A stretch of DNA of 63,484 nt, the filler included, from Dugesia japonica (Eukaryota): NCBI GenBank assembly GCA_001938525.1. It is 6 parts of 6 records of this genome, joined end to end, with 100 filler letters (N's around TTAATTAATTAA, not from the genome) between each part and the next. Parts side by side here need not be neighbours in the genome. Positions count along the whole stretch, not along the records: positions 1 to 11,327 come from MQRL01639730.1; positions 11,428 to 24,434 come from MQRL01589327.1; positions 24,535 to 36,012 come from MQRL01533496.1; positions 36,113 to 44,870 come from MQRL01637014.1; 2 more parts are not named here. One strand, given 5' to 3'. Positions 1 to 63,484 of the stretch are shown one piece after another. Made by a program: the position numbers and the translations under genes. Each line of letters opens with the position of its first letter. The first letter of the stretch is position 1. Below the pieces are notes generated by a model. The model saw only the letters and a list, made by a program, of their open reading frames with translations. It ran no database searches and was not told where the DNA came from.

Positions 1-1611
1 TTTCGTTAATTTCGTATTATTTATCATCAAAATTATGGTATGAATAGTTTTGTAACATCGAGGAACAAACTGAGCGAAGGAGAGTGCTGATAATTGCGAA
101 ACGGAAGCGTAAGACGCGATACCANNNNNNNNNNNNNNNNNNNNNNNNNNNNNNNNNNNNNNAGAGGTGACTAAATGCTTGCGGTTTTTAGGTATGCCCC
201 TAGACGCAATACCTCAGGTTTAATAAATAGATCCACAGAAAAGGAGATTAAATTCGTTTATTAAAAATCCTAAAAACCCAACATACTCATAAAACCTATA
301 CAATCATAAACATATTCAAAAAATTTAAATAAACATATAAAAACATATAAAAAACATCGAATCAATTAGATTAATTCTAAGAAAATCTTTATGTTTCCCT
401 AAAACTCATTTGTTGTCATTAATTATGATAGCCAATATTAATTACAGAGGTGAAGTGTAGGAAGAAGTAAGAAAGAAAATGAGCTTTCATATAGGCAAAC
501 CATGTCAATTCAAAGTTGAAATGACAAATATACAATAACGTTCTTTAGAACGAGAAATTATAGAATAATAGAATCTAAGAAACCAATTGAACCGCATGAT
601 TTGAACCATTGTATTATAAAAATTCAATTAAAAACGCTAACAATAGTAGTTAATATGGGAGTTTCAATAAATTTGTTTAAATTAGCAAAATTAGTCAACT
701 TTTGGTTTGAACCAACATGATGATGATGCTGATGATATCTTTATTTTTAAAAAAATACATTCATTCAAAACAATTTATTTATCAAACAAAAAAATGTAAC
801 CATGACATGTAAAAATATTAAAAGTTGCAACCATGTTAAGAAAAAATTATTAATTTTATATAAAAAAAATAATTAATAAAATTACATAATAAATAAATGG
901 AGTCCTTATGAAATACATCTTTTAATGATGGAAATCTGAGTTTTTCCAAGTTCCACAGTAAAAGATGAGACATTGACTTTAGTAAGTAANNNNNNNNNNN
1001 NNNNNNNNNNNNNNNNNNNNNNNNNNNNNNNNNNNNNNNNNNNNNNNNNNNNNNNNNNNNNNNNNNNNNNNNNNNTATTGCGTGTTTGGTTTTTTTCTGT
1101 TTTAATTGAAACATTGAAAAATTAAAATCAATAAAACAAATTTCAAAGGATGTTAAGAATAGAACCTAAAAACAAAGAATATAAAAAGTCTTTCAAAGAT
1201 TGGATTAAATATTGACAAAATGTATGTTCTTTGAAGGTGACTGAAGAACGAGTTTGCGTTTTATTTAAAAAGTCACCTTANNNNNNNNNNNNNNNNNNNN
1301 TGTCTTTTCCATGATAAAAATGTGTCCAAAGTAGAAAAAACTTTGAAATAAGAATAATTCGCAAAGATTGCATGATATAACTCTAAGGAATTGAATACAG
1401 TAGAGGTCGGGAACCTTTTACAGTTGAAACCTTATTTTTATTAAATTACAAATGAATAAAAAAATTAATTCTTTTTAGACTTTCTTTAATATTTTAATAA
1501 AATAAAGATATNNNNNNNNNNNNAAATAAAGATATAATAACAAATATATATTTAAACTTAATGAATAATTTTACCGTCGATAATTACAGTTTAATATAAT
1601 AGACAATTCTT

Positions 1612-2048
1612 CTAATGTTTGTTTAGGATCTGTTTCGGTAAAAGATCATTATCCACTACAGATTGTCGATGCCAACGCGGCTTATTCTCCAAACTGAGAT
1701 CACCATCACAAAACTTGTGGAACCATTTTTGGCATTTGCGAACATCNAGTACTTCACCGTAAACATTGCAGATATATTTGGTGGCAACAGTAGCATTTGA
1801 TTCGCGTTTAAACTCATACAGCATACAATGTTGAATATGAGTGACATTTGGGAAATTTTCAATTATCTCTAAATACGATAAATTAAAATATTACATATAT
1901 AAATTTTAATTACTGTATGTAGTTGACATCGGGCTTTAATTTCAAATTGATTTTTCTTAATATTTAAACAAATGAATGATATAAACAGTATCAAAACAAT
2001 GGTATTAAATATTATTAAAAAAAAGAAATTTCAATTTGAAAACCCTAA
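1612..2048 (-). mobile_element. Truncated mariner transposon: one TIR plus N-terminal HTH region of the transposase
   Basis: ORF 1612-1824 reads MLYEFKRESNATVATKYICNVYGEV..VRKCQKWFHKFCDGDLSLENKPR..VDNDLL, the mariner N-terminal DNA-binding domain. TIR-like TTAGGGTTTTCAAATTG ends at 2048 and is followed by TA. Confidence 0.85.
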
Positions 2049-2284
2049 TATAATTAAAAATAACTAATAAAAAATCATAATCTGGCAATAAGTGTTTTAA
2101 AAGATTTCTCATCCATAATTTAAATGAATAAATTTATAAAGATTGGAAAGGAAATTGAATCAAATAAAGAAGATATCGAAGAATTTAAGCAAATTGAAAT
2201 TAAATAAATAAAGTTGCAAAGAGAAAATATATCAATGAATATTTGCATTCAAATATAAAGTTGATAATGAAATAATTATATAAC

Positions 2285-3320
2285 AGTTTGTTTAACATGT
2301 GGAATAGTTTGATCAAATGAATTACTTGTCCCAAACAAGCTTAACGGACATCTTGATACTTGTCATCAAAATATTAAAGATAAGCCAATCAGCTATTTTG
2401 TTCAATTTGATCAGATGGTGCTGCATTATACTTTAAAAATAAAATGATTTCTTAAATTTTCAAAATTGCAAAATCATTGAAGTGGAAAATTATATTAGGA
2501 TAAGGCCAATGATATCCAGAATATTTGAGACATAAAGAGAAGAAAATGATTACTAATATAAAACCTATTAATGCATACAGAGGTAAGATTGTTTTCTAAA
2601 GAAAATATGGTGGAAAGATTCTAGTTATAGTTAATGATTGAGGTATACTTTTTTGAATTTAAAAATACTATATTCTGAATAATAAGACTAACATATATTT
2701 CAGAAATCTTTAAAAAGATTAGTAAATTAAATACCAGTATGCAACATCTAGAAATAAAATAACAGGATTTATTGATAAAATATCATTATAGAGTTCGTAT
2801 ATTAAGAACGATAATTGTTCATGTTTTCCACAAAATTCTCAGTTAATATCCTGTGTCGATTTAATTTTAGGGACAAAACTCCCAAAAGAGATTATTCAAA
2901 ATTTAAAAAACCTTCAGTATGGATTTAAAAAAATTTTCACACCTGCTCTGTTGCCAAATTCTCTTGGGTCACTGTTGAATCGTTCTGATGAGAACATTCC
3001 AGAAAAAAATAGTTAAAGTTTATAATTGGAGCTAAAAAGCAGAACTTATTGATATTATATCACAATCAAATCTAAAAAATAGGTTATGAAGTCTTGGAAT
3101 AAATAAATTTTGGATATTCATACATTCGATTTCTAAAGGTATCTTAAAGATCAATAAGCATTATAATGCCGTTTTCAATATTATATCTGTGTGAGTCAGC
3201 TTTCGCAGCTATAAAAAACTTTGAAACAACCAATACATCAAAGTTTAAAGATCTAGATTCAGAAATGCGTATTTTTTCTAAAATAAGACCATGCTTGGTA
3301 AGCATGTTCTCGAAAAATAA
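2285..3320 (+). pseudogene. Highly decayed hAT Charlie/Buster (ZBED5/FAM200-like) transposase
   Basis: Manual translation across frameshifts gives CLTCGIV..SNELLVPNKLNGHLDTCHQNIKDKPISYF (BED-type finger), LLMHTEVRLFSK (cf. LLHTEVRWLS) and IMPFSILYLCESAFA (cf. LPFATTYLCESGFS). Confidence 0.75.
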
Positions 3321-3559
3321 ATAATAAATTTTTTAATAAATAATAACATTAATTAATAATCTTAAATTATTATTATAATATTAAACTTATGTATTTAGCC
3401 AATTGTAATTGCAACCATTTTGTTTAACGTCAAAGATTTAAAAAAAAAACATTTCGCGATTACTTTTAATTTGCAGCTAGTGTGTTACAAGAAGGAAATC
3501 CTTAAGAAATCCTAAATTATATAATATAGTCCATTAATAGATAAAAGAATATATATAGC

Positions 3560-4674
3560 TAGGGTTTGTAAAAAACTGTGTTTCTTGAAAAACCGGTTTT
3601 CCAGTTATTTCCAATCTAAAACCCGGTTAACCGGTTAAAACCGGGTTTTAAAAGAAAAAAATTAAGTCTATAATAAAGTCTCCCTTATTGTATTACTTTA
3701 CTAAAACGCCATTAAATAAAAATTTTTTTCATAGTTTATATTTTAGAAATTCCAATTTAGATAATAAATTAATAAAAACAGGTACAATTTTCTTAAAATA
3801 GCTATGTAAAAATAATGTTTAATAAAAACTTTTACTCTGTTTTCGAAAAAAATAGTATTTTAGAAATAATAAAGCATTTATCGATTCATAACCAATACGA
3901 CTTCTTATTTTATTGCGAAAATTTTGGGATACAGAAAAGGTTCTTTCTGAGCTCGTTGAAGTTGGTTTAACTGTAAGTAAGGCATTGACAAGCAATTCCA
4001 AGTGGTTTGTTCTTTCCCCAGTTTCTTCAAAAAAGTTACATTCTTTTTTAAACTTGTTAACATTAACGACTTCTTGTGATTTGTGCACACACACATTTTC
4101 AATAGTCATCTTAAGTTCATCATTAAGCAGCATTTTAACATCATTATTCCCATTTGTTATGTCATTCTCACTATCCTCACTACCATCCACCAAACTTTCT
4201 GGTTCTAATTCTATTTGAAACTATCTTTCTAATAACCGTTTGCCAAAATTAAGTATTTTCGTTTTTGAAGAATATGTCAGAGAAACTCCCGGTTGAGTGA
4301 GTGATTTGGTTTTTGCATTTGAATTTTTGAAATAATTCACCAAACATACTAAATTAATATATCTATTTTCTAGCACCTTTTTTTAAAGATTTGAATAAAC
4401 TTTAAATAAATAAGGTTATATTCTACTGATCTTATCAAAAAATTGTGTTTATTTTTTGCAAAAAAAACATTATTTCTGATTTATTACATTAGAATTCCCA
4501 TAAAAGTTATAGAATTAAGAATTAGTAGTTTGTCTTCTTTTGTAAAAATTATCTTAATCCGTTTTAAATGTAGTTTAAAAATTTAATTTTCCAAGAAAAC
4601 CGGGATTTCGGTTTTTCGTTTTCATTGGAAAACCCGGTTTTTAAAAACCGGTTTTAACCGGTTTGAAAACCCTA
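3560..4674 (-). mobile_element. Internally deleted hAT element with TAGGG termini; retains C-terminal dimerisation domain
   Basis: Termini TAGGGTTT... and ...AAACCCTA, AACCGG/CCGGTT subterminal arrays, degenerate 8-bp TSD tatatagc/catattgc (6/8). ORF 3819-4193 contains LLTVKPTSTSSERTFS..RSRI..INALLFLKYYF. Confidence 0.88.
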
Positions 4675-4782
4675 CATATTGCATCATTTTTTAATAAATT
4701 TTTATGGGCAACAATTAAACAATGTAATAAAGCTAGTTTACATATTTAATATTAAAGAAAATATAAATATAATTTTATTGCG

Positions 4783-4996
4783 CAGCAAGCATAATTAACG
4801 CCTGAGCCACAAAACCGTTTTGGTGGCCCCCACACTCTAAAAATCCAAAAAACATTAAGCAGTAATTAATTAATTAAGTTTAAAAAGAGTTTTGAACCAA
4901 ACAAATCCTGTTTGCCTAAGGGACCATCTGGTTCCCCTTTGCGAGAAGGGCCCCGGATATGATAGACGGCTTCTCTCCCCTTGTTATGTCACTCTA
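4783..4996. mobile_element. Degenerate MITE-like GC-richer island
   Basis: GGCCCC/GGGCCCC motifs and a CCCCTTGTTATGTCACT end resemble common non-autonomous DNA-transposon termini. The left end is poorly conserved. Confidence 0.3.
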
Positions 4997-5147
4997 TTAA
5001 AATATCGAAAAAAAGATTTAAGAATGAATAAAATAAACTTAAGAAAATAAAAAACTCAATTAAAACATTGATTTATGTATTAATTTCCAAAATAAAACTA
5101 AAAAAAATTCATTTAAACAATTGGAAAACAATATTAAAAATATTTTC

Positions 5148-6248
5148 TTACAAAGTATTTGTTTCATCACACGATTTCTCATATTTATCCTCACGAATTT
5201 CATTCAATAAAATTTTCTCATTCTTAATACTGATTTTTGGTTTATTGAATCTCAAATTTGTTGAATTTCGAATACATAACACCGTTCGAAGCGTATTTCT
5301 AAATTGTTTCGACATAATACAATAAATAACAAAATTACATGGATATGATATTAAAACAATAACATCACAGAGAGTAATGAGAAAAGTGAATAACGGTTCA
5401 TTTAAAACAAATTGAAAAGTTTTACCAACTATATATGAAGCAATAGTTGCTCCAGTTGGAATTTCGACAACTAAGAACAAAATTAAAACAACTAACAACA
5501 TTTTTGAAATTGAATTTGATAAAGAATCGGATTTTTGGGTTGAAATTATTTTTTTTGTTGATGCTTGAATTAATCTAGAATGGTTTCGTTTGGCTTGACC
5601 TAATTCTTTTATAAGAAAAACTGTAAATACTGATAAAACCAAACATGGTAAGACATTAATTAAACAAACACGCAACCAATAATAGGCCACTAATACATCC
5701 TGATTGACTAAATAGCATTTAACAATGTTATCGTGATTTTCAATGCCGAAATAAGCCAAAAATGTAATACAATGACAAAATGTGCTCATAATGAACACAA
5801 TATAAATACATGTTTTCGCTGTTTTAGTCGTCCAAAAATGGTGAATAATAACCGGAATTTTAATGTAGAAATATCTTTGAATTGCCAATATTAGAGTCAA
5901 CCAATTGGCAGCTGTATGGAAAATAGTAGGTAGAACCACGGTAAGATAGTAGTTAATAAACACTTTCAAAACTGAAATTGATGCAACAAACTTTGAATCA
6001 AGTTTAGCAAGATAAATTGGTAAAGGAATCAAACCAGTTAATAAATTTGCAATTGCCATTCCGAGCAAAATCACATTTGTCGGGGATATCATATGGGGCT
6101 TCGTTAAAACAACGCACACAATAATATTTGTAACAAATGTAATAATTATTACAAATGGTGATATTTGACTTTTTATCAAGTATTCGAATCCGTTTTGTTC
6201 CAACGAAGCAGGAATACATTGAGAGTAATTTATAGAAGAATTTTCCAT
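5148..6248 (-). CDS. Class A (rhodopsin-like) neuropeptide GPCR, sex peptide receptor / MIP-receptor-like, intronless, 366 aa
   Basis: Uninterrupted ATG-to-stop ORF with seven hydrophobic segments. Family motifs: HMISPTNVILLGMA, PTIFHTAANWLTLILAIQRY (QRY for DRY), FLVVEIP, SYPCNFVIYCIMSKQFRNTL. Confidence 0.93.
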   Translation of the reverse strand: MENSSINYSQCIPASLEQNGFEYLIKSQISPFVIIITFVTNIIVCVVLTKPHMISPTNVILLGMAIANLLTGLIPLPIYLAKLDSKFVASISVLKVFINYYLTVVLPTIFHTAANWLTLILAIQRYFYIKIPVIIHHFWTTKTAKTCIYIVFIMSTFCHCITFLAYFGIENHDNIVKCYLVNQDVLVAYYWLRVCLINVLPCLVLSVFTVFLIKELGQAKRNHSRLIQASTKKIISTQKSDSLSNSISKMLLVVLILFLVVEIPTGATIASYIVGKTFQFVLNEPLFTFLITLCDVIVLISYPCNFVIYCIMSKQFRNTLRTVLCIRNSTNLRFNKPKISIKNEKILLNEIREDKYEKSCDETNTL

Positions 6249-6303
6249 GGAATTTATTTATAACAGACCTAAAATTGACCTTCTTTTAATTGACCTAAAT
6301 TTC

Positions 6304-6368
<65 letters not shown>

Positions 6369-6862
6369 NNNNNNNNNNNNNNNNNNNNNNNNNNNNNNNN
6401 NNNNNNNNNNNNNNNNNNNNNNNNNNNNNNNNNNNNNNNNNNNNNNNNNNNNNNNNNNNNNNNNNNNNNNNNNNNNNNNNNNNNNNNNNNNNNNNNNNNN
6501 NNNNNNNNNNNNNNNNNNNNNNNNNNNNNNNNNNNNNNNNNNNNNNNNNNNNNNNNNNNNNNNNNNNNNNNNNNNNNNNNNNNNNNNNNNNNNNNNNNNN
6601 NNNNNNNNNNNNNNNNNNNNNNNNNNNNNNNNNNNNNNNNNNNNNNNNNNNNNNNNNNNNNNNNNNNNNNNNNNNNNNNNNNNNNNNNNNNNNNNNNNNN
6701 NNNNNNNNNNNNNNNNNNNNNNNNNNNNNNNNNNNNNNNNNNNNNNNNNNNNNNNNNNNNNNNNNNNNNNNNNNNNNNNNNNNNNNNNNNNNNNNNNNNN
6801 NNNNNNNNNNNNNNNNNNNNNNNNNNNNNNNNNNNNTAATAATAATAATAATAATAATAATA
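6304..6862. repeat. (AAT)n microsatellite spanning an assembly gap, about 55 bp upstream of the GPCR start
   Basis: Perfect AAT runs on both sides of the N block. Confidence 0.95.
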
Positions 6863-7974
6863 AAAGACAATTGAAAAAATAAAAATATTTTTAGAATTTA
6901 TATTAAAATATAAAATCGAAATTATAAAACATTTTATTTATATTAGTGAGAATTTTATAATTTTAAATATTAAAAGAATTTTATAATTGCTTTTTCATTA
7001 GATAGGATTATCGGAAATTGGTGTTTAAAATCTGTTAGACTGCTTGGAATCGTAAATGCTTTCGGATAAATATTTCGATATAATATTTTGAAAATCATCA
7101 AAAGAATCAAATAACTCTAGCAATACGAGATGATCACCGTTATTAAGTGATCTAAAGTTTTACTAGGCTCATTGAAATCCAGACCTATTTCAGATGACCT
7201 TCAAATACAGCTATTACTCTGCAATTTATTTTAAATAGTACTTTCATTTTAATTAAAAAAAACAAAACGAAGATTCAAGCGTGCTTTTTGTTGTCGTGAT
7301 AAAAATGTCAAATGATGCATTTCTATAATTCATTGAATTTACAAATTGTTTAATGATATTATTATTTTTCAGATCGTAGAATACATGAATGATTTATATC
7401 TAAAGCGTTATAACCAATTATATGACAATATTAGAGCCAGATTCAGTTGAAAGTTTATCTATCTGCTTTCGTATCGTCGAAAAAAATACTTTGGATAATA
7501 CCTTATAGTATTTTGAAATACTCGTCATAACTTCTCGAAATGCCCAACCAAATTCGCTCGGTATGTCGGACCTTTCTATTCAAAACTTAATATGAGTTTT
7601 AGAAAATTAATTCTTAAGACTAATATCATTAGGTTTAATAATGCAATGTTGCTTTTCCTTGATGGATACAAACTTTTAACTGTTCAAAGCAATATCAATA
7701 AAGTCTTGGTATTTTCAGGCACATTTAAATTGTCGTTTAGCAAATATTTATGCAGTGATTTGTTACCGTTTTTAAAAAATTCCTTTAATCTAAATATTTA
7801 AAATGAAAAAGACCAGCACAGTTGAGAAAATTTAAGGTAAAAATTCCTCTGAGAAGTCACCATGTTCAACAAATGCTATAAAAAAGAATGAAATTTGAAC
7901 CACAAATATTTTGACATAATTAAAATCACTTTAAGTGATTAAAAAGCTCCATTTTATCATTAATATAATAATTA

Positions 7975-8310
7975 TAGGTGAAATATCCATCACAATCATT
8001 ATCTGATATGATATCTAATCTTTCCTCAAGATATGATATTTTTTTCTTCAGTATTTAGAGCTTTTCTTCAAACGTAATGTTTCGATTTTGATAACCTGTT
8101 TTCAAGTGGATTAAAGAAAAAAGAATACGGTTGCAAGAAAATTAATCTGTGTTCGTTACGTTCAACACAATCCTTAATAGCTTGGCTCTTATGAAAAGCC
8201 ACATTGCCCATAATCAATACGCATTTCTTCAGGATTTTGCCTTTGAGAAATATAAAGAACTCTTCAATATATCCTAAGAATGATGTAGTATTAAAAGAAG
8301 TTTAAAAAAT
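7975..8310 (-). pseudogene. IS630/Tc1-like DDE transposase C-terminal remnant
   Basis: Reverse translation SFNTTSFLGYIEEF..KKCVLIMGNVAFHKSQAIKDCVERNEHRLIFLQPYSFFFNPLENRLSKSKHYV matches the pattern LIMDNVAFHK..FLPPYSPFLNPIE. Confidence 0.8.
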
Positions 8311-11031
8311 TTCAGCGCTAAATGAATAGTAGCACAAGATACTTTAACGCTAAATGTATCAAATATTCTTTCTGACATTTTCCTTTAAGATGTTCTTGCG
8401 TAGTCAACGATTTTATCTCGAATTTTCCCCAAAATTACCCAGAGTCACGATGCTATCATTTTAATACTTAAACGGATTCATGCCACTTCTCATTGTTGAC
8501 TAATATTCAACAATAACAACAATTGACGTGTCGAGCTGGTAATTAGAAATAACTCATGTTCTTGTTTTGAGCGACAACTTAATGGTTTTTCTTCCCACAA
8601 CTCGTTGTAGACTATTACGATTACTGCCATCGGTGAATAGGTACTTATTGTTAATCATATTTTCTTAGTTATGGATATCCAAATTTTTCTAGCATTTTAA
8701 TTTCAAAAGTTTAATTACCAATTAAAAGTTTTAAAATGTAATTTAAAATCAAGAACTTTTTAATTTTTACGTAATATATTACACAAATTTTAATTGAATA
8801 AATTCTAATCATAAGTAGAAATAAAAATTGGAATGACAATAACAGAATTTTCATAGCTAAAATAAATTCAGTTCATTTTTAAATTAAATTGAAAAAAGTT
8901 TAAATTAAACAAAATAATTATTTTAATTAATAATTACTGTTTCTTCTCATTTGTAACGAGCAATTGTTAGATATCACATATTAAGTACTTCTTACACTTG
9001 TTATATAATAGATAAATGTTTTCGTGAACTGATAATCAATAAATAAATGATAAATAAATAACCATAAATAAACAGAAATATTTTTAAATATTTCAAATGA
9101 ATTTTTAGATAATCAAGAATCCATTTTTTCTAGTTATAGATTGTAATACTAATTCTTTATAGTTGAAAACAAATTCAAGTTAATTAAAATTGATCTCAAA
9201 ACAAATTACTAGTTTAATTGTTCAATTAAAACAAACTGAAGCAATTTCTAAATTGTCCACAAAAGATTTACATAAATATCGATGCATTAAAAATAATAAG
9301 ATTGTAAAAAATATGAAAATAAAAACATTAAAATAAATTTTAAATAAATTTATTTTTTATTAATTTTTTTTATTTTCATTTTAGAAATTAAAAAAATAGA
9401 ATCTTTAACATTTTTTTATTAATGTATTTTTGAAAATCAGATTAAACTTCATATATAGGTATTTTCATTATTTTCTTTTTCGTCAACTGTAGTAAAATAT
9501 TTTCAAAGGCAAATGTTAAACAATTCAACCATTATTATTAATTATATCAACCATATTTGTTCATACACTTCTTNNNNNNNNNNNNNNNNNNNNNNNNNNN
9601 NNNNNNNNNNNNNNNNNNNNNNNNNNNNNNNNNNNNNNNNNNNNNNNNNNNNNNNNNNNNNNNNNNNNNNNNNNNNNNNNNNNNNNNNNNNNNNNNNNNN
9701 NNNNNNCAATTGCAAATTCATTTTTACAAGCTGTTACTTTTCAGATTATTTAAGATTATTATTAAACAGTTTTAAACAAGAAATTTTTGTATTATATTTA
9801 TTAAATTGTTAACAATATAACATATAAAAGTAATCAACTGGATTTGATTTTTCCAATTTGTTTTTAATATTTCTTAATTAAAAAAAATTAAATATTGAAA
9901 TAAAAAAAAATAAATAAAAAGAAATATAATATAGATATAATATAAATAATAAATATAATTAATTATTAGAAAATATTAATTACATAGGCACGTATTTTGG
10001 GATTTCACCTCTGCTTTTTTGGAAATTTAAAAATAAGTTAATTTAAAATAATTTGATTTTTATTTGTTTAAAAATAGTTTAATTTTAAAATATTTAAACA
10101 TTAAAATAATAATAAGATAAACTTTCAAAATAACATTTTAAGTAAAATATTAATAGAAATTTAAATATTTTTTTCTTTTTAATAAATATTTCATGGATAC
10201 TAAAACTCTTTTCAATTCAACAGTGAGAGTCGTAGACTAACCTAACAATAATTAAATGGGTAATGAATAACATTGAATAAAGAAAAACATGAATTCAATC
10301 GAAAATCAAAACAAACTTATCAATCTGTAAAAACTTTAGCCAATGAAATTCGAGAACCAAAAGCTTAGTCAGAATCTAAAAATAAACAGAAAATTATAAG
10401 AAGTACAGAAATCATAATCAATAAAATCGAGCTCATGGATAAACAATATAATATATTACTAATTAATATTGCTTTATTATTATTACATAATACTTAATAA
10501 TTATTACACAATACAATATTATAATTGGTAGAATCTGAGCTGTAATGAAAATCATTTGAGGCATATTATGCTTTACGAATTCATAAAAAATATGAAGAAA
10601 ACCAATGAGATTTATCGTTGGGTTTTGAATATTAAGAAGTGTCATCAATAATTTGCTAAATTTTGTTCAGTCTGCAGTCTTTCACTCTAATATTTTAAGT
10701 AAAATTTTCAATAATTTATTTTTTTCCTGTTTCAGTAAATATTTTGAAAACATTTTGGTAATAATTGCGATTATGCGCTCATAAAACGGTTAGAAAATTT
10801 TACATTAATAATATTCCGGTAACAGTTCGATAATAGAGTTCCTGCAATCGTGAAAGAAACTTTTTATTAAATTTTTTCAATGATTTCTGTAAATCGAGAA
10901 AATGGTACTATTAAAAATTAGAATAATTAACTATTTTTTGTCTTTTAGGTTTTGGAACCTTTTAGTGATTTCGTTATGGACAATAGTCATCAATTGTCAA
11001 TCAAGCCTATATATTAAATTAATATTTAACA

Positions 11032-11266
11032 ATTACAATTGTTGCGAAAATAATTGTTGGACATAACCATTGATCGTTTTACANAATTCATTAAAATAAA
11101 GCTTCGATCAAAAACATTTTTTTTGTTTTTGATAATAATTCTAATTTTCAACTTTGTCCCTGTCAGGAAATAATTTTTTTTTCAATTCCTGACGAAGACA
11201 ATGCCGAAAAGTAGAATTATTAATAAAAACAAAAAAATATTTTTGATCGAAGCTTTTATTTTAATG
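11032..11266. mobile_element. Hammerhead-bearing short retroposon (Penelope pLTR-like), inverted back-to-back arrangement
   Basis: Minus copy with tail (11032-11170) plus an inverted plus copy (11183-11266), flanked by a 15-bp direct repeat aattaatatttaaca (11017-11031 and 11267-11281). Confidence 0.8.
11184..11218 (+). ncRNA. Minimal type I hammerhead ribozyme motif, slightly mutated
   Basis: aattc-CTGACGA-A-GAC-aat-GCC-GAAA-ag-TA-gaatt; one mismatch in helix II and one in helix III relative to the 17-kb copy. Confidence 0.65.
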
Positions 11267-11327
11267 AATTAATATTTAACATCCTTTTTTTACATAAAAA
11301 CAATTAATGATATTACGTAATAAATAT

Positions 11328-11427
11328 NNNNNNNNNNNNNNNNNNNNNNNNNNNNNNNNNNNNNNNNNNNNTTAATTAATTAANNNNNNNNNNNNNNNNN
11401 NNNNNNNNNNNNNNNNNNNNNNNNNNN
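11328..11427. other. Artificial scaffold-joining spacer
   Basis: Exactly N44-TTAATTAATTAA-N44 (100 bp, stops in six frames); identical at five sites. Confidence 0.95.
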
Positions 11428-12043
11428 ACGTTCTGAGTATTTTTTTTCTACGAATTTTACATTTCATTTAATATAGAAATGTTGTATATGATTAAATGAA
11501 AAGAAGAATTGCTACCTGATTTTTGTAGGAATTTAAATTTTAAAATTGATAATAATTGAAAGAATTTTTTGGTTTTAAAATTAATCTCTCCTAATAATTC
11601 TTATGCTTAATTAATTGTTCAGTGAATTTCATTGAAGATTTAAATTGGAGATAAATAACATTAAAATATCAATGTAACAAAGCATTTTTTATGTTGAACC
11701 TTTAAAATTGATGAAATTTTCAATTTAATAATTTTTGCATTAAAATTATTTTAATTAATTAATTAATCATAATCAAATAAAATTTTTAAAATGCAAAGAT
11801 CAAAATTGTTGTTACTCTGTTTTCATAGATATTTCACTATTTCAACATATTCTTTATTAGAAACGATTATTCAATTCATACTAGTCACAAAAGCAACAGG
11901 AAAAAAACAACTAATCAGAAAAACAACAATTTCGATCTTTGCATTTTGGAAAATTTTATTTGATAAATACAGATCAATGTTTATCAAGTGAAAACAATTA
12001 AATTAATACAACGAGTAAAATTTAAAATGAATTCTGTGTTTTT

Positions 12044-12218
12044 GTAATATCCATTCGTATATACGTATATTTTATGTTTAAATTATGTATTTTGTTCNNN
12101 NNNNNNNNNNNNNNNNNNNNNNNNNNNNNNNTTAATAATTATTAATAATGCATAACTTTGCCTCGAACAAAATACATAATTCAAACATAAAATATACGTA
12201 TATATAAATGGGAATTAC
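12044..12218. mobile_element. MITE-like element with about 54-bp imperfect terminal inverted repeats
   Basis: gtaatatccattcgtatatacgtatattttatgtttaaattatgtattttgttc is mirrored by gaacaaaatacataattcaaacataaaatatacgtatatataaatgggaattac. Confidence 0.7.
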
Positions 12219-14779
12219 GTTTACAATTTGATACTGTGTTTTCTAGCATAATAAAATATAATTATAATTATTTTTTATTATATTAGAAAACCCAGTATAG
12301 AATTGTCAACGTATTTATCGGGTGCAATTTTATCTATTTAAAAGTATTTCAATAATTTTTATAGTAAAAAATTGAAATTATAAATTTAGTATTAACCGCA
12401 TGTACTTGCATAGGATCAAAATGACTCGAGTCGTTGTCTTCTAATCTTTATCTCAGATAGTTGATATTTCAAAGTAAGATCAAATCTCTTTCTAATCTTC
12501 TAATATAACAAAAGCTAATAGTCACTAGTTGATCTCTATCTATTGTACACATAACTGTCTGTGACTGATTTGATTTCCTTTTTAATTTCCTTTCCATAAC
12601 TTGAGTACTTTTGGGTTAAATAAATTAATTAAATTTATATTGAAATATTGTTAAACTTATAAAATTCACTTAAATGAAACCTCTATCAAATGTTTATTTA
12701 TAAAATAAAAGTATGTGATAATAGAATTATAAATAATTTATTAATAAAAATTTGTTCATCAAATTCAAATGGAAGTTTGATAAATAAATATTTAATAAGA
12801 TTTATCGTATGGAAATTATAATTTACATTTAATTTAATTATAATTTACATTTACATTTGATAAGTCAATTAATTTTGCTTATATATTCCAATTAAATTTG
12901 TTGGGTTAGAACGTGACCAAAATTGAATTTAAAAGTTTTGCGCAAAATAAAGTTTTTTAGTATTAACTGTATGTACTTGTATCGGATCAAAATGACTCGA
13001 GTCGTTGTCTCCTAATATTAAGTATATTAAAATTATATTGTAATTTGTAAAATTATCAAATTTCTGATTTTCAACAAAATATATTTTTTATTATATTTTT
13101 AAATTTTACTTTATTTATTAAAATTTAAAATAAACTGAATTAATGTAATTTTTTCAAAAGGATGATATTTTTTATTTTTTGTTTGGAATATAAATTTTTC
13201 AATTTTTTTGGAAAAAACAAATTTACATTCATAGTTTTTGTTTTGTAAATAAATGTTTTATAGAAGGTAATTTTTTCAATTCTTCGATGAGTTCTCCAAA
13301 CTCATCTAGCAATCACAACATGATTAGTCTCTAGAAATAAGTTTTCCGACAGACGTAAAAAGAACAATCACGTAAATATTGCAAGACTAATTATTATAAA
13401 TATTGAACAAGGAATGTGAATATGGCGTATATTTAAACCCAGTAAGACATTTAACATGAGTGATGAGGATACAACCTCTTGAAACCGACAGAAGTTGAGT
13501 ACCACGAGAAGAATCCGAATCAAAGGAGAACTTAACATGTACTCTATAGGAGCTAGTTACTAGATGTCATATGAAAACTAGNACTGGGAACTTAGTTAAA
13601 TGCATAGTGGTGTACACAATATGTACCTGGTAGTACTGAGATCAATACTAAAAGATAAAGGCAATTCGAAGTGCATGATGAACCCATAGGAACCCAACAA
13701 ATTTATATCGACCTGGGTTTTATAAATACTCACCTTTCTTTACATGAATCGGAATCAGGCATGATAATATATTTATCAAAGGAAATCTTGTTTAACTATT
13801 TGATTTTATAAAACCTAACAAATTTAGTTATAATTAAATCATTAATTTAAATTAATAAATAAAATTTTTAATAAGAATAAGTTGATATGCTCAATATTAA
13901 TTTTCTTAAAGGTATTTAATGCTTTCTTTATAAATTTTGCTAATAAATTATCTTCTTTTATTTTTAATTTAGTTGTATTCTATTCCTCCTTGTTTGTTGC
14001 CACAAATGCCAGCGTTTGGTACACAAAACTTTCCTAGATTTATTAATAGTTCTGTAAATTTTTGTAATAGTGGTAGTTACTTTAACTATAATAATATTAA
14101 TATTGGTAACTATAACAATTATCGTCGAAATAGTGAGCATGATGAGTGAAATTTCCTAATTTAGTAAAAAGCTTGCTGTTGAATGCTTTTGTTAACATTT
14201 TTGTCTGAAGTGATTGTTTTGCTGTTCATATTTTTTTTGTTCTCGTGTGACGGTTTATTTCAGTTACGAATTTTCAACGTAACGATAGGCATTCAATCCC
14301 GTACTGTCAGTGTAATTCTGGTACGTTTCAACATTAATTTATTGAATATTTAATTATAAAAAAATATTAAACATAAAAATTAATATTGTGAAACAATTTT
14401 CGATATAACCGCGGATGTAATTATTAAAATATTTTTATTTAAGTTTACAAAACATAGCCTTATGTACTAAAAGTTATAATTAAAGAAAAGCTTAGATCCG
14501 AAGTCGAAAATCTATGTTTCCTGGATTACTAATTGACCCACTTGAGCTCTTCAATTAAAATATTTATAAAAATAAGTTATAGAACACAAACAACAAACGA
14601 ATAATTTGAGAAAATATATAAATAATAAGATTAGCATTACACAATTAAGTGAAAGAATTATTTAAGTTAAATAATTTATAGGAGTATTTCCAAAATGCCC
14701 TCAAAATCAAAATAATTCCAAAATGCCCTCTAATTAAAAATATTTGTTTTGAATAAATATTAATAAATAATTTTACAAG

Positions 14780-15431
14780 ATGGTCTATCAACTATTGACA
14801 GCAACAAATAAACAAGATGAAGAGTCAATAACTTGTGTATTGAAAGATAACTGGATATTAAAAGTAGGAGCTCCGAGATATATTCATACAAATTGTGGTA
14901 AAGTATTTGAATCACAAAGAATGAAGAAATTTGCAGATGAGATGAATATTAAGCTATGTTTCTCAAGTCCTTATCACTATAATACGAATGGAGAGGTAGA
15001 AAGACGATTTCGGACCATTTAAGACTGGATTAGGGCATTAATAGGAGACAGAAACGCAAAGAATTGTGCAAAAATTCTACCAGAGATTGANTTTGCAATG
15101 AATGCAACGGTACAGAAAACAGCAGGTAAAGCCCGGCAGAAACTGTGTTTGGTAGAAAAATCAGCCGAGAAAGGTGGTTTCCACCTAGACAACTAGAGTT
15201 CGAGAAGGTAGACAATATACCGAAGGTTACGAACCCAACCAGGAGAACATTCGCTTTTGGAGATGCAGTGCTTATCAAGTAGGAAACCAGAAATAAGGAT
15301 CAGGATCGTTTTGTAGGTCCATTCTTAGTAGTAAAAACGATACAAGATCGAAGATATCTGGTTCGAGATGATCTGGGCAGACAATGGAAATAAATGTTGA
15401 AAAGATCAGAAGATTTCTTATAGGAGGGGGA
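14780..15431 (+). mobile_element. Ty3/Gypsy integrase remnant with polypurine tract
   Basis: WILKVGAPRYIHTNCGKVFES..SSPYHYNTNGEVERRFRTI (rve core), then after a stop and frameshifts PAETVFG and RFVGPFLVV (GPY/F motif). PPT AGGAGGGGGA at 15422-15431. Confidence 0.88.
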
Positions 15432-15704
15432 TGTGAGAATGATATTTGAATTGTTTAATTTCAAATTTATATGCGCAATCAAAATATTTATAAAATTTGT
15501 GAAATTTAAAATATTTCAAAAAAATAATTAAAATAATTATTGCGCATATTTGTTTGAATATTAAAACTTTTCTATTTCAGATTTTCAATTCATAGTAACT
15601 TTGTTTTAAATAAATGTTTGATGAGGATAGCGTTTTTCTTGTTAATAGGTCTAATTCACAAAATATTCATCAGAAAGCAAAATGATAAAATACTATAACT
15701 ATCA
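15432..15704 (+). repeat. Putative 3' LTR of the Gypsy element
   Basis: TG start directly after the PPT. The right boundary (..CA) is a guess because no second LTR is available for comparison. Confidence 0.45.
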
Positions 15705-17007
15705 CCCTAGACAAAACTTCTGAAACTTAAGATTATTTTGTAATTTCTAATTAAACATTTTGCTGTGTATTTTTTATGTTTTGTTTTTGTCTTGAAGTAA
15801 ATTCAAAATTTGTATAAGTAAAAATTTCTATATTAATGTGTTATAATTAGGAATTATTTAAATTAAGAATTTGATTGATTAATTAAAACATTGAGCAGCT
15901 GGANNNNNNNNNNNNNNGAAAATTTATTGTAATAATTGTTTATAAATAAAAAAAGTAATGTCAGTAGGCTCTAGAGAAACAAAAAAAGAAGAATGATATC
16001 AAGCATAACACATTGAAGGCAACTCAAAAGTTTGAAAATAATAAAACTATTAATGATTCCGAAATCGCAAGCAAAATTATTAATTTACATTTATAACACT
16101 CCAAAAAAATATTTATAAAGTTATAATCTATAATGATAATAATATAAACAATACAATGAAAAAAATATGAGCTTGGATTCAATTTAAAAATTTAAATATT
16201 TTTATTTATATTTTTTGTATGAAAAAATAATTAAACTATTTTTGTTTTAAAAAAAACTATGGATGTATTAAAAAATGATAAAAGTCTTATATTCTACGGC
16301 GAGCATCTCTGACCCGCCTAACAATTATTGTGATAGTAAATTTCGCAATTACAACAGAATGAGTAACCATTTTGTATTATTAAAATATTAATATTATATT
16401 ATTTTATATCAAATAAATAATAATGTTAAAATAGAATTTCTAAACTTGCAGTCGACAAGTAGATACAAAAAAATGTCAGTTATTCAAGCGGTTATAAAGG
16501 ATCAAATAATCAAGCCATTGATCAATGTAGATGGATAATAAAATAAATGTAAAAATAAAGTCTCATACTCTCTTTACACTCGAATGAGAATAAAATATTT
16601 GAAATTGGAATGAAAATATAAATTATAAACAATTTCTCAAATTCAAATAAATTGTTGGAACAAAACAGTAGGTGCATGGTGTGAAAACCTACAAACAATT
16701 AACCAGCTGAAAATTAATAATTCCGTTAGATTGAAAATGAAATAAAAACAGAAAGAAAGTCAAAGTGAAAATTAATTATTAAAAATATAAAATAGCAAAT
16801 TGTTAAACCAGATTAATTAAGTTGATTTATTGAAGCTGATAATTTTTGCGACTTGTGATTAAATTTAAAAATAAATGGTTGTGATCTATAAAGTGACTTG
16901 ATCTCGGAAGAGTATCTCATAGTTTATGTATAAAAATTGGCTGATTTTACATATATTAATAAAAATCATCTACCAAATAATGGATATTTAGTTTTAATTT
17001 GTGTATT

Positions 17008-17096
17008 CATTTAAATATAAAAACTTCGATCAAATTTTTTTTTTGTTTTTGATAATAATTCTAATTTTCGACATTGTCTTCGTCAGGAATTGACTA
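17008..17096 (-). mobile_element. Hammerhead-bearing short retroposon, subfamily A (89 bp)
   Basis: 16-bp TSD ttttaatttgtgtatt (16992-17007 and 17097-17112); homologous to the 11-kb copies. Confidence 0.85.
17057..17091 (-). ncRNA. Minimal type I hammerhead ribozyme motif, intact core
   Basis: Reverse complement aattc-CTGACGA-A-GAC-aat-GTC-GAAA-at-TA-gaatt: helix I 5 bp, helix II 3 bp, palindromic helix III AAUU, UUA cleavage triplet. Confidence 0.8.
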
Positions 17097-17189
17097 TTTT
17101 AATTTGTGTATTTGGAACAGCCAAACGAAGAATTTTCACAACGGTTTTTAACAAAANCAGTTTTCAAACAGAAAATCAATTTAAACTTT

Positions 17190-17420
17190 CAAATTGACAT
17201 AATTATATATCAAATTCCAACAAAACGATTTCTCCGGTACATAATGTATTACTAAGAAATTGCTGTCACACTTTACCAATTGAAAGAAGTTTCTCAATGT
17301 TTAAAAAATGCTTAATTATGATGGAACTTTTGGTCGAAAAAATATCTTTTGTTACTTTTCGCATTTTGATTATTCTAAAGTAGAAACACTAAATCATAAT
17401 GATGACAGCTTAAGTGAATG
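17190..17420 (+). pseudogene. hAT-related transposase C-terminal remnant
   Basis: ISPVHNVLLRNCCHTLPIERSFSMFKK resembles the hAT ERSFS dimerisation motif; frameshifted. Confidence 0.45.
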
Positions 17421-19351
17421 AATTTGTTTTTATTTCATAGTTTTATTTGGTTTTTATGAATCCAAAATTTTTGCAAAATTTGTTAAACTTAAATGTAAAT
17501 TTTATTAGATATCATTAATAATTTGTGTTGAAAGAAAATAATTTACAAACGGATTATAATGAAATTTCTAAAATGTCAGCGAATAACTAAAATCGTTCAC
17601 ACATCGTAAATCTTAAGTCGAAATTCTAAATTTATTATTAGAAATTTAAATTTTTTTCCAAACTAGTAATTTGATTAGATGTTAAATTTTGGTATCCTAT
17701 CAAAAATAAAGCGACCATAAAAAGGTGAATTAAAATAAATATTTTATCAAGAAAAAAGAATAAACGTTTTAATCCAGACATATTTTATCTGCGACCTATT
17801 TAAATCAATTTTAATTTTAGTTGTGACTACACATAGCCGATTAATCTAAGATAATTATAGTCGGAAGCGCACATAGTATATTATAGAAAACATTAGAGAA
17901 GTGGCAGAAAATTACATTCGGAACCATAAGTTAAGCATCCCTGATCTAAACGAAGGAAATATCAGAAGATAGTTAATTACAACAAATTTCAAATTGCGCC
18001 TTTTGTAGATAGTGATACCGAAATTTCAACTTTTTGTCAAAATNNNNNNNNNNNNNNNNNNNNNNNNNNNNNNNNNNNNNNNNNNNNNNNNNNNNNNNNN
18101 NNNNNNNNNNNNNNNNNNNNNNNNNNNNNNNNNNNNNNNNNNNNNNNNNNNNNNNNNNNNNNNNNNNNNNNNNNNNNNNNNNNNNNNNNNNNNNNNNNNN
18201 NNNNNNNNNNNNNNNNNNNNNNNNNNNNNNNAAATCATTTTGTGTATACACTTCTCAAAGAGTCACGAATGGCATTAATAAGACTACGCGTGAAATAAAT
18301 GATTAAATTATGGATTGTATGGGTGATAAAGGTATCCTAAATGTAGTGAATTAATGTTTACGATTTATTTATCTCAAAAATAAAACTTAAGTTTTAATTT
18401 TTTATGGCATATAATAATTATTTATATAAACATCAGTATATCATAAATTATAAATGCAAAAATATTCTTTCGCTTAACATAGATATGATCAAACTATTCC
18501 TTAGTATTCTAATACATACTATCCATTTTTCTGATGCTAAGTCATTTTCATGAATTGTTAATTTGATGAATTCTTACAATATTGAATTTTGTTGAATTCA
18601 TTATTATTATTAAGAATCTTATACTAATCGTAATTAGTTAATATGTTATTGCTTTTACAGTACTGATATTCATGTAAATTACTTTGGTAAATAAAATTAG
18701 GTCGAACCAAGTTACATATTTACAATAAATATTTTTTGTTAAGTTCTCTATTTATATGACCTTTCATATTGACCATTTTATTTGCATATTTTGATGAATG
18801 ATTGTCATTTAATATTCTAGAACTACATGGAATGATATTCAAATTTGTTCAATTATNNNNNNNNNNNNNNNNNNNNNNNNNNNNNNNNNNNNNNNNNNNN
18901 NNNNNNNNNNNNNNNNNNNNNNNNATTGGATTTTAGATACTTTAATAACTTTAATTATGAATGATATTCACTATTATAATAATTTCCAAAATGATTAATG
19001 AACTTCATCATTATTCTCATCAATTTTTGTATAAAAATAAAGTATATTCTTTTTAAATTTTCTATTAAAGGTTTTATCAATAATCTCTGTTAGAAATAAA
19101 CATTAATTTAATAAGATTACTGATATAGGGTATCGTATTTATGGCTATCCGTTAAATTAGTATAAATAAATAATAGAAATAATAATTAGTTAATATTGAA
19201 AATAAGAATTTAAATTAATGTGAAATTTGTTTCTTTAAGTAAAAAAAAATATTTCTTGAAAAGAAATTATCAAAAATTTCTAATAAAAAATTAAAAGGGT
19301 ACTTGAATGTATACTTTTTATTTGTTTAAAAGTTTCTATATTATTATTATT

Positions 19352-19462
19352 ATTCATTAAAATAAAAGCTTCGATCAAAATTTGATCTTAGCTTTTATTT
19401 CAATGAATTCTGATAAACGATCAATGGTTACGTCCAACAATTATTCTCGCAATAATTGCAAT
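19352..19462. mobile_element. Truncated inverted copy of the hammerhead retroposon family (ribozyme part absent)
   Basis: attcattaaaataaaagcttcgatcaaaa is joined to its inverse tttgatcttagcttttatttcaatgaatt plus the tail ctgataaacgatcaatggttacgtccaacaattattctcgcaataattgcaat. Inserted in a (TTA)n tract. Confidence 0.75.
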
Positions 19463-19959
19463 TATATTATTATTATTAAGATTGTTGTTGCAATAACTTA
19501 AGGAGAATAATAGAGTAAAATAATANTAATAAAATAATAATAATANAAAGAAAGAAATAACTTACTGAAGAGTTGCTACTCAATCCTTATATATCATTAT
19601 GAAATCAACAGATCATTAATATGGTTGACATTAGCAAACAAACAGTCTTTTTCTAATCGATGTTCATAGATCAAATAAAGAGAATGGGTACTATTTAAAT
19701 TGTAGTGCTAATAAGAATTATGTAATCAAAATGCAAATAAAATAATAATTTTAAAAACATTTAATTTAATAGTAGTAACTAAATATTAATTAGAAATGAA
19801 TAAGGCTCAAAATGAATATTACACAAACAGAATTACTAATATCATGGTATTGAACCAATTTAACCATGGAAATAAATTATTTCAGTAATATTTCAATAAC
19901 CCCTAATAAATGAGTTCAAGTTTATATTTATCAGATATCGATATATAATTTAAATATTA

Positions 19960-20460
19960 ATATGACCTTTTTGTTAATTCATTTCTAAATGTTACAGAGA
20001 TTGTATCTGTAAGAGTGATTCATAGATTTTAAAGATCTGGGAAATTTAGTTTGGTATATATTATATTATATTATATTATATTAAAATTTATTTTTTGAAA
20101 CATTCAAATATTAATGTAAAAAAGTAAAAACAGATTNTTAAAATATAAAANATTTTTTANAAGNAAATTAATTTAACTAATATCTATATATTAAATTAGG
20201 CTAAATTATAAAAGTATAAAATTATTTTAAGAAATTATGTTGAAAAATATATCTAAAGTAAAAAGATTTTGTAAAATTGAAATCGATATTTTTAAAATAT
20301 TTTATTGAAAAATTGAAATTAAATTTCTCAGATTATTTGTTTGAATATTGTGGATTATTCTTCATCTTTTTTACTTTAATCAAAAAACTTATGATAATAA
20401 ATAAAAACTTATGGAGAGTTGTGAAGTTTGGAATTTAACTAATAGTATCAATATCAAAAG
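19960..20460 (+). repeat. Unclassified AT-rich interspersed repeat; inverted homologue at about 31850-32390
   Basis: acttatggagagttgtga..aatttaactaatagta and gattcatagattttaaagatctgggaaatt match the reverse complement of blocks near 31860-31900 and 32205-32235. Boundaries approximate. Confidence 0.55.
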
Positions 20461-20636
20461 ATAATTATTGACTAGTATCAGAAGAAAGAGCTATGATGGC
20501 ATGCCAACTTTCAAATTTACTTGACAGTAAACGTAAAATGATACTTTTAAAAAGTCAAACATTTCAATGAAATGAGAAATTTAAGTCTTCCAGTAACTTA
20601 TTAATTCCTTAATTCTATGTTAGCTTGGTTTTATAC

Positions 20637-20955
20637 CAGTGATGCACAACCCGCAGTCTGGAATTATGTTGCATGCTGCCTACGACCCAAGTCCGTGAAA
20701 ATTCCAAAATGTATTTTTTTTATAGAAATATAATTCTATACAACCAATATTTCATGGATTCACAACGATCTCCTCCAAAATACTAGCTGCAAAATGACAC
20801 TTTAACAGTGCTATATTTCATTTTCGAAGTTATATAGTATTTATAATATTAGTGATGATATTATGAATATAATATTATATTTATATGATATTGCAACCCG
20901 CAATTTTTGCCTGCATGATGATGTGGCCCGTCTACTGAAAGATTGTGCTCCACTA
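20637..20955. mobile_element. hAT Charlie/Buster-type MITE
   Basis: CAGTGATGCACAACCCGC... and ...GATTGTGCTCCACTA termini; 8-bp TSD ttttatac/ttttaaac. Confidence 0.75.
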
Positions 20956-21614
20956 TTTTAAACATCTCAACTATGCCTAATTATTTACTTTTATATTATT
21001 GTGCACAAGATTTTCTTGATTTCTTACTTCTGGATATTCTATTTTAATTAATCAGATTAATCGTAGACCTAATACTNATTGCCAAGAAAGGTTTACTNTC
21101 GCTGGATTAAACGGTCAAATTTGNTATGTGTTTTGCATCAAAGTTAAGAAAATTTTTATTAAATCGCGTATTTTTTTTAAGTAAACGTACATATTAATTC
21201 ATTTTGTGTAAGATTTAATACACAGTATGTCTTAAAATGAGTGACATAACCAAACTTAAATTTTGAAATAAAGTTTAATAAGAAATAAATTTTGTGTGTG
21301 TAATTTTTAATAAAAATAATGAATTAAGTATTAATTAATGAATTTTTATATAAATCAACTGGTACGTTTCTATATGTTTTATTCGTTGGCAATCGGTTAT
21401 ATTTTGCTTTTATTGTTTTTTAGACTCATTTTGTCATTAAATTTTTTACTATAGTCTTTATTTTGGTTCCTTAATAGCCAAACTATAATTCCAGTTAGCA
21501 AACAAAATAAGTTGTTGTTTATCAAAAGAATTCATTATTAATAGGTTTGGTCTGCATTTTTTATTTTATTAAAATTACCCAACTCATTAAAAAATACACA
21601 CAATCACATATGGA

Positions 21615-22170
21615 GTCTAAAAGCTTGGAACTTTGAAGTTCAAGCTTGGCTCGAGCTTTATTGAAACATAATTATAGAACTTGTAATTAAATTAATAAAA
21701 GTAGAAAACNNNNNNNNNNNNNNNNNNNNNNNNNNNNNNNNNNNNNNNNNNNNNNNNNNAGAAATACCAGATGACTAAGTGATTTGTCGGAAAGACTCGA
21801 ACGAATTTTTGTGAAATATTTTGATGCAAAAGAGAAAGCTCTCTCAGCTTCGATCGATGTGGGCTTGATTGTGTTGACTGCCTTGCAAAGTTGATTGAGA
21901 TTTTAAGTTCGGTTTCGGGTGTTTTTAAAAATGGTGAACTCTTGTCTCAACTTTGAAAAGTTTTCGCAATATTGGTTAACTTCTGTTATATCATTAACTT
22001 AGTTCTTTATACAATGTGAAAGTAGTTATTTGCTCGACCACTATCTCAGGCTCTTCTCTTCCGTTGCTTCCGCTATAAAGATAAAGTCAAAAAAAATAAA
22101 GATAAATAAAGATAAAAAAATTTGTAGCAAATTCCAAGCTAGCTTTCGAAGCGTGACCCGATATTTGTTC
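21615..22170 (-). mobile_element. Deleted hAT element with C-terminal dimerisation domain
   Basis: Reverse translation of 21760-21970: NFSKLRQEFTIFKNTRNRT*NLNQLCKAVNTIKPTSIEAERAFSFASKYFTKIRSSLSDKSLSHLVF. AAGCTT/CTCGAG-type subterminal motifs near both ends. Confidence 0.8.
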
Positions 22171-22179
22171 GATAGACAA

Positions 22180-22830
22180 ATGAGCGCCGACAAAATCGCG
22201 TCAATAAAATCGCCACGACAAAGTCGAGACGTTAAAATTGCGACGACAGGTAAAAATAAATGAAAACTTTTATAATAGTCTAATGCCTGTTATGTCCGGC
22301 AGTTTAAAGTTGCAGCATTTATTAATTATAATACAAACATCTTATAAATTTTTGATTAGTATTTTACACTTGATTATTCAAAAAATGGCTTGGTATATAA
22401 ATGGGCAAATCAATAAAATAAAAAAGAAATGCATTATTAATTGTCATACTTTGAATGTTCTTTTTGAATCTTTTTTTCCTAATTCTGGTTTATTGCAACT
22501 AAGAAAAAATTCGCCTAGTTTCTTCGGCTTATTTCTTCAATTAGTTTCTTCTTACTGTATTATAGCCTAACACTAAAATGTACTTAATGCGCACATGCGC
22601 TTGCCACTCTCTTGGCATATACTGTTAGGCCTTCCGTAGTCCGACAGCTGGAGTTTTTCCGACCGGTGGTTATTAACAATATGCCATATAGTACATGTTA
22701 GTGGGTCGATGCAGTCACNNNNNNNNNNNNNNNNNNNNNNNNNNNNNNNNNNNNNNNNNNGCTATTATAGTAAACTAGTGAGTGAACTTGCCAGCCCTCA
22801 TTTATCCGTCGCGGTTTTTTCGATGAACCA
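22180..22830. mobile_element. Possible DNA transposon with short repetitive subterminal motifs (Mutator/Kolobok-like)
   Basis: Array of (c)gacaaaatcgcg-like units at 22186-22250 and a complementary ccgtcgcggttttttcg at about 22806-22822. Confidence 0.35.
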
Positions 22831-22899
22831 TTTCGAAGATAAATGTACAGAATTGTTCAAGGTTACAAGCAACGTTTTACTGATAGGATTATATTTTCT

Positions 22900-23450
22900 C
22901 ATTGTACAGATAACATTTTTTGTGAATTTTCTTTGTTATTCGATAATGGCCTTCAAATCTGTCTTGACTTTTATTTCTTGTTCCTGCCTTGATGAGGACA
23001 AAATCGCCTACTTTGAATTCTCTATTAGTAGTCACTTTGGAATTTTTTTCTTTAGTTCTTTCTTAAACTTCTGATTCGTGCCACTTTAGCTGCTAATTTT
23101 CTTTCCAGATAGGAGCTCAGCTGAGCTCTTTCCAATCGTCTTCTACTTTGCTTGGTTTATCTTAAAGTCTATTTATAGTAATGTCGGTCCAGTCTGTTGT
23201 CCTACCCTCCTGAAGTATGGCATTAACTAAATCTCGAATTGTCCTAAACTGTCTTTCAAATTTGTCCATTTTCTCTGTGAGGATAAGAACACGAAAAGCA
23301 AAGTTTAATATTTAGCTTCTATTCAAACTCTTTCAAAACTCTTGTTTCAAAGGCTTTTCCACAATCTAGTCTTATCTCTCTTGAGCATCCAAATCTCAAT
23401 ATTCACTTCTCAGAAATAGATTTTTCGCATTGTTTCTTTGTCTTATCTAA
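22900..23450 (-). pseudogene. Ty3/Gypsy integrase remnant (same clade as 14780-15431)
   Basis: Reverse translation ILRFGCSREIRLDCGKAFETRVLKEF..NIKLCFSCSYPHRENGQ..ERQFRTIRDLVNA..TNREFKVGDFVLIKAGTRNKSQDRFEGHY, with stops and frameshifts. Confidence 0.85.
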
Positions 23451-23543
23451 ANNNNNNNNNNNNNNNNNNNNNNNNNNNNNNNNNNNNNNNNNNNNNNNNN
23501 NACAATTGAAGCAGAGCAGAAAACAAATATTTCGTACCATAAA

Positions 23544-24434
23544 TTGCAAGGCAAACCAATTCAAGGAAATAAGGTTGAATGTTTATTAGATACAGGTGCT
23601 AGAATTAACGTTATGAGTTTGAGTTGTTTTAATAAATTACGAGAAATGCATTTAGAAATGAGTGATAAAAGATTACGTTGTGCAAATAATATTACACTTG
23701 AAATTGTTGGAAAAATTAGAATTGGAGTGATAATTGATGAAGTTTGCAAAGAGATTACTTTCTTAGTTTCTGAAAGATCGACAACAGATCTGATAGGAGG
23801 AATAGATATGCAGAAGATTTTGGGAGAAAAATGCAAAAAGGAGAGCGATTGACAAAAGCCTTAAATATTTTGAAGATTAAAGAGGATCAACGGTTATTGA
23901 AAATAATTNNNNNNNNNNNNNNNNNNNNNNNNNNNNNNNNNNNNNNNNNNNNNNNNNNGGTTATTGAAAATAATTGAAAGTAAAGAAGATGCTTTTATGG
24001 CAGATAATTGGAATGTAGGACGCACACATCTAGCAAGACACAAAATAATTACAAGTGATGAACCAATCAATGTAAAATCGTATAGGCAACCAATGAACTT
24101 AGAATCTAAAATTGCAGAAGCTATCCAAAACCTTTTTGAGAATAATATTATCCGGAAATGCAACTNTCCTTGGAATACCCCATTGATTTGTGTTTGGAAA
24201 AAGGAAAGGAAGGACATAAGAATATGTTTGGATTTCAGACAATTGGATGCTGTAACGAAAATACAAGCCTTTCCGATGCCTAATGTCGATGAAATACTGG
24301 ACAAGTTAGATGGAGCTAAATATTTCAGTTCAATAGACTTGGGAGATGCACTGACAATATTGTTTTAATAGAATGCCATATTGCATCGCAGCGGCACCAG
24401 GAATATTTCAAGAGATGATGACAAAAGTGTTAGG
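23544..24434 (+). pseudogene. Ty3/Gypsy pol fragment: aspartic protease and N-terminal reverse transcriptase
   Basis: CLLDTGARINVM (retropepsin). PWNTPLICVWKK..IRICLDFRQLD..FPMPNVDEILDKLDGAKYFSSIDL, then after a deletion QYCFNRMPYCIAAAPGIFQEMM up to the scaffold end. Confidence 0.92.
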
Positions 24435-24534
24435 NNNNNNNNNNNNNNNNNNNNNNNNNNNNNNNNNNNNNNNNNNNNTTAATTAATTAANNNNNNNNNN
24501 NNNNNNNNNNNNNNNNNNNNNNNNNNNNNNNNNN
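24435..24534. other. Artificial scaffold-joining spacer
   Basis: N44-TTAATTAATTAA-N44. Confidence 0.95.
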
Positions 24535-24571
<37 letters not shown>

Positions 24572-24572
24572 C

Positions 24573-24957
24573 CAGTAGCGTGGCCAGGAATATATGAAGG
24601 GGGGGTTTTAAATTTTTTTATATTTAAATTATTGTTTTTTTTGTTTTTGTTTACCAACATAAAACAACAAAGACGCCAAGTATTAAATAATGAGTTCATT
24701 AGCTGACTCTTTACAGTATGGGGACAACGTATGGGACATCAGAAAAAAATAAATAATTATAGTGTACTNNNNNNNNNNNNNNNNNNNNNNNNNNNNNNNN
24801 NNNNNNNNNNNNNNNNNNTAACATAAAACAACAAAGACGCCAAGTATTAAATAATGACGTCATTAGCTGACTCTACAGTATGGGGACAACGTATGGGACA
24901 TCAGAAAAAAATAAATAATTATAGTGTACTAAGAGTACAGACAAGTGTCACAGTATT
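24573..24957 (+). mobile_element. Terminus of a non-autonomous DNA element; inverted homologue at about 34730-34910
   Basis: CAGTAGCGTGGCCAGGAA..GGGGGGG terminus. Block gccaagtattaaataatgacgtcatta..gacaacgtatgggacatcag is the reverse complement of about 34770-34840. Confidence 0.6.
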
Positions 24958-25790
24958 TCTTCAACTAACACCAAATTGTTATCCGAATACAGATCTTTTC
25001 TGAAATCTTCTTCTACATCATCTTCAATTTTATCATCAACAAAATTTTCGATATCGTCCAAGTCCAAAGCTTCATTAGGAGTAGAATTTATTGGTATATA
25101 AAAACAGTCCGTTACGGNNNNNNNNNNNNNNNNNNNNNNNNNNNNNTAATTTAAAACATCTAATATTTTTCCGTATTTTTCATTAAAGCAGTTGCGTCGT
25201 TAGTGGATGCCATAACATCAATTTTTAAAGAAATGCCAAAGTTTTCTAGCTTAGCTATTTAACNNNNNNNNNNNNNNNNNNNNNNNNNNNNNNNNNNNNN
25301 NNNNNNNNNNNNNNNNNNNNNNNNNNNNNNNNNNNNNNNNNNNNNNNNNNNNNNNNNNNNNNNNNNNNNNNNNNNNNNNNNNNNNNNNNNNNNNNNNNNN
25401 NNNNNNNNNNNNNNNTATATTTTTCAAATTTATTTTGCAGTTCAATACATTTTTCTTTATAAAAGCTGATGATGCATTTTGAAATAGTTATTGGACTTTT
25501 TGGCATTTTATAAACTTTTTGTTGCACATACCATCAACTGCTGCGACTTTTGACAATATTTCATTTAAAGACTGTCTGTTGACAAAGTTCAAAATAGTAC
25601 TTGTTTCAATTTTTTGCTTTTTATGCGGAACATTATTTTATTGATAATTTCACTTGATACCGATTTAGATATAAATATGTTGTGTCGTAACATCAAATGA
25701 TTAATCATAGGAGGTACCACGTGTGGCTTCACCAATTTTATTTTTTCAGTATATTCGAATATCAAATAATAAATAAAAACACGAATATAT
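24958..25790 (-). mobile_element. Deleted second copy of the hAT element at 31492-34602
   Basis: Highly similar reverse-complement matches to about 33140-33300, 33000-33100 and 32420-32825; TATTCGAATA subterminal motif near 25752. Confidence 0.88.
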
Positions 25791-25944
25791 TAGAATATCT
25801 TTATCATAAATTAATTAAGAAAATGTATGTAATAGGCTGTCCAATAATTATATCAACAATTTGCAGGCAGCCTTTAACTCCCGTTTCCAAACTTATCAAA
25901 CTTTAAGTGACGTCCCTAATTTTTTAACACTATCATACGATAAT

Positions 25945-26800
25945 TGATTAAGATGTTTAAAGAAATGGAAGTCGGTGGGGACAGGTATGATAAGTATGGT
26001 GGGTGAGTGAAAGTTTCATTTCATAACTTAAGTAGTTCTTGTACGACCAATCGTGAAAATGTGAACATCCTTTGTCCGGAAGGATAATTGGACCCATTCG
26101 ATTGACTGTTTTGCACTAATGTTTTTGCATATCCTCCAACTGCTCACAGTATAATGTTGCAGTGCTTTTTTCTCCAGNNNNNNNNNNNNNNNNNNNNNNN
26201 NNNNNNNNNNNNNNNNNNNNNNNNNNNNNNNNNNNNGAGTTTCACCTTTTGAAACTGTTTATGGGACTCATCAATTGATAACCATTGTGCAGAACGTTTG
26301 CAGTTATGATAAATAATTTACTTATCGTCACAATTAATGATGAAATCCAAAAAGAGGTCGGTGGAATATCTTCTTAGGAAAGATATTGCTACCTCTAATA
26401 TTACTTTCATTTGGATTTCTGTAAGATCATGCGACATCCATTTCTCCAGTTTCTTGACTTTACCGATCAGCTTCAGATGTTCGAAGGCAGTAAGTGGCAA
26501 AACATGAATCTTTGCTGCTATCTTTGATTCATTTTGCTTTGAGTCTTCCTGGACAATTTGTTTCAAAATATCATCATCAACAGCAGAAGGTTGTTCGGTT
26601 CTTTATCGTTCAGATACTCATTTCCACTTCGGAAATTCTAAAACCATCTTTTCGCGGTACGCTGAATTGCAGTAACATCTCCAAAGCTTTTTTTACATTT
26701 TCAGTTATTTCTGTTACATTGTGAACGAGTTAAAATTTAGGAAGTATTATGAAAAGGGATTCTGTCTATGATAACTAATTCCTCCACTTATAACTAAAAA
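25945..26800 (-). mobile_element. Decayed mariner transposase
   Basis: HLKLIGKVKKLEKWMSHDLTE (WVPHEL), FLDFIINCDDK* (first Asp region), GPIILPDK, HPPYLSYLSPTDFHFFKHL. Confidence 0.88.
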
Positions 26801-27203
26801 GTAATATTATTTTCATAAAAAACCTTTACGATATTTAGAAAACATGGTTGTTAATTATATAAACATAAAAAATCGATTAGAAATAAATATTCTTTGTAGA
26901 TATTCTTGAAATTCTAGACTAANNNNNNNNNNNNNNNNNNNNNNNNNNNNNNNNNNNNNNNNNNNNNNNNNNNNNNNNNNNNNNNNNNNNNNNNNNNNNN
27001 NNNNNNNNNNNNNNNNNNNNNNNNNNNNNNNNNNNNNNNNNNNNNNNNNNNNNNNNNNNNNNNNNNATCCTGAAATTTGGAGTCATATCATCTCAGAAAA
27101 AAACTTAAATATCTAATATTGTTGTGATCTTTTGTTGAAAACTTCGGCTAATACAATATTGATAAAATTATCTTGCTATATAATTAATTATCATCTGATT
27201 TAG

Positions 27204-27290
27204 ATGAACAAGTGGTCATCTTCAATTTATACACACAAATTTCTCATTTATTACGAGCGATCAGACGCAAATTTAATTTGAGTAACGAAA
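27204..27290 (+). CDS. Internal exon of a CXorf65/C22orf15-like protein gene
   Basis: tttag|AT GAA..GAA A|gtaaag encodes EQVVIFNLYTQISHLLRAIRRKFNLSNE and splices in frame over a 46-nt GT-AG intron to the next exon. Confidence 0.72.
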
Positions 27291-27336
27291 GTAAAGTGTT
27301 TTTACACAAATTATTTTAAATCAAATTAATTTTCAG

Positions 27337-27456
27337 CAAGAATAGATCTCATTCACTCTGATGGAAATTTTACAAATTTATCAAAAAAACAATCTGGTGA
27401 TTGGGCTTATATATCTTTACAACCTCGAGAAACCTATATACTATCTCAAATTCAAG
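27337..27456 (+). CDS. Next exon of the CXorf65/C22orf15-like gene
   Basis: tttcag|CA AGA.. encodes (T)RIDLIHSDGNFTNLSKKQSGDWAYISLQPRETYILSQIQ, resembling the family pattern IDL..G..L..A..L..R.TY.L. The donor caag|gtgaag is tentative. Confidence 0.72.
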
Positions 27457-27493
27457 GTGAAGTATTAATTAATTTTTTTTATCATTTAATCAT

Positions 27494-27751
27494 TTATTCA
27501 TTGATTGTGTCAACAAAATCGAGGGAGGCAGTTTGAAAAAGTTTGATAATGTTTAACGGGGGAGCGGAGGGTGATAAATTTAATAAATCAAAACAAAAAT
27601 TAGGTAAAATATTGTTAATTTGTTGGGATGGATAAACATTTGTTGACATAATTTTATAAAGAGGATCACTGAAAGTTTGACAGTTGTTGACAAGGTTGGA
27701 AAGTTGTTAAAAGTTGCCTGAAAGTTGTTGACATAATTAATGGGCAGCTCC
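27494..27751. mobile_element. PIF/Harbinger-like MITE; partial opposite-orientation copy at about 25833-25935
   Basis: Imperfect TIRs ttcattgattgtgtcaaca / tgttgacataattaatgggcagc and G-rich internal tracts. Confidence 0.55.
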
Positions 27752-27961
27752 AAATAAGTTTTTTGCCAATATTGTTATTTAAATAAATATAAAAACCAGA
27801 ATACCTGAAGATAAATATCAAAAATTCAGATAACTAACAAGAAATTAATTTTTTGATGTATTGCTATTTATTAAAATTAACATGTGATTTAAAATGAAAT
27901 ATTTTTACATAGATTGAAATTACAATTCAAATGACTTTTTAAAATTCAATTTATTTAAATA

Positions 27962-28020
27962 CAGTAAAATCCCTCTATAACGCCCCCTTATATATTGCCA
28001 CCCTATATCTTCTGCCAAAA
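27962..28020 (+). mobile_element. Solo pogo/Tigger-like terminal repeat
   Basis: TA|CAGTAAAATCCCTCTATAACG; no partner end found. Confidence 0.45.
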
Positions 28021-29778
28021 TATTTCTTTAATTTTTTTTAACAATTTATTTTGCATATATTTTTATTTTATTATTTATTATCATTTATTTTTACATAATA
28101 TACAAAAATTAATTTAATACCAATAACTATATTACTCCGTAAACATTTTTAATTAAATTATTATTGATTTATTGATCGTAGATAACTGAAAATTGATATT
28201 TTAATTTTATCAAAAAAAAAACAGTGTAACCCAAAATAAACAAAAATGAACCAGATGATAATTTTGGAAATTTTAAAGCGTGTACATTTGATTCAAATGG
28301 CGTAGAATCCAACCTGTATCGGTTTTTGAATACATAATAATGTAACTACATTAAAGCAAACAATTCCACTCAAATTTATATTCATTGAATTAACAATACC
28401 TTAGGACACAAAGTTTATATGTTCTAAAATCACAATTATACGCAGCTGTATTGCTGTATATATAATTTATGATGATTTTTATATTTTTATGAAATTTGTT
28501 TTTGGTAGAATTATTTCAACTTTAAAAAAAGTTTTATTTGTGTTTTAATAAGTATTCAATAAATAGTAATGATTTTAAACAACAAAATAAAACTTGTCAT
28601 TATCCGCCAGTCAGCTTATTGTTGCGGAAAGCAAACACCAAGAAGAAAAAATATATATACACAACAAACAGATCAATGCACGCACAGCATTCATATAATA
28701 CATATATGCAGATACAAAACAAATATCGATCAACCGAGTACCAGCAAAACCCAATCAATAATCCTTATATTGTGTTCCCGGAAATTCAATTCTGTGACAA
28801 TGATTATCTATTTCTAACAATTATTATTGATTATCCAAACAGTTTTATTTTATTTTCATTTTTTTTGTACATTTTACATTTTAATTCTATGAACATTCTA
28901 TCTTTATTTGATTTTAAACATTTTATCGATCCTTGTGTTTAAGCGTTGGACGTTATTTGATATCGATAAGAATAATACAATAATATCAATTTTTGTAAAA
29001 GTAGGCTTGTTTTTATTAATTATAATATCTATTTAAATATTTTGTAAAAATTTTTATAAATGTAGGTTTATTTTTATTTTTAAAATTTGTATTTTCATAT
29101 AACGTATGTATGTATTGGCTGGGAATTGATATAAATAGTGTTCAATTTTGTAGAAATTTCACCCGTTTTTATAATCTTAAAAAGATCTATCACTTCTAAA
29201 GTAGCAGATCGTAGATTAAATTAAAAACGCCATTATTGTTGTGAGTATATTTTGAAAAGCGAGTTAAAATTTTTGTGCTTTGATTAGAAATTGTTTTTTT
29301 TTAAAAATCATTTTTAAAAAATTGAAAGTTTCAAATTAATTAAGAAGTTAAAATAATTATTTTGAATAGAAGTTTGATCTAAAAGTTTTCAATTGTTATA
29401 AGTTTACTATATAGAATATTTATAAAAATATCATTTTATCTAAAATAAACATACTTAGGTATAGGAAATTTACAATATATATTTGGATATGAAAAATACT
29501 GATTAAGCTCACGCAATTGTCGAAGAATCCCAAAGTCATCTCAACATTATCGAAACAACCATGTTCTACCGCCACCACTGCTAATAACAAAAAAATAAAC
29601 GTTTTTAATGTTTATTTTCATTTTAATTTTCTTTTAAATTTTCGACAGTAATATTGGTTTAAGTAATATGAACTACGGTAAAAAAATTTAACAAAAATTT
29701 CAACTAAAAATTGATAAAGAATATTTTGATCTGTTAATTTCTTTTACTCTTATTGGATATAATAAGATCAATGGATAA

Positions 29779-29831
29779 CAATTGCAATTATTGCNAGAAT
29801 AATTGTTGGACATAACCATTGATCGTTTTAA
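29779..29831 (-). mobile_element. Tail-only insertion of the hammerhead retroposon family (53 bp)
   Basis: Matches about 11030-11090; perfect 12-bp TSD atcaatggataa (29767-29778 and 29832-29843). Confidence 0.85.
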
Positions 29832-30551
29832 ATCAATGGATAAGTTCAAAAATGTTTTAAGAAAAAATCATAATTGTAGAATAAGCAATTTAAAAATTTA
29901 TTGAAACTAATTTAATGTTTTTTTAATCAATACTGTAAAACATGCTAAATATGTAAAATATTTGAAAAACTTTGAAGAAAAAATATAATTAAAAAAAATA
30001 AATTATAAGATTTTTTTATTAATTCAAAATATTTTAAAATTCATGAACATTTAAAAATTTTACCACTGTTTTTAACAGATTCAACAAATTTTTACTTTAG
30101 CTTTTAACTGCTTTCCATTTAGTATTCAATATTTCCGAATTAGAAATATTGTTTTAAACATAACTTTTATTTGTTAACCATGAGTTAATCTTCACAATTA
30201 TAGAATATGANNNNNNNNNNNNNNNNNNNNNNNNNNNNNNNNNNNNNNNNNNNNNNNNNNTATTTGAAAAACTTTGAAGAAAAAATATAATTAAAAAAAT
30301 AAATTATAAGATTTTTTTATTAATTCAAAATATTTTAAAATTCATGAACATTTGAAAATTTTACCACTGTTTTTAACAGATTCAACAAATTTTTACTTTA
30401 GCTTTTAACTGCTTTCCATTACCTTCAACATTTAGTATTCAATATTTCAGAATTAGAAATATTGTTTTAAACATAACTTTTATTTGTTAACCATGAGTTA
30501 ATCTTCACAATTATAGAATATGAAAACAATTCTACCTCTTATTTTATAATC

Positions 30552-30810
30552 CCGTGGTTTTCAAACTGGGCACTACGAGAATTTTCCAATATTAGAAGTA
30601 GTAAATTAAAGGGACAAATAAAAATCCGTTGACTTATGCTTGCAATCTGTTGTGGCACCAAACTATAAACGAAGAATTAATAACTGGGAAAGATTAAATT
30701 AACGCATAAATTAAAAACATGCAAAATAGATCAATATTTTGATTTGGTGTAGCGTGGAAAAATCTTGATGTATCAAAGGCACCGCGAACCAAAATTTTGT
30801 CAGTACTCTA
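30552..30810. mobile_element. Degenerate hAT Charlie-type MITE
   Basis: C(c)GTGGTTTTCAAACTGGG start and GCACCGCGAACCAAAA end motif. Confidence 0.45.
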
Positions 30811-30957
30811 TATTTNGAAATTTATATTTTGTATTAATTAGATTTCTTAGAAAAACAAATTATTGTGATATCTATTCTAATATCTAGCATACTATTATAT
30901 AACATTAAAAGCCGAAATATAAAAATAATTTTTAACACAAATGCTGTTTTTGTTTAA

Positions 30958-31178
30958 CATATTGAACGCCGTAATGTTAAAAATAATTTTTACTCCCAGG
31001 CTAATCTATTTTTTCTTTTAATTAACTCAAAATAAAGTTTAAAAATAATAATAATATTGCATTGATTTTCATTTATTTTTTGTCTAATTATGTCTTTCAA
31101 TCGTGAATCATCCGTGCACCACGCGGCCTAGAGCAAATCTACTGTGAATCATACGTGATTCACGCGACACTCAACGTG
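30958..31178. mobile_element. piggyBac-like MITE
   Basis: TTAA|CATATTGAACGCCG ... CGACACTCAACGTG|TTAT, with subterminal palindrome GTGAATCAtacgTGATTCAC. Confidence 0.55.
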
Positions 31179-32251
31179 TTATATTGTTTATTGTTTTGTA
31201 ATCTGTTTGGTTTTTTTCTTTAATAAGACTATCTTTAATATAAATAAGACTATCTTTTATATAAATACTTAATTTTTTGTTTTTAATTTAAAAACTTTTT
31301 AGGATACTGTTTTTAAATACGAGGCATTGTACTAGTTATTGATAAATAAAAAGAATAGCCATTGATAAAGAATGCGTCCAAATATCAAACGAAATGAGTG
31401 TTTTTGATTGGTCATCAATTAGAAAATGTGCGAAAGCATAAATAACTATATAGCTTGGCGTATAAAAAAAATTTCATTTTTTGATGCGAATTAGAAATTC
31501 CAAACTGAATATTCGAATACTTGATATTCGAACATATTTATGTGTTAATTGACTATTTGATATTCGAATCTTTGGACAAAATATTCGAATATTATTGAAC
31601 GATACAAAATTATAAATTGTAAAAATTCAATCAAAGTAAGCTTTGAAAAAAGTTTCAAAGAATCTCATTTTGAATTTTCCTAATGTGTTTTGTGTGACAT
31701 TATTTTAGTTGGCTTTTGAAAAACAGTAGAAATAAGTTATTGTTATTGTAATTAAAAATTTTAATGATTAAAATAAATCGTAATCAATTGTAAAATTAAT
31801 TTTTTTGGATATTTCTTATATTTGAAAGGTAAATTAAATTTTGTTAGATTATCTTACATAATTACTATTAGTTAAATTTATAGTCTCACAAGTCTCCATA
31901 AATTGTTTATTGATTATTACAAGTCTTTTCTTAAAAATAAAAATATGAAATAAAAATTCACAAATTTCAAACAAATAATCTGAGAAATATTAATAAAATA
32001 TTTTCAAAAATATTGGTTTTTTAAACTCATTTTAGAAAATAATTTTTTAAAATTTTATAATTTAGCACATTGTAAATTTTAACTTTAATTTAAAATATCT
32101 TTGTTTTACATATATATTTATTTATTTTTCAACCTTATAATTTTTAAACTTTTATATTTTAAAAATTTTAAAAAACCAATCTTAATATTAAATATATAAA
32201 TTAAAAAATCTCAGACATCAGAAATTCATGAATCGATACTCACAATTACAT

Positions 32252-32352
32252 TCATTTAATATAAAAGTTTAGATCAAAATTTAGGTTTTAATTATTGATA
32301 TTGGATAACAATTCGATATTTCGACCTTGTCTTCGTCAGGAATTGACTTTTA
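32252..32352 (-). mobile_element. Hammerhead-bearing short retroposon, subfamily B (101 bp)
   Basis: 11-bp TSD cacaattacat (32241-32251 and 32353-32363); same end as the other copies. Confidence 0.85.
32309..32345 (-). ncRNA. Minimal type I hammerhead ribozyme motif, intact core
   Basis: Reverse complement caattc-CTGACGA-A-GAC-aag-GTC-GAAA-ta-TC-gaattg: perfect 6-bp helix I, 3-bp helix II, palindromic helix III AUAU, AUC cleavage triplet. Confidence 0.85.
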
Positions 32353-35300
32353 CACAATTACATATTTAGATTTTTAGCCATGTCAATAAAATCCGAGGTG
32401 TGAAAGTTTTTTAATAAAGACGAAAAAAATTGGTGAACCCACATGTAGTACCTGTAACGCGAAAGTAGGATGTTGAAGTTCAACCACTCCTATGATTAAT
32501 CATTTGATGTTACGACACAACATATTTATATCTAAATCGGTATCAAGGAAAAATTATGAAGAAAATAATGTTCCGCAGAAAAAGCTAAAAATTGAAACAA
32601 GCACTATTTTGAACTTTGTAAACAAAACAGTCTTTAAATGAAATATTGTCAAAAGTCTCAGCAGTTGATGGTGTGTCAATCCAAGCAATAAGCAAATCCG
32701 ATGCAATAGCTGGGTACGTGCAACAAAAAGGTTATAAAATTCCCAAAAGTCCAATTACTATTTCAAAATGCATCATCAGCTTTTATAAAGAAAAATGTAT
32801 TGAACTGCGAAATAAATTTGAAAAATTTAAAAAAGCAAATCGTAAATTTGCTATTAATGTGGATGAATGAACAGATTGCACTATCTTACGTTTTTTAAAC
32901 GTAACAGTTCATGTAGTTTGAATGGAATCAAGTAAAGCTGGGTTTAACGGAAATAGTTACGCAGTGAAATGAAGAAACTATTAAACATTCATTTGAAGCT
33001 AAGCTAGAAAACTTTGGCATTTCTTTAAAAATTGATGTTATGGCATCCACTAACGACGCGGCAGCTGTAATGATAAATACGGAAAAATATTAGATGTTTT
33101 TTATCATCTTGGCCATAATCATGCACTCAATTTGGCTGTAACGGACTGTTTTTATATATCAATAAATTCTACTCCTAATGAAGCTTTNGACTTGGACAAT
33201 ATCGAAAATTTTGTTGATGATAAAATTGAAGATGATGTAGAATAAGATTTCAAAAAAGATCTGTATTCAGATAACAATTTGGAGTTAGTTGAAGAAAATA
33301 AAGATGTTGTGACATTGAGTATTGATTTTGGTCAAATTACTAACAGGTTAAGAGATGGTAAAAGAATGCTTAAAAAAATCATCTTTAAAGCACTCTATTT
33401 TGCCACAAAATATAGTTCGAAAAATGGGGAAAACTGAAGTTAAAATTAGACATCAAAACAAGATGGAATTCTTTGATTGTAATAATTTGACGATTTTTAA
33501 TTTTATCAGAATGTGTCAATAAATCCTTAATGGAATTGAATTTAGAACCAATTTCAAACAATGATACAAAACCTTGTTGATGTTCTTTCACCAATTCAAA
33601 CTGCCATTAGTGAATATAGCAAGAATGATACAGATCTCATAACAGTTGAGGGGTTTACAAATTTTTGTTTGAAAAGTTGCAACGTATCCAAGCTGCTGCA
33701 TGCTATTAAAAGAAGGATAAAATAAAGAAGAGATCCAGTTTTGATTAACTTATTGTTTATCTACATGGTGGAAATGTACCAATTTCCAACGATTACTTTC
33801 AATATTCTTCAAAAAATGCAGCAATTTCATAATCTGAAAAAATTATAGAACAAATATATCTAAAAATATTTATTGAAGAAAGTAATAATGATAATTTACG
33901 TCATCTTTAACTGATGATGTAATAGAATCATCACCACAAACTGGATTACGAAAAGAATTGCAAAATGCAATAAGTTCCATTTCAGAAAAATGTAATGTTA
34001 ATAATGAAACAAATAATAAATATAATGAACTGGAAAAAGAATTTCTCCAATTGGATTTATTCAAAAACGGTCGGTAACGCTGGATATCTTATAAAACGCA
34101 TTAGTTACTATACGACATATCTCAACAGCAACTGAAAGAGTGTTTTCAACAGCAGATGCAATAAAATCGAAAAGGAGATCAAAGTTAAATATAGAAACTT
34201 TCAATTCCATTCTATTTCTAAAATATATGTTTAAAAGTAATAAATTAAATATATAAATAATTAATAGTCTTGTGCGATCTTCCTTTTATTTAATATTTAC
34301 TTTTATAGCTTTTATTAAAACTTCCCGTTTTAGATACAACTATCCTTCGTGTCACTGATTAATCACTAACTGATATAAATCAATATAATCAGTTTTGACG
34401 TTCGCATTAGCAGATACCTCTATAACAAAAGCAATAAAAATATTAAATTGTTTTTTAATAATTTTATTACTATAATATTTATTGTTGATAATCTTTTTTG
34501 AAGTTTTAGTAAATTATTCGTATATTCCAATAATCGAATATTTTAAAAAATTTTCTATTCGTTATTCGAATAGTTGAAAACCTTGAATAGTTGGAATGTC
34601 TAATGCGACTTCATGTGCCTAAAAAAGGTCATCCACTTAAATCATAAAAAAACAAAACAATTGTTATATAAAAATTGTTTTTCCTACTTTATTCCCTTTT
34701 TATTATTATTTTATTAATTTATTTACAGTAATACTGTAACACCTGTCTGTAGTCTGTACTCTCAATACACTGATGTCCCATACGTTGTCTCCGTACTTTA
34801 AAGAATGAGATAATGACGTCATTATTTAATGCTTGGCGTATTTGTTGCTATATGTTACTAAACAAAAACAAAAATTTTGATAAAAATTTAACCCCCCTAC
34901 ATATATTGATATAGCATATTGTCGAATTTGAAAAATTGCATATTAATAAATACTGAAGTTATAATAACTATAAGTCTGGATAAATCTTTAAAATGATACT
35001 GTTTATTTAATTATTTTTAGGCTAATTAGGAGAAATCTTTGAATTTATTATTTGAATTACAAATATTTTACATGGAGTAAGACCATCAAATAATGATTTA
35101 TTTCAAAAAATCATTGATTTTTTCCAACAATTATGCAATTAAATATGCTTGGAATAAATACTTTGTTCATATACTGATTATTATTTAAAAATTAAATTAA
35201 ACACTAGTAGTAATTATCTTTAATTACATTATACTATTTTAAAATGTTTGAAGAACGCACTAACGTTATTTTATAATCAGCGTTTTCACTTAAGCATAAC

Positions 35301-36012
35301 TGATATTTGTTGAAATTGAATTTTATTAGTTTCTGCGTTAATGTTATTTAGCAATTATAACGTTTTCATCATATCAATGGATTTTAATTTTTTTTTTCAA
35401 ATTATTTGTTCGAGAAATTTAGAAATAATTTAAAAATTAATTATATATAATTTTATAGATAAGTAAATGAAATTTTCAACATTTTAATATTAAAAGTTCA
35501 GTTTAATTTGAATTTATTTATGAAATTTTAGATACTCGATAAATATTTTGAAATTAAAAAATATATTCTCAAAACTTATTTAATAGAAAAATTAAAAGAA
35601 GAATTCCAATCATTTATATGAATTATAAGGAAATATCCTAAAAATATAGAACATTTTTTTTGTTTATATAAAGAATTAAAAAGAAGTAGGTGTTTAGGTA
35701 ATTTCGATACCAGTTGATTGACAGGTCACTTTAAACCTCATTACGTAAACAACAATAGCTGTGAAAATTCTAAATTCACATCTTAATGTAAAAATTTTTT
35801 TTATTTTTTAATTGAGAATTTTCACANATTATTTTTTATTGGTGTANGAATTTTCAATTAAAGATTCTTATGAATTTTCACACCTTAAAATAAACATTGA
35901 ATTTTTTATTATTTATTTTTAACAGTGTTAATTTTAACATTTCAAACATGATTCCGTGAGAAATTTCAAGCGTTTTTTAATGCTATAAAATTAAAAAATT
36001 TCGTAAGGCATA

Positions 36013-36112
36013 NNNNNNNNNNNNNNNNNNNNNNNNNNNNNNNNNNNNNNNNNNNNTTAATTAATTAANNNNNNNNNNNNNNNNNNNNNNNNNNNNNNNN
36101 NNNNNNNNNNNN
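36013..36112. other. Artificial scaffold-joining spacer
   Basis: N44-TTAATTAATTAA-N44. Confidence 0.95.
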
Positions 36113-36682
36113 AAAATAATCTCCAATCAAAGCACAAAAATTCCAATTCGCTTTTCAAAACACACTCACAGTAACAATTTTGGTTTTCGAAACCGTGAAC
36201 ATTTTAGTTATTTATTTAATTAATTTATAGTTGATTTATTATTATATCAAAATATGAGTATTTTATATTTAATCCTTAAGTGCATTACTTTTTTTTACTT
36301 CAATGTTTTATGAAAAATATGTAGAATAAAAATAGTAAAAAAACTGTCATTTGTTGTCAGTGAATATGTATTGAATTTCTTTGATATGTAGACAATCGAC
36401 AAGCACCACGTATTATAATCAAATTTTTTTTGACGTATATTTTATTTGACTAAATTGGTATGTTGCCAAATGGCGACACAATGAATTTTAGGTTTAATTT
36501 TTTTGTTTAAAATTAGTGTTATAATAACTTGTTGACAATCTTTATAAAAATCTTAAAATCCCCAACTTTTTCCAATTAAAAATAGGAAGAAATGATTTCT
36601 AAGAACAACCGCTTATTTATTTTTTAATTAAATTACGAAATCGCATATTAATTATTATTAAAATTAAAATTATTATGTTTAG

Positions 36683-36783
36683 TAGCGGGATTAAGTGATT
36701 CAAATCTCGTCGAAGCTCATGGTACTTTTGCTTCGGCTAGCTGTGTTAGTTGTGGTGAGTGTTATTCTCCAACACAATTGAAA
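36683..36783 (+). CDS. SIRT3: NAD-dependent deacetylase sirtuin-3, internal exon (101 nt)
   Basis: tttag|TA GCG..AAA|gtaagt encodes AGLSDSNLVEAHGTFASASCVSCGECYSPTQLK, with the catalytic His and first CxxC. Confidence 0.92.
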
Positions 36784-36819
36784 GTAAGTTACGAAATGAT
36801 GATTATTATTATTATTAAC

Positions 36820-36821
<2 letters not shown>

Positions 36822-36878
<57 letters not shown>
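36822..36878. repeat. (TTA)n microsatellite in SIRT3 intron, running into a gap
   Basis: Directly visible. Confidence 0.95.
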
Positions 36879-37146
36879 NNNNNNNNNNNNNNNNNNNNNN
36901 NNNNNNNNNNNNNNNNNNNNNNNNNNNNNNNNNNNNNNNNNNNNNNNNNNNNNNNNNNNNNNNNNNNNNNNNNNNNNNNNNNNNNNNNNNNNNNNNNNNN
37001 NNNNNNNNNNNNNNNNNNNNNNNNNNNNNNNNNNNNNNNNNNAGTATAATTCTAAGAGTTTTGGGTTCTGTTATTGACTAACTAAATGTAAAACAAAATA
37101 TTGGAAACGTTATTTTAAAATTATAGTTAAATTTAATTATTTTCAG

Positions 37147-37308
37147 GAGAGTATAGATAAAAATGAAATTTGTTACTGTTCAAATTGTAGAGGAATCGTT
37201 AAACCAGATATTGTATTTTTCGGTGAAGATCTTCCTTCAAAATTCCATTTATACAGAAGTGATTTTCAGCAGGCTGATTTGCTTTTAGTAATGGGGACTT
37301 CTTTAGAG
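37147..37308 (+). CDS. SIRT3: Sirtuin-3 internal exon (162 nt)
   Basis: tttcag|GAG..GAG|gtattt encodes [54 protein letters not shown]; in frame with both neighbours. Confidence 0.95.
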
Positions 37309-38666
37309 GTATTTCTATAAATTAATTAATAACTCTATATGTTTTATGATCTTCATTTTGTACATCAGCTTATTATAGATCAAGTATTTGATATAAATAT
37401 CTTGCGATTATCATTTCGATTTATTAAATATTTTTTTGTTATATTTTCAAAATCGATTTTAAGTTTTATTAAAATAATCTTGTGGAAAGGAGAAATTTTA
37501 TAATTATTTTATCAATAATTATAACACTTCATTAAAAATTAATTTTCTTCTGTTGGAAGTATTGCTTCTTAAATTAAATTAATTTACAAGTCGCTTTTTA
37601 AGATCCAAAATAAATATTAATAAAAATAACAAATATTCAAACATATTTTTAATTGGGTTACATGACACTTGATACCCTGACATTTGATCACGATAATTGA
37701 TCCTTCGGGCAGTTGATCTCCTGAATTTTATTATAATAGAATACGATTGACAATTGAATATTTTTAATAAATAATTAGAAATATTTATTTTTAATTTTAA
37801 TAACAACGAAATTTAGCAGTAATAAATTTAAATGTTTATTTAACATAATGGAATATATCAATACATAAACATTTTTTTATTCGTAAGATAAATGCCAAAT
37901 TAATCGTAAATATATGTGCATATCTACGTTATTATAAGTAGCAATTATCTGTGAAAGCATTTCTTTCAGAATACGGTAATTTTTCCGTGATGGTATTACA
38001 ATATCTCAAGTTGGTTGCAACAATAACATTTTAATTTTAATTAATATTTAATTTTTTAAATAACTAGTATAAAATTTTCGTATCTTACTCCTTCTATATT
38101 AGAATTTTGTAACATAATTGAAATTATAAAAATGTTATTTAGTTTTTATTTTTGTAGGAAAATGGAAATATTTTAACTATGATTTTATCTAAACTTAAAC
38201 TTATGGATAGATTAAATTGATTTCACTTTGTTTTATCAATATTTAAGTTTTAAACACAAAGTAAATTTTATAAGTTGATAAGAATAATTAAGTGTTACAC
38301 TATTGTGAATAAACTTTGATTGTCGTTAGTTGCGAAATAATAATCTCATAATGTTTTATATCCATCGCTTATTTTAGTTCTTCCGTCACACGACACGTGA
38401 GTTTCCTGTAAATTTATTTAAAGCCATTCTTTTTTAAAAATAATTTTTAAATCACAATTTATTTTGTTAGAAAATGTTAATCTGTAACGTCTTTCTTTCT
38501 CATAACATTTTATTAAATAATAATATTGAATTATTTACTCCAAAAAATTTATTGTTCATTTCGGTGATGTTTTGTCATTAAAGGCGATTGTTTATTAGAA
38601 TATCGGGGTTGATATTTTATATGATATTATAAAGATTTTGATAATTAGTTTAGAATATTAATTTTA

Positions 38667-39440
38667 TTAGGTCTACAATTGAAAAGGTGCCTTTTTAGTA
38701 AATGACTCCAAAGTCACAATTCAACTGGGTTATGAGTAAATATTTAAATATAAATATTGTAAAATCTATATCTAAGTCATATTTGTTATAATAAGCCAAA
38801 AAACGCAGAAATTCAATGACATCCCAAAAATGCATATAAGACCTTATTTGGTATTTGACTTCCAATTACGGAAAGCAGCATATGAAGAAACGGACATTAT
38901 TTCTGCTCTAGGGGAAGGTGCAGTAAGTTACAAAACATTCAAAAGACTGTACAGAGGATTAAGAAGCTTGATAAACTGACCATTAACATTGGACTCAAAC
39001 AGCTGGAAATGATTCATAAAACTTGCAGGTTTTTTAGATGATACGAAACCAAAACTTTGCTGTGCATTTGGTGTAATTACATGAAAGTGATATACTATGA
39101 GTTGTATAAACCTAAGCGCAACAGTCACATCAGAAAGGTACAAATGGCAGTTGAACAGTGTGAGAGAGGTGCTCAAAAAAATTGGCCATTAATGGTGCTG
39201 AAACCTGGCCTGTCCTTCTTCTGCATGACAATGCCCGACTTCATACGTCAAAACCACCGTGGACTATATTTCCTTTTTGGATTGGACAGTTCCTTTCATG
39301 CAGCTTACTCATCTGATATGGCGCTATCGGATAGTTATTTATTCCCATTTTTCTAACATCACTTGGTTGAATCGTCATTCGAAACAATTGATTATGTTCA
39401 AAAATCTATCTCAAATCACATAGATTCAAAATCGACATCT
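38667..39440 (+). mobile_element. Decayed, internally deleted mariner in SIRT3 intron
   Basis: TA|TTAGGTCTACAATTGAAAAGGTGCC TIR; HIRPYLVFDFQ..ALGEGAVSYKT, LCIWCNYMKVIYYEL, LLHDNARLH, HAAYSSDMALSDSYLF. Confidence 0.8.
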
Positions 39441-40189
39441 TTTTTTCCAGACCAGAATTAAAATAAATTTATAATTAATTTATAATTTTTGAATTGTTTT
39501 TTACCAAAAATTCCCCACCCCAAATTAATTCAAATATTGGTCAAATATATTCAAATATTCCAACAATACAAATTATTATTGACTTTTTTATTTGTTTATT
39601 ATTAATATTATTATTTATTTATTATTAATTATTTATTNNNNNNNNNNNNNNNNNNNNNNNNNNNNNNNNNNNNNNNNNNNNNNNNNNTTTATTCCCATTT
39701 TTCTAACATCACTTGGTTGAATCGTCATTCGAAACAATTGATTATGTTCAAAAATCTATCTCAAATCACATAGATTCAAAATCGACATCTTTTTTTCCAG
39801 ACCAGAATTAAAATAAATTTATAATTAATTTATAATTTTTGAATTGTTTTTTACCAAAAATTCCCCACCCCAAATTAATTCAAATATTNNNNNNNNNNNN
39901 NNNNNNNNNNNNNCAATACAAATTATTATTGACTTTTTTATTTGTTTATTATTAATATTATTATTTATTTATTATTAATTATTTATTATTATTTATTTTT
40001 AATATTAATTATTATTTTAACAATGTAAAATTTAAAAAATTTTAATATATAGCTTAATTTAAAAAAATTTTATATGCAAGCGTTTCCAGGTGAGTCAGTG
40101 AGGGAATCGGGGGTTAATATTATAGATTTTATTAATTTTTTCAATAATAATATTAAAAATTGGTACCTTTTCAATTTCTAGATCTAGTA

Positions 40190-41320
40190 TTAGGTTGTTC
40201 GGAAAATAATTAGCTTTTTATGTTTAGCAATTGTGGATGATTTCATTGTATATAAAATAAGTACAAAGTGCATCATATTATACATCAAATTGAAGCTTAG
40301 ATGCTAATGATTCATATTACAAATTTATTTGTTTTACTGATTTAAATTTTAGCATATTTTGGTACAATTTTAAAAATGGTAACAAAACAGCAAACTTGAG
40401 CAATATATTTATACGAATTTAAGGTTGGAAATACTGCAGCAGATACACACAGAAATATATGCAGAGCTTTTGGAAAATGTTATGTAGCAGATTCATCTGT
40501 ACGTTGGTGATTTGCCGAATTCCGTCTTGGGAAATTTGATCTCAATGATGAAGAGGGTCGTGCACTCAACACTTCAGTGGACAACGATGACTTGAAGGAA
40601 ATTATTCAAACACACGTACTACAGTACGAAATTTATCAAAGCAATTAACAGTATCTATTTCAACTATTTCTGAACACCTAAAGCAGATTGGCAAGGTGAA
40701 AAAGTTAAATACATGGATACCGCATTTATTAAGTGAATATCAAAAACAAATGCGATATGATGTCTGCTCAAAACTGATTATTGATATCCGTTTGGTGGTG
40801 TCAGGCGGGGTTGGTTCATTATGAATTCCTAAAACCCGGTGAATCAATAACATCAGATATATACTGCAATCAATTGGAACGTATGCACCACAAATTAAAA
40901 GTTCTGCAATCAGCATTTGTCAATAGAAAAACTCCAATTTTGCTACATGACAACGCGAGGCCACGTGTAGCAAAAACAAACTCTGCAAAAGGTAAAGGAG
41001 CTTGGATATGAGATTCTTCCATATCCGACATACTCACTGGACTTATCTCTTACGGATTATCATTTATTTCTAGTGTTAGACCATTTCATCTCTGGAAAGG
41101 TCTTCAATAGTTACGACACCATAAAACAGGTATTTGAAGAATTCGTCGTCTCTCGTTAATATGATTTCTATGAACGTAGGATATCGAGTCTTCGATTGCG
41201 TTGGGAACAATGTATCCAAAGTAATGGAAATTATTTTAAAGGAATAAATGTGTTTAATTCAAGAATTTATTATTTTCATTTTTGTTCGTAATAATGCTAA
41301 TTATTTTCCGAACAACCTGA
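40190..41320 (+). mobile_element. Mariner transposon with both TIRs, non-functional transposase (cecropia/Hsmar1-like)
   Basis: TIR TTAGGTTGTTCGGAAAATAATTAGC at both ends with TA duplication. ATG at 40376; IYLYEFKVGNTAA, WIPHLL, SVWWCQAG, LLHDNARP, YSLDLSLTDYHLF. Stops, frameshifts and a deletion of the first catalytic Asp region. Confidence 0.95.
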
Positions 41321-42524
41321 TAATTACTTTTTTTCAATATTAGATTTTTGCATTTTATTAATACCGAAGGTATTGTAAAATAATATTAAAAAGATACGTA
41401 CTCACTGTCAGATTATGTCATCTGAAAATGTTTAGAATACTGATAAATACGTTTCGAGTTCATTTATTCGTGGCAATATCAGATAATTCTTTGAATCCTT
41501 TTCAAAAATAAAGATCGTTAGCAGAATCTCCGTAACTAATTTGTTTCTGGGTCATCTTTAATATTTAACATCATTAACTTTCAATTTTAATTTACCATAG
41601 TTATTGACTTTTGTTACATCTATGTCTGATTAAAGGTGATAACTATATAAAGGTTACCCATTATCAAAATAACTACTTCGTAATAATATGAAGAGCTTAT
41701 AAATAAGTACGTTTTGAATTAATGATAGAGAATTATAATTTATGTTTTAAATTGATTAATTCACCCTGCACATCACAAGGCTACTGGTGCTAATTTTCAT
41801 AAATAATTAATAATACAAATCAATAAATTATTTATAATATTTATTTTCCATTGCGACATGGTATAAAATTCTGGTTACCTTTTCAATTTTAAGTGGTCAG
41901 GATTATATTATTTTAATAAAATCAAGGTAATATCGATTGAAATCTTCTTGGCTGAATTTCAATGGTTATCAGCTATCAGCTATTAATTCTTGAAAATTAC
42001 TGTCTAAAAAACAGTTTTAGTTATTGATTTAAATCATTAATCATATTTGACAGATTTAATAGGTTCTTGTCATTCATATTAGACTGAAAATCACTGATGC
42101 TTATTTAGTTGATTTGTTTTTTAATACAATAGATAATTAAATGTGTGCTTTAATTTGTAACTAGTAAATTTTTGATTTTGTTTCTATATTTTCTTTTAAA
42201 AATGTTTTTTTTAATATTTTTATACAAATGTATAACAAAATATTATGGAGATTATGGGACTTTTAATAAAGGTAGTATTAATAAAAATATTTAATTTAGT
42301 TTTCTCGAGTTTCCGATTTGTTTGCAATTTATATAAAGTTTTGCTTCGATAATTCAGAAAAAATAGACCGTTCAAAGATTCGCCTTTGAAATAGTTTGAA
42401 AAGTATCATAAAATAAATTTTATTAAAATTTGTTTCCGTAACTTCTCTTTTTTATTTCACTTTATTAATGTTAGGTAAATCTTCAATTGGTAATTGGTTA
42501 TTCAAATCAGAACTAATATTTTTA

Positions 42525-42738
42525 TTTTANNNNNNNNNNNNNNNNNNNNNNNNNNNNNNNNNNNNNNNNNNNNNNNNNNNNNNNNNNNNNNNNNNNNNNN
42601 NNNNNNNNNNNNNNNNNNNNNNNNNNNNNNNNNNNNNNNNNNNNNNNNNNNNNNNNNNNNNNNNNNNNNNNNGAATTGTTATCCAATATCAATAATTAAA
42701 ACCTAAATTTTGATCAAAGCTTTTATATTAAATGAATT
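42525..42738 (+). mobile_element. Hammerhead retroposon subfamily B copy in SIRT3 intron, 5' part hidden in N gap
   Basis: 42673-42738 matches the reverse complement of 32252-32314, starting at the 3' strand of helix I (gaattg). Candidate 12-bp TSD ctaatattttta (42513-42524 and 42739-42750). Confidence 0.72.
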
Positions 42739-43042
42739 CTAATATTTTTAGACAATATTTATTTTTCTATATCAACTCTAAATTTAATAAGAAAAATGAT
42801 AATTGAATAGTAGCTTAAAAAACTTTTTTCCAGAATTAACTCAATTTCTATTGGTTCAAAATTATTAAATAATAATTATTTCCTCATAATTAATAAATAG
42901 TATTGTTTATAAATCAGTATTTCTTTAACATCTGCATTTAAATTTGAAAATTTATTGTTATGTCCTTTTGTTTATTGTGATGTTTATTGTTTATCATAAA
43001 ATTGTGTACCTTAAATTTTTGTGCATTATCTTTTGTCTACTG

Positions 43043-43432
43043 CAGTGTTTCTGAATTGGTGTGTCGTGAGAAATTTACAACTGTGTCGCGAAATTTTTAT
43101 AAAACGTTTAAAAATATTGAAAGTTTTGAATTCTGAAATTCTCTCTTGCAAATATATTTAATCTCATCTGAAAATACAATTATAATCACCAACGACAATG
43201 TATGCTTAGACTTTGGTCGCACATGGCAGCAAAATAGTTTAATTTAAATTCTTGATTTCGCGTGTGACGTTTTTTAGTAATTAAATTTGTTGTATTTTAT
43301 AAAATTTATTCAAGTGACCTTATATTTTGATGTTTCTTTAAAATTTATTTTAATTATTAAAAATATTTTGGTATGTTGCAAAAATTTTCAAATTTTTTGG
43401 TGTCTCGTAAATAGTTTAATCGAAAATAGTTT
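43043..43432. mobile_element. Degenerate hAT Charlie-type MITE
   Basis: CAGTGTTTCTGAATTGGTGTGTCGTGAGAAATTT start with repeated GTGTCGCG-like subterminal motifs; right end eroded. Confidence 0.5.
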
Positions 43433-43742
43433 AGAGTTTTTTGTATTAAACGGCAATATTTTTAATTATTAATACAATTAGAATTGTAATTATTAACGGA
43501 TATTACCAAACGGATATGCCCAATTCAAATAATATGACCATAAAATATGTAATTATTATTTGCTCCAACATATATTCATGTTTGAATAACTTATAAAAAT
43601 AGTATGTATGTGTCTGAACAAACTGATTAATTATCTATATTTTTATTTTTTTTAGTCATATCATTTAAATAGTATGACTCATATAATTCGGTAATATCCA
43701 TTATTGATTTCGTTAAAATTTATTATTTTAAAACGTATTAAG

Positions 43743-43863
43743 GTTGAACCTTTTGCCAGTATTGTGGATTCCACAAAATTTGGTACACCAAGAATTTTGC
43801 TCAATAGAGATGCTGTGGGAGTTTTTCGTTCTAAAAGGAGAGTCCATGATAATTGTATTCTAG
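43743..43863 (+). CDS. SIRT3: Sirtuin-3 internal exon (121 nt)
   Basis: taag|GTT..CTA G|gtaatt encodes VEPFASIVDSTKFGTPRILLNRDAVGVFRSKRRVHDNCIL(G). VEPFAS and AHGTFASA favour SIRT3 over SIRT2. Confidence 0.9.
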
Positions 43864-44870
43864 GTAATTTAATTTGGAAATTGATTGTTTATTATTTTTT
43901 ATATTAATCAATCACATGATTTTTTTGGAAGTAATTGGAGTCTATTATTTCATAGAGATATTTAAATGTTTACATTTGAATAAAATAAAATTAATATTAG
44001 ACATTTATCTAAGTTATATTTCCTTTGTCCTAAAATATGTTATACATTTACGAAAAAAATTATTTTTCTTTATAAATACATTTGTGCTGTAAATTATGTA
44101 TTTATAATTATTATAAATAAGGCAAATTTAGTTCAATTAAATAATGTTGAACTATTATATTAATTTTATTAACACAATACCACTAAATACAAATAATTTT
44201 AGTTGAAGTATGATCTAGCCTTGTTCATGGCTTCTTCTGAACATATGTAATTTTCAGCAATGAGAACCTCACGACGATGTTTATTTCCAACTTAATTGAT
44301 TTCATTAGTATTTTCTTTATCTCAGCTAAATTTGCAAAGTAAACTTTTTGTTTTCTTCGGCATTTTCTTTCTTTTTGGAAGAAATATCATCACACATTTT
44401 ACCTTCTCTGTATTGAACTTGTGTTGTGTGTAAATTTCTACAAAATTCTTCGGACAAACGACTTATTTGAAATTTAGCTAAAACTTTATTAATAGCATCA
44501 TGTTCTAATTTTTGTTTTTTATTCATCTATAATAGCTGTTTCAAAACACACGACGTTGTTATTTAGTTAATTACTTCGATTTAACATTTTTTTGTAAATC
44601 CATAGTATTTCTATTAAAATCTTCCATTTTAAAAATACAGCAGTAAATAGTTTATTTTCATTAAAAAAACAAATAATTGATCTTTAAAATCTGACTTAAC
44701 TAAGAAGTAATGGCGGTAAAATATTAGGTCTGATATTATGCAATGCTCCAAGAAGACATAAATGAGTATATATCAACTAACATGAGTGCATAATTAATAT
44801 AAGAGTAAAATATATTAATGGTTTTATCACTCTTGAAGAGCTCATAAGAGCTATGACTAAAGCGATAAAA

Positions 44871-44970
44871 NNNNNNNNNNNNNNNNNNNNNNNNNNNNNN
44901 NNNNNNNNNNNNNNTTAATTAATTAANNNNNNNNNNNNNNNNNNNNNNNNNNNNNNNNNNNNNNNNNNNN
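44871..44970. other. Artificial scaffold-joining spacer
   Basis: N44-TTAATTAATTAA-N44. Confidence 0.95.
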
Positions 44971-45220
44971 AGATTACCCATACCTTGCATAAATATATAG
45001 ACTGTCCATAACATGCATAAATTTCTTGTAATAATATCTTAAAAAAAACAAGACTGCCCATATCTTGTAATAATATCTTAAAAAATATCAAGACTGCCCA
45101 TATCTTGGAATAATATAATAATAATTTAATTATATTAAAAAGATTTCCCCACCATTCTATGCAAAATATAAATTTTTCGCATCCAAAATATCAAGACTGC
45201 CCTATCTCATACATAAATAT
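44971..45220. repeat. Degenerate tandem repeat (aagactgcccatatcttgtaataatatcttaaaaaa core)
   Basis: About six variants of agactgcccatatc with variable spacing near 30-60 bp. Confidence 0.75.
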
Positions 45221-46994
45221 AAAATCTTCTCACAAAAAAAANNNNNNNNNNNNNNNNNNNNNNNNNNNNNNNNNNNNNNNNNNNNNNNNNNNNNNNNNNN
45301 NNNNNNNNNNNNNNNNNNNNNNNNNNNNNNNNNNNAGTTTAATTATAAAAACAAAAAAGTCCATAATATTAAAACAAAAAAACAATTAAAAAAAAATTCC
45401 CTCCTAAAAAAAGGTTAAAAAAATGAAAAAAAAGATAAAAAAAGATAAAAATAAAGATTAAAAAATTGATCCGATCAAGAAAACTGATCAGATCAAAAAT
45501 CGATAATCAATAATCAATCAGATCAAAAATCGATAATCAATAATTATCGATTAAAAAAGCAGCTCAAGCGTAATGTGTTTCCGAGCCCCCACTCCCCGGG
45601 AGGGAGGGGGGTCCCGCGATAACTGCTTAAAAAATTGCCACAATGCGCCACTATCCACCTACTGATGCATTATAATCTGTATCTATTTATACCACCGTTG
45701 ACAGAAATCTCAAACAATGAGATATTATTGTACCGTTATAAGTTGGAGAAGAAGTTACAAGATGAGCTACATACATTAGTAGAAATTCAATTCCTTGATA
45801 ATTTGGTTGTCATGAGGAAAAATGAATATAAAAATAAGCTCAGTTACAATCTGAAAGAACTAGAAAATATGAGATTTTTAATGACAAATCTCGTAAAATT
45901 CTTCAATCTAAACCCATCAACAGTAGCAATCAAACTTTAAAAAGAAGAGAAGAAAATATTTAAAAAAAAGATTGAATGCAGTTCAGAAATACCTAAAATT
46001 GCCAAAGCAAACATTAAAATGCAAGCTCTATCTATTGCGTTGAGAAAACATTGACAAAATAAGATAAAGAAAAATAAAAATAAAGGTAATTCAATTTTAT
46101 TTAACAAAGGAAAATTAATAATTTTAGTTTAGACCCGATCTGTCAAGAGAACAACTCAAGGATTCACCAGGTCTTTTGGCTATCAAGACATTTAATTATA
46201 TTTTTGTTGTTATCTTTATGTAATTATGATTATAAAGACGTTTTAATATGTTATTTGATGTTATTTTTAATGTAAAAAATATTATTCAACAAAATTTTGT
46301 TATTTTTAATCATTCTTTATTTAAAAAAGAATAATGTTGATATTACTTTGATTAATTGTGTGATTTAATTGAATTACATCTGCAATATAGTTTATATCAA
46401 TATTTTCCATCATTTGTTCTATTACCAAATCTAAATTCATGGTAATAGAACATCAGATTTAATTTTGTTTATATTTTGCATGCTTATTGTATGCTCATGA
46501 GATGAATAGCGCATGCATAAAGCATGCACACAACATTTATATTAAATATTAATAACAAATTTAACAACAAATAGGATATAACACTAAATAAGGATTATTT
46601 TAAAATTAATTTAAATGAATCAAATTAGTTACTCAAATAGTTATTAACTTGATTATAATTTTACTTTGAATAAAATTTCTTCGAAGATTTAACTTATAAA
46701 TTTTTAAAAATATTTTAAAAGAATAAATTAATTGATTTGAAAGGCTAATAATAGGTTTAATTGAATAAACGTTTTATGAATGAAAAAATTTACATGTTCA
46801 AAATAGGTGATTTATTGGTTAATAAACACATTAGAAATATATTTTTAATGGATTTTACTATATTAAAGTGAACAATTAATCGGTTTATTCAGGTTATTAT
46901 TTGTAAAGTATATATTCAGTGTAAACTATAGAGTTGATTATTTTGAATAAACGATAAACATATTAAACTATTAACCGAATGATCAATAGGTAAA

Positions 46995-47118
46995 TGATCA
47001 TAGCGAGTATTCTGTATGTTAATATTTGATGATAGCGATTATTATATATGTTAATACTTGTTGGTAACGAGTATTATGTATGGTAAGACTTGATGATAGT
47101 GAGAGTTGTGTTTGTTAA
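46995..47118. repeat. 32-bp minisatellite, four degenerate units
   Basis: tgatgatagcgattattatatatgttaatact-like units at 32-bp period; the last unit supplies the TTAA used by the piggyBac. Confidence 0.8.
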
Positions 47119-48524
47119 CCCTACAGTGCATGATTCTTTTGTTTTTAAAAATATATATAATTTCTAGTGTAAAGATTTGTTCTAAATGGGGGAAAAATAA
47201 AAAAAATATATTGCAACCTTTATATTAAAACTATTCAAAAACACAGTTGATTCATATATGCATCAATATGCATTAAACACATATTTAATTCAACTTACAA
47301 TTATAAACTGTATTTTAATTTTCATGAAAATTCAAAAAAAAATTGAATTATATAGCAAATATGGCTCCTCCTCGCAAGTCAAAATTGAACAGAAAGAGTA
47401 CGATGACAGCCACTGCTGAAGCTGGTAAAGAAATAGTTGGTAATGAAGAGTTAGGTGAAACAAGACAAGATACTAAAGAAATAAAGAAAGCCAATAAACC
47501 ATCAAAACTGTATATAAACAATCAAAACAATTATAAACTGTATTTTAATTTTCATGAAAATTCAAAAAAAAATTCAAAAGGCTTTGTAATAATTTTTTGA
47601 ATGCTAAAACGTATGCTTTCTTCTACAATTTTGTCCATTAGTCGATCATCCAAAAAGTAATTGAAATATTGATATGGTGTTTTGAGAATTTTTATTTAAT
47701 CTGGTAAATATGAATTGCTAGTAAATTTAGTTGATTTATTTGATAAGTTTGCCATTTTTCGATGTATCAGCCATTGTAGTAGTTTCTTCATCAACTACGT
47801 TCTTTTTGGATATTTCAATGGGAAGCACGGTATATGTCAACTCAGAAATATTGTTTCGTTCCAAGTAATTTTCTAATAACTCTTTAGAAACAATAGTATT
47901 TTCTTCATCACTACCGAGACAAAATTCATAATCGCTGTCTTCGGGTATGCTTTCAATCAAATCAAATAAGGCATCGCTATCCAAATGTTCTAAATCCCCA
48001 ATCTCTGTTCCATTCTTATAAATAAAAGGCATCTAAAATAATAAAAAAATATGTATGATTAAAAAAAATCACAAGAGAAATAGTTTCTAATATATTTTAC
48101 TACGAAATCAACGATATATGTAAGTACATCAAAATGCATAGTGATTCATATATGAATCGAAATTTATTCATCATGTAAAAGTAACAAATACATCAAAAAT
48201 AAAAAACTAACATCATAAAATAGTAGAATAGGGTATAATGAAGGCCATAAAAATATATATCGCTTACCTTCTAATTGATAAACAAATTATGTCTCGGCAA
48301 AGTTGTCAAATTTCACGAAACGTCCGCCACTCGTCCACACGTTCGATGAAATGACAAATACTGGGAGAATTTCTTAGGTTATCTGTTGTCTATGGTATAC
48401 CGTTATGTTGTTGGATGATTCATATTAGCATTGTCATGCATTTACGACACCAAAATGCTTTAAATACAAAGCTAGCTTTAAAATAAGAAGGTGATGCCTA
48501 AATGAATCACCATGCACTGTAGGG
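47119..48524 (-). mobile_element. Internally deleted piggyBac transposon
   Basis: Perfect 14-bp TIRs CCCTACAGTGCATG / CATGCACTGTAGGG with TTAA on the left (right flank altered). Acidic N-terminal ORF 47736-48032, then KTPYQYFNYFLDDRLMDKIVEESIRF. Confidence 0.88.
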
Positions 48525-50199
48525 AAATGTAAAGTTAGATGCACCGGTATTTCCTATCGAAAAGACTTATTTGGCTTTTTTTATAATTCAGGTTAGTTTT
48601 GATTATGGCTAAATGGACACGATATCCTGATATGATAATCTTTGTATAATATAGCGCTTGAAATTAGTATTATTTAGATTTGTCCTTATTAAGTTTCGAA
48701 TAATTGATGTAATGAGAGTGGAATCTAATATCAAGAGCGCTTATCGTTTAATTATGTCTTTGCATAATTCTATGATTATTATTTAATTTTTATTTAGTTA
48801 TTTAATTATTTAAATACTAAGATAAATTTGTTGATGATTGAATGGTAGTTTTGCGAATTCTTCATAAATACATGTTTGGTGTAGTCTAATACTATTTCAT
48901 AAAGAGTTAGCTCGTTTTGTTCAATATATAAAGTTAATAATTTTAAGAGTTTTTTAAAAGAGTTTAAATTATTTAGAGTGATCAACTTTTTACAGTATGA
49001 CTTCACTAGTTAATGGTATAATTATGCTATTTACTAATGTTTCAAATTAAGGTGGAAAATAATTTGGAAATAATCGATTGTAATAATATTAACAGTAATA
49101 CTTTGTTATGAAATAATGTTAATGCTGAATTAAATAATTCATCATTGTCGACACACGCTACTTCAAATCAAGCAAAATAATGTCTAACGCATAGTGAAGG
49201 AGGAAGTAGAAATCACTGAGAACAATAAGGGACTAAGTTATCACAGCGGAATTCTTACTCTTCCTTCACCCATATAATAATGATATGAAGTGATAACTAG
49301 TATTGAAAATGGATTTGAGTCATAAATTGAATTTGGTGAATTAAATTTTGTTGCTTTGTAATATACATTTTCGTGATTTAGATATCAAGAAAAATAACTG
49401 TAAAATAGGCCAAGAAATCACTCTACGGATGGAACTTTACAGCTGGAATATGCAATAACATGCCAACTCTGTATGATTCCTGAACAGATAATGCTACGGA
49501 TAAGGAGTCTTGGTGGGTTACTGCAGACAGGTTCTGATTAAAGAACTTGGAAATTCAGGACAAAGATAACGAAAAAATCGTCCTAAGGTCGCAAATAACA
49601 GAATTACAAGGATAACTCCGTCAGAAAGAGGAGAGCAACAAACAACGGGATGGCGCTCTTGCTGATTTATTATATCTGGTCTCTCGACATCTACAAAATC
49701 CGCCAATAATCAAGGAGCACGGTGTAGTGTATGAAATACTACTCCTGTCTCATAATCAAGCAGGTAAAAGGTTGAACCATCATATTGAGCAAACGACGCC
49801 GACTCTGGTAGCACAATTAGAGCCTTAAATCGAAGAAGAGACAGCAATGTAACATATTATCAGTTAAAATGTCAAAAGTATTAACAGATTCTGTTCGTCG
49901 ACTTTTGTAAATTGACTTTTAAATGATCTATCGAATGATGAATTTATAACAGATATAAATAATGATAAGAAAATGAGAAATGTGCTTGAAAAATTCTGAT
50001 AATGAAATAATGGAGAATGTCATACATAAATTTCTATTACAATTATTCGATAACTATCTAACATTATAGAGCATGATAAATATGTTTTAATTGCTAAACA
50101 ACAATTTTTGCAACAAGAATCAAGAACAAGAACAACAAGAACAAGGAGCTCTAGGATAGGGAAAGTATCACGAAGCGGAAGAAAACCACTGAAAGATAG

Positions 50200-51070
50200 G
50201 TTAGGTGTGAGCCGACACAATAAGCTTGCACTCATCGAAACTTATCAGATGATGTCCGACATTTAGAAAGCTTGAATCTCAATTTAAAACTTTTGCTACA
50301 CCATTTGCAGTGAACACAGGTAGTGTTCCAGATGAACTACAGACGGAGATATTGAAACTTCAATGTGACACTATTCTGAAACAGAAGTATATCGCTATTG
50401 ATCTTGTAGATTTCTATATATGCTTCAAAGCGAGAAATATCCAAATTTACTCGCTATGTGTGCCAGGATGATGTCAATGTTTGGTAGCACATCTTTGTGC
50501 AAACAAATCTTCTTATCAATGAGGATTAACAAATCTGTTCTGCCGTCGAGAATCACTGATGAACATTTGCTGGCAACCTTACCACTGGCTGTATCCCATG
50601 ATATCAAGCCCAATTTTGACTCTCTGATAAATGCAAATTGTTGTCAACTGAGTAGATAGAGTGACGAATAAAAAAAAATTTAATAAACAAAGTTTGGCAG
50701 ATTTATTAGAATAAATGTTTTTATGGTCATTTAATTTTTTTTAGAATAATATTTCTATGGTTTCCAATAATTAGCCTACTAAATGTCCTGAACATATAAT
50801 ATGAATAATAAAATGAAATATTTATGAAGAATTTCAGCCAATAGAAATAAGTTAAAGTGATTAATTTATTCAAAAGTAAATAATCTTTGTAAGATTTAAC
50901 TAACAAATACAATATAATATAATTATATTATACTATTACTAATACTATTACTAATAGTGTTGTATACAGTGGAACAAATTTTTACAGTGAGTTACAGTAT
51001 TAATGTGAGCTGCTGAATAACGAATTCGATCTAATGCTAACCGAGGGATCATTTGAGTTTGAGACCCATG
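50200..51070 (+). mobile_element. 3' part of a hAT Charlie/SPIN-like (GTF2IRD2-type) transposon
   Basis: FATPFAVNTGSVPDELQTEILKLQCD..KYPNLLAMCARMMSMFGSTSLCKQIFLSMRINKS..SRITDEHL; right TIR TTTGAGTTTGAGACCCATG ends at 51070. Confidence 0.88.
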
Positions 51071-51107
51071 AGTTAGATGAACAACATTATAAAATGTTTG
51101 ATTATTT

Positions 51108-51123
51108 TTATTATTATTTTTAC

Positions 51124-51174
<51 letters not shown>

Positions 51175-51190
51175 CATTGTTATTATTATT
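51108..51190. repeat. (TTA)n microsatellite
   Basis: Directly visible. Confidence 0.95.
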
Positions 51191-52429
51191 CAAAAAAATT
51201 TGAATATTTTTAAATGTTTGTAAACAAAGAATTTAATTAAAACATTTAATGTTTCATTTGATTAGAAAGTTGTTGAATTAAATTATTTAATTAGACAGAC
51301 ATTATATACACAAGTTTATGTAATAGTTTTTCTGTGATTAATTACCGATAAAAAATAAGATAGATTTCGATTGGTTGAATTTATCAATATGAAACATACA
51401 AACTAAATTAAATTATTAATATTTCAGAAAATGTCAGATTACATTCAAGAAAGTTTTGAAGATCAGAAAGAATCAGATAATAGCGAAAAATTGAAACAGA
51501 ATGGTTATAGAAAACATGTTTGCATGATATGGAAACCAAATATGATGATACAGATATTAAACATACTAAGGAATATGATGATTCTAAAGAAAATTTAAAT
51601 AATGAATATATAGAAATTGTTGTAGATAATAAAATAGACGAAAAAGTTAATATTTCATTTAAATTATATTAATCATTCAATTATTGTTTTTAAGAAATAG
51701 TTCTTAAAATATTGGAAGTTCAGTTCCCAAATTTTAAGAATGATTCAGTATACTGGACACCAAAAGTATACTGGTACAAAATAAAAGAGCTTTGTTCCTT
51801 CAATGCACATGACTGCTACGCACGATTAAGACTTGAAAGGATAATAAAACATTTAATCAAATAAATATTAACCATTACTTTGTTGCATTTTTAAATATTT
51901 GTTATTTAATGGTTTTTTTTCTCTGATTGTTTAATAGTACTTGGAGAATTCACTTGATTTTCCAATGTTTTTATATAATTTTATAGTCCATTTTATGGTA
52001 AATATTTTTATTGTTTCTCACTTTAAACCTGCTTTTACCCTATTTTAAAGCTAAATCTCTATTTTCAGATCAATTTTATCATTTTCGGGTCAATTTCACA
52101 ATTTTGAGCTGTTTTGCTCTATTTTACATTATTTTTTACTATTTATTTTGAACTATTGTTGTAAAACGTTTTCAATATTAATAATTTAATTTATTGGATG
52201 ATTACGTAATATGACAAACCATTATCAATATGTTATTCTTTAATTTACTGGATAAAGAATTGAGTCCATAAAAATATGAGTTTATTATGAATATAGATAT
52301 TCTTTTCAATAAAATCCTTCACTATTTGTCTTCATATTTGCTTACTTATTAGCATCCTTTCGTGCACCTTGGTTTTCCTGGGTTTCATTTTCTTTTAAAT
52401 ACCAGATTAGCAATAACATTGTTAGTAAC

Positions 52430-52530
52430 ATCATATATTTATATATATATGTGTGTGTGTCCGTGTCTGTATGTGTTTAATAGACAACAGGGACTTTACA
52501 TCAAAATATGGGTTTTTTATGAAAATATTT
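52430..52530 (+). mobile_element. Possible 5' end of a non-autonomous Helitron/Helentron-like element
   Basis: TC-(TA)n followed by tgtgtgtgtccgtgtctgtatgtg microsatellite, as often seen at such termini; no 3' end identified. Confidence 0.3.
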
Positions 52531-52862
52531 GTTTTACCAAGAAAATAAGTCTATTAAAACTGATGCATTTAATAAACCAATTGTTGCAAGTGTTGCAGTT
52601 TTATCTAGGTGGGCTGATTTTTTAATGACACAAAAATGACACAAACATTTCTAACACTGTAAAAAAATGACACAAACGTTTTAATTTTCAATGTTCCTGA
52701 GTAAAAGAAATGAAAAAAATGTAAAAAAAATGTAAAAGAATGGAAAATAAATCTAAAATTTAATAGAACCTTTTAAATAGAACTTTTTATCAATCAAACG
52801 AAATAATTCAGTCAATCATCCACATATTTTTAACCTTAATTTGATAAAATCCTTTGAAATAT

Positions 52863-52936
52863 GGTCTTAATGATCTAGTTGTAAGAGCGTTCTTTTTCAA
52901 CTCATCAGTGGTGGGTTGAAATTCAAAGAATGACCA
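52863..52936 (+). pseudogene. Degenerate tRNA-like sequence (tRNA pseudogene or SINE head)
   Basis: 74 nt, GGTC..GACC-A acceptor-like ends, A-box-like TGATCTAGTTG and B-box-like GGTTGAAATTC at tRNA spacing; anticodon arm unpaired. Confidence 0.55.
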
Positions 52937-53329
52937 TTTATTTTACACTTTCTTTTTCGGATTTTACCAGTTTCCTATAAGGATTGGCGATTTTAAGTGA
53001 TTATATTAAGAATCAGCAAAACATTCTCTATTTAATAGATACTTTGATGTTCAAATTTGAGATACTTTATATTTTTGCTTATTAATATCATTGGTCCTCG
53101 GGGACTTCCAAATGAAGTACATGTTTTTCAATATAACTTTATCTTCTATAAGGTTTGATAATTGTATGTAATGTTTATCATGTCAGTCAAACATTCTCTA
53201 TAGAATAGATACCTAGTTGTCTAATTTTGAGATACATTTTCACCAGTTTACCTCAAAGATTTAAAATATATTTCTAAAAACTTGAAAATTTAAACAAATT
53301 AGATTTTTCCATGAAATTCTGTAAATATT

Positions 53330-53960
53330 CAACCCAAACTGAGAAACCCGAGGAAATTATCGTTCCAATTCACCTAAAATTACTCTTGTGAGAAAACAAA
53401 TGACGGAGATTATCTAAAAATTACCCAAACTGACAAGACCGAGGAAATAATTGACCAAATTGCACCAAAGCTATCGAAATTAACCAAGCATTAGTACAAA
53501 TTCAATGGAATTGCCCAAAATTTACTCAGATTTCCTATTCACGAGGAAATATTCAATCAATTTCACCTAAGACAACAAAAAATTGACCTCATTCGACCTC
53601 ATCAAATTAATTCCCAACCAAAAAGCTTGAAAAAATTTTTAGCACCTAAAAAGCCTAAAAAATATAACCGCTTAAAAAGCCTAAAATTTCAAAATAAATC
53701 GACCAACTTTTAAAAATACGAGAGTAACTATATTTTGAAAATCGAGTTGAAATTTTGCTGTGGTTGGTAATAATTTGTCTAAAAATCTTTTATTTAAAAA
53801 GATTTAAATTGTAGATGAAAATTTAAATAACGAATGAGTATTTGATTTTAAATTTTAAAATGACTATTTTATAATAAACTAAAAAGTTTGTTGAAAAGTT
53901 TGAACGAAAAATTTAAATAACGAATGAATATTTCCTTTTAAATTTTAAATGACGAATTAA
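53330..53960. repeat. Decayed tandem repeats of about 90-bp period
   Basis: acccaaactga..cgaggaaat units recur about three times (53330-53580); aaaatttaaataacgaatga..ttttaaatttta twice (53818-53955). Confidence 0.6.
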
Positions 53961-54872
53961 TAATAAAGTAAAATTTTTAAATAATTTGAAAAATGATCAC
54001 CAATTAAAACATGGGATTTTAATTGGTTATAATAAACAAATAGTGTTGGATATAATTTTTGTTTTGTAAATAAATATTTTATGAAAATGAGTTTTGGTAT
54101 TAATGATGCGATGAGTACTTCAAACTCATCTAACAACGAGCAAAAGTTATGAAATTGCCCCCTAAATAGCCTAAATTCTGAACCACTTAATCCATTGTGT
54201 AATAATGTCACCGACAAAATTACTCTAATTTTTTAATGCACACTAATGTGTGCTACCACCTATTTTCATTAGAAAATTCTAAATCACTTGTAATAATCTT
54301 TGCACACCATGGAAGGGTTGAGATTAAGCTAGTATCCCCATACTATAGAAGATTCTCCAGTTTGTATTAATGCAGATTAGTATGTTTATAAAGGCGTATG
54401 TAATGTGTTGTTCCTGGAGCCTCGTTAGTACATTAATGATCCAGCGTCGCCTGTTAAGTCAGATCTGTTATACAACTGATCTACACGGCCAAGCCCAGCA
54501 TATATTTATTTATAATGGAGGTTATTGTGGTTAACATTAACTAAGACTAGCATGTTAATCACAACGTACTTTATGCGTGTTGTTTCCTTAAAATTGTCAG
54601 TGTTTTAATGTTAATTTTAATTTTACAAGCAATAATGAATTTTCAAATTAATTTTATCAGTTGTTCTATACCGAACTTTCTAACAAACACCAGATAAACT
54701 AAATTTTCCAATGAATTCATTAACAAATCAAAAGATCAACCAATAATATCACGCCATATAATTACCATGTATAATTAAATAAACATCTTGCAAAATAACT
54801 ACAAAAGTGAAACCATTAAAACTATGATTTTCATTAATGTAATTTTGATATTTTTTCAAAATGTTCACCAAA

Positions 54873-55319
54873 TTATTTATGAAAATTTGCCAATAAAATG
54901 AAGAAAAACAATTGCGAAATTGAAACAATTAATTTATTTGATTTCTTTTTATTGCCTTCAATCATATGAGTATTTCCATAATATAATAAATCATGTAAAC
55001 AATTTCCTAAATAAACAACATTTCTTTCATCCATCGAAAGATAATTATTGAATTTAAATTCTTCTGAAAAATATTGTAAAATTTCTTCGTTTTTAATTCG
55101 ATCATCTTTAAATATGTAAAACGATTCTATGAAACAATCTGATCTAGAAATGAGATTTGTTTGATTTTCTTTCACAGTTTTAAGATTATTCAAATCTTTG
55201 TAAATATAAAATGTAACATTATGATAAATTATCTTCTCATTTATCGAATCTGTTTCATAGGAAAACATCGAAATCCATCGAATATTATTATACGATTTAT
55301 AAATAGTTTTATTTAAAAC
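54873..55319 (-). CDS. 5'-truncated hypothetical protein or pseudogene fragment
   Basis: Frame is open from the scaffold edge (VLNKTIYKSYNNIRWIS-MFSYETD..) for about 148 codons in very AT-rich DNA, with a hydrophobic C-terminal segment. No family recognised. Confidence 0.4.
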   Translation of the reverse strand, partial: VLNKTIYKSYNNIRWISMFSYETDSINEKIIYHNVTFYIYKDLNNLKTVKENQTNLISRSDCFIESFYIFKDDRIKNEEILQYFSEEFKFNNYLSMDERNVVYLGNCLHDLLYYGNTHMIEGNKKKSNKLIVSISQLFFFILLANFHK

Positions 55320-55419
55320 NNNNNNNNNNNNNNNNNNNNNNNNNNNNNNNNNNNNNNNNNNNNTTAATTAATTAANNNNNNNNNNNNNNNNNNNNNNNNN
55401 NNNNNNNNNNNNNNNNNNN
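55320..55419. other. Artificial scaffold-joining spacer
   Basis: N44-TTAATTAATTAA-N44. Confidence 0.95.
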
Positions 55420-57689
55420 AAGTGTAATTCATTAACAAAATTTAACGTAAATATAAATTATTATTTCAGATTTAAATTTGGATTATTTAATTTTGTTGGA
55501 ATTTTATTATTGAATTTTCATGTAATTCTGGTATGTATTTCAGGTTATTATTTTTAATTTATTTAATTTTGGATTTTATTGACAAAGTTAATTTAATTTA
55601 TATTTTATTTACATTTTATAAATAAAGTGTTTTTGATGAATTTTGATTTGGTATAAATACCGGGTTGAAATTCATTATTTTCACCCTTTTATTTTAAAGC
55701 GAAAAACGTTCAAGCCTTCTGAGGTTTACAACGAAAGCTCAAAATAATAANTCGTAAAATCTTTGTAAAGACATTGTGTTATTTAATTATATTTTGCAAA
55801 AGTAATTGTTTTAATTCTATTTAATAGGAAACACGATATAGCTTATTTATAATATATAAATTTGTCTATAGTAAACGTATTAAGTCTTATAAGAAAATCT
55901 TTTTGAATAAAAATATATTGAGATTAATAGAATTTAAAATAAATTATTTAAAACTCAAGTATCTCCAAGTATCTCAACAAAAAGTCAATAACAAAATTAA
56001 TAATTAGACAAATATAATTGAGGGAAAATATAAAAACAATCAAATTAAAAATAATATTGAAAGATAATTGAAAATAACAAGAAAAATTAATTAATTATTC
56101 CGAAAAAAGGAAATTAATTATGAAGAAAGTTTGAAAAAGGAGAATAACTTCCCTCAGGAAGATCTGAGGAAGTCAGGGAAAGAAAAATCAAGAAGCTGTC
56201 AACCTGATCTTTCTCCCAGTAAGAATTTCTTTTTTTTTCTCGTCAACTCAGATGGAACCCCAACATAAATACTGATCTGTTTCAGTAATTGAACAGACAT
56301 TTTTAAACTGAGTATCCAATATCTTTGAGCGGCATTCTCCTTTTTAAAAAAATCTGCTTGCTAAGTTAATAATGAACTTATTATATTTGTATACACCAAA
56401 AATATTATTTTTAATCAAAGTGTGTATTATTTATTTCCTATAAGGCTATTACACAATATTTATATTTGCTTAATATATTGCATTTATATAGTACCGTATC
56501 AACATAATTGAGGAACAACTAATACCCATAAAATCGATCCTATTTAAAGCGACTATTAGTTTTAACGTTCGAACCTCTTCGAACTCTTTGTTGAGTAGAA
56601 ATACCCAACAACTCTAAAATTGCTAATAATCCACCATGCAAGTTTCTTTGTAAAAATCTTCACTTGTATTAAGTTAAATTAATTACACATTAATAATTTT
56701 TAAATTTATGTATTTATTTTAAAATTTTTCTTTAATGTTGTTCTAATTTGTAAAATTTTAAAAAATTAATGAATCATAATATTCATACGCATTTACTTAA
56801 AATAAACGTTTTAGATAAATATTACGGAATGGCAACAAAATAATGAATTCGAAGACATTCAAAGACAATTTCATGGAATTACATTTTTTTTTGATTTAAA
56901 AGAACTTTCAATCAAAATTTTGCCGAACATTGATGAATTAATAATTGCCAAGGATACTCAATATGGATCTAAATTCATAAAATAGTATCAAGGAAATGAA
57001 TTACAAAATAAAAAATCTGGTGTTATCTGAAATAGATAATTGAACGTATTCCCTTACTTTGTATATTTTTAGATATTTATAAGAAATAATGAAAATTTTT
57101 GTCAATAAATTGTATTTGTTTTTTTCAAAAATAACTCATCCACTTTTAATAATTTCCCACTTTACATTTTTTCAAAGAATTTAATGAGTTCCCTGGGGGA
57201 TTTTTAGAAGTTTAAGAGTATTATCATTATTATTATTATTATAAACATTATTATTATTAATATTATTATTAATATATTATTATCATCATCATTATCATTG
57301 TTATTTTAATTTTAATTATTATAAATATTAATAATATTTTTTACGCGTAAAATTTCTAGTACTATAATAAAGAAAATAGAATTTATTGTTGGAAATAAAT
57401 ACTTTACTATTCTCAAAAACCATTACATGATCAATAAATATAAGTGAAACCGAAGCCGTGACATCTTACTTCGCTCTATTATCAAAAAAAAAGAATCCTA
57501 TTTTAATCTTATTTTAATGAAACATTCTATTATCCAGAATGCTCCAATCCCCAAACATTCCGCATAACAGAGCTTTAACTGTATTACTTAACTGTATTAT
57601 CAAATCAAAATATAATGCTCACCAATAAAACCCCAAAAATGTAATGTATAAAGTGTCTTGAAAAAAATATAAATACTGAATTTAATCCA

Positions 57690-58120
57690 GCTCTGGAAAA
57701 CATAATCATTTTCAAAATTTCTAAGGGAATATGATATTAAATTATATCATACTAAAAGAATCCCACAACACTCAAGTGATTTTCGATAGAAATCAGTTAT
57801 TGCAGAAAAATTTAATAGAACACTTAATAAAAGGTAAAATTCGAAAATTATTTACAATACAAGGATCTAAATTTTGTAATATTTATATTTTAAATGATTT
57901 AGTAAATAATTACAATTATTTGATAAATTATTTAGGTATCCTCAAATGAAGCCTCTGAAAATCCAAATTAAATATTAAAAAAACTATTATTAAAACTATT
58001 ACCAAACCAATAAAAACTATATTTAAATTAAAAATGGCGACTATGTACGAGTAATAACATCCGCATTAAAACATTTACAAAAGGATAAACTGTAAAGTGA
58101 AGAAGAAAAATTTATTTGAG
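57690..58120 (+). pseudogene. Maverick/Polinton-type integrase remnant
   Basis: Across frameshifts: NHFQNFLREYDIKLYHTK..KSVIAEKFNRTL..KGKIRKLFTIQGS..ILNDLVNNYN..NGDYVRV..KTFTKG. This follows the Maverick integrase order ERFNRTLK..LV..YN..GD.VRI..F.KGY. Confidence 0.75.
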
Positions 58121-59373
58121 TAATATTGAATATTGAGATTAGTATTATAAAAAATATTATTATTATCATTTAAAATATTGTAAAATCATCTATCATTGCT
58201 GCATGTTAATATTATTATTATGTATAATGATCATTGATAATAGTTAAGGTCACCCTAATGACATTTGAATTTAAAATAAAAGCAACAACGATGAGTAATT
58301 TTGAAATTAAAAAAAGTCATCGCTGCAGAACAAAAGCAGTGTATCGGAACAGCAGTGCAGTACTAAAAAATAATGTAAATTTGGAACCTTAAAGCATCGG
58401 CAGACTATCAACACAATTGATTTAAAATTTAAATAACGATGAGTAAAGTTAAACGTTTCGGAAGGTGCACCAATCGAATGAAAATATAATAATCTGTGAG
58501 AAAGATGAAAATATAATTTCGTTCTAGAGTATGATTACAAGGTTGGCTGTGTAGAAAATCATAGCACACTAAGAAAAACGGAATCACTATAAATAAAAAA
58601 CGATCTTAAACAAAAAATAACACTAAAAACTTTGAATTTCACTTGCGTTCTCAAAAGCTTATCAAGTATTCGAAGTAATTGGAGAACGATCAATCGAAAT
58701 CAGAGGATCGATTAAGTATCTAAAACAAAAAGTAAATACAGAAAGTTTTTAAATGCAACCCGAGATCATCCGCCCATCGGACCGAATTAAATGCAACTTA
58801 AATGAATACACAAGGATAATGAATAGAACAGAGTAGTGCAAGCAAGGTGCTTGTTCATTAAACAAGAGAAACAGAATTAAAATGTGAAGTATCAACGATT
58901 TCGAATTGGGTAGATGAAATTAAATTAGTAGAATGTTAATGATAGCATATGAAGAAAGAATAATAAAGATGAAATAAGTTAAATGATTAACGTCAGGAGT
59001 AGCAAGTGTGAAGTTGGTGAAATAGATAAATGGTGATGTGAGTTGTACTGATCGGACTTCTGGTGATGATTGAAGGTGGTAAGAGTGTTTTTGTCTTCTG
59101 TTAAAAGTAATTTTTGTGATGATAATGTTAGATTTGTAATTATGAATTTGTAATGACAATGATAATTTGTTAACTTTAATAGATTTTAGTTTAATTATTT
59201 TTTATTATTTTATGAAGAGCAATTTATTTTATTTGATCAAACTAGCTTTAATTTAAGGATTATTCAGTCTTTAACTCTTGTTTATACAATATTGAAATTA
59301 TTAAGTTTTACACTTAACAATAACATCGAAATAAAGTTAATCTAATTTCTTTAAGAATTAGTATTCATTATAG

Positions 59374-59450
59374 CAGTGTTCTTCAACTTGCGTTCCGCAA
59401 AACAATTTAGGAGTTCCGTGAAAAAATTTTAGGTTTCGAAAATGCTGATT
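59374..59450 (+). mobile_element. hAT Charlie-type MITE left end
   Basis: CAGTGTTCTTCAACTTGCGTTCCGC..GAGTTCCGTG. Confidence 0.5.
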
Positions 59451-60670
59451 TTTTTACTAATTTTAAACTTAAATAATTTCTTTTAAACTGGCATAATTAA
59501 TTAATTTTTCCATTCTTAATTTCTGATTTTATTTTTCATAATAAATAATTGATTTGATTATTTCTATAATTTCTTTATAATTAAGGGTAATTTACCGTTA
59601 ATTTGTCAATAGTTTTTATTATTTTCTTTATATTTTCCTATTTTCCCGATCTTCTTTTGGCTAGTTATTCGAGATTTATTATCAAAAGGAAAGTTATTAT
59701 TAATAAACTCTTCTACTTCATTTTACTTCTTCTTCAATAACCAAAGCTTGGCCCCCATGATTATAAATTCTTCTTTTAATCATGTGTTTCACCCCAACAT
59801 TATTATTATTATCTTTGTTGGGGTGAAACAAGAGGAATCGAAAAACAGTACAACAGTATAAATAGTCATTATTGGGGGGATAAAACCAAATTATAATAAA
59901 ATTAAAATAAATCAAAGAATTACGAAAATAACATATGAAATACAATACAGATCTTTAACTAAGACAAAATTAATTATAGAAATAAATCCGAAAATTAAAT
60001 AAATTAATAATAATGAAAATGAATTAATTAATTTCAAGAGCTTTAACCAGAAAAGAAATAACTTTGAATTCAGACATCGGAAAGTTGTAGAAAGAATATT
60101 GCAAGAGGTAGTAACACAGGAAATCATCAAGAAGATCAAAGTTCAAGCCCTTAAGGATAAAGAACAAAACGGAGTGAAAATGAGTCAATCAAATGCATTG
60201 AAAGAGATCATACTGCCAAACCTTACACGCGACAATTGATAAACAAATCAGTAAGATAACTTAAAATAGAGACCAATAAATATTAGTAAAATATCGAACC
60301 ATGACCTTGAACAAATAAAAAATAGGGGATTGACGGAAATATAGCTATAGAAAGCCAGAAAACAAATGATATTGGAATAAAATCTCTTTTATTTGCATAC
60401 ACGAGAATTCTTGACAAGTACATATTGTAGATTATATTATAATTACGTATAATAACTAAATTTTATTTGAAATGATATTGTTATTCTATAATATATATTT
60501 CCTTATTACATTTCGAGGATTTAATTCTGTTTTAAAATTCTATTTTTTTCTTTATAATAGAAATAATAGAAAGAATATCATCATAAACCCTCTCTTGATT
60601 GGGAATAGGATTCGCATCACCTGACATAATTCGGATTGTAAATTTTTTACCTTTTTAGTTGCATAATAAA

Positions 60671-60723
<53 letters not shown>
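60671..60723. repeat. (AAT)n microsatellite
   Basis: Directly visible. Confidence 0.95.
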
Positions 60724-60725
<2 letters not shown>

Positions 60726-62954
60726 CATTATAATCCATAATTTAACTCCAGATAGGTTTGTTAGCTCTTAATTATTTTTCTCATTTCTAGAGAAAGTCCT
60801 TTAATTGCTGTTCCATCATAATTCCTATTTAATTTTCACCATAACCTGAAGTAGTTGTTATGACTAATCAACAACTATAAATAAATTATTTAATTGAGTA
60901 AATAGGTGTTGACAACTAGTGGTTTCATAAAAAAAGTCGATAAATAAATCGATATTGTAATTCTTAAACCTGTAGTGCGCAATAATTAGGAAAAAAATCG
61001 AATTTTTATACTCTACGCCCAACCATCTATATCACATGACCCCCCCCAACTTATTCTCTGATCGCCAAGATCGTTCACAATCACACCTTTAAAATTTAAA
61101 GTTAAAAGCTTTATTTTTCTAGAGTAAAATTCCTCATATTATCCCCAAATTATCCTCAGAATTATAAAAAAACTCGTTGCTATCAACTCATCTGTAGCTT
61201 CTACATCCTGGTACCGCTGACCTCCGAGATGAAACCGACTAAGCGTGTCTTGTGGAGATGTTCCCTTTTTTGAAAGGTGGATTTAGATGAAGAATGAGCG
61301 GTATGGTCATTTAAATCCACATTTGATTTTGATAATTTTTTTAGTCAAATATCATTTAAATTGTTATTTTTCTTCATCGAACAAATGTAGAAGATAAGCT
61401 AGAGTCGATCGATAAAACCTCGCATTGGATGAACGATTGAAAAGCGGGCAAATGACACCGCAGAAAGATGAGCATATTACCAATAGACTCCTGGTCAAAT
61501 GAACAGCAAACTGTTATCCCACCGTCTTCCTTCACTCTTTACAGCAGAATATAATCAAGGACAGTAAGTATAAATGAAAATATATATAATTATCAATGGT
61601 ATTTTGTTATATAACCTCTTTTTCTTAATTTTCTAAGCTAAGTCATCCATGCCCGTGAAAAAGTTCTGAGAAGATAGCGACGACCAAGAAATGTATGGGA
61701 TGTTGGGCTAACAATCATCATTGAATTATTTTTCTCAGAATGCAGTGTATAATAAAAAACTAATTTGTCACCTAATCGATGTCGTGTTCAATTGGATTGA
61801 GACCACGATAAAAGTACTAAATGAATTATTTTTGACTTACCATCAATAATAAGTGATGAAGAAATTAAGGGTAAATTAAACAATTTTAAATAAAGGAGAT
61901 AATAATAAGCTCATGATGCCTTAGTCCGATCAATATTAAAACTTATTTCTGAGTAATTAAACAATGAGAATTTTACCTTTACGATATGAAAACAATCTAT
62001 TAGCTGGTACCAAATTAATAAAAGATAATAAGTATTATATGACTTCGCAAAATAGGACGAAGTTACTATAATGAATCAGAATTTTCAACAAAAAAATTAA
62101 ATTGATTAAAACTGAATAAACGTTGAGAAATTTAATATGACAAACTAATTACGATAGCATTAATAGTGATTGTGCCGATTAACTCAAAATGAAATAACCT
62201 TAAATAAATCCTTTAAAATTGCAATTTAAGAAATTAATACTAAACAAATCGATTAAGTTAAAATCCATATAAAACATGACATCCTAATAAAATGCAACCA
62301 TTCATAAATCTATAAAATTAAATGTTTTTCACACACCCATACGTTTCCCGCAGAACTCTACATTCAATTTCATTTTATTAATTATATTGTGATTCTGGAC
62401 AAATAATGGTTCTATTGTTAGATTTCATTTTACAAATCTCCTATTCCAATGAATATTCCAAATGAATGGAAAAACATCAACGCAGAAAGAACAGACCACA
62501 GCCCCTGGTAGATTCAACCCAATTATGGTACACCATCTTGATATGTGCATTAGATAATTGGATTCCCAACTAAATCGCCGACAACCAATGTGATTGTGTT
62601 GGATGAATGGAGAGCCTGCTGTCAAAACAGTTAGACCTTATTGGCAGTTACAGTGTCCAGTTTTGGAATCAACTTTCAGTAACTCCATCTTGCCCCCCTT
62701 CGGATGATGTGCAATTATTGCCCACTGCGGAATTGTGAATAATGTATGTACGATATATTACTCCAGATGAACCCCTATCCAGAAACTAAGCCATAAAAAT
62801 TAATTTATGAAATTGGAAGATGTGTACTACAATAACTAGTATCAATAAAATATTATTCAGGATCCTGCTCATAAATATGAAACATTTATTAGATAAAATA
62901 AAAAATATATATTAACATCAGTAATAAAAACTTTATTAAAACCGAAATAAATCC

Positions 62955-63310
62955 TTGATCAGCGTGAAGTATGCGCCTACTTAGTGCTGTAGACTTTGTC
63001 CAAACATGACTAGTTGTTTGACAGATATGCGAATATCGGCTTCTAAACTCAGTCTTCGTCTGTATTTTGTTTTTATGACAGTAACCGCAAAAAAAGTTGA
63101 TTCGCAGAAGTAGGTCGTTGCAAATGCCAACAGAATATTGATGGCTTTCTCTGACATCAGTGGATATTCCTGAGAACATGCAATTCATAATGACAACAGC
63201 GATTTCCTGTTGAACTGCATGCAGATTGTTATATCAGATGATAATCCAACCAGTTATTATTCACGTTTAATTAAATCAGTAAACTGATATTCAAATGGAT
63301 TTTGAATCCA
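62955..63310 (-). pseudogene. hAT Charlie/Buster (ZBED5/FAM200-like) transposase C-terminal remnant
   Basis: SQEYPLMSEKAINILLAFATTYFCESTFFAVTVIKTKYRRRLSLEADIRI, read in a different frame from the ORF track. Confidence 0.88.
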
Positions 63311-63484
63311 ATAATACTTGCTTATGTAATCGTCTCCAAAATACTTATGTTAACAATCAAAGTTGCATTAAATATTGTATTATATATAACTATTACTAGT
63401 GCTAGAAGTCTGTTTAATTACCATAATATTTATTAATGAAAATCTAGAAAATGAGGAATAAGTATATATGTAATTATGATTTGA

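What the first reader, a model, noticed from the sequence alone, without database searches (positions are those of the whole stretch)
11017..42750. Family of tiny hammerhead-ribozyme-bearing retroposons at six loci
Seen: related insertions at 11032-11266, 17008-17096, 19352-19462, 29779-29831, 32252-32352 and 42525-42738, on four separate scaffolds. Five have variable 11-16 bp direct repeats, five loci have a copy ending at the same ..AATGAA(T) boundary, and the 5' part holds a CUGACGA..GAAA..UH core. Known: Penelope-like elements carry minimal type I hammerheads in their pseudo-LTRs and leave truncated, inverted, tailed copies. Inference: a very abundant non-autonomous Penelope-derived or retrozyme-like family. 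No RT or GIY-YIG partner is visible in the window.
Basis: partly seen in the sequence, partly recalled or inferred. Interest (0 to 1): 0.82.

Follow-up and report, generated by a model that had tools for sequence, protein, structure and literature searches.

The report
Planarian Penelope stubs with minimal hammerheads
Six short repeats with flanking duplications, two carrying an intact minimal hammerhead ribozyme motif, are likely dead-end stubs of one very abundant Penelope-like jumping gene in what is likely a planarian, an arrangement already described in other animals.

Summary
Six related insertions (53-235 bp) lie between exact 11-16 bp duplications, at all six loci rather than five. Three loci hold the hammerhead core; two arms (B, E) fit the published minimal type I hammerhead of Penelope-like elements (PLEs). 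Copies end at one of two places: at an ATG, or about 55 nt further, after an open 20-codon 'tail'. Tailed arms are inverted, head-to-head. This is the known PLE insertion anatomy. Public runs show the family is huge: 28,752 contigs of one run laid on two copies; crude bracket 2,000-70,000 copies. A sirtuin exon 96% identical to Dugesia japonica places the host among dugesiid planarians. Best reading: short products of an endonuclease-bearing PLE, copied from uncleaved RNA and likely inert. No RT or GIY-YIG partner was found, and no genome was available to look for one. The retrozyme reading fails on tandem arrangement and hammerhead type; a self-propagating mini-element is not excluded. One lead: all four hammerhead-bearing arms stop within about 10 nt upstream of stem I, as expected if they are run-off copies of the mRNA leader. 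New member of a known kind; modest interest.

The parts
11017..11031 (.). Locus A left target duplication (15 bp)
11032..11084 (-). Locus A inverted tail (open frame, likely first codons of the PLE ORF)
11085..11173 (-). Locus A inverted arm; hammerhead core mutated (CUGACAG)
11182..11266 (+). Locus A direct arm; hammerhead 11184-11218 with intact core but broken stem II pair and non-palindromic AG
11267..11281 (.). Locus A right target duplication
16992..17007 (.). Locus B left target duplication (16 bp)
17008..17096 (-). Locus B direct-only copy; intact minimal hammerhead 17091-17057, predicted cut between 17062 and 17061
17097..17112 (.). Locus B right target duplication
19337..19352 (.). 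Locus C left target duplication (16 bp)
19353..19381 (-). Locus C short direct arm (3' end only)
19383..19462 (+). Locus C inverted arm plus tail; ATG at 19403, frame MNSDKRSMVTSNNYSRNNCN
19463..19478 (.). Locus C right target duplication
29767..29778 (.). Locus D left target duplication (12 bp)
29779..29831 (-). Locus D tail-only copy
29832..29843 (.). Locus D right target duplication
32241..32251 (.). Locus E left target duplication (11 bp)
32252..32352 (-). Locus E direct-only copy; intact minimal hammerhead 32345-32309, predicted cut between 32315 and 32314
32353..32363 (.). Locus E right target duplication
42513..42524 (.). Locus F left target duplication (12 bp)
42525..42738 (+). Locus F copy; 42530-42672 is an N gap, 42673-42738 is 97% identical to E
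42739..42750 (.). Locus F right target duplication

Best explanation
The six repeats are likely short, dead-end insertion products of one endonuclease-bearing Penelope-like retrotransposon family, likely copied by its own RT/GIY-YIG protein from RNA that spans the pseudo-LTR and the start of the reading frame. Inferred steps: the protein binds the RNA near the start of the ORF, nicks both strands of AT-rich DNA 11-16 nt apart, and starts reverse transcription at one of two internal sites (about +5 and about +60 from the ATG). One primer gives a direct-only (B, E) or tail-only (D) stub; both together give a head-to-head pair (A, C). Shown: variable exact duplications of 12% GC, two 3' end classes, inverted tailed arms, copies that run across the predicted cut site (so the template was uncleaved), and a published-type minimal hammerhead. 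The hammerhead is predicted to need a dimer and protein help; in these single copies it is likely silent.
For: Duplications 11-16 bp at 6 of 6 loci, null 16 of 3000, 12% GC vs 26% window. Hammerhead fits the Cervera and de la Pena consensus CUGANGAH-G..C-GAAA-N-N-U-H: extra A after A9, G10.1-C11.1, palindromic 15.2/16.2 with a double change UA/AU between E and B. Tail is an open frame from the boundary ATG in C and A; in rotifer Pen2a the pLTR plus tail also covers the first 22 codons and the inverted pLTR carries the tail (PMC3846280). The tail is the stretch between two RT start sites in the anole PLE, whose template is uncleaved and must include ORF sequence beyond the start sites (PMC11167929); no copy here goes beyond the tail. 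In public runs, loose ends cluster at the tail end (X1: 207, 409, 173 contigs at 19457, 19463, 19466) with low agreement (0.47-0.54), that is, many different flanks.
Against: No RT or GIY-YIG gene was found: 0 hits among 233 of 240 frames scanned, no genome held, no related loci. The 20-codon frame alone is weak (P about 0.16). None of the five fully read inserts holds any ORF 3' end, and all 4 core-bearing arms stop within about 10 nt of stem I, which random truncation does not predict. Arms within one insertion differ by 12 of 84 (A) and 3 of 25 (C) positions beside perfect duplications (joint P about 0.013), and copies laid are broadly diverged, which fits many sources rather than one master. 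The tail (about 55 nt) is longer than the usual 30-40 bp. Covariation on four arms does not exceed shuffles (209 of 500).
Confidence: 0.7

Rival explanations
1. The ~155-nt unit (hammerhead, linker, tail) is a self-standing non-autonomous element, SINE-like: short copies are transcribed inside host RNAs or from their own promoter and are re-copied in trans by a PLE protein.
For: Shared 5' boundary at 4 of 4 core-bearing arms; 156 X2 contigs and 97 X22 reads leave the reference at 17095 with low agreement, 0.45 and 0.53; many sequence variants with perfect duplications; element reads are present in both RNA runs laid; pLTRs suffice in cis for mobilisation in trans in rotifers.
Against: Direct-only copies lack the tail; tailed copies end at the second start site and lack the downstream ORF bases the anole protein needs. 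No tandem or complete stand-alone sense unit with intact core plus tail among the six. 95-96% of RNA reads laid run on into unlike sequence and lie on both strands; no start or end pile-up (tables 1, 2, 6). Contig junction counts cannot see a shared continuation, because it collapses into few contigs.
Confidence: 0.2
2. A non-LTR retrozyme: tandem units are cut by the hammerhead into circular RNAs that are reverse transcribed and reinserted as monomers.
For: Type I hammerhead, small size, high copy number; retrozymes are proposed to derive from pLTRs (bioRxiv 10.64898/2026.07.22.740005).
Against: No tandem head-to-tail unit at any of six loci; minimal, not canonical hammerhead; copy ends do not coincide with the cut site; no RNA ends listed there (table 6, though oligo-dT libraries lose such RNAs); the hammerhead dimer fold is far from the best fold (E: -6.2 vs -24.4 kcal/mol; B: -1.0 vs -16.0).
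Confidence: 0.05
3. A DNA MITE or foldback element; the inverted arms are terminal inverted repeats and the hammerhead match is incidental.
For: A and C contain internal inverted repeats; the window is rich in mariner and hAT fragments.
Against: No terminal inverted repeat at any insert (2-7 of 15 end bases match); duplications vary 11-16 bp; B, D, E are one-armed yet have duplications; strict hammerhead match 2 vs 0.005 expected.
Confidence: 0.01

Closest known systems
Minimal type I hammerheads (min-HHR) of metazoan PLE pseudo-LTRs (Cervera and de la Pena 2014, PMC4209133)
   Same: CUGANGA plus one extra base, G10.1-C11.1, GAAA-N-N-U-H with palindromic 15.2/16.2 and no loop 3; U-rich 5' side, AU-rich 3' side; mostly single dispersed motifs; pairs on opposite strands close together; high sequence variety.
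   Different: Different sequence from all rows seen in their Fig. S3, including the Schmidtea mediterranea motif; stem II of 3 bp is at the short end (as in Caenorhabditis rows); no link to an RT ORF shown here.
Canonical EN+ PLE insertion units with inverted pLTR and tail (Adineta Pen2a, PMC3846280; PMC8557442 Fig. 2; D. virilis Penelope, PMC2377424)
   Same: Head-to-head inverted arm carrying the tail, tail at one end only, pLTR and tail covering the first ~20 codons, target duplication, AT-rich targets.
   Different: No ORF between the arms; whole inserts only 53-235 bp; tail about 55 nt rather than 30-40; duplications 11-16 bp rather than the 8-10 bp quoted for the rotifer cases; far higher copy number.
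Anolis Poseidon PAc, in vitro TPRT with two internal RT start sites (Frangieh et al. 2024, PMC11167929)
   Same: Two 3' end classes bracketing a tail; AT-rich target; copies derive from uncleaved RNA; no RNA ends at the hammerhead site.
   Different: In PAc the ATG lies inside the hammerhead and starts map near +111-118; here the ATG lies about 50-60 nt downstream of the hammerhead and ends map near +5 and +60. No protein available here.
Non-LTR retrozymes (Cervera and de la Pena 2020, PMC7229834; Li et al. 2026 preprint)
   Same: Small, non-coding, type I hammerhead, likely PLE-dependent.
   Different: Retrozymes are tandem repeats, mostly with canonical hammerheads, giving circular RNAs; these copies are single or inverted, tailed, with minimal hammerheads.

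Membership tests
EN+ Penelope-like element | Single ORF with telomerase-like RT and GIY-YIG endonuclease | tested here: inconclusive
   None in the window by Pfam (233 of 240 frames), but Pfam also missed an evident Gypsy RT fragment; no genome; 21-aa tail too short for the protein search.
EN+ Penelope-like element | Type I (minimal) hammerhead in the pseudo-LTR | tested here: met
   2 of 4 arms intact, null 1 in 200 shuffles; matches published consensus.
EN+ Penelope-like element | Optional tail at one end, overlapping the ORF start | tested here: met
   Tail at A, C, D, same end within about 3 nt; open frame from boundary ATG; loose-end clusters at tail end. That the frame is the PLE ORF is inferred.
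EN+ Penelope-like element | Inverted 5'-truncated arm, head-to-head | tested here: met
   A and C.
EN+ Penelope-like element | Variable-length target duplication in AT-rich DNA | tested here: met
   11-16 bp, 6 of 6; 12% GC.
EN+ Penelope-like element | Partial-tandem pLTR-ORF-pLTR source copy; retained intron | not testable with these tools
   No genome held. A U-rich run plus AG just 5' of stem I (loose-end letters) resembles the D. virilis intron end but was not tested.
Non-LTR retrozyme | Tandem head-to-tail units each with a hammerhead | tested here: not met
   0 of 6 loci; genome-wide not testable.
Non-LTR retrozyme | Canonical type I hammerhead with loop 1-loop 2 contacts | tested here: not met
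   Minimal type, 3-bp stem II; no Rfam hammerhead hit.
Non-LTR retrozyme | Abundant circular or unit-length RNA ending at the cut site | tested here: inconclusive
   No start/end pile-up in two RNA runs (6% and 25% read); library types lose such RNA.
MITE | Terminal inverted repeats | tested here: not met
MITE | Fixed-length target duplication | tested here: not met
   11, 12, 12, 15, 16, 16 bp

The most novel reading that the evidence does not exclude
The stubs are not random truncations but run-off copies of the element's mRNA leader. Because PLE reverse transcription starts inside the RNA near the ATG, every transcript that begins in the pseudo-LTR yields a fixed ~90- or ~150-nt 'leader-only' cDNA, and only read-through tandem transcripts yield full copies. 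The tens of thousands of planarian copies would then be a genomic record of the RNA's 5' end, both RT start sites and two-template (dimeric) insertion, in an animal where the source can be knocked down by RNAi.
Probability: 0.3. Interest if true: 0.55.

Novelty: new member of a known kind. Interest (0 to 1): 0.27.

Why it matters
As it stands it adds a previously unreported (in the papers searched) but ordinary PLE family, perhaps one of the most numerous short repeats of a regeneration model genus whose recent genome papers do not use the words Penelope or PLE. If the shared 5' end is the RNA start, it would explain why PLE stubs outnumber full copies and give a large natural data set for the still unresolved steps of PLE insertion and for the role of the hammerhead.

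Tried and rejected
No whole genome is held, so no genome-wide count, duplication survey or search for the source ORF. Rfam: no hammerhead, 2 unrelated weak hits. Pattern scans for the hammerhead and the tail in metagenome contigs and viral contigs: 0 each. The repeat finder was swamped by N runs. Protein search with the tail peptide was too short to run. Run search listed no RNA holder on record; no evidence either way. Earlier findings by place and by sequence: none. Craig et al. supplement holds none of the motifs and no Dugesia or Schmidtea entry beyond the name Perere_Smed. Lunse et al. (PMC5785218) is not held; only its title was seen, so its variants were not compared. Folding gives little support: tail hairpin z = 0.09; only E's hammerhead region folds better than shuffles (z = -2.2) and in a non-hammerhead shape. 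Covariation not above shuffles. Microhomology priming considered: 1-4 nt overlap at five 3' junctions, total 12, P about 0.017, but an AT-rich nick preference gives the same picture, so not claimed. MITE rejected. A note's first reading of the 17073 variant as loop AAG was wrong; it is AAA.
Full report
Setting. The window is 26% GC with many gaps and five spacers of 44 N + TTAATTAATTAA + 44 N, which I read as scaffold joins. No genome is held. A sirtuin exon at 37078-37317 is 96% identical over 71% of the query to a Dugesia japonica sirtuin-3-like protein; all other listed hits are at 78% or less. A GPCR at 5163-6254 has an Echinococcus protein as its best named hit (32%). The host is therefore inferred to be a dugesiid planarian.

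Observation. The six loci (A 11032-11266, B 17008-17096, C 19353-19462, D 29779-29831, E 32252-32352, F 42525-42738) are related. Each lies between exact direct repeats of 15, 16, 16, 12, 11 and 12 bp; 16 of 3000 random pairs reached 11 bp. The repeats are 12% GC, and no insert has terminal inverted repeats. In element sense the pieces tile one unit of about 155 nt: hammerhead, an A/T-rich linker, AATGAATT, then a tail of about 55 nt. B and E are direct-only copies that end at the ATG. D is tail only. A and C have an inverted tailed arm joined head-to-head to an untailed direct arm. F is 97% identical to E where readable, but 143 bases are N; its nominal 214 bp is longer than a direct-only stub, so it may be an exception.

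Hammerhead. A loose descriptor finds 3 sites in the whole window, all in this family. A strict one finds 2 (B, E), against 1 hit in 200 shuffled windows. E reads CAAUUC CUGACGA A GAC AAG GUC GAAA U A U C GAAUUG. This is the min-HHR of Cervera and de la Pena (PMC4209133; main text parts 1-2 of 4 and supplement 2 parts 1-2 of 3 read, supplement 1 not searchable). Of 44 cells, 88.6% pair, with a double change UA/AU at 15.2/16.2; slid controls reach at most 50%, but 209 of 500 shuffles match the score, so four arms prove no covariation. In the public contigs the only listed variant inside B's hammerhead is in loop II (17073, 61% in X1), but only 40 of 170 rows were shown. Nearest-neighbour energies disfavour the dimeric active fold, in line with the low activity reported for min-HHRs. 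Rfam finds no hammerhead.

Tail. From the boundary ATG (19403) C reads MNSDKRSMVTSNNYSRNNCN; A and D give the same frame with few changes. Chance of 20 open codons is about 0.16, so this is weak alone. It agrees with rotifer Pen2a, where pLTR plus tail covers the first 22 codons (PMC3846280, passages), and with the anole element, where the tail is the stretch between two RT start sites (PMC11167929, parts 1-2 of 4).

Abundance and RNA. I laid 4 of 24 listed runs on 16900-19520, which holds 2 of the 6 loci. In X1 28,752 and in X2 26,351 contigs were laid; summed depth is 1.4-1.8 x 10^5 in the two bins over B and 1.3-1.4 x 10^6 in the tail bin, against 8-12 for long flank contigs. The tool warns this is no copy number. 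Dividing by single-copy depth and by 1 to 31 overlapping contigs gives a crude 1,700-72,000; the window itself has about 99 loci per Mb. Identity of laid X1 contigs is broad (2606 at 99%+, 8565 at 95-99, 12439 at 90-95, 5142 below 90). Loose ends cluster at the tail end and at 17095, just 5' of stem I, with agreement 0.45-0.54; the two RNA runs share about nine U-rich/A letters beyond 17095 and then diverge. Only 24 of 1250 loose-end rows were shown, and contigs under-report a shared continuation. RNA reads (98 in X21, 2328 in X22; 6% and 25% of the runs) pile on the copies, on both strands, and 95-96% run on into unlike sequence; no start or end pile-up is listed. This fits copies riding in host transcripts and says little about cleavage, since cDNA and oligo-dT libraries lose short or circular RNA.

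Partner. Pfam on 233 of 240 stop-free frames of 48+ codons (7 alternative frames over the GPCR gene left out) found mariner, hAT, integrase, protease, GPCR and sirtuin pieces but no RT or GIY-YIG. It also missed the Gypsy RT fragment at 23958-24365, so short PLE pieces could be missed. Pattern scans of metagenome and viral contigs were empty. The source ORF remains unseen.

Mechanism. Shown: two 3' end classes, variable AT-rich duplications, inverted tailed arms, copies spanning the cut site. Inferred from the anole system: a PLE RT-endonuclease nicks both strands and primes internally on uncleaved RNA; one primer gives a one-armed stub, two give a head-to-head pair. C's junction centres on AAATTT, a self-complementary word present at that place in the element, where two antisense cDNAs could anneal; this is inference, and self-priming is the published alternative. 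Since the anole protein needs ORF bases beyond the start sites and no copy here has them, the stubs are likely dead ends. Unexplained: all 4 core-bearing arms stop within about 10 nt of stem I, and the two arms of A and of C differ by 14% and 12% beside perfect duplications (joint P about 0.013). A run-off from the mRNA 5' end and use of two templates would explain both. Against it, the D. virilis start site lies upstream of a 75-bp intron whose end meets helix I, so the same boundary here could be a splice acceptor or a simple RT stop at a small hairpin (GUCA/UGAC).

Comparison and novelty. It works like a canonical EN+ PLE insertion and meets four testable features; the defining ORF is untested, so membership is likely, not proven. 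It fails the tandem and canonical-hammerhead features of retrozymes (PMC7229834 passages; bioRxiv 10.64898/2026.07.22.740005 parts 1-3 of 5) and both MITE features. Searches for a prior description found none; two planarian genome papers contain no 'Penelope' or 'PLE' (passages). Repbase and Dfam could not be searched, preprint supplements are closed, and Lunse et al. is not held, so the family may be catalogued. Also seen as passages only: PMC8557442, PMC6765202, PMC2377424, PMC6431247. Two earlier AI findings in other genomes reached the same kind of verdict; they are leads, not support.

Verdict. New member of a known kind; interest 0.27.

Noticed in passing
window 29766-29778 and 29816-29824: D's target contains GATCAATGG, identical to 9 nt of the tail, and the insert stops about 7 nt after the complementary word; possible fold-back or RNA-target pairing, possibly chance.
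   Followed up: no
window 5151-6257 (-): Single-exon sex-peptide-receptor-like GPCR (Srw/7tm_1), only about 33% identical to its best database relatives.
   Followed up: partly
window 36652-37317 (+): Sirtuin-3-like exons, 96% to Dugesia japonica in one exon, with a (TAT)n run and gap in the intron.
   Followed up: partly
window 14771-15019 and 23502-24365: Broken Gypsy-type LTR retrotransposon pieces: integrase core; aspartic protease followed by an RT-like frame that Pfam missed.
   Followed up: no
window 1615-1890, 8071-8301, 38776-38976, 40591-41008; 3822-4220, 21759-21902, 34095-34253, 62984-63184: Tc1/mariner transposase fragments and four hAT dimerisation fragments.
   Followed up: no
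window 24956-25713 vs 32487-33297; 24589-24968 vs 34719-34907; 20296-20447 vs 31863-32014: Other dispersed repeat families in opposite orientation; the first two pairs lie on one scaffold 7-10 kb apart, the 24589 copy next to a (TA)n run.
   Followed up: no
window 39338-39987, 29959-30523, 24656-24930: Near-identical tandem duplications either side of 50-N gaps, likely assembly artefacts.
   Followed up: no
window 12044-12218: 54-bp inverted repeat around a 34-N gap, MITE-like.
   Followed up: no
window 27330-27533 (+): Weak Pfam PF15874 match (E 6e-5, below cut-off), perhaps a host exon between C and D.
   Followed up: no

What the first reader, a model, noticed from the sequence alone, without database searches (positions are those of the whole stretch)
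32309..32345. Intact minimal hammerhead with helix III covariation between subfamilies
This copy reads caattc CUGACGA A GAC aag GUC GAAA UA UC gaattg. The 17057-17091 copy reads aattc CUGACGA A GAC aau GUC GAAA AU UA gaatt. Helix III is too short to fold alone but is palindromic in both (AUAU vs AAUU), a double change that keeps self-complementarity. The cleavage triplet remains NUH (AUC vs UUA) while downstream sequence differs. This fits selection for a dimeric double hammerhead, as known for other minimal animal hammerheads.
Basis: partly seen in the sequence, partly recalled or inferred. Interest (0 to 1): 0.78.

Follow-up and report, generated by a model that had tools for sequence, protein, structure and literature searches.

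The report
Solo Penelope-type minimal hammerhead motif
A 37-base sequence on the minus strand is a complete, non-random match to the "minimal" hammerhead ribozyme already described in animal Penelope-like retrotransposons; here it is a single copy on a small insertion inside a decayed DNA transposon, so it is a new example of a known kind.

Summary
The motif is real. On the minus strand, 32345->32309 reads caattc-CUGACGA-A-GAC-aag-GUC-GAAA-UAUC-gaattg. It has every conserved hammerhead core base, a 6-bp helix I, a 3-bp helix II closed by G10.1-C11.1, an extra A after A9, and a loop-less self-complementary helix III (AUAU). Descriptor scans of 20-30 Mb of composition-matched random sequence gave 0-1 hits, so at most about 1e-3 are expected in this piece.

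These features are the published hallmarks of the min-HHR of Penelope-like elements (Cervera & de la Pena 2014), which are thought to act as dimers. The kind and the proposed mechanism are already known.

New here is the context. The motif lies 4 nt inside a 484-bp segment (31866-32349) flanked by a 12-bp target-site duplication. A paralogous hAT copy from a public assembly lacks that segment. The piece has no RT/endonuclease ORF, no second hammerhead and no tandem array. No Rfam family reaches threshold.

I could not test it, because no sibling copy turned up in any searchable collection.

Verdict: a genuine but ordinary Penelope-type minimal hammerhead, probably a relic.

The parts
32309..32345 (-). 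Complete type I minimal hammerhead motif (37 nt): helix I 6 bp, CUGACGA, bulged A, helix II 3 bp with AAG loop, GAAA, loop-less palindromic helix III (AUAU), C17
   Evidence: Sequence read. It is the only descriptor hit in the piece. The 37-mer alone folds into helix I plus helix II.
32333..32339 (-). Core box C3 U4 G5 A6 C7 G8 A9 (CUGACGA), followed by an unpaired A at 32332 between A9 and G10.1
   Evidence: [quoted passage not shown]
32323..32331 (-). Helix II hairpin GAC-AAG-GUC with G10.1-C11.1 as closing pair
32315..32322 (-). G12 A13 A14 A15.1 U15.2 A16.2 U16.1 C17. The bases AUAU (32319-32316) are self-complementary. Predicted scissile bond is 3' of C17, between 32315 and 32314.
   Evidence: The cleavage position is inferred from hammerhead numbering and was not measured.
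31866..32349 (-). 484-bp segment carrying the hammerhead 4 nt from its minus-strand 5' edge. It is absent from a paralogous hAT copy (L019). It is composite and very AT-rich, and holds a roughly 237-bp foldback at 31979-32215.
   Evidence: Collinear BLAST pieces between window and L019 overlap by 12 nt in L019. Sequences and alignments. Foldback from the self-BLAST.
32350..32363 (-). Target-site duplication, upstream copy (ATGTAATTGTGTAA)
   Evidence: Alignment to the empty site in L019, ATGTAATTATGTAAG.
31853..31866 (-). Target-site duplication, downstream copy (A-GTAATTATGTAAG). The 12-nt core GTAATTRTGTAA matches the upstream copy at 11 of 12 positions.
32241..32251 (-). Third copy of the target (ATGTAATTGTG, identical to the upstream copy). 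It marks off a 101-nt hammerhead unit (32352-32252) from the rest of the insert.
   Evidence: The two-event or complex-insertion interpretation is inferred.
31506..34907 (+). Decayed hAT-like DNA transposon copy B, which hosts the insertion. The hammerhead is antisense to it.
   Evidence: Inverted homology to copy A at 24589-25800. Pfam Dimer_Tnp_hAT E 6e-4 at 34095-34253. Hermes transposase C-terminus E 2e-3. Related hAT genes in L020.

Best explanation
This is a genuine hammerhead-class motif of the 'minimal' type carried by Penelope-like retroelements (PLEs) and their non-autonomous derivatives. It arrived on a small retroelement-style insertion flanked by a target-site duplication, which landed inside an already resident hAT DNA transposon. 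If transcribed from the minus strand, helix I and helix II can form. Helix III has no loop, so a monomer cannot complete the three-way junction. Two copies would pair through the self-complementary A15.1-U15.2-A16.2-U16.1 tract and swap their 3' helix I strands, giving two active sites that each cut after C17 (between 32315 and 32314). By analogy with studied PLE hammerheads, this would be slow and probably protein-assisted. At this locus there is no partner copy and no reverse transcriptase or endonuclease gene nearby, and the flanks favour a competing fold. This copy is therefore most likely an inert relic of a 5'-truncated or non-autonomous element. Shown here: the motif, its non-randomness, the insertion with its duplication, and the solo context. 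Inferred: PLE origin, the dimer mechanism and the cleavage site.
For: Exact motif. At most about 1e-3 chance hits expected in the piece. Control matches elsewhere lack helix I. [quoted passage not shown] The fourth, consensus families with covariation within a genome, cannot be tested on one copy. That paper also reports that most genomic min-HHRs are single, dispersed motifs probably from truncated PLEs. Insertion with a 12-bp target-site duplication relative to the empty paralogous site in L019. PLE hammerheads lie near element 3' ends and PLE copies are usually 5'-truncated with complex insertion structures (PMC8557442). Here the 101-nt unit holds the hammerhead with 57 nt downstream of it. 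The mariner and hAT fragments are consistent with an animal genome but do not prove one.
Against: No PLE reverse transcriptase or GIY-YIG endonuclease remnant anywhere in 11.5 kb, so the PLE link rests on motif architecture alone. Helix II (3 bp) is shorter than the 6-8 bp described for schistosome and Drosophila PLE hammerheads. No sibling copies could be retrieved, so family membership within this genome is not shown independently. The insert is composite and its true element boundaries are uncertain.
Confidence: 0.72

Rival explanations
1. The hammerhead belongs to a short non-autonomous element that is not PLE-derived in any direct sense. Examples would be a monomer of a non-LTR retrozyme or a SINE-like hammerhead element such as the schistosome Sm-alpha type, mobilised in trans.
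For: The unit marked off by repeated target copies is only about 101 nt, and the whole insert has no ORF. Animal hammerheads are common in small non-autonomous repeats (PMC7229834). A 2026 preprint argues that such retrozymes derive from PLE pLTRs anyway.
Against: Retrozyme hammerheads are canonical type I with loop 1-loop 2 contacts and sit in tandem arrays of 150-450 bp units. Here there are no such loops and no tandem array. No tRNA-like promoter region was found. The bulged base after A9 and the loop-less palindromic helix III are the PLE min-HHR signature.
Confidence: 0.13
2. The copy is part of an actively selected, dimer-forming hammerhead family. Helix III sequence (AUAU versus AAUU) would define subfamilies that pair only with their own kind.
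For: The motif is fully intact: 11 core bases and 9 stem pairs. Helix III is self-complementary. Palindromic 15.2-16.2 is a conserved family trait in the literature. AUAU and AAUU would mispair at the two central positions (inference).
Against: The second copy cannot be examined. A single complementary pair has about a 0.3 chance probability. This is a solo copy with no partner in cis. Competing folds are favoured in context, and the modelled double hammerhead is less stable than two monomers. PLE hammerheads cleave poorly even as dimers, and one studied example needs the PLE protein.
Confidence: 0.08
3. Chance resemblance: an AT-rich repeat that happens to spell a hammerhead.
For: Very many windows were screened by the scan, so rare events will surface. 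Rfam gives no significant hammerhead hit.
Against: The expected frequency is about 1e-10 per position by hand estimate. There were 0 hits in 30 Mb and 1 hit in 20 Mb of matched random sequence. The motif also carries hallmarks that were not needed to spot a hammerhead, namely the bulged A and G10.1-C11.1.
Confidence: 0.03
4. The motif is a passenger or integral part of the hAT-like transposon rather than of a retroelement.
For: It lies inside hAT copy B, in the subterminal region.
Against: Two other copies of the hAT family lack it: copy A in the window and the L019 copy. The L019 comparison shows a clean duplicated target at the edges of the segment.
Confidence: 0.04

Closest known systems
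min-HHR of metazoan Penelope-like elements (Cervera & de la Pena 2014, PMC4209133; dimer cleavage in Lunse, Weinberg & Breaker 2017, as cited in PMC6765202)
   Same: Type I topology. Conserved boxes CUGANGA and GAAA. An unpaired nucleotide between A9 and G10.1. A G10.1-C11.1 pair. No loop 3 and complementary 15.2/16.2, so helix III can form only between two copies. No loop-loop tertiary contacts. Mostly found as dispersed single copies.
   Different: Helix II is only 3 bp with a triloop (6-8 bp in the schistosome and Drosophila examples), and helix I is a full 6 bp. No PLE ORF or pLTR can be recognised at this locus.
Double hammerheads of newt satellite 2 and avocado sunblotch viroid (Forster et al. 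1988, as cited)
   Same: Helix III is too weak in a monomer. Activity is proposed through pairing of two copies.
   Different: Those have a short helix III with a small loop and sit in tandem or rolling-circle multimers. Here helix III has no loop at all and the copy is solitary.
Non-LTR retrozymes of animals (Cervera & de la Pena 2020, PMC7229834)
   Same: Type I hammerhead on a small, AT-rich, non-coding mobile repeat with longer target-site duplications.
   Different: Retrozymes carry canonical hammerheads with loop 1-loop 2 contacts in tandem arrays of 150-450 bp units, expressed as circular RNAs. None of these features is present here.
Poseidon PLE hammerhead of Anolis carolinensis (PMC11167929)
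   Same: A PLE-borne hammerhead lacking a stable helix III.
   Different: There the ORF start overlaps the ribozyme, and cleavage was shown to need the PLE protein. Here there is no ORF and nothing was assayed.
Rfam RAGATH-1 hammerhead (RF03152), the best Rfam match
   Same: It shares the core boxes and a short helix II.
   Different: Score is 15.7 bits against a threshold of 56.3. Its alignment forces a long helix III hairpin and a mismatched helix I, so this parse is rejected.

Membership tests
Hammerhead ribozyme (class) | Conserved core: C3 U4 G5 A6 N7 G8 A9, G12 A13 A14, A15.1-U16.1, H17 not G | tested here: met
   CUGACGA, GAAA, U16.1 and C17 read directly.
Hammerhead ribozyme (class) | Three helices around the core | tested here: inconclusive
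   Helix I (6 bp) and helix II (3 bp) are present. Helix III exists only as a 4-nt self-complementary tract that needs a second molecule.
Hammerhead ribozyme (class) | Site-specific self-cleavage 3' of position 17 | not testable with these tools
Rfam hammerhead families (type I, II, III, HH9, HH10, RAGATH-1) | Covariance-model score at or above the curated gathering threshold | tested here: not met
   No hammerhead hit at E<=10 on the whole piece. On 96 nt the best hit was RAGATH-1 at 15.7 bits against 56.3. This is expected for min-HHRs, which lack helix III.
PLE min-HHR | Unpaired nucleotide between A9 and G10.1 | tested here: met
   A at 32332. Feature listed in PMC4209133.
PLE min-HHR | G10.1-C11.1 closing pair of helix II | tested here: met
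   G 32331 pairs with C 32323.
PLE min-HHR | Palindromic 15.2-16.2, no loop 3 or a palindromic one | tested here: met
   U15.2-A16.2 gives AUAU. Weak on its own, about 0.3 by chance.
PLE min-HHR | Located in the pLTR of an element encoding RT plus a GIY-YIG endonuclease, or in a truncated copy of one | tested here: inconclusive
   No RT/EN remnant in 11.5 kb. The motif does sit on an insertion flanked by a target-site duplication, which fits a truncated or non-autonomous copy.
PLE min-HHR | Many copies per genome forming consensus families with compensatory changes | not testable with these tools
   The genome is not searchable here. Public scans gave no sibling copy, and about 45 kb of a related assembly gave none.
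Non-LTR retrozyme | Tandem repeats of 150-450 bp, each with a canonical type I hammerhead and loop 1-loop 2 contacts | tested here: not met
   No tandem array around the motif, no second copy, and no loop 1.

The most novel reading that the evidence does not exclude
The hammerhead family of this genome is under selection to cleave as homodimers. The two central helix III bases would act as a subfamily 'address' (AUAU versus AAUU) that prevents cross-pairing between competing retroelement lineages. That would be a self/non-self rule for ribozyme dimerisation among Penelope-type elements.
Probability: 0.06. Interest if true: 0.5.

Novelty: new member of a known kind. Interest (0 to 1): 0.2.

Why it matters
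It matters little beyond annotation. It adds one more example of the minimal hammerheads known since 2014 to be scattered through animal genomes with Penelope-like elements. The modest added value is a clean empty-site comparison, which shows such a motif arriving on a very short insertion flanked by a target-site duplication. It is also an unusually compact example: 37 nt with a 3-bp helix II. If the genome-wide family really shows subfamily-specific helix III palindromes, it would be a convenient natural system for testing whether these ribozymes must dimerise in vivo. That question is still open, because in vitro activity of PLE hammerheads is poor.

Tried and rejected
1. Rfam on the whole piece and on 96 nt gave no family at threshold. 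The RAGATH-1 alignment implies a long helix III hairpin and a mismatched helix I, so I rejected that parse.

2. The other CUGANGA...GAAA hits in the piece (25466, 27805, 32761) have no helices. Two of them are the same stretch of the two hAT copies. None is a hammerhead.

3. A local-alignment search for decayed sibling copies in the piece scored at the shuffled-query level.

4. Public scans for siblings. Viral contigs gave 0. Metagenome contigs gave 0 with a strict pattern and 9 with a looser one. Bacterial and archaeal genomes gave 9. All 18 are GC-rich prokaryotic chance matches with 0-2 bp of helix I.

5. A full-text paper search for the motif's own letters returned only PCR primers.

6. 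The look-up of sequencing runs listed 24 runs of a coded organism. No read, expression or RNA-end evidence could therefore be obtained. They were masked in my local BLAST and left out of every reference. My local descriptor scan of the piece did include them.

8. Exact look-up of three window ORFs found nothing on record.

9. About 45 kb of a related AT-rich assembly (L019-L021) contained no hammerhead-like motif. I stopped walking along those contigs because the yield was low.

10. My first idea was an 825-bp insertion relative to hAT copy A with a 10/13 duplicated target. The cleaner L019 comparison replaced it: copy A simply has a larger deletion.

11. tRNA-like promoter and tandem-array searches near the motif were negative.

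12. The 101-nt hammerhead unit shows no similarity to the rest of the insert.

13. The Lunse et al. 2017 paper is not held, so I cite it only through a review.

Full report
**Observation.** The quoted letters are on the minus strand at exactly 32309-32345: caattc CUGACGA A GAC aag GUC GAAA UAUC gaattg.

In standard hammerhead numbering the parse is:
- Helix I, 5' strand: 32345-32340.
- C3 to A9: 32339-32333.
- An unpaired A: 32332.
- Helix II: G10.1-A-C / G-U-C11.1 at 32331-32329 and 32325-32323, with loop AAG.
- G12 A13 A14 A15.1: 32322-32319.
- U15.2 A16.2 U16.1: 32318-32316.
- C17: 32315.
- Helix I, 3' strand: 32314-32309.

The predicted scissile bond lies between 32315 and 32314. All conserved core bases are present and all nine stem pairs are Watson-Crick. 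Helix III has no loop. Its four bases, AUAU, are self-complementary.

**Chance.** I wrote a descriptor for this architecture and ran it on the piece and on random sequence from an order-1 Markov model of the piece.
- The strict descriptor found only this site in the piece and nothing in 30 Mb of random sequence, even with helix I relaxed to 4 bp with G-U pairs.
- A much looser descriptor allowed the U3-A8 core variant, any helix II pairs, loops up to 12 nt and palindromic helix III inserts of 0-6 nt. It again found only this site, and one hit in 20 Mb of random sequence. That is about 1e-3 expected in the piece.
- A hand estimate from base frequencies gives about 1e-10 per position.
- As an empirical control, 18 exact matches to the core plus helix II in metagenome and prokaryotic genome collections have 0-2 bp of helix I. 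The window copy has 6.

The motif is therefore real and not a chance product. The palindromy of helix III in a single copy is weak evidence on its own. A15.1 and U16.1 are fixed core bases, so only 15.2 and 16.2 need to be complementary, which happens about 0.3 of the time by chance in this composition.

**What cannot be checked.** Inside 24535-36012 there is no second or decayed copy. I found no sibling copy in viral, metagenome or prokaryotic collections, nor in about 45 kb of a related AT-rich eukaryote-like assembly. The covariation claim is left open, neither supported nor refuted.

**What it is.** Cervera and de la Pena (2014, PMC4209133) defined a minimal hammerhead (min-HHR) with no helix III or loop 3. 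They found thousands of copies in animal genomes, sitting in the flanking repeats of Penelope-like retroelements and, mostly, as dispersed single motifs taken to be truncated elements. They list four features that emerged without being part of their search descriptor:
- Consensus families with covariation within each genome.
- A conserved G10.1-C11.1 pair.
- Palindromic 15.2-16.2 positions.

The window copy shows the last three exactly. The first cannot be tested on one copy.

The proposed mechanism is known too. Two copies pair through the palindrome and complete each other's three-way junction. This was first proposed for newt and viroid hammerheads, was shown weakly for a schistosome min-HHR, and was later reported for many PLE-associated variants (review PMC6765202 citing Lunse et al. 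2017). In vitro activity is low. One studied PLE hammerhead cleaves only with the element's protein present, and no RNA-seq reads ended at its cleavage site (PMC11167929).

**Rfam.** Rfam has no model that captures this motif. There was no hammerhead hit at E<=10 on the piece. On a 96-nt slice the best match was the RAGATH-1 hammerhead at 15.7 bits against a threshold of 56.3, with an alignment that breaks helix I. I reject that alternative parse.

**Folding.** The 37-mer alone folds into helix I plus helix II at -4.6 kcal/mol. With 10-40 nt of genomic flank, the lowest-energy fold is different: a GUCA/UGAC hairpin sequesters the CUGA box (-10.3 with 10-nt flanks). The domain-swapped double hammerhead evaluates at -4.8, against -9.2 for two separate monomers and -15.5 for a fully extended duplex. 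Nearest-neighbour energies ignore tertiary structure, so this does not exclude activity. It does fit the literature's picture of a weak, helper-dependent ribozyme, and it gives no positive support for efficient dimer cleavage at this locus.

**Context.** The piece is AT-rich (GC 0.18-0.32) and full of transposon debris.
- A mariner fragment lies at 26321-26602 on the minus strand (Mos1/SETMAR, E 5e-9 to 2e-7).
- Two inverted copies of a hAT-like element are present. Copy A is 24589-25800, internally deleted. Copy B is about 31506-34907. Copy B has a hAT dimerisation-domain remnant at 34095-34253 (Pfam E 6e-4; Hermes C-terminus E 2e-3).
- The hammerhead lies inside copy B, antisense to it.
- There is no reverse transcriptase or GIY-YIG endonuclease remnant in any stop-free segment of the piece.
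- There is no tRNA-like sequence and no tandem array near the motif.

**The insertion.** A word search with a hAT peptide from copy B found two proteins on long ENA contigs. Their loci, L019 and L020, are equally AT-rich. L019 carries a hAT copy collinear with window 31506-32854 at 77-88% identity, but it lacks window 31866-32349. The two flanking BLAST pieces overlap by 12 nt in L019 (9783-9794, ttacataattac), which is the signature of a target-site duplication.

Direct alignment, minus-strand orientation, shows:
- The empty site in L019 reads ATGTAATTATGTAAG.
- In the window this target appears upstream of the hammerhead as ATGTAATTGTGTAA (32363-32350).
- It appears again at the far end of the segment as A-GTAATTATGTAAG (31866-31853).

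The hammerhead therefore rides on a 484-bp insertion and begins 4 nt from its minus-strand 5' edge.

The insert is composite. A third copy of the target (ATGTAATTGTG, 32251-32241) marks off a 101-nt unit at 32352-32252, with the hammerhead near its start and 57 nt after it. The rest is 13-16% GC and holds a roughly 237-bp foldback at 31979-32215. Three target copies suggest either two successive insertions at one site or one complex event. PLEs are known for 5'-truncated, tandem or inverted insertion structures, for inserting next to earlier copies, and for carrying the hammerhead near the element's 3' end (PMC8557442; PMC6765202). This fits a heavily truncated or non-autonomous PLE-type fragment, but it is inference. 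I could not build a repeat consensus or link the unit to an RT-bearing element.

**Reads.** The look-up of sequencing runs listed 24 runs of one coded organism: 20 hold part of the stretch (10 studies) and the 4 raw-read RNA runs were added by species label. No holder is confirmed as RNA. There is no evidence here on expression, RNA ends or copy variation. They were masked in my local BLAST and excluded from every reference. My local descriptor scan of the piece did include them.

**Verdict.** The structural interpretation is sound but already published as the defining property of Penelope-type minimal hammerheads. The covariation claim is untestable with what I can see. The most likely account, at about 0.7, is a solo relic of a PLE-type or PLE-derived retroelement inserted into a hAT transposon. 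It would be capable in principle of dimer-dependent cleavage but is probably inert at this locus. It is a new member of a known kind, and interest is low.

Noticed in passing
window 26321-26602 (-): Stop-free 94-aa segment similar to mariner transposases: SETMAR E 5e-9, Mos1 E 1.6e-7 (residues about 65-158). Pfam gave no hit at E<=1. It is a decayed mariner copy.
   Followed up: partly
window 24589-25800 and 31506-34907: Two inverted copies of a hAT-like element, 70-85% identical. Copy A lacks about 33298-34718 and 31601-32425 of copy B. Copy B has a 35-nt stretch (about 32451-32485) absent from copy A. No clear terminal inverted repeats were seen at the homology limits.
   Followed up: partly
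window 31979-32215: Imperfect foldback of about 237 bp (68% self-complementary), very AT-rich and MITE-like, nested in the same insert as the hammerhead.
   Followed up: no
window 29959-30210 and 30261-30523: Direct duplication of about 260 bp at 94% identity, separated by a 50-N masked run. This may be a tandem repeat of about 301-313 bp period.
   Followed up: no
window 24656-24768 and 24820-24930: Direct duplication of 113 bp (96%) near the end of hAT copy A, again across a masked run. It matches the other end of copy B (34770-34874) in inverted orientation.
   Followed up: no
window 25466-25484 (+) and 32761-32779 (-): CTGATGATGCATTTTGAAA fits the bare hammerhead core pattern, but it is the same stretch of the two hAT copies and has no helices. 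It is not a ribozyme.
   Followed up: yes
L020 14687-16698 (-), also in L021: A better-preserved hAT/ZBED-type transposase, split into several called genes (zf-BED, ZBED1 RNase-like, Dimer_Tnp_hAT), on a 184-kb contig of ENA assembly ERZ25073822. This 'metagenome' assembly evidently holds AT-rich eukaryote-like contigs related to the window's genome.
   Followed up: partly
window 24535-24568: A (TA)17 microsatellite at the edge of the piece, abutting the end of hAT copy A. The Rfam miRNA-like hits there are low-complexity artefacts.
   Followed up: no
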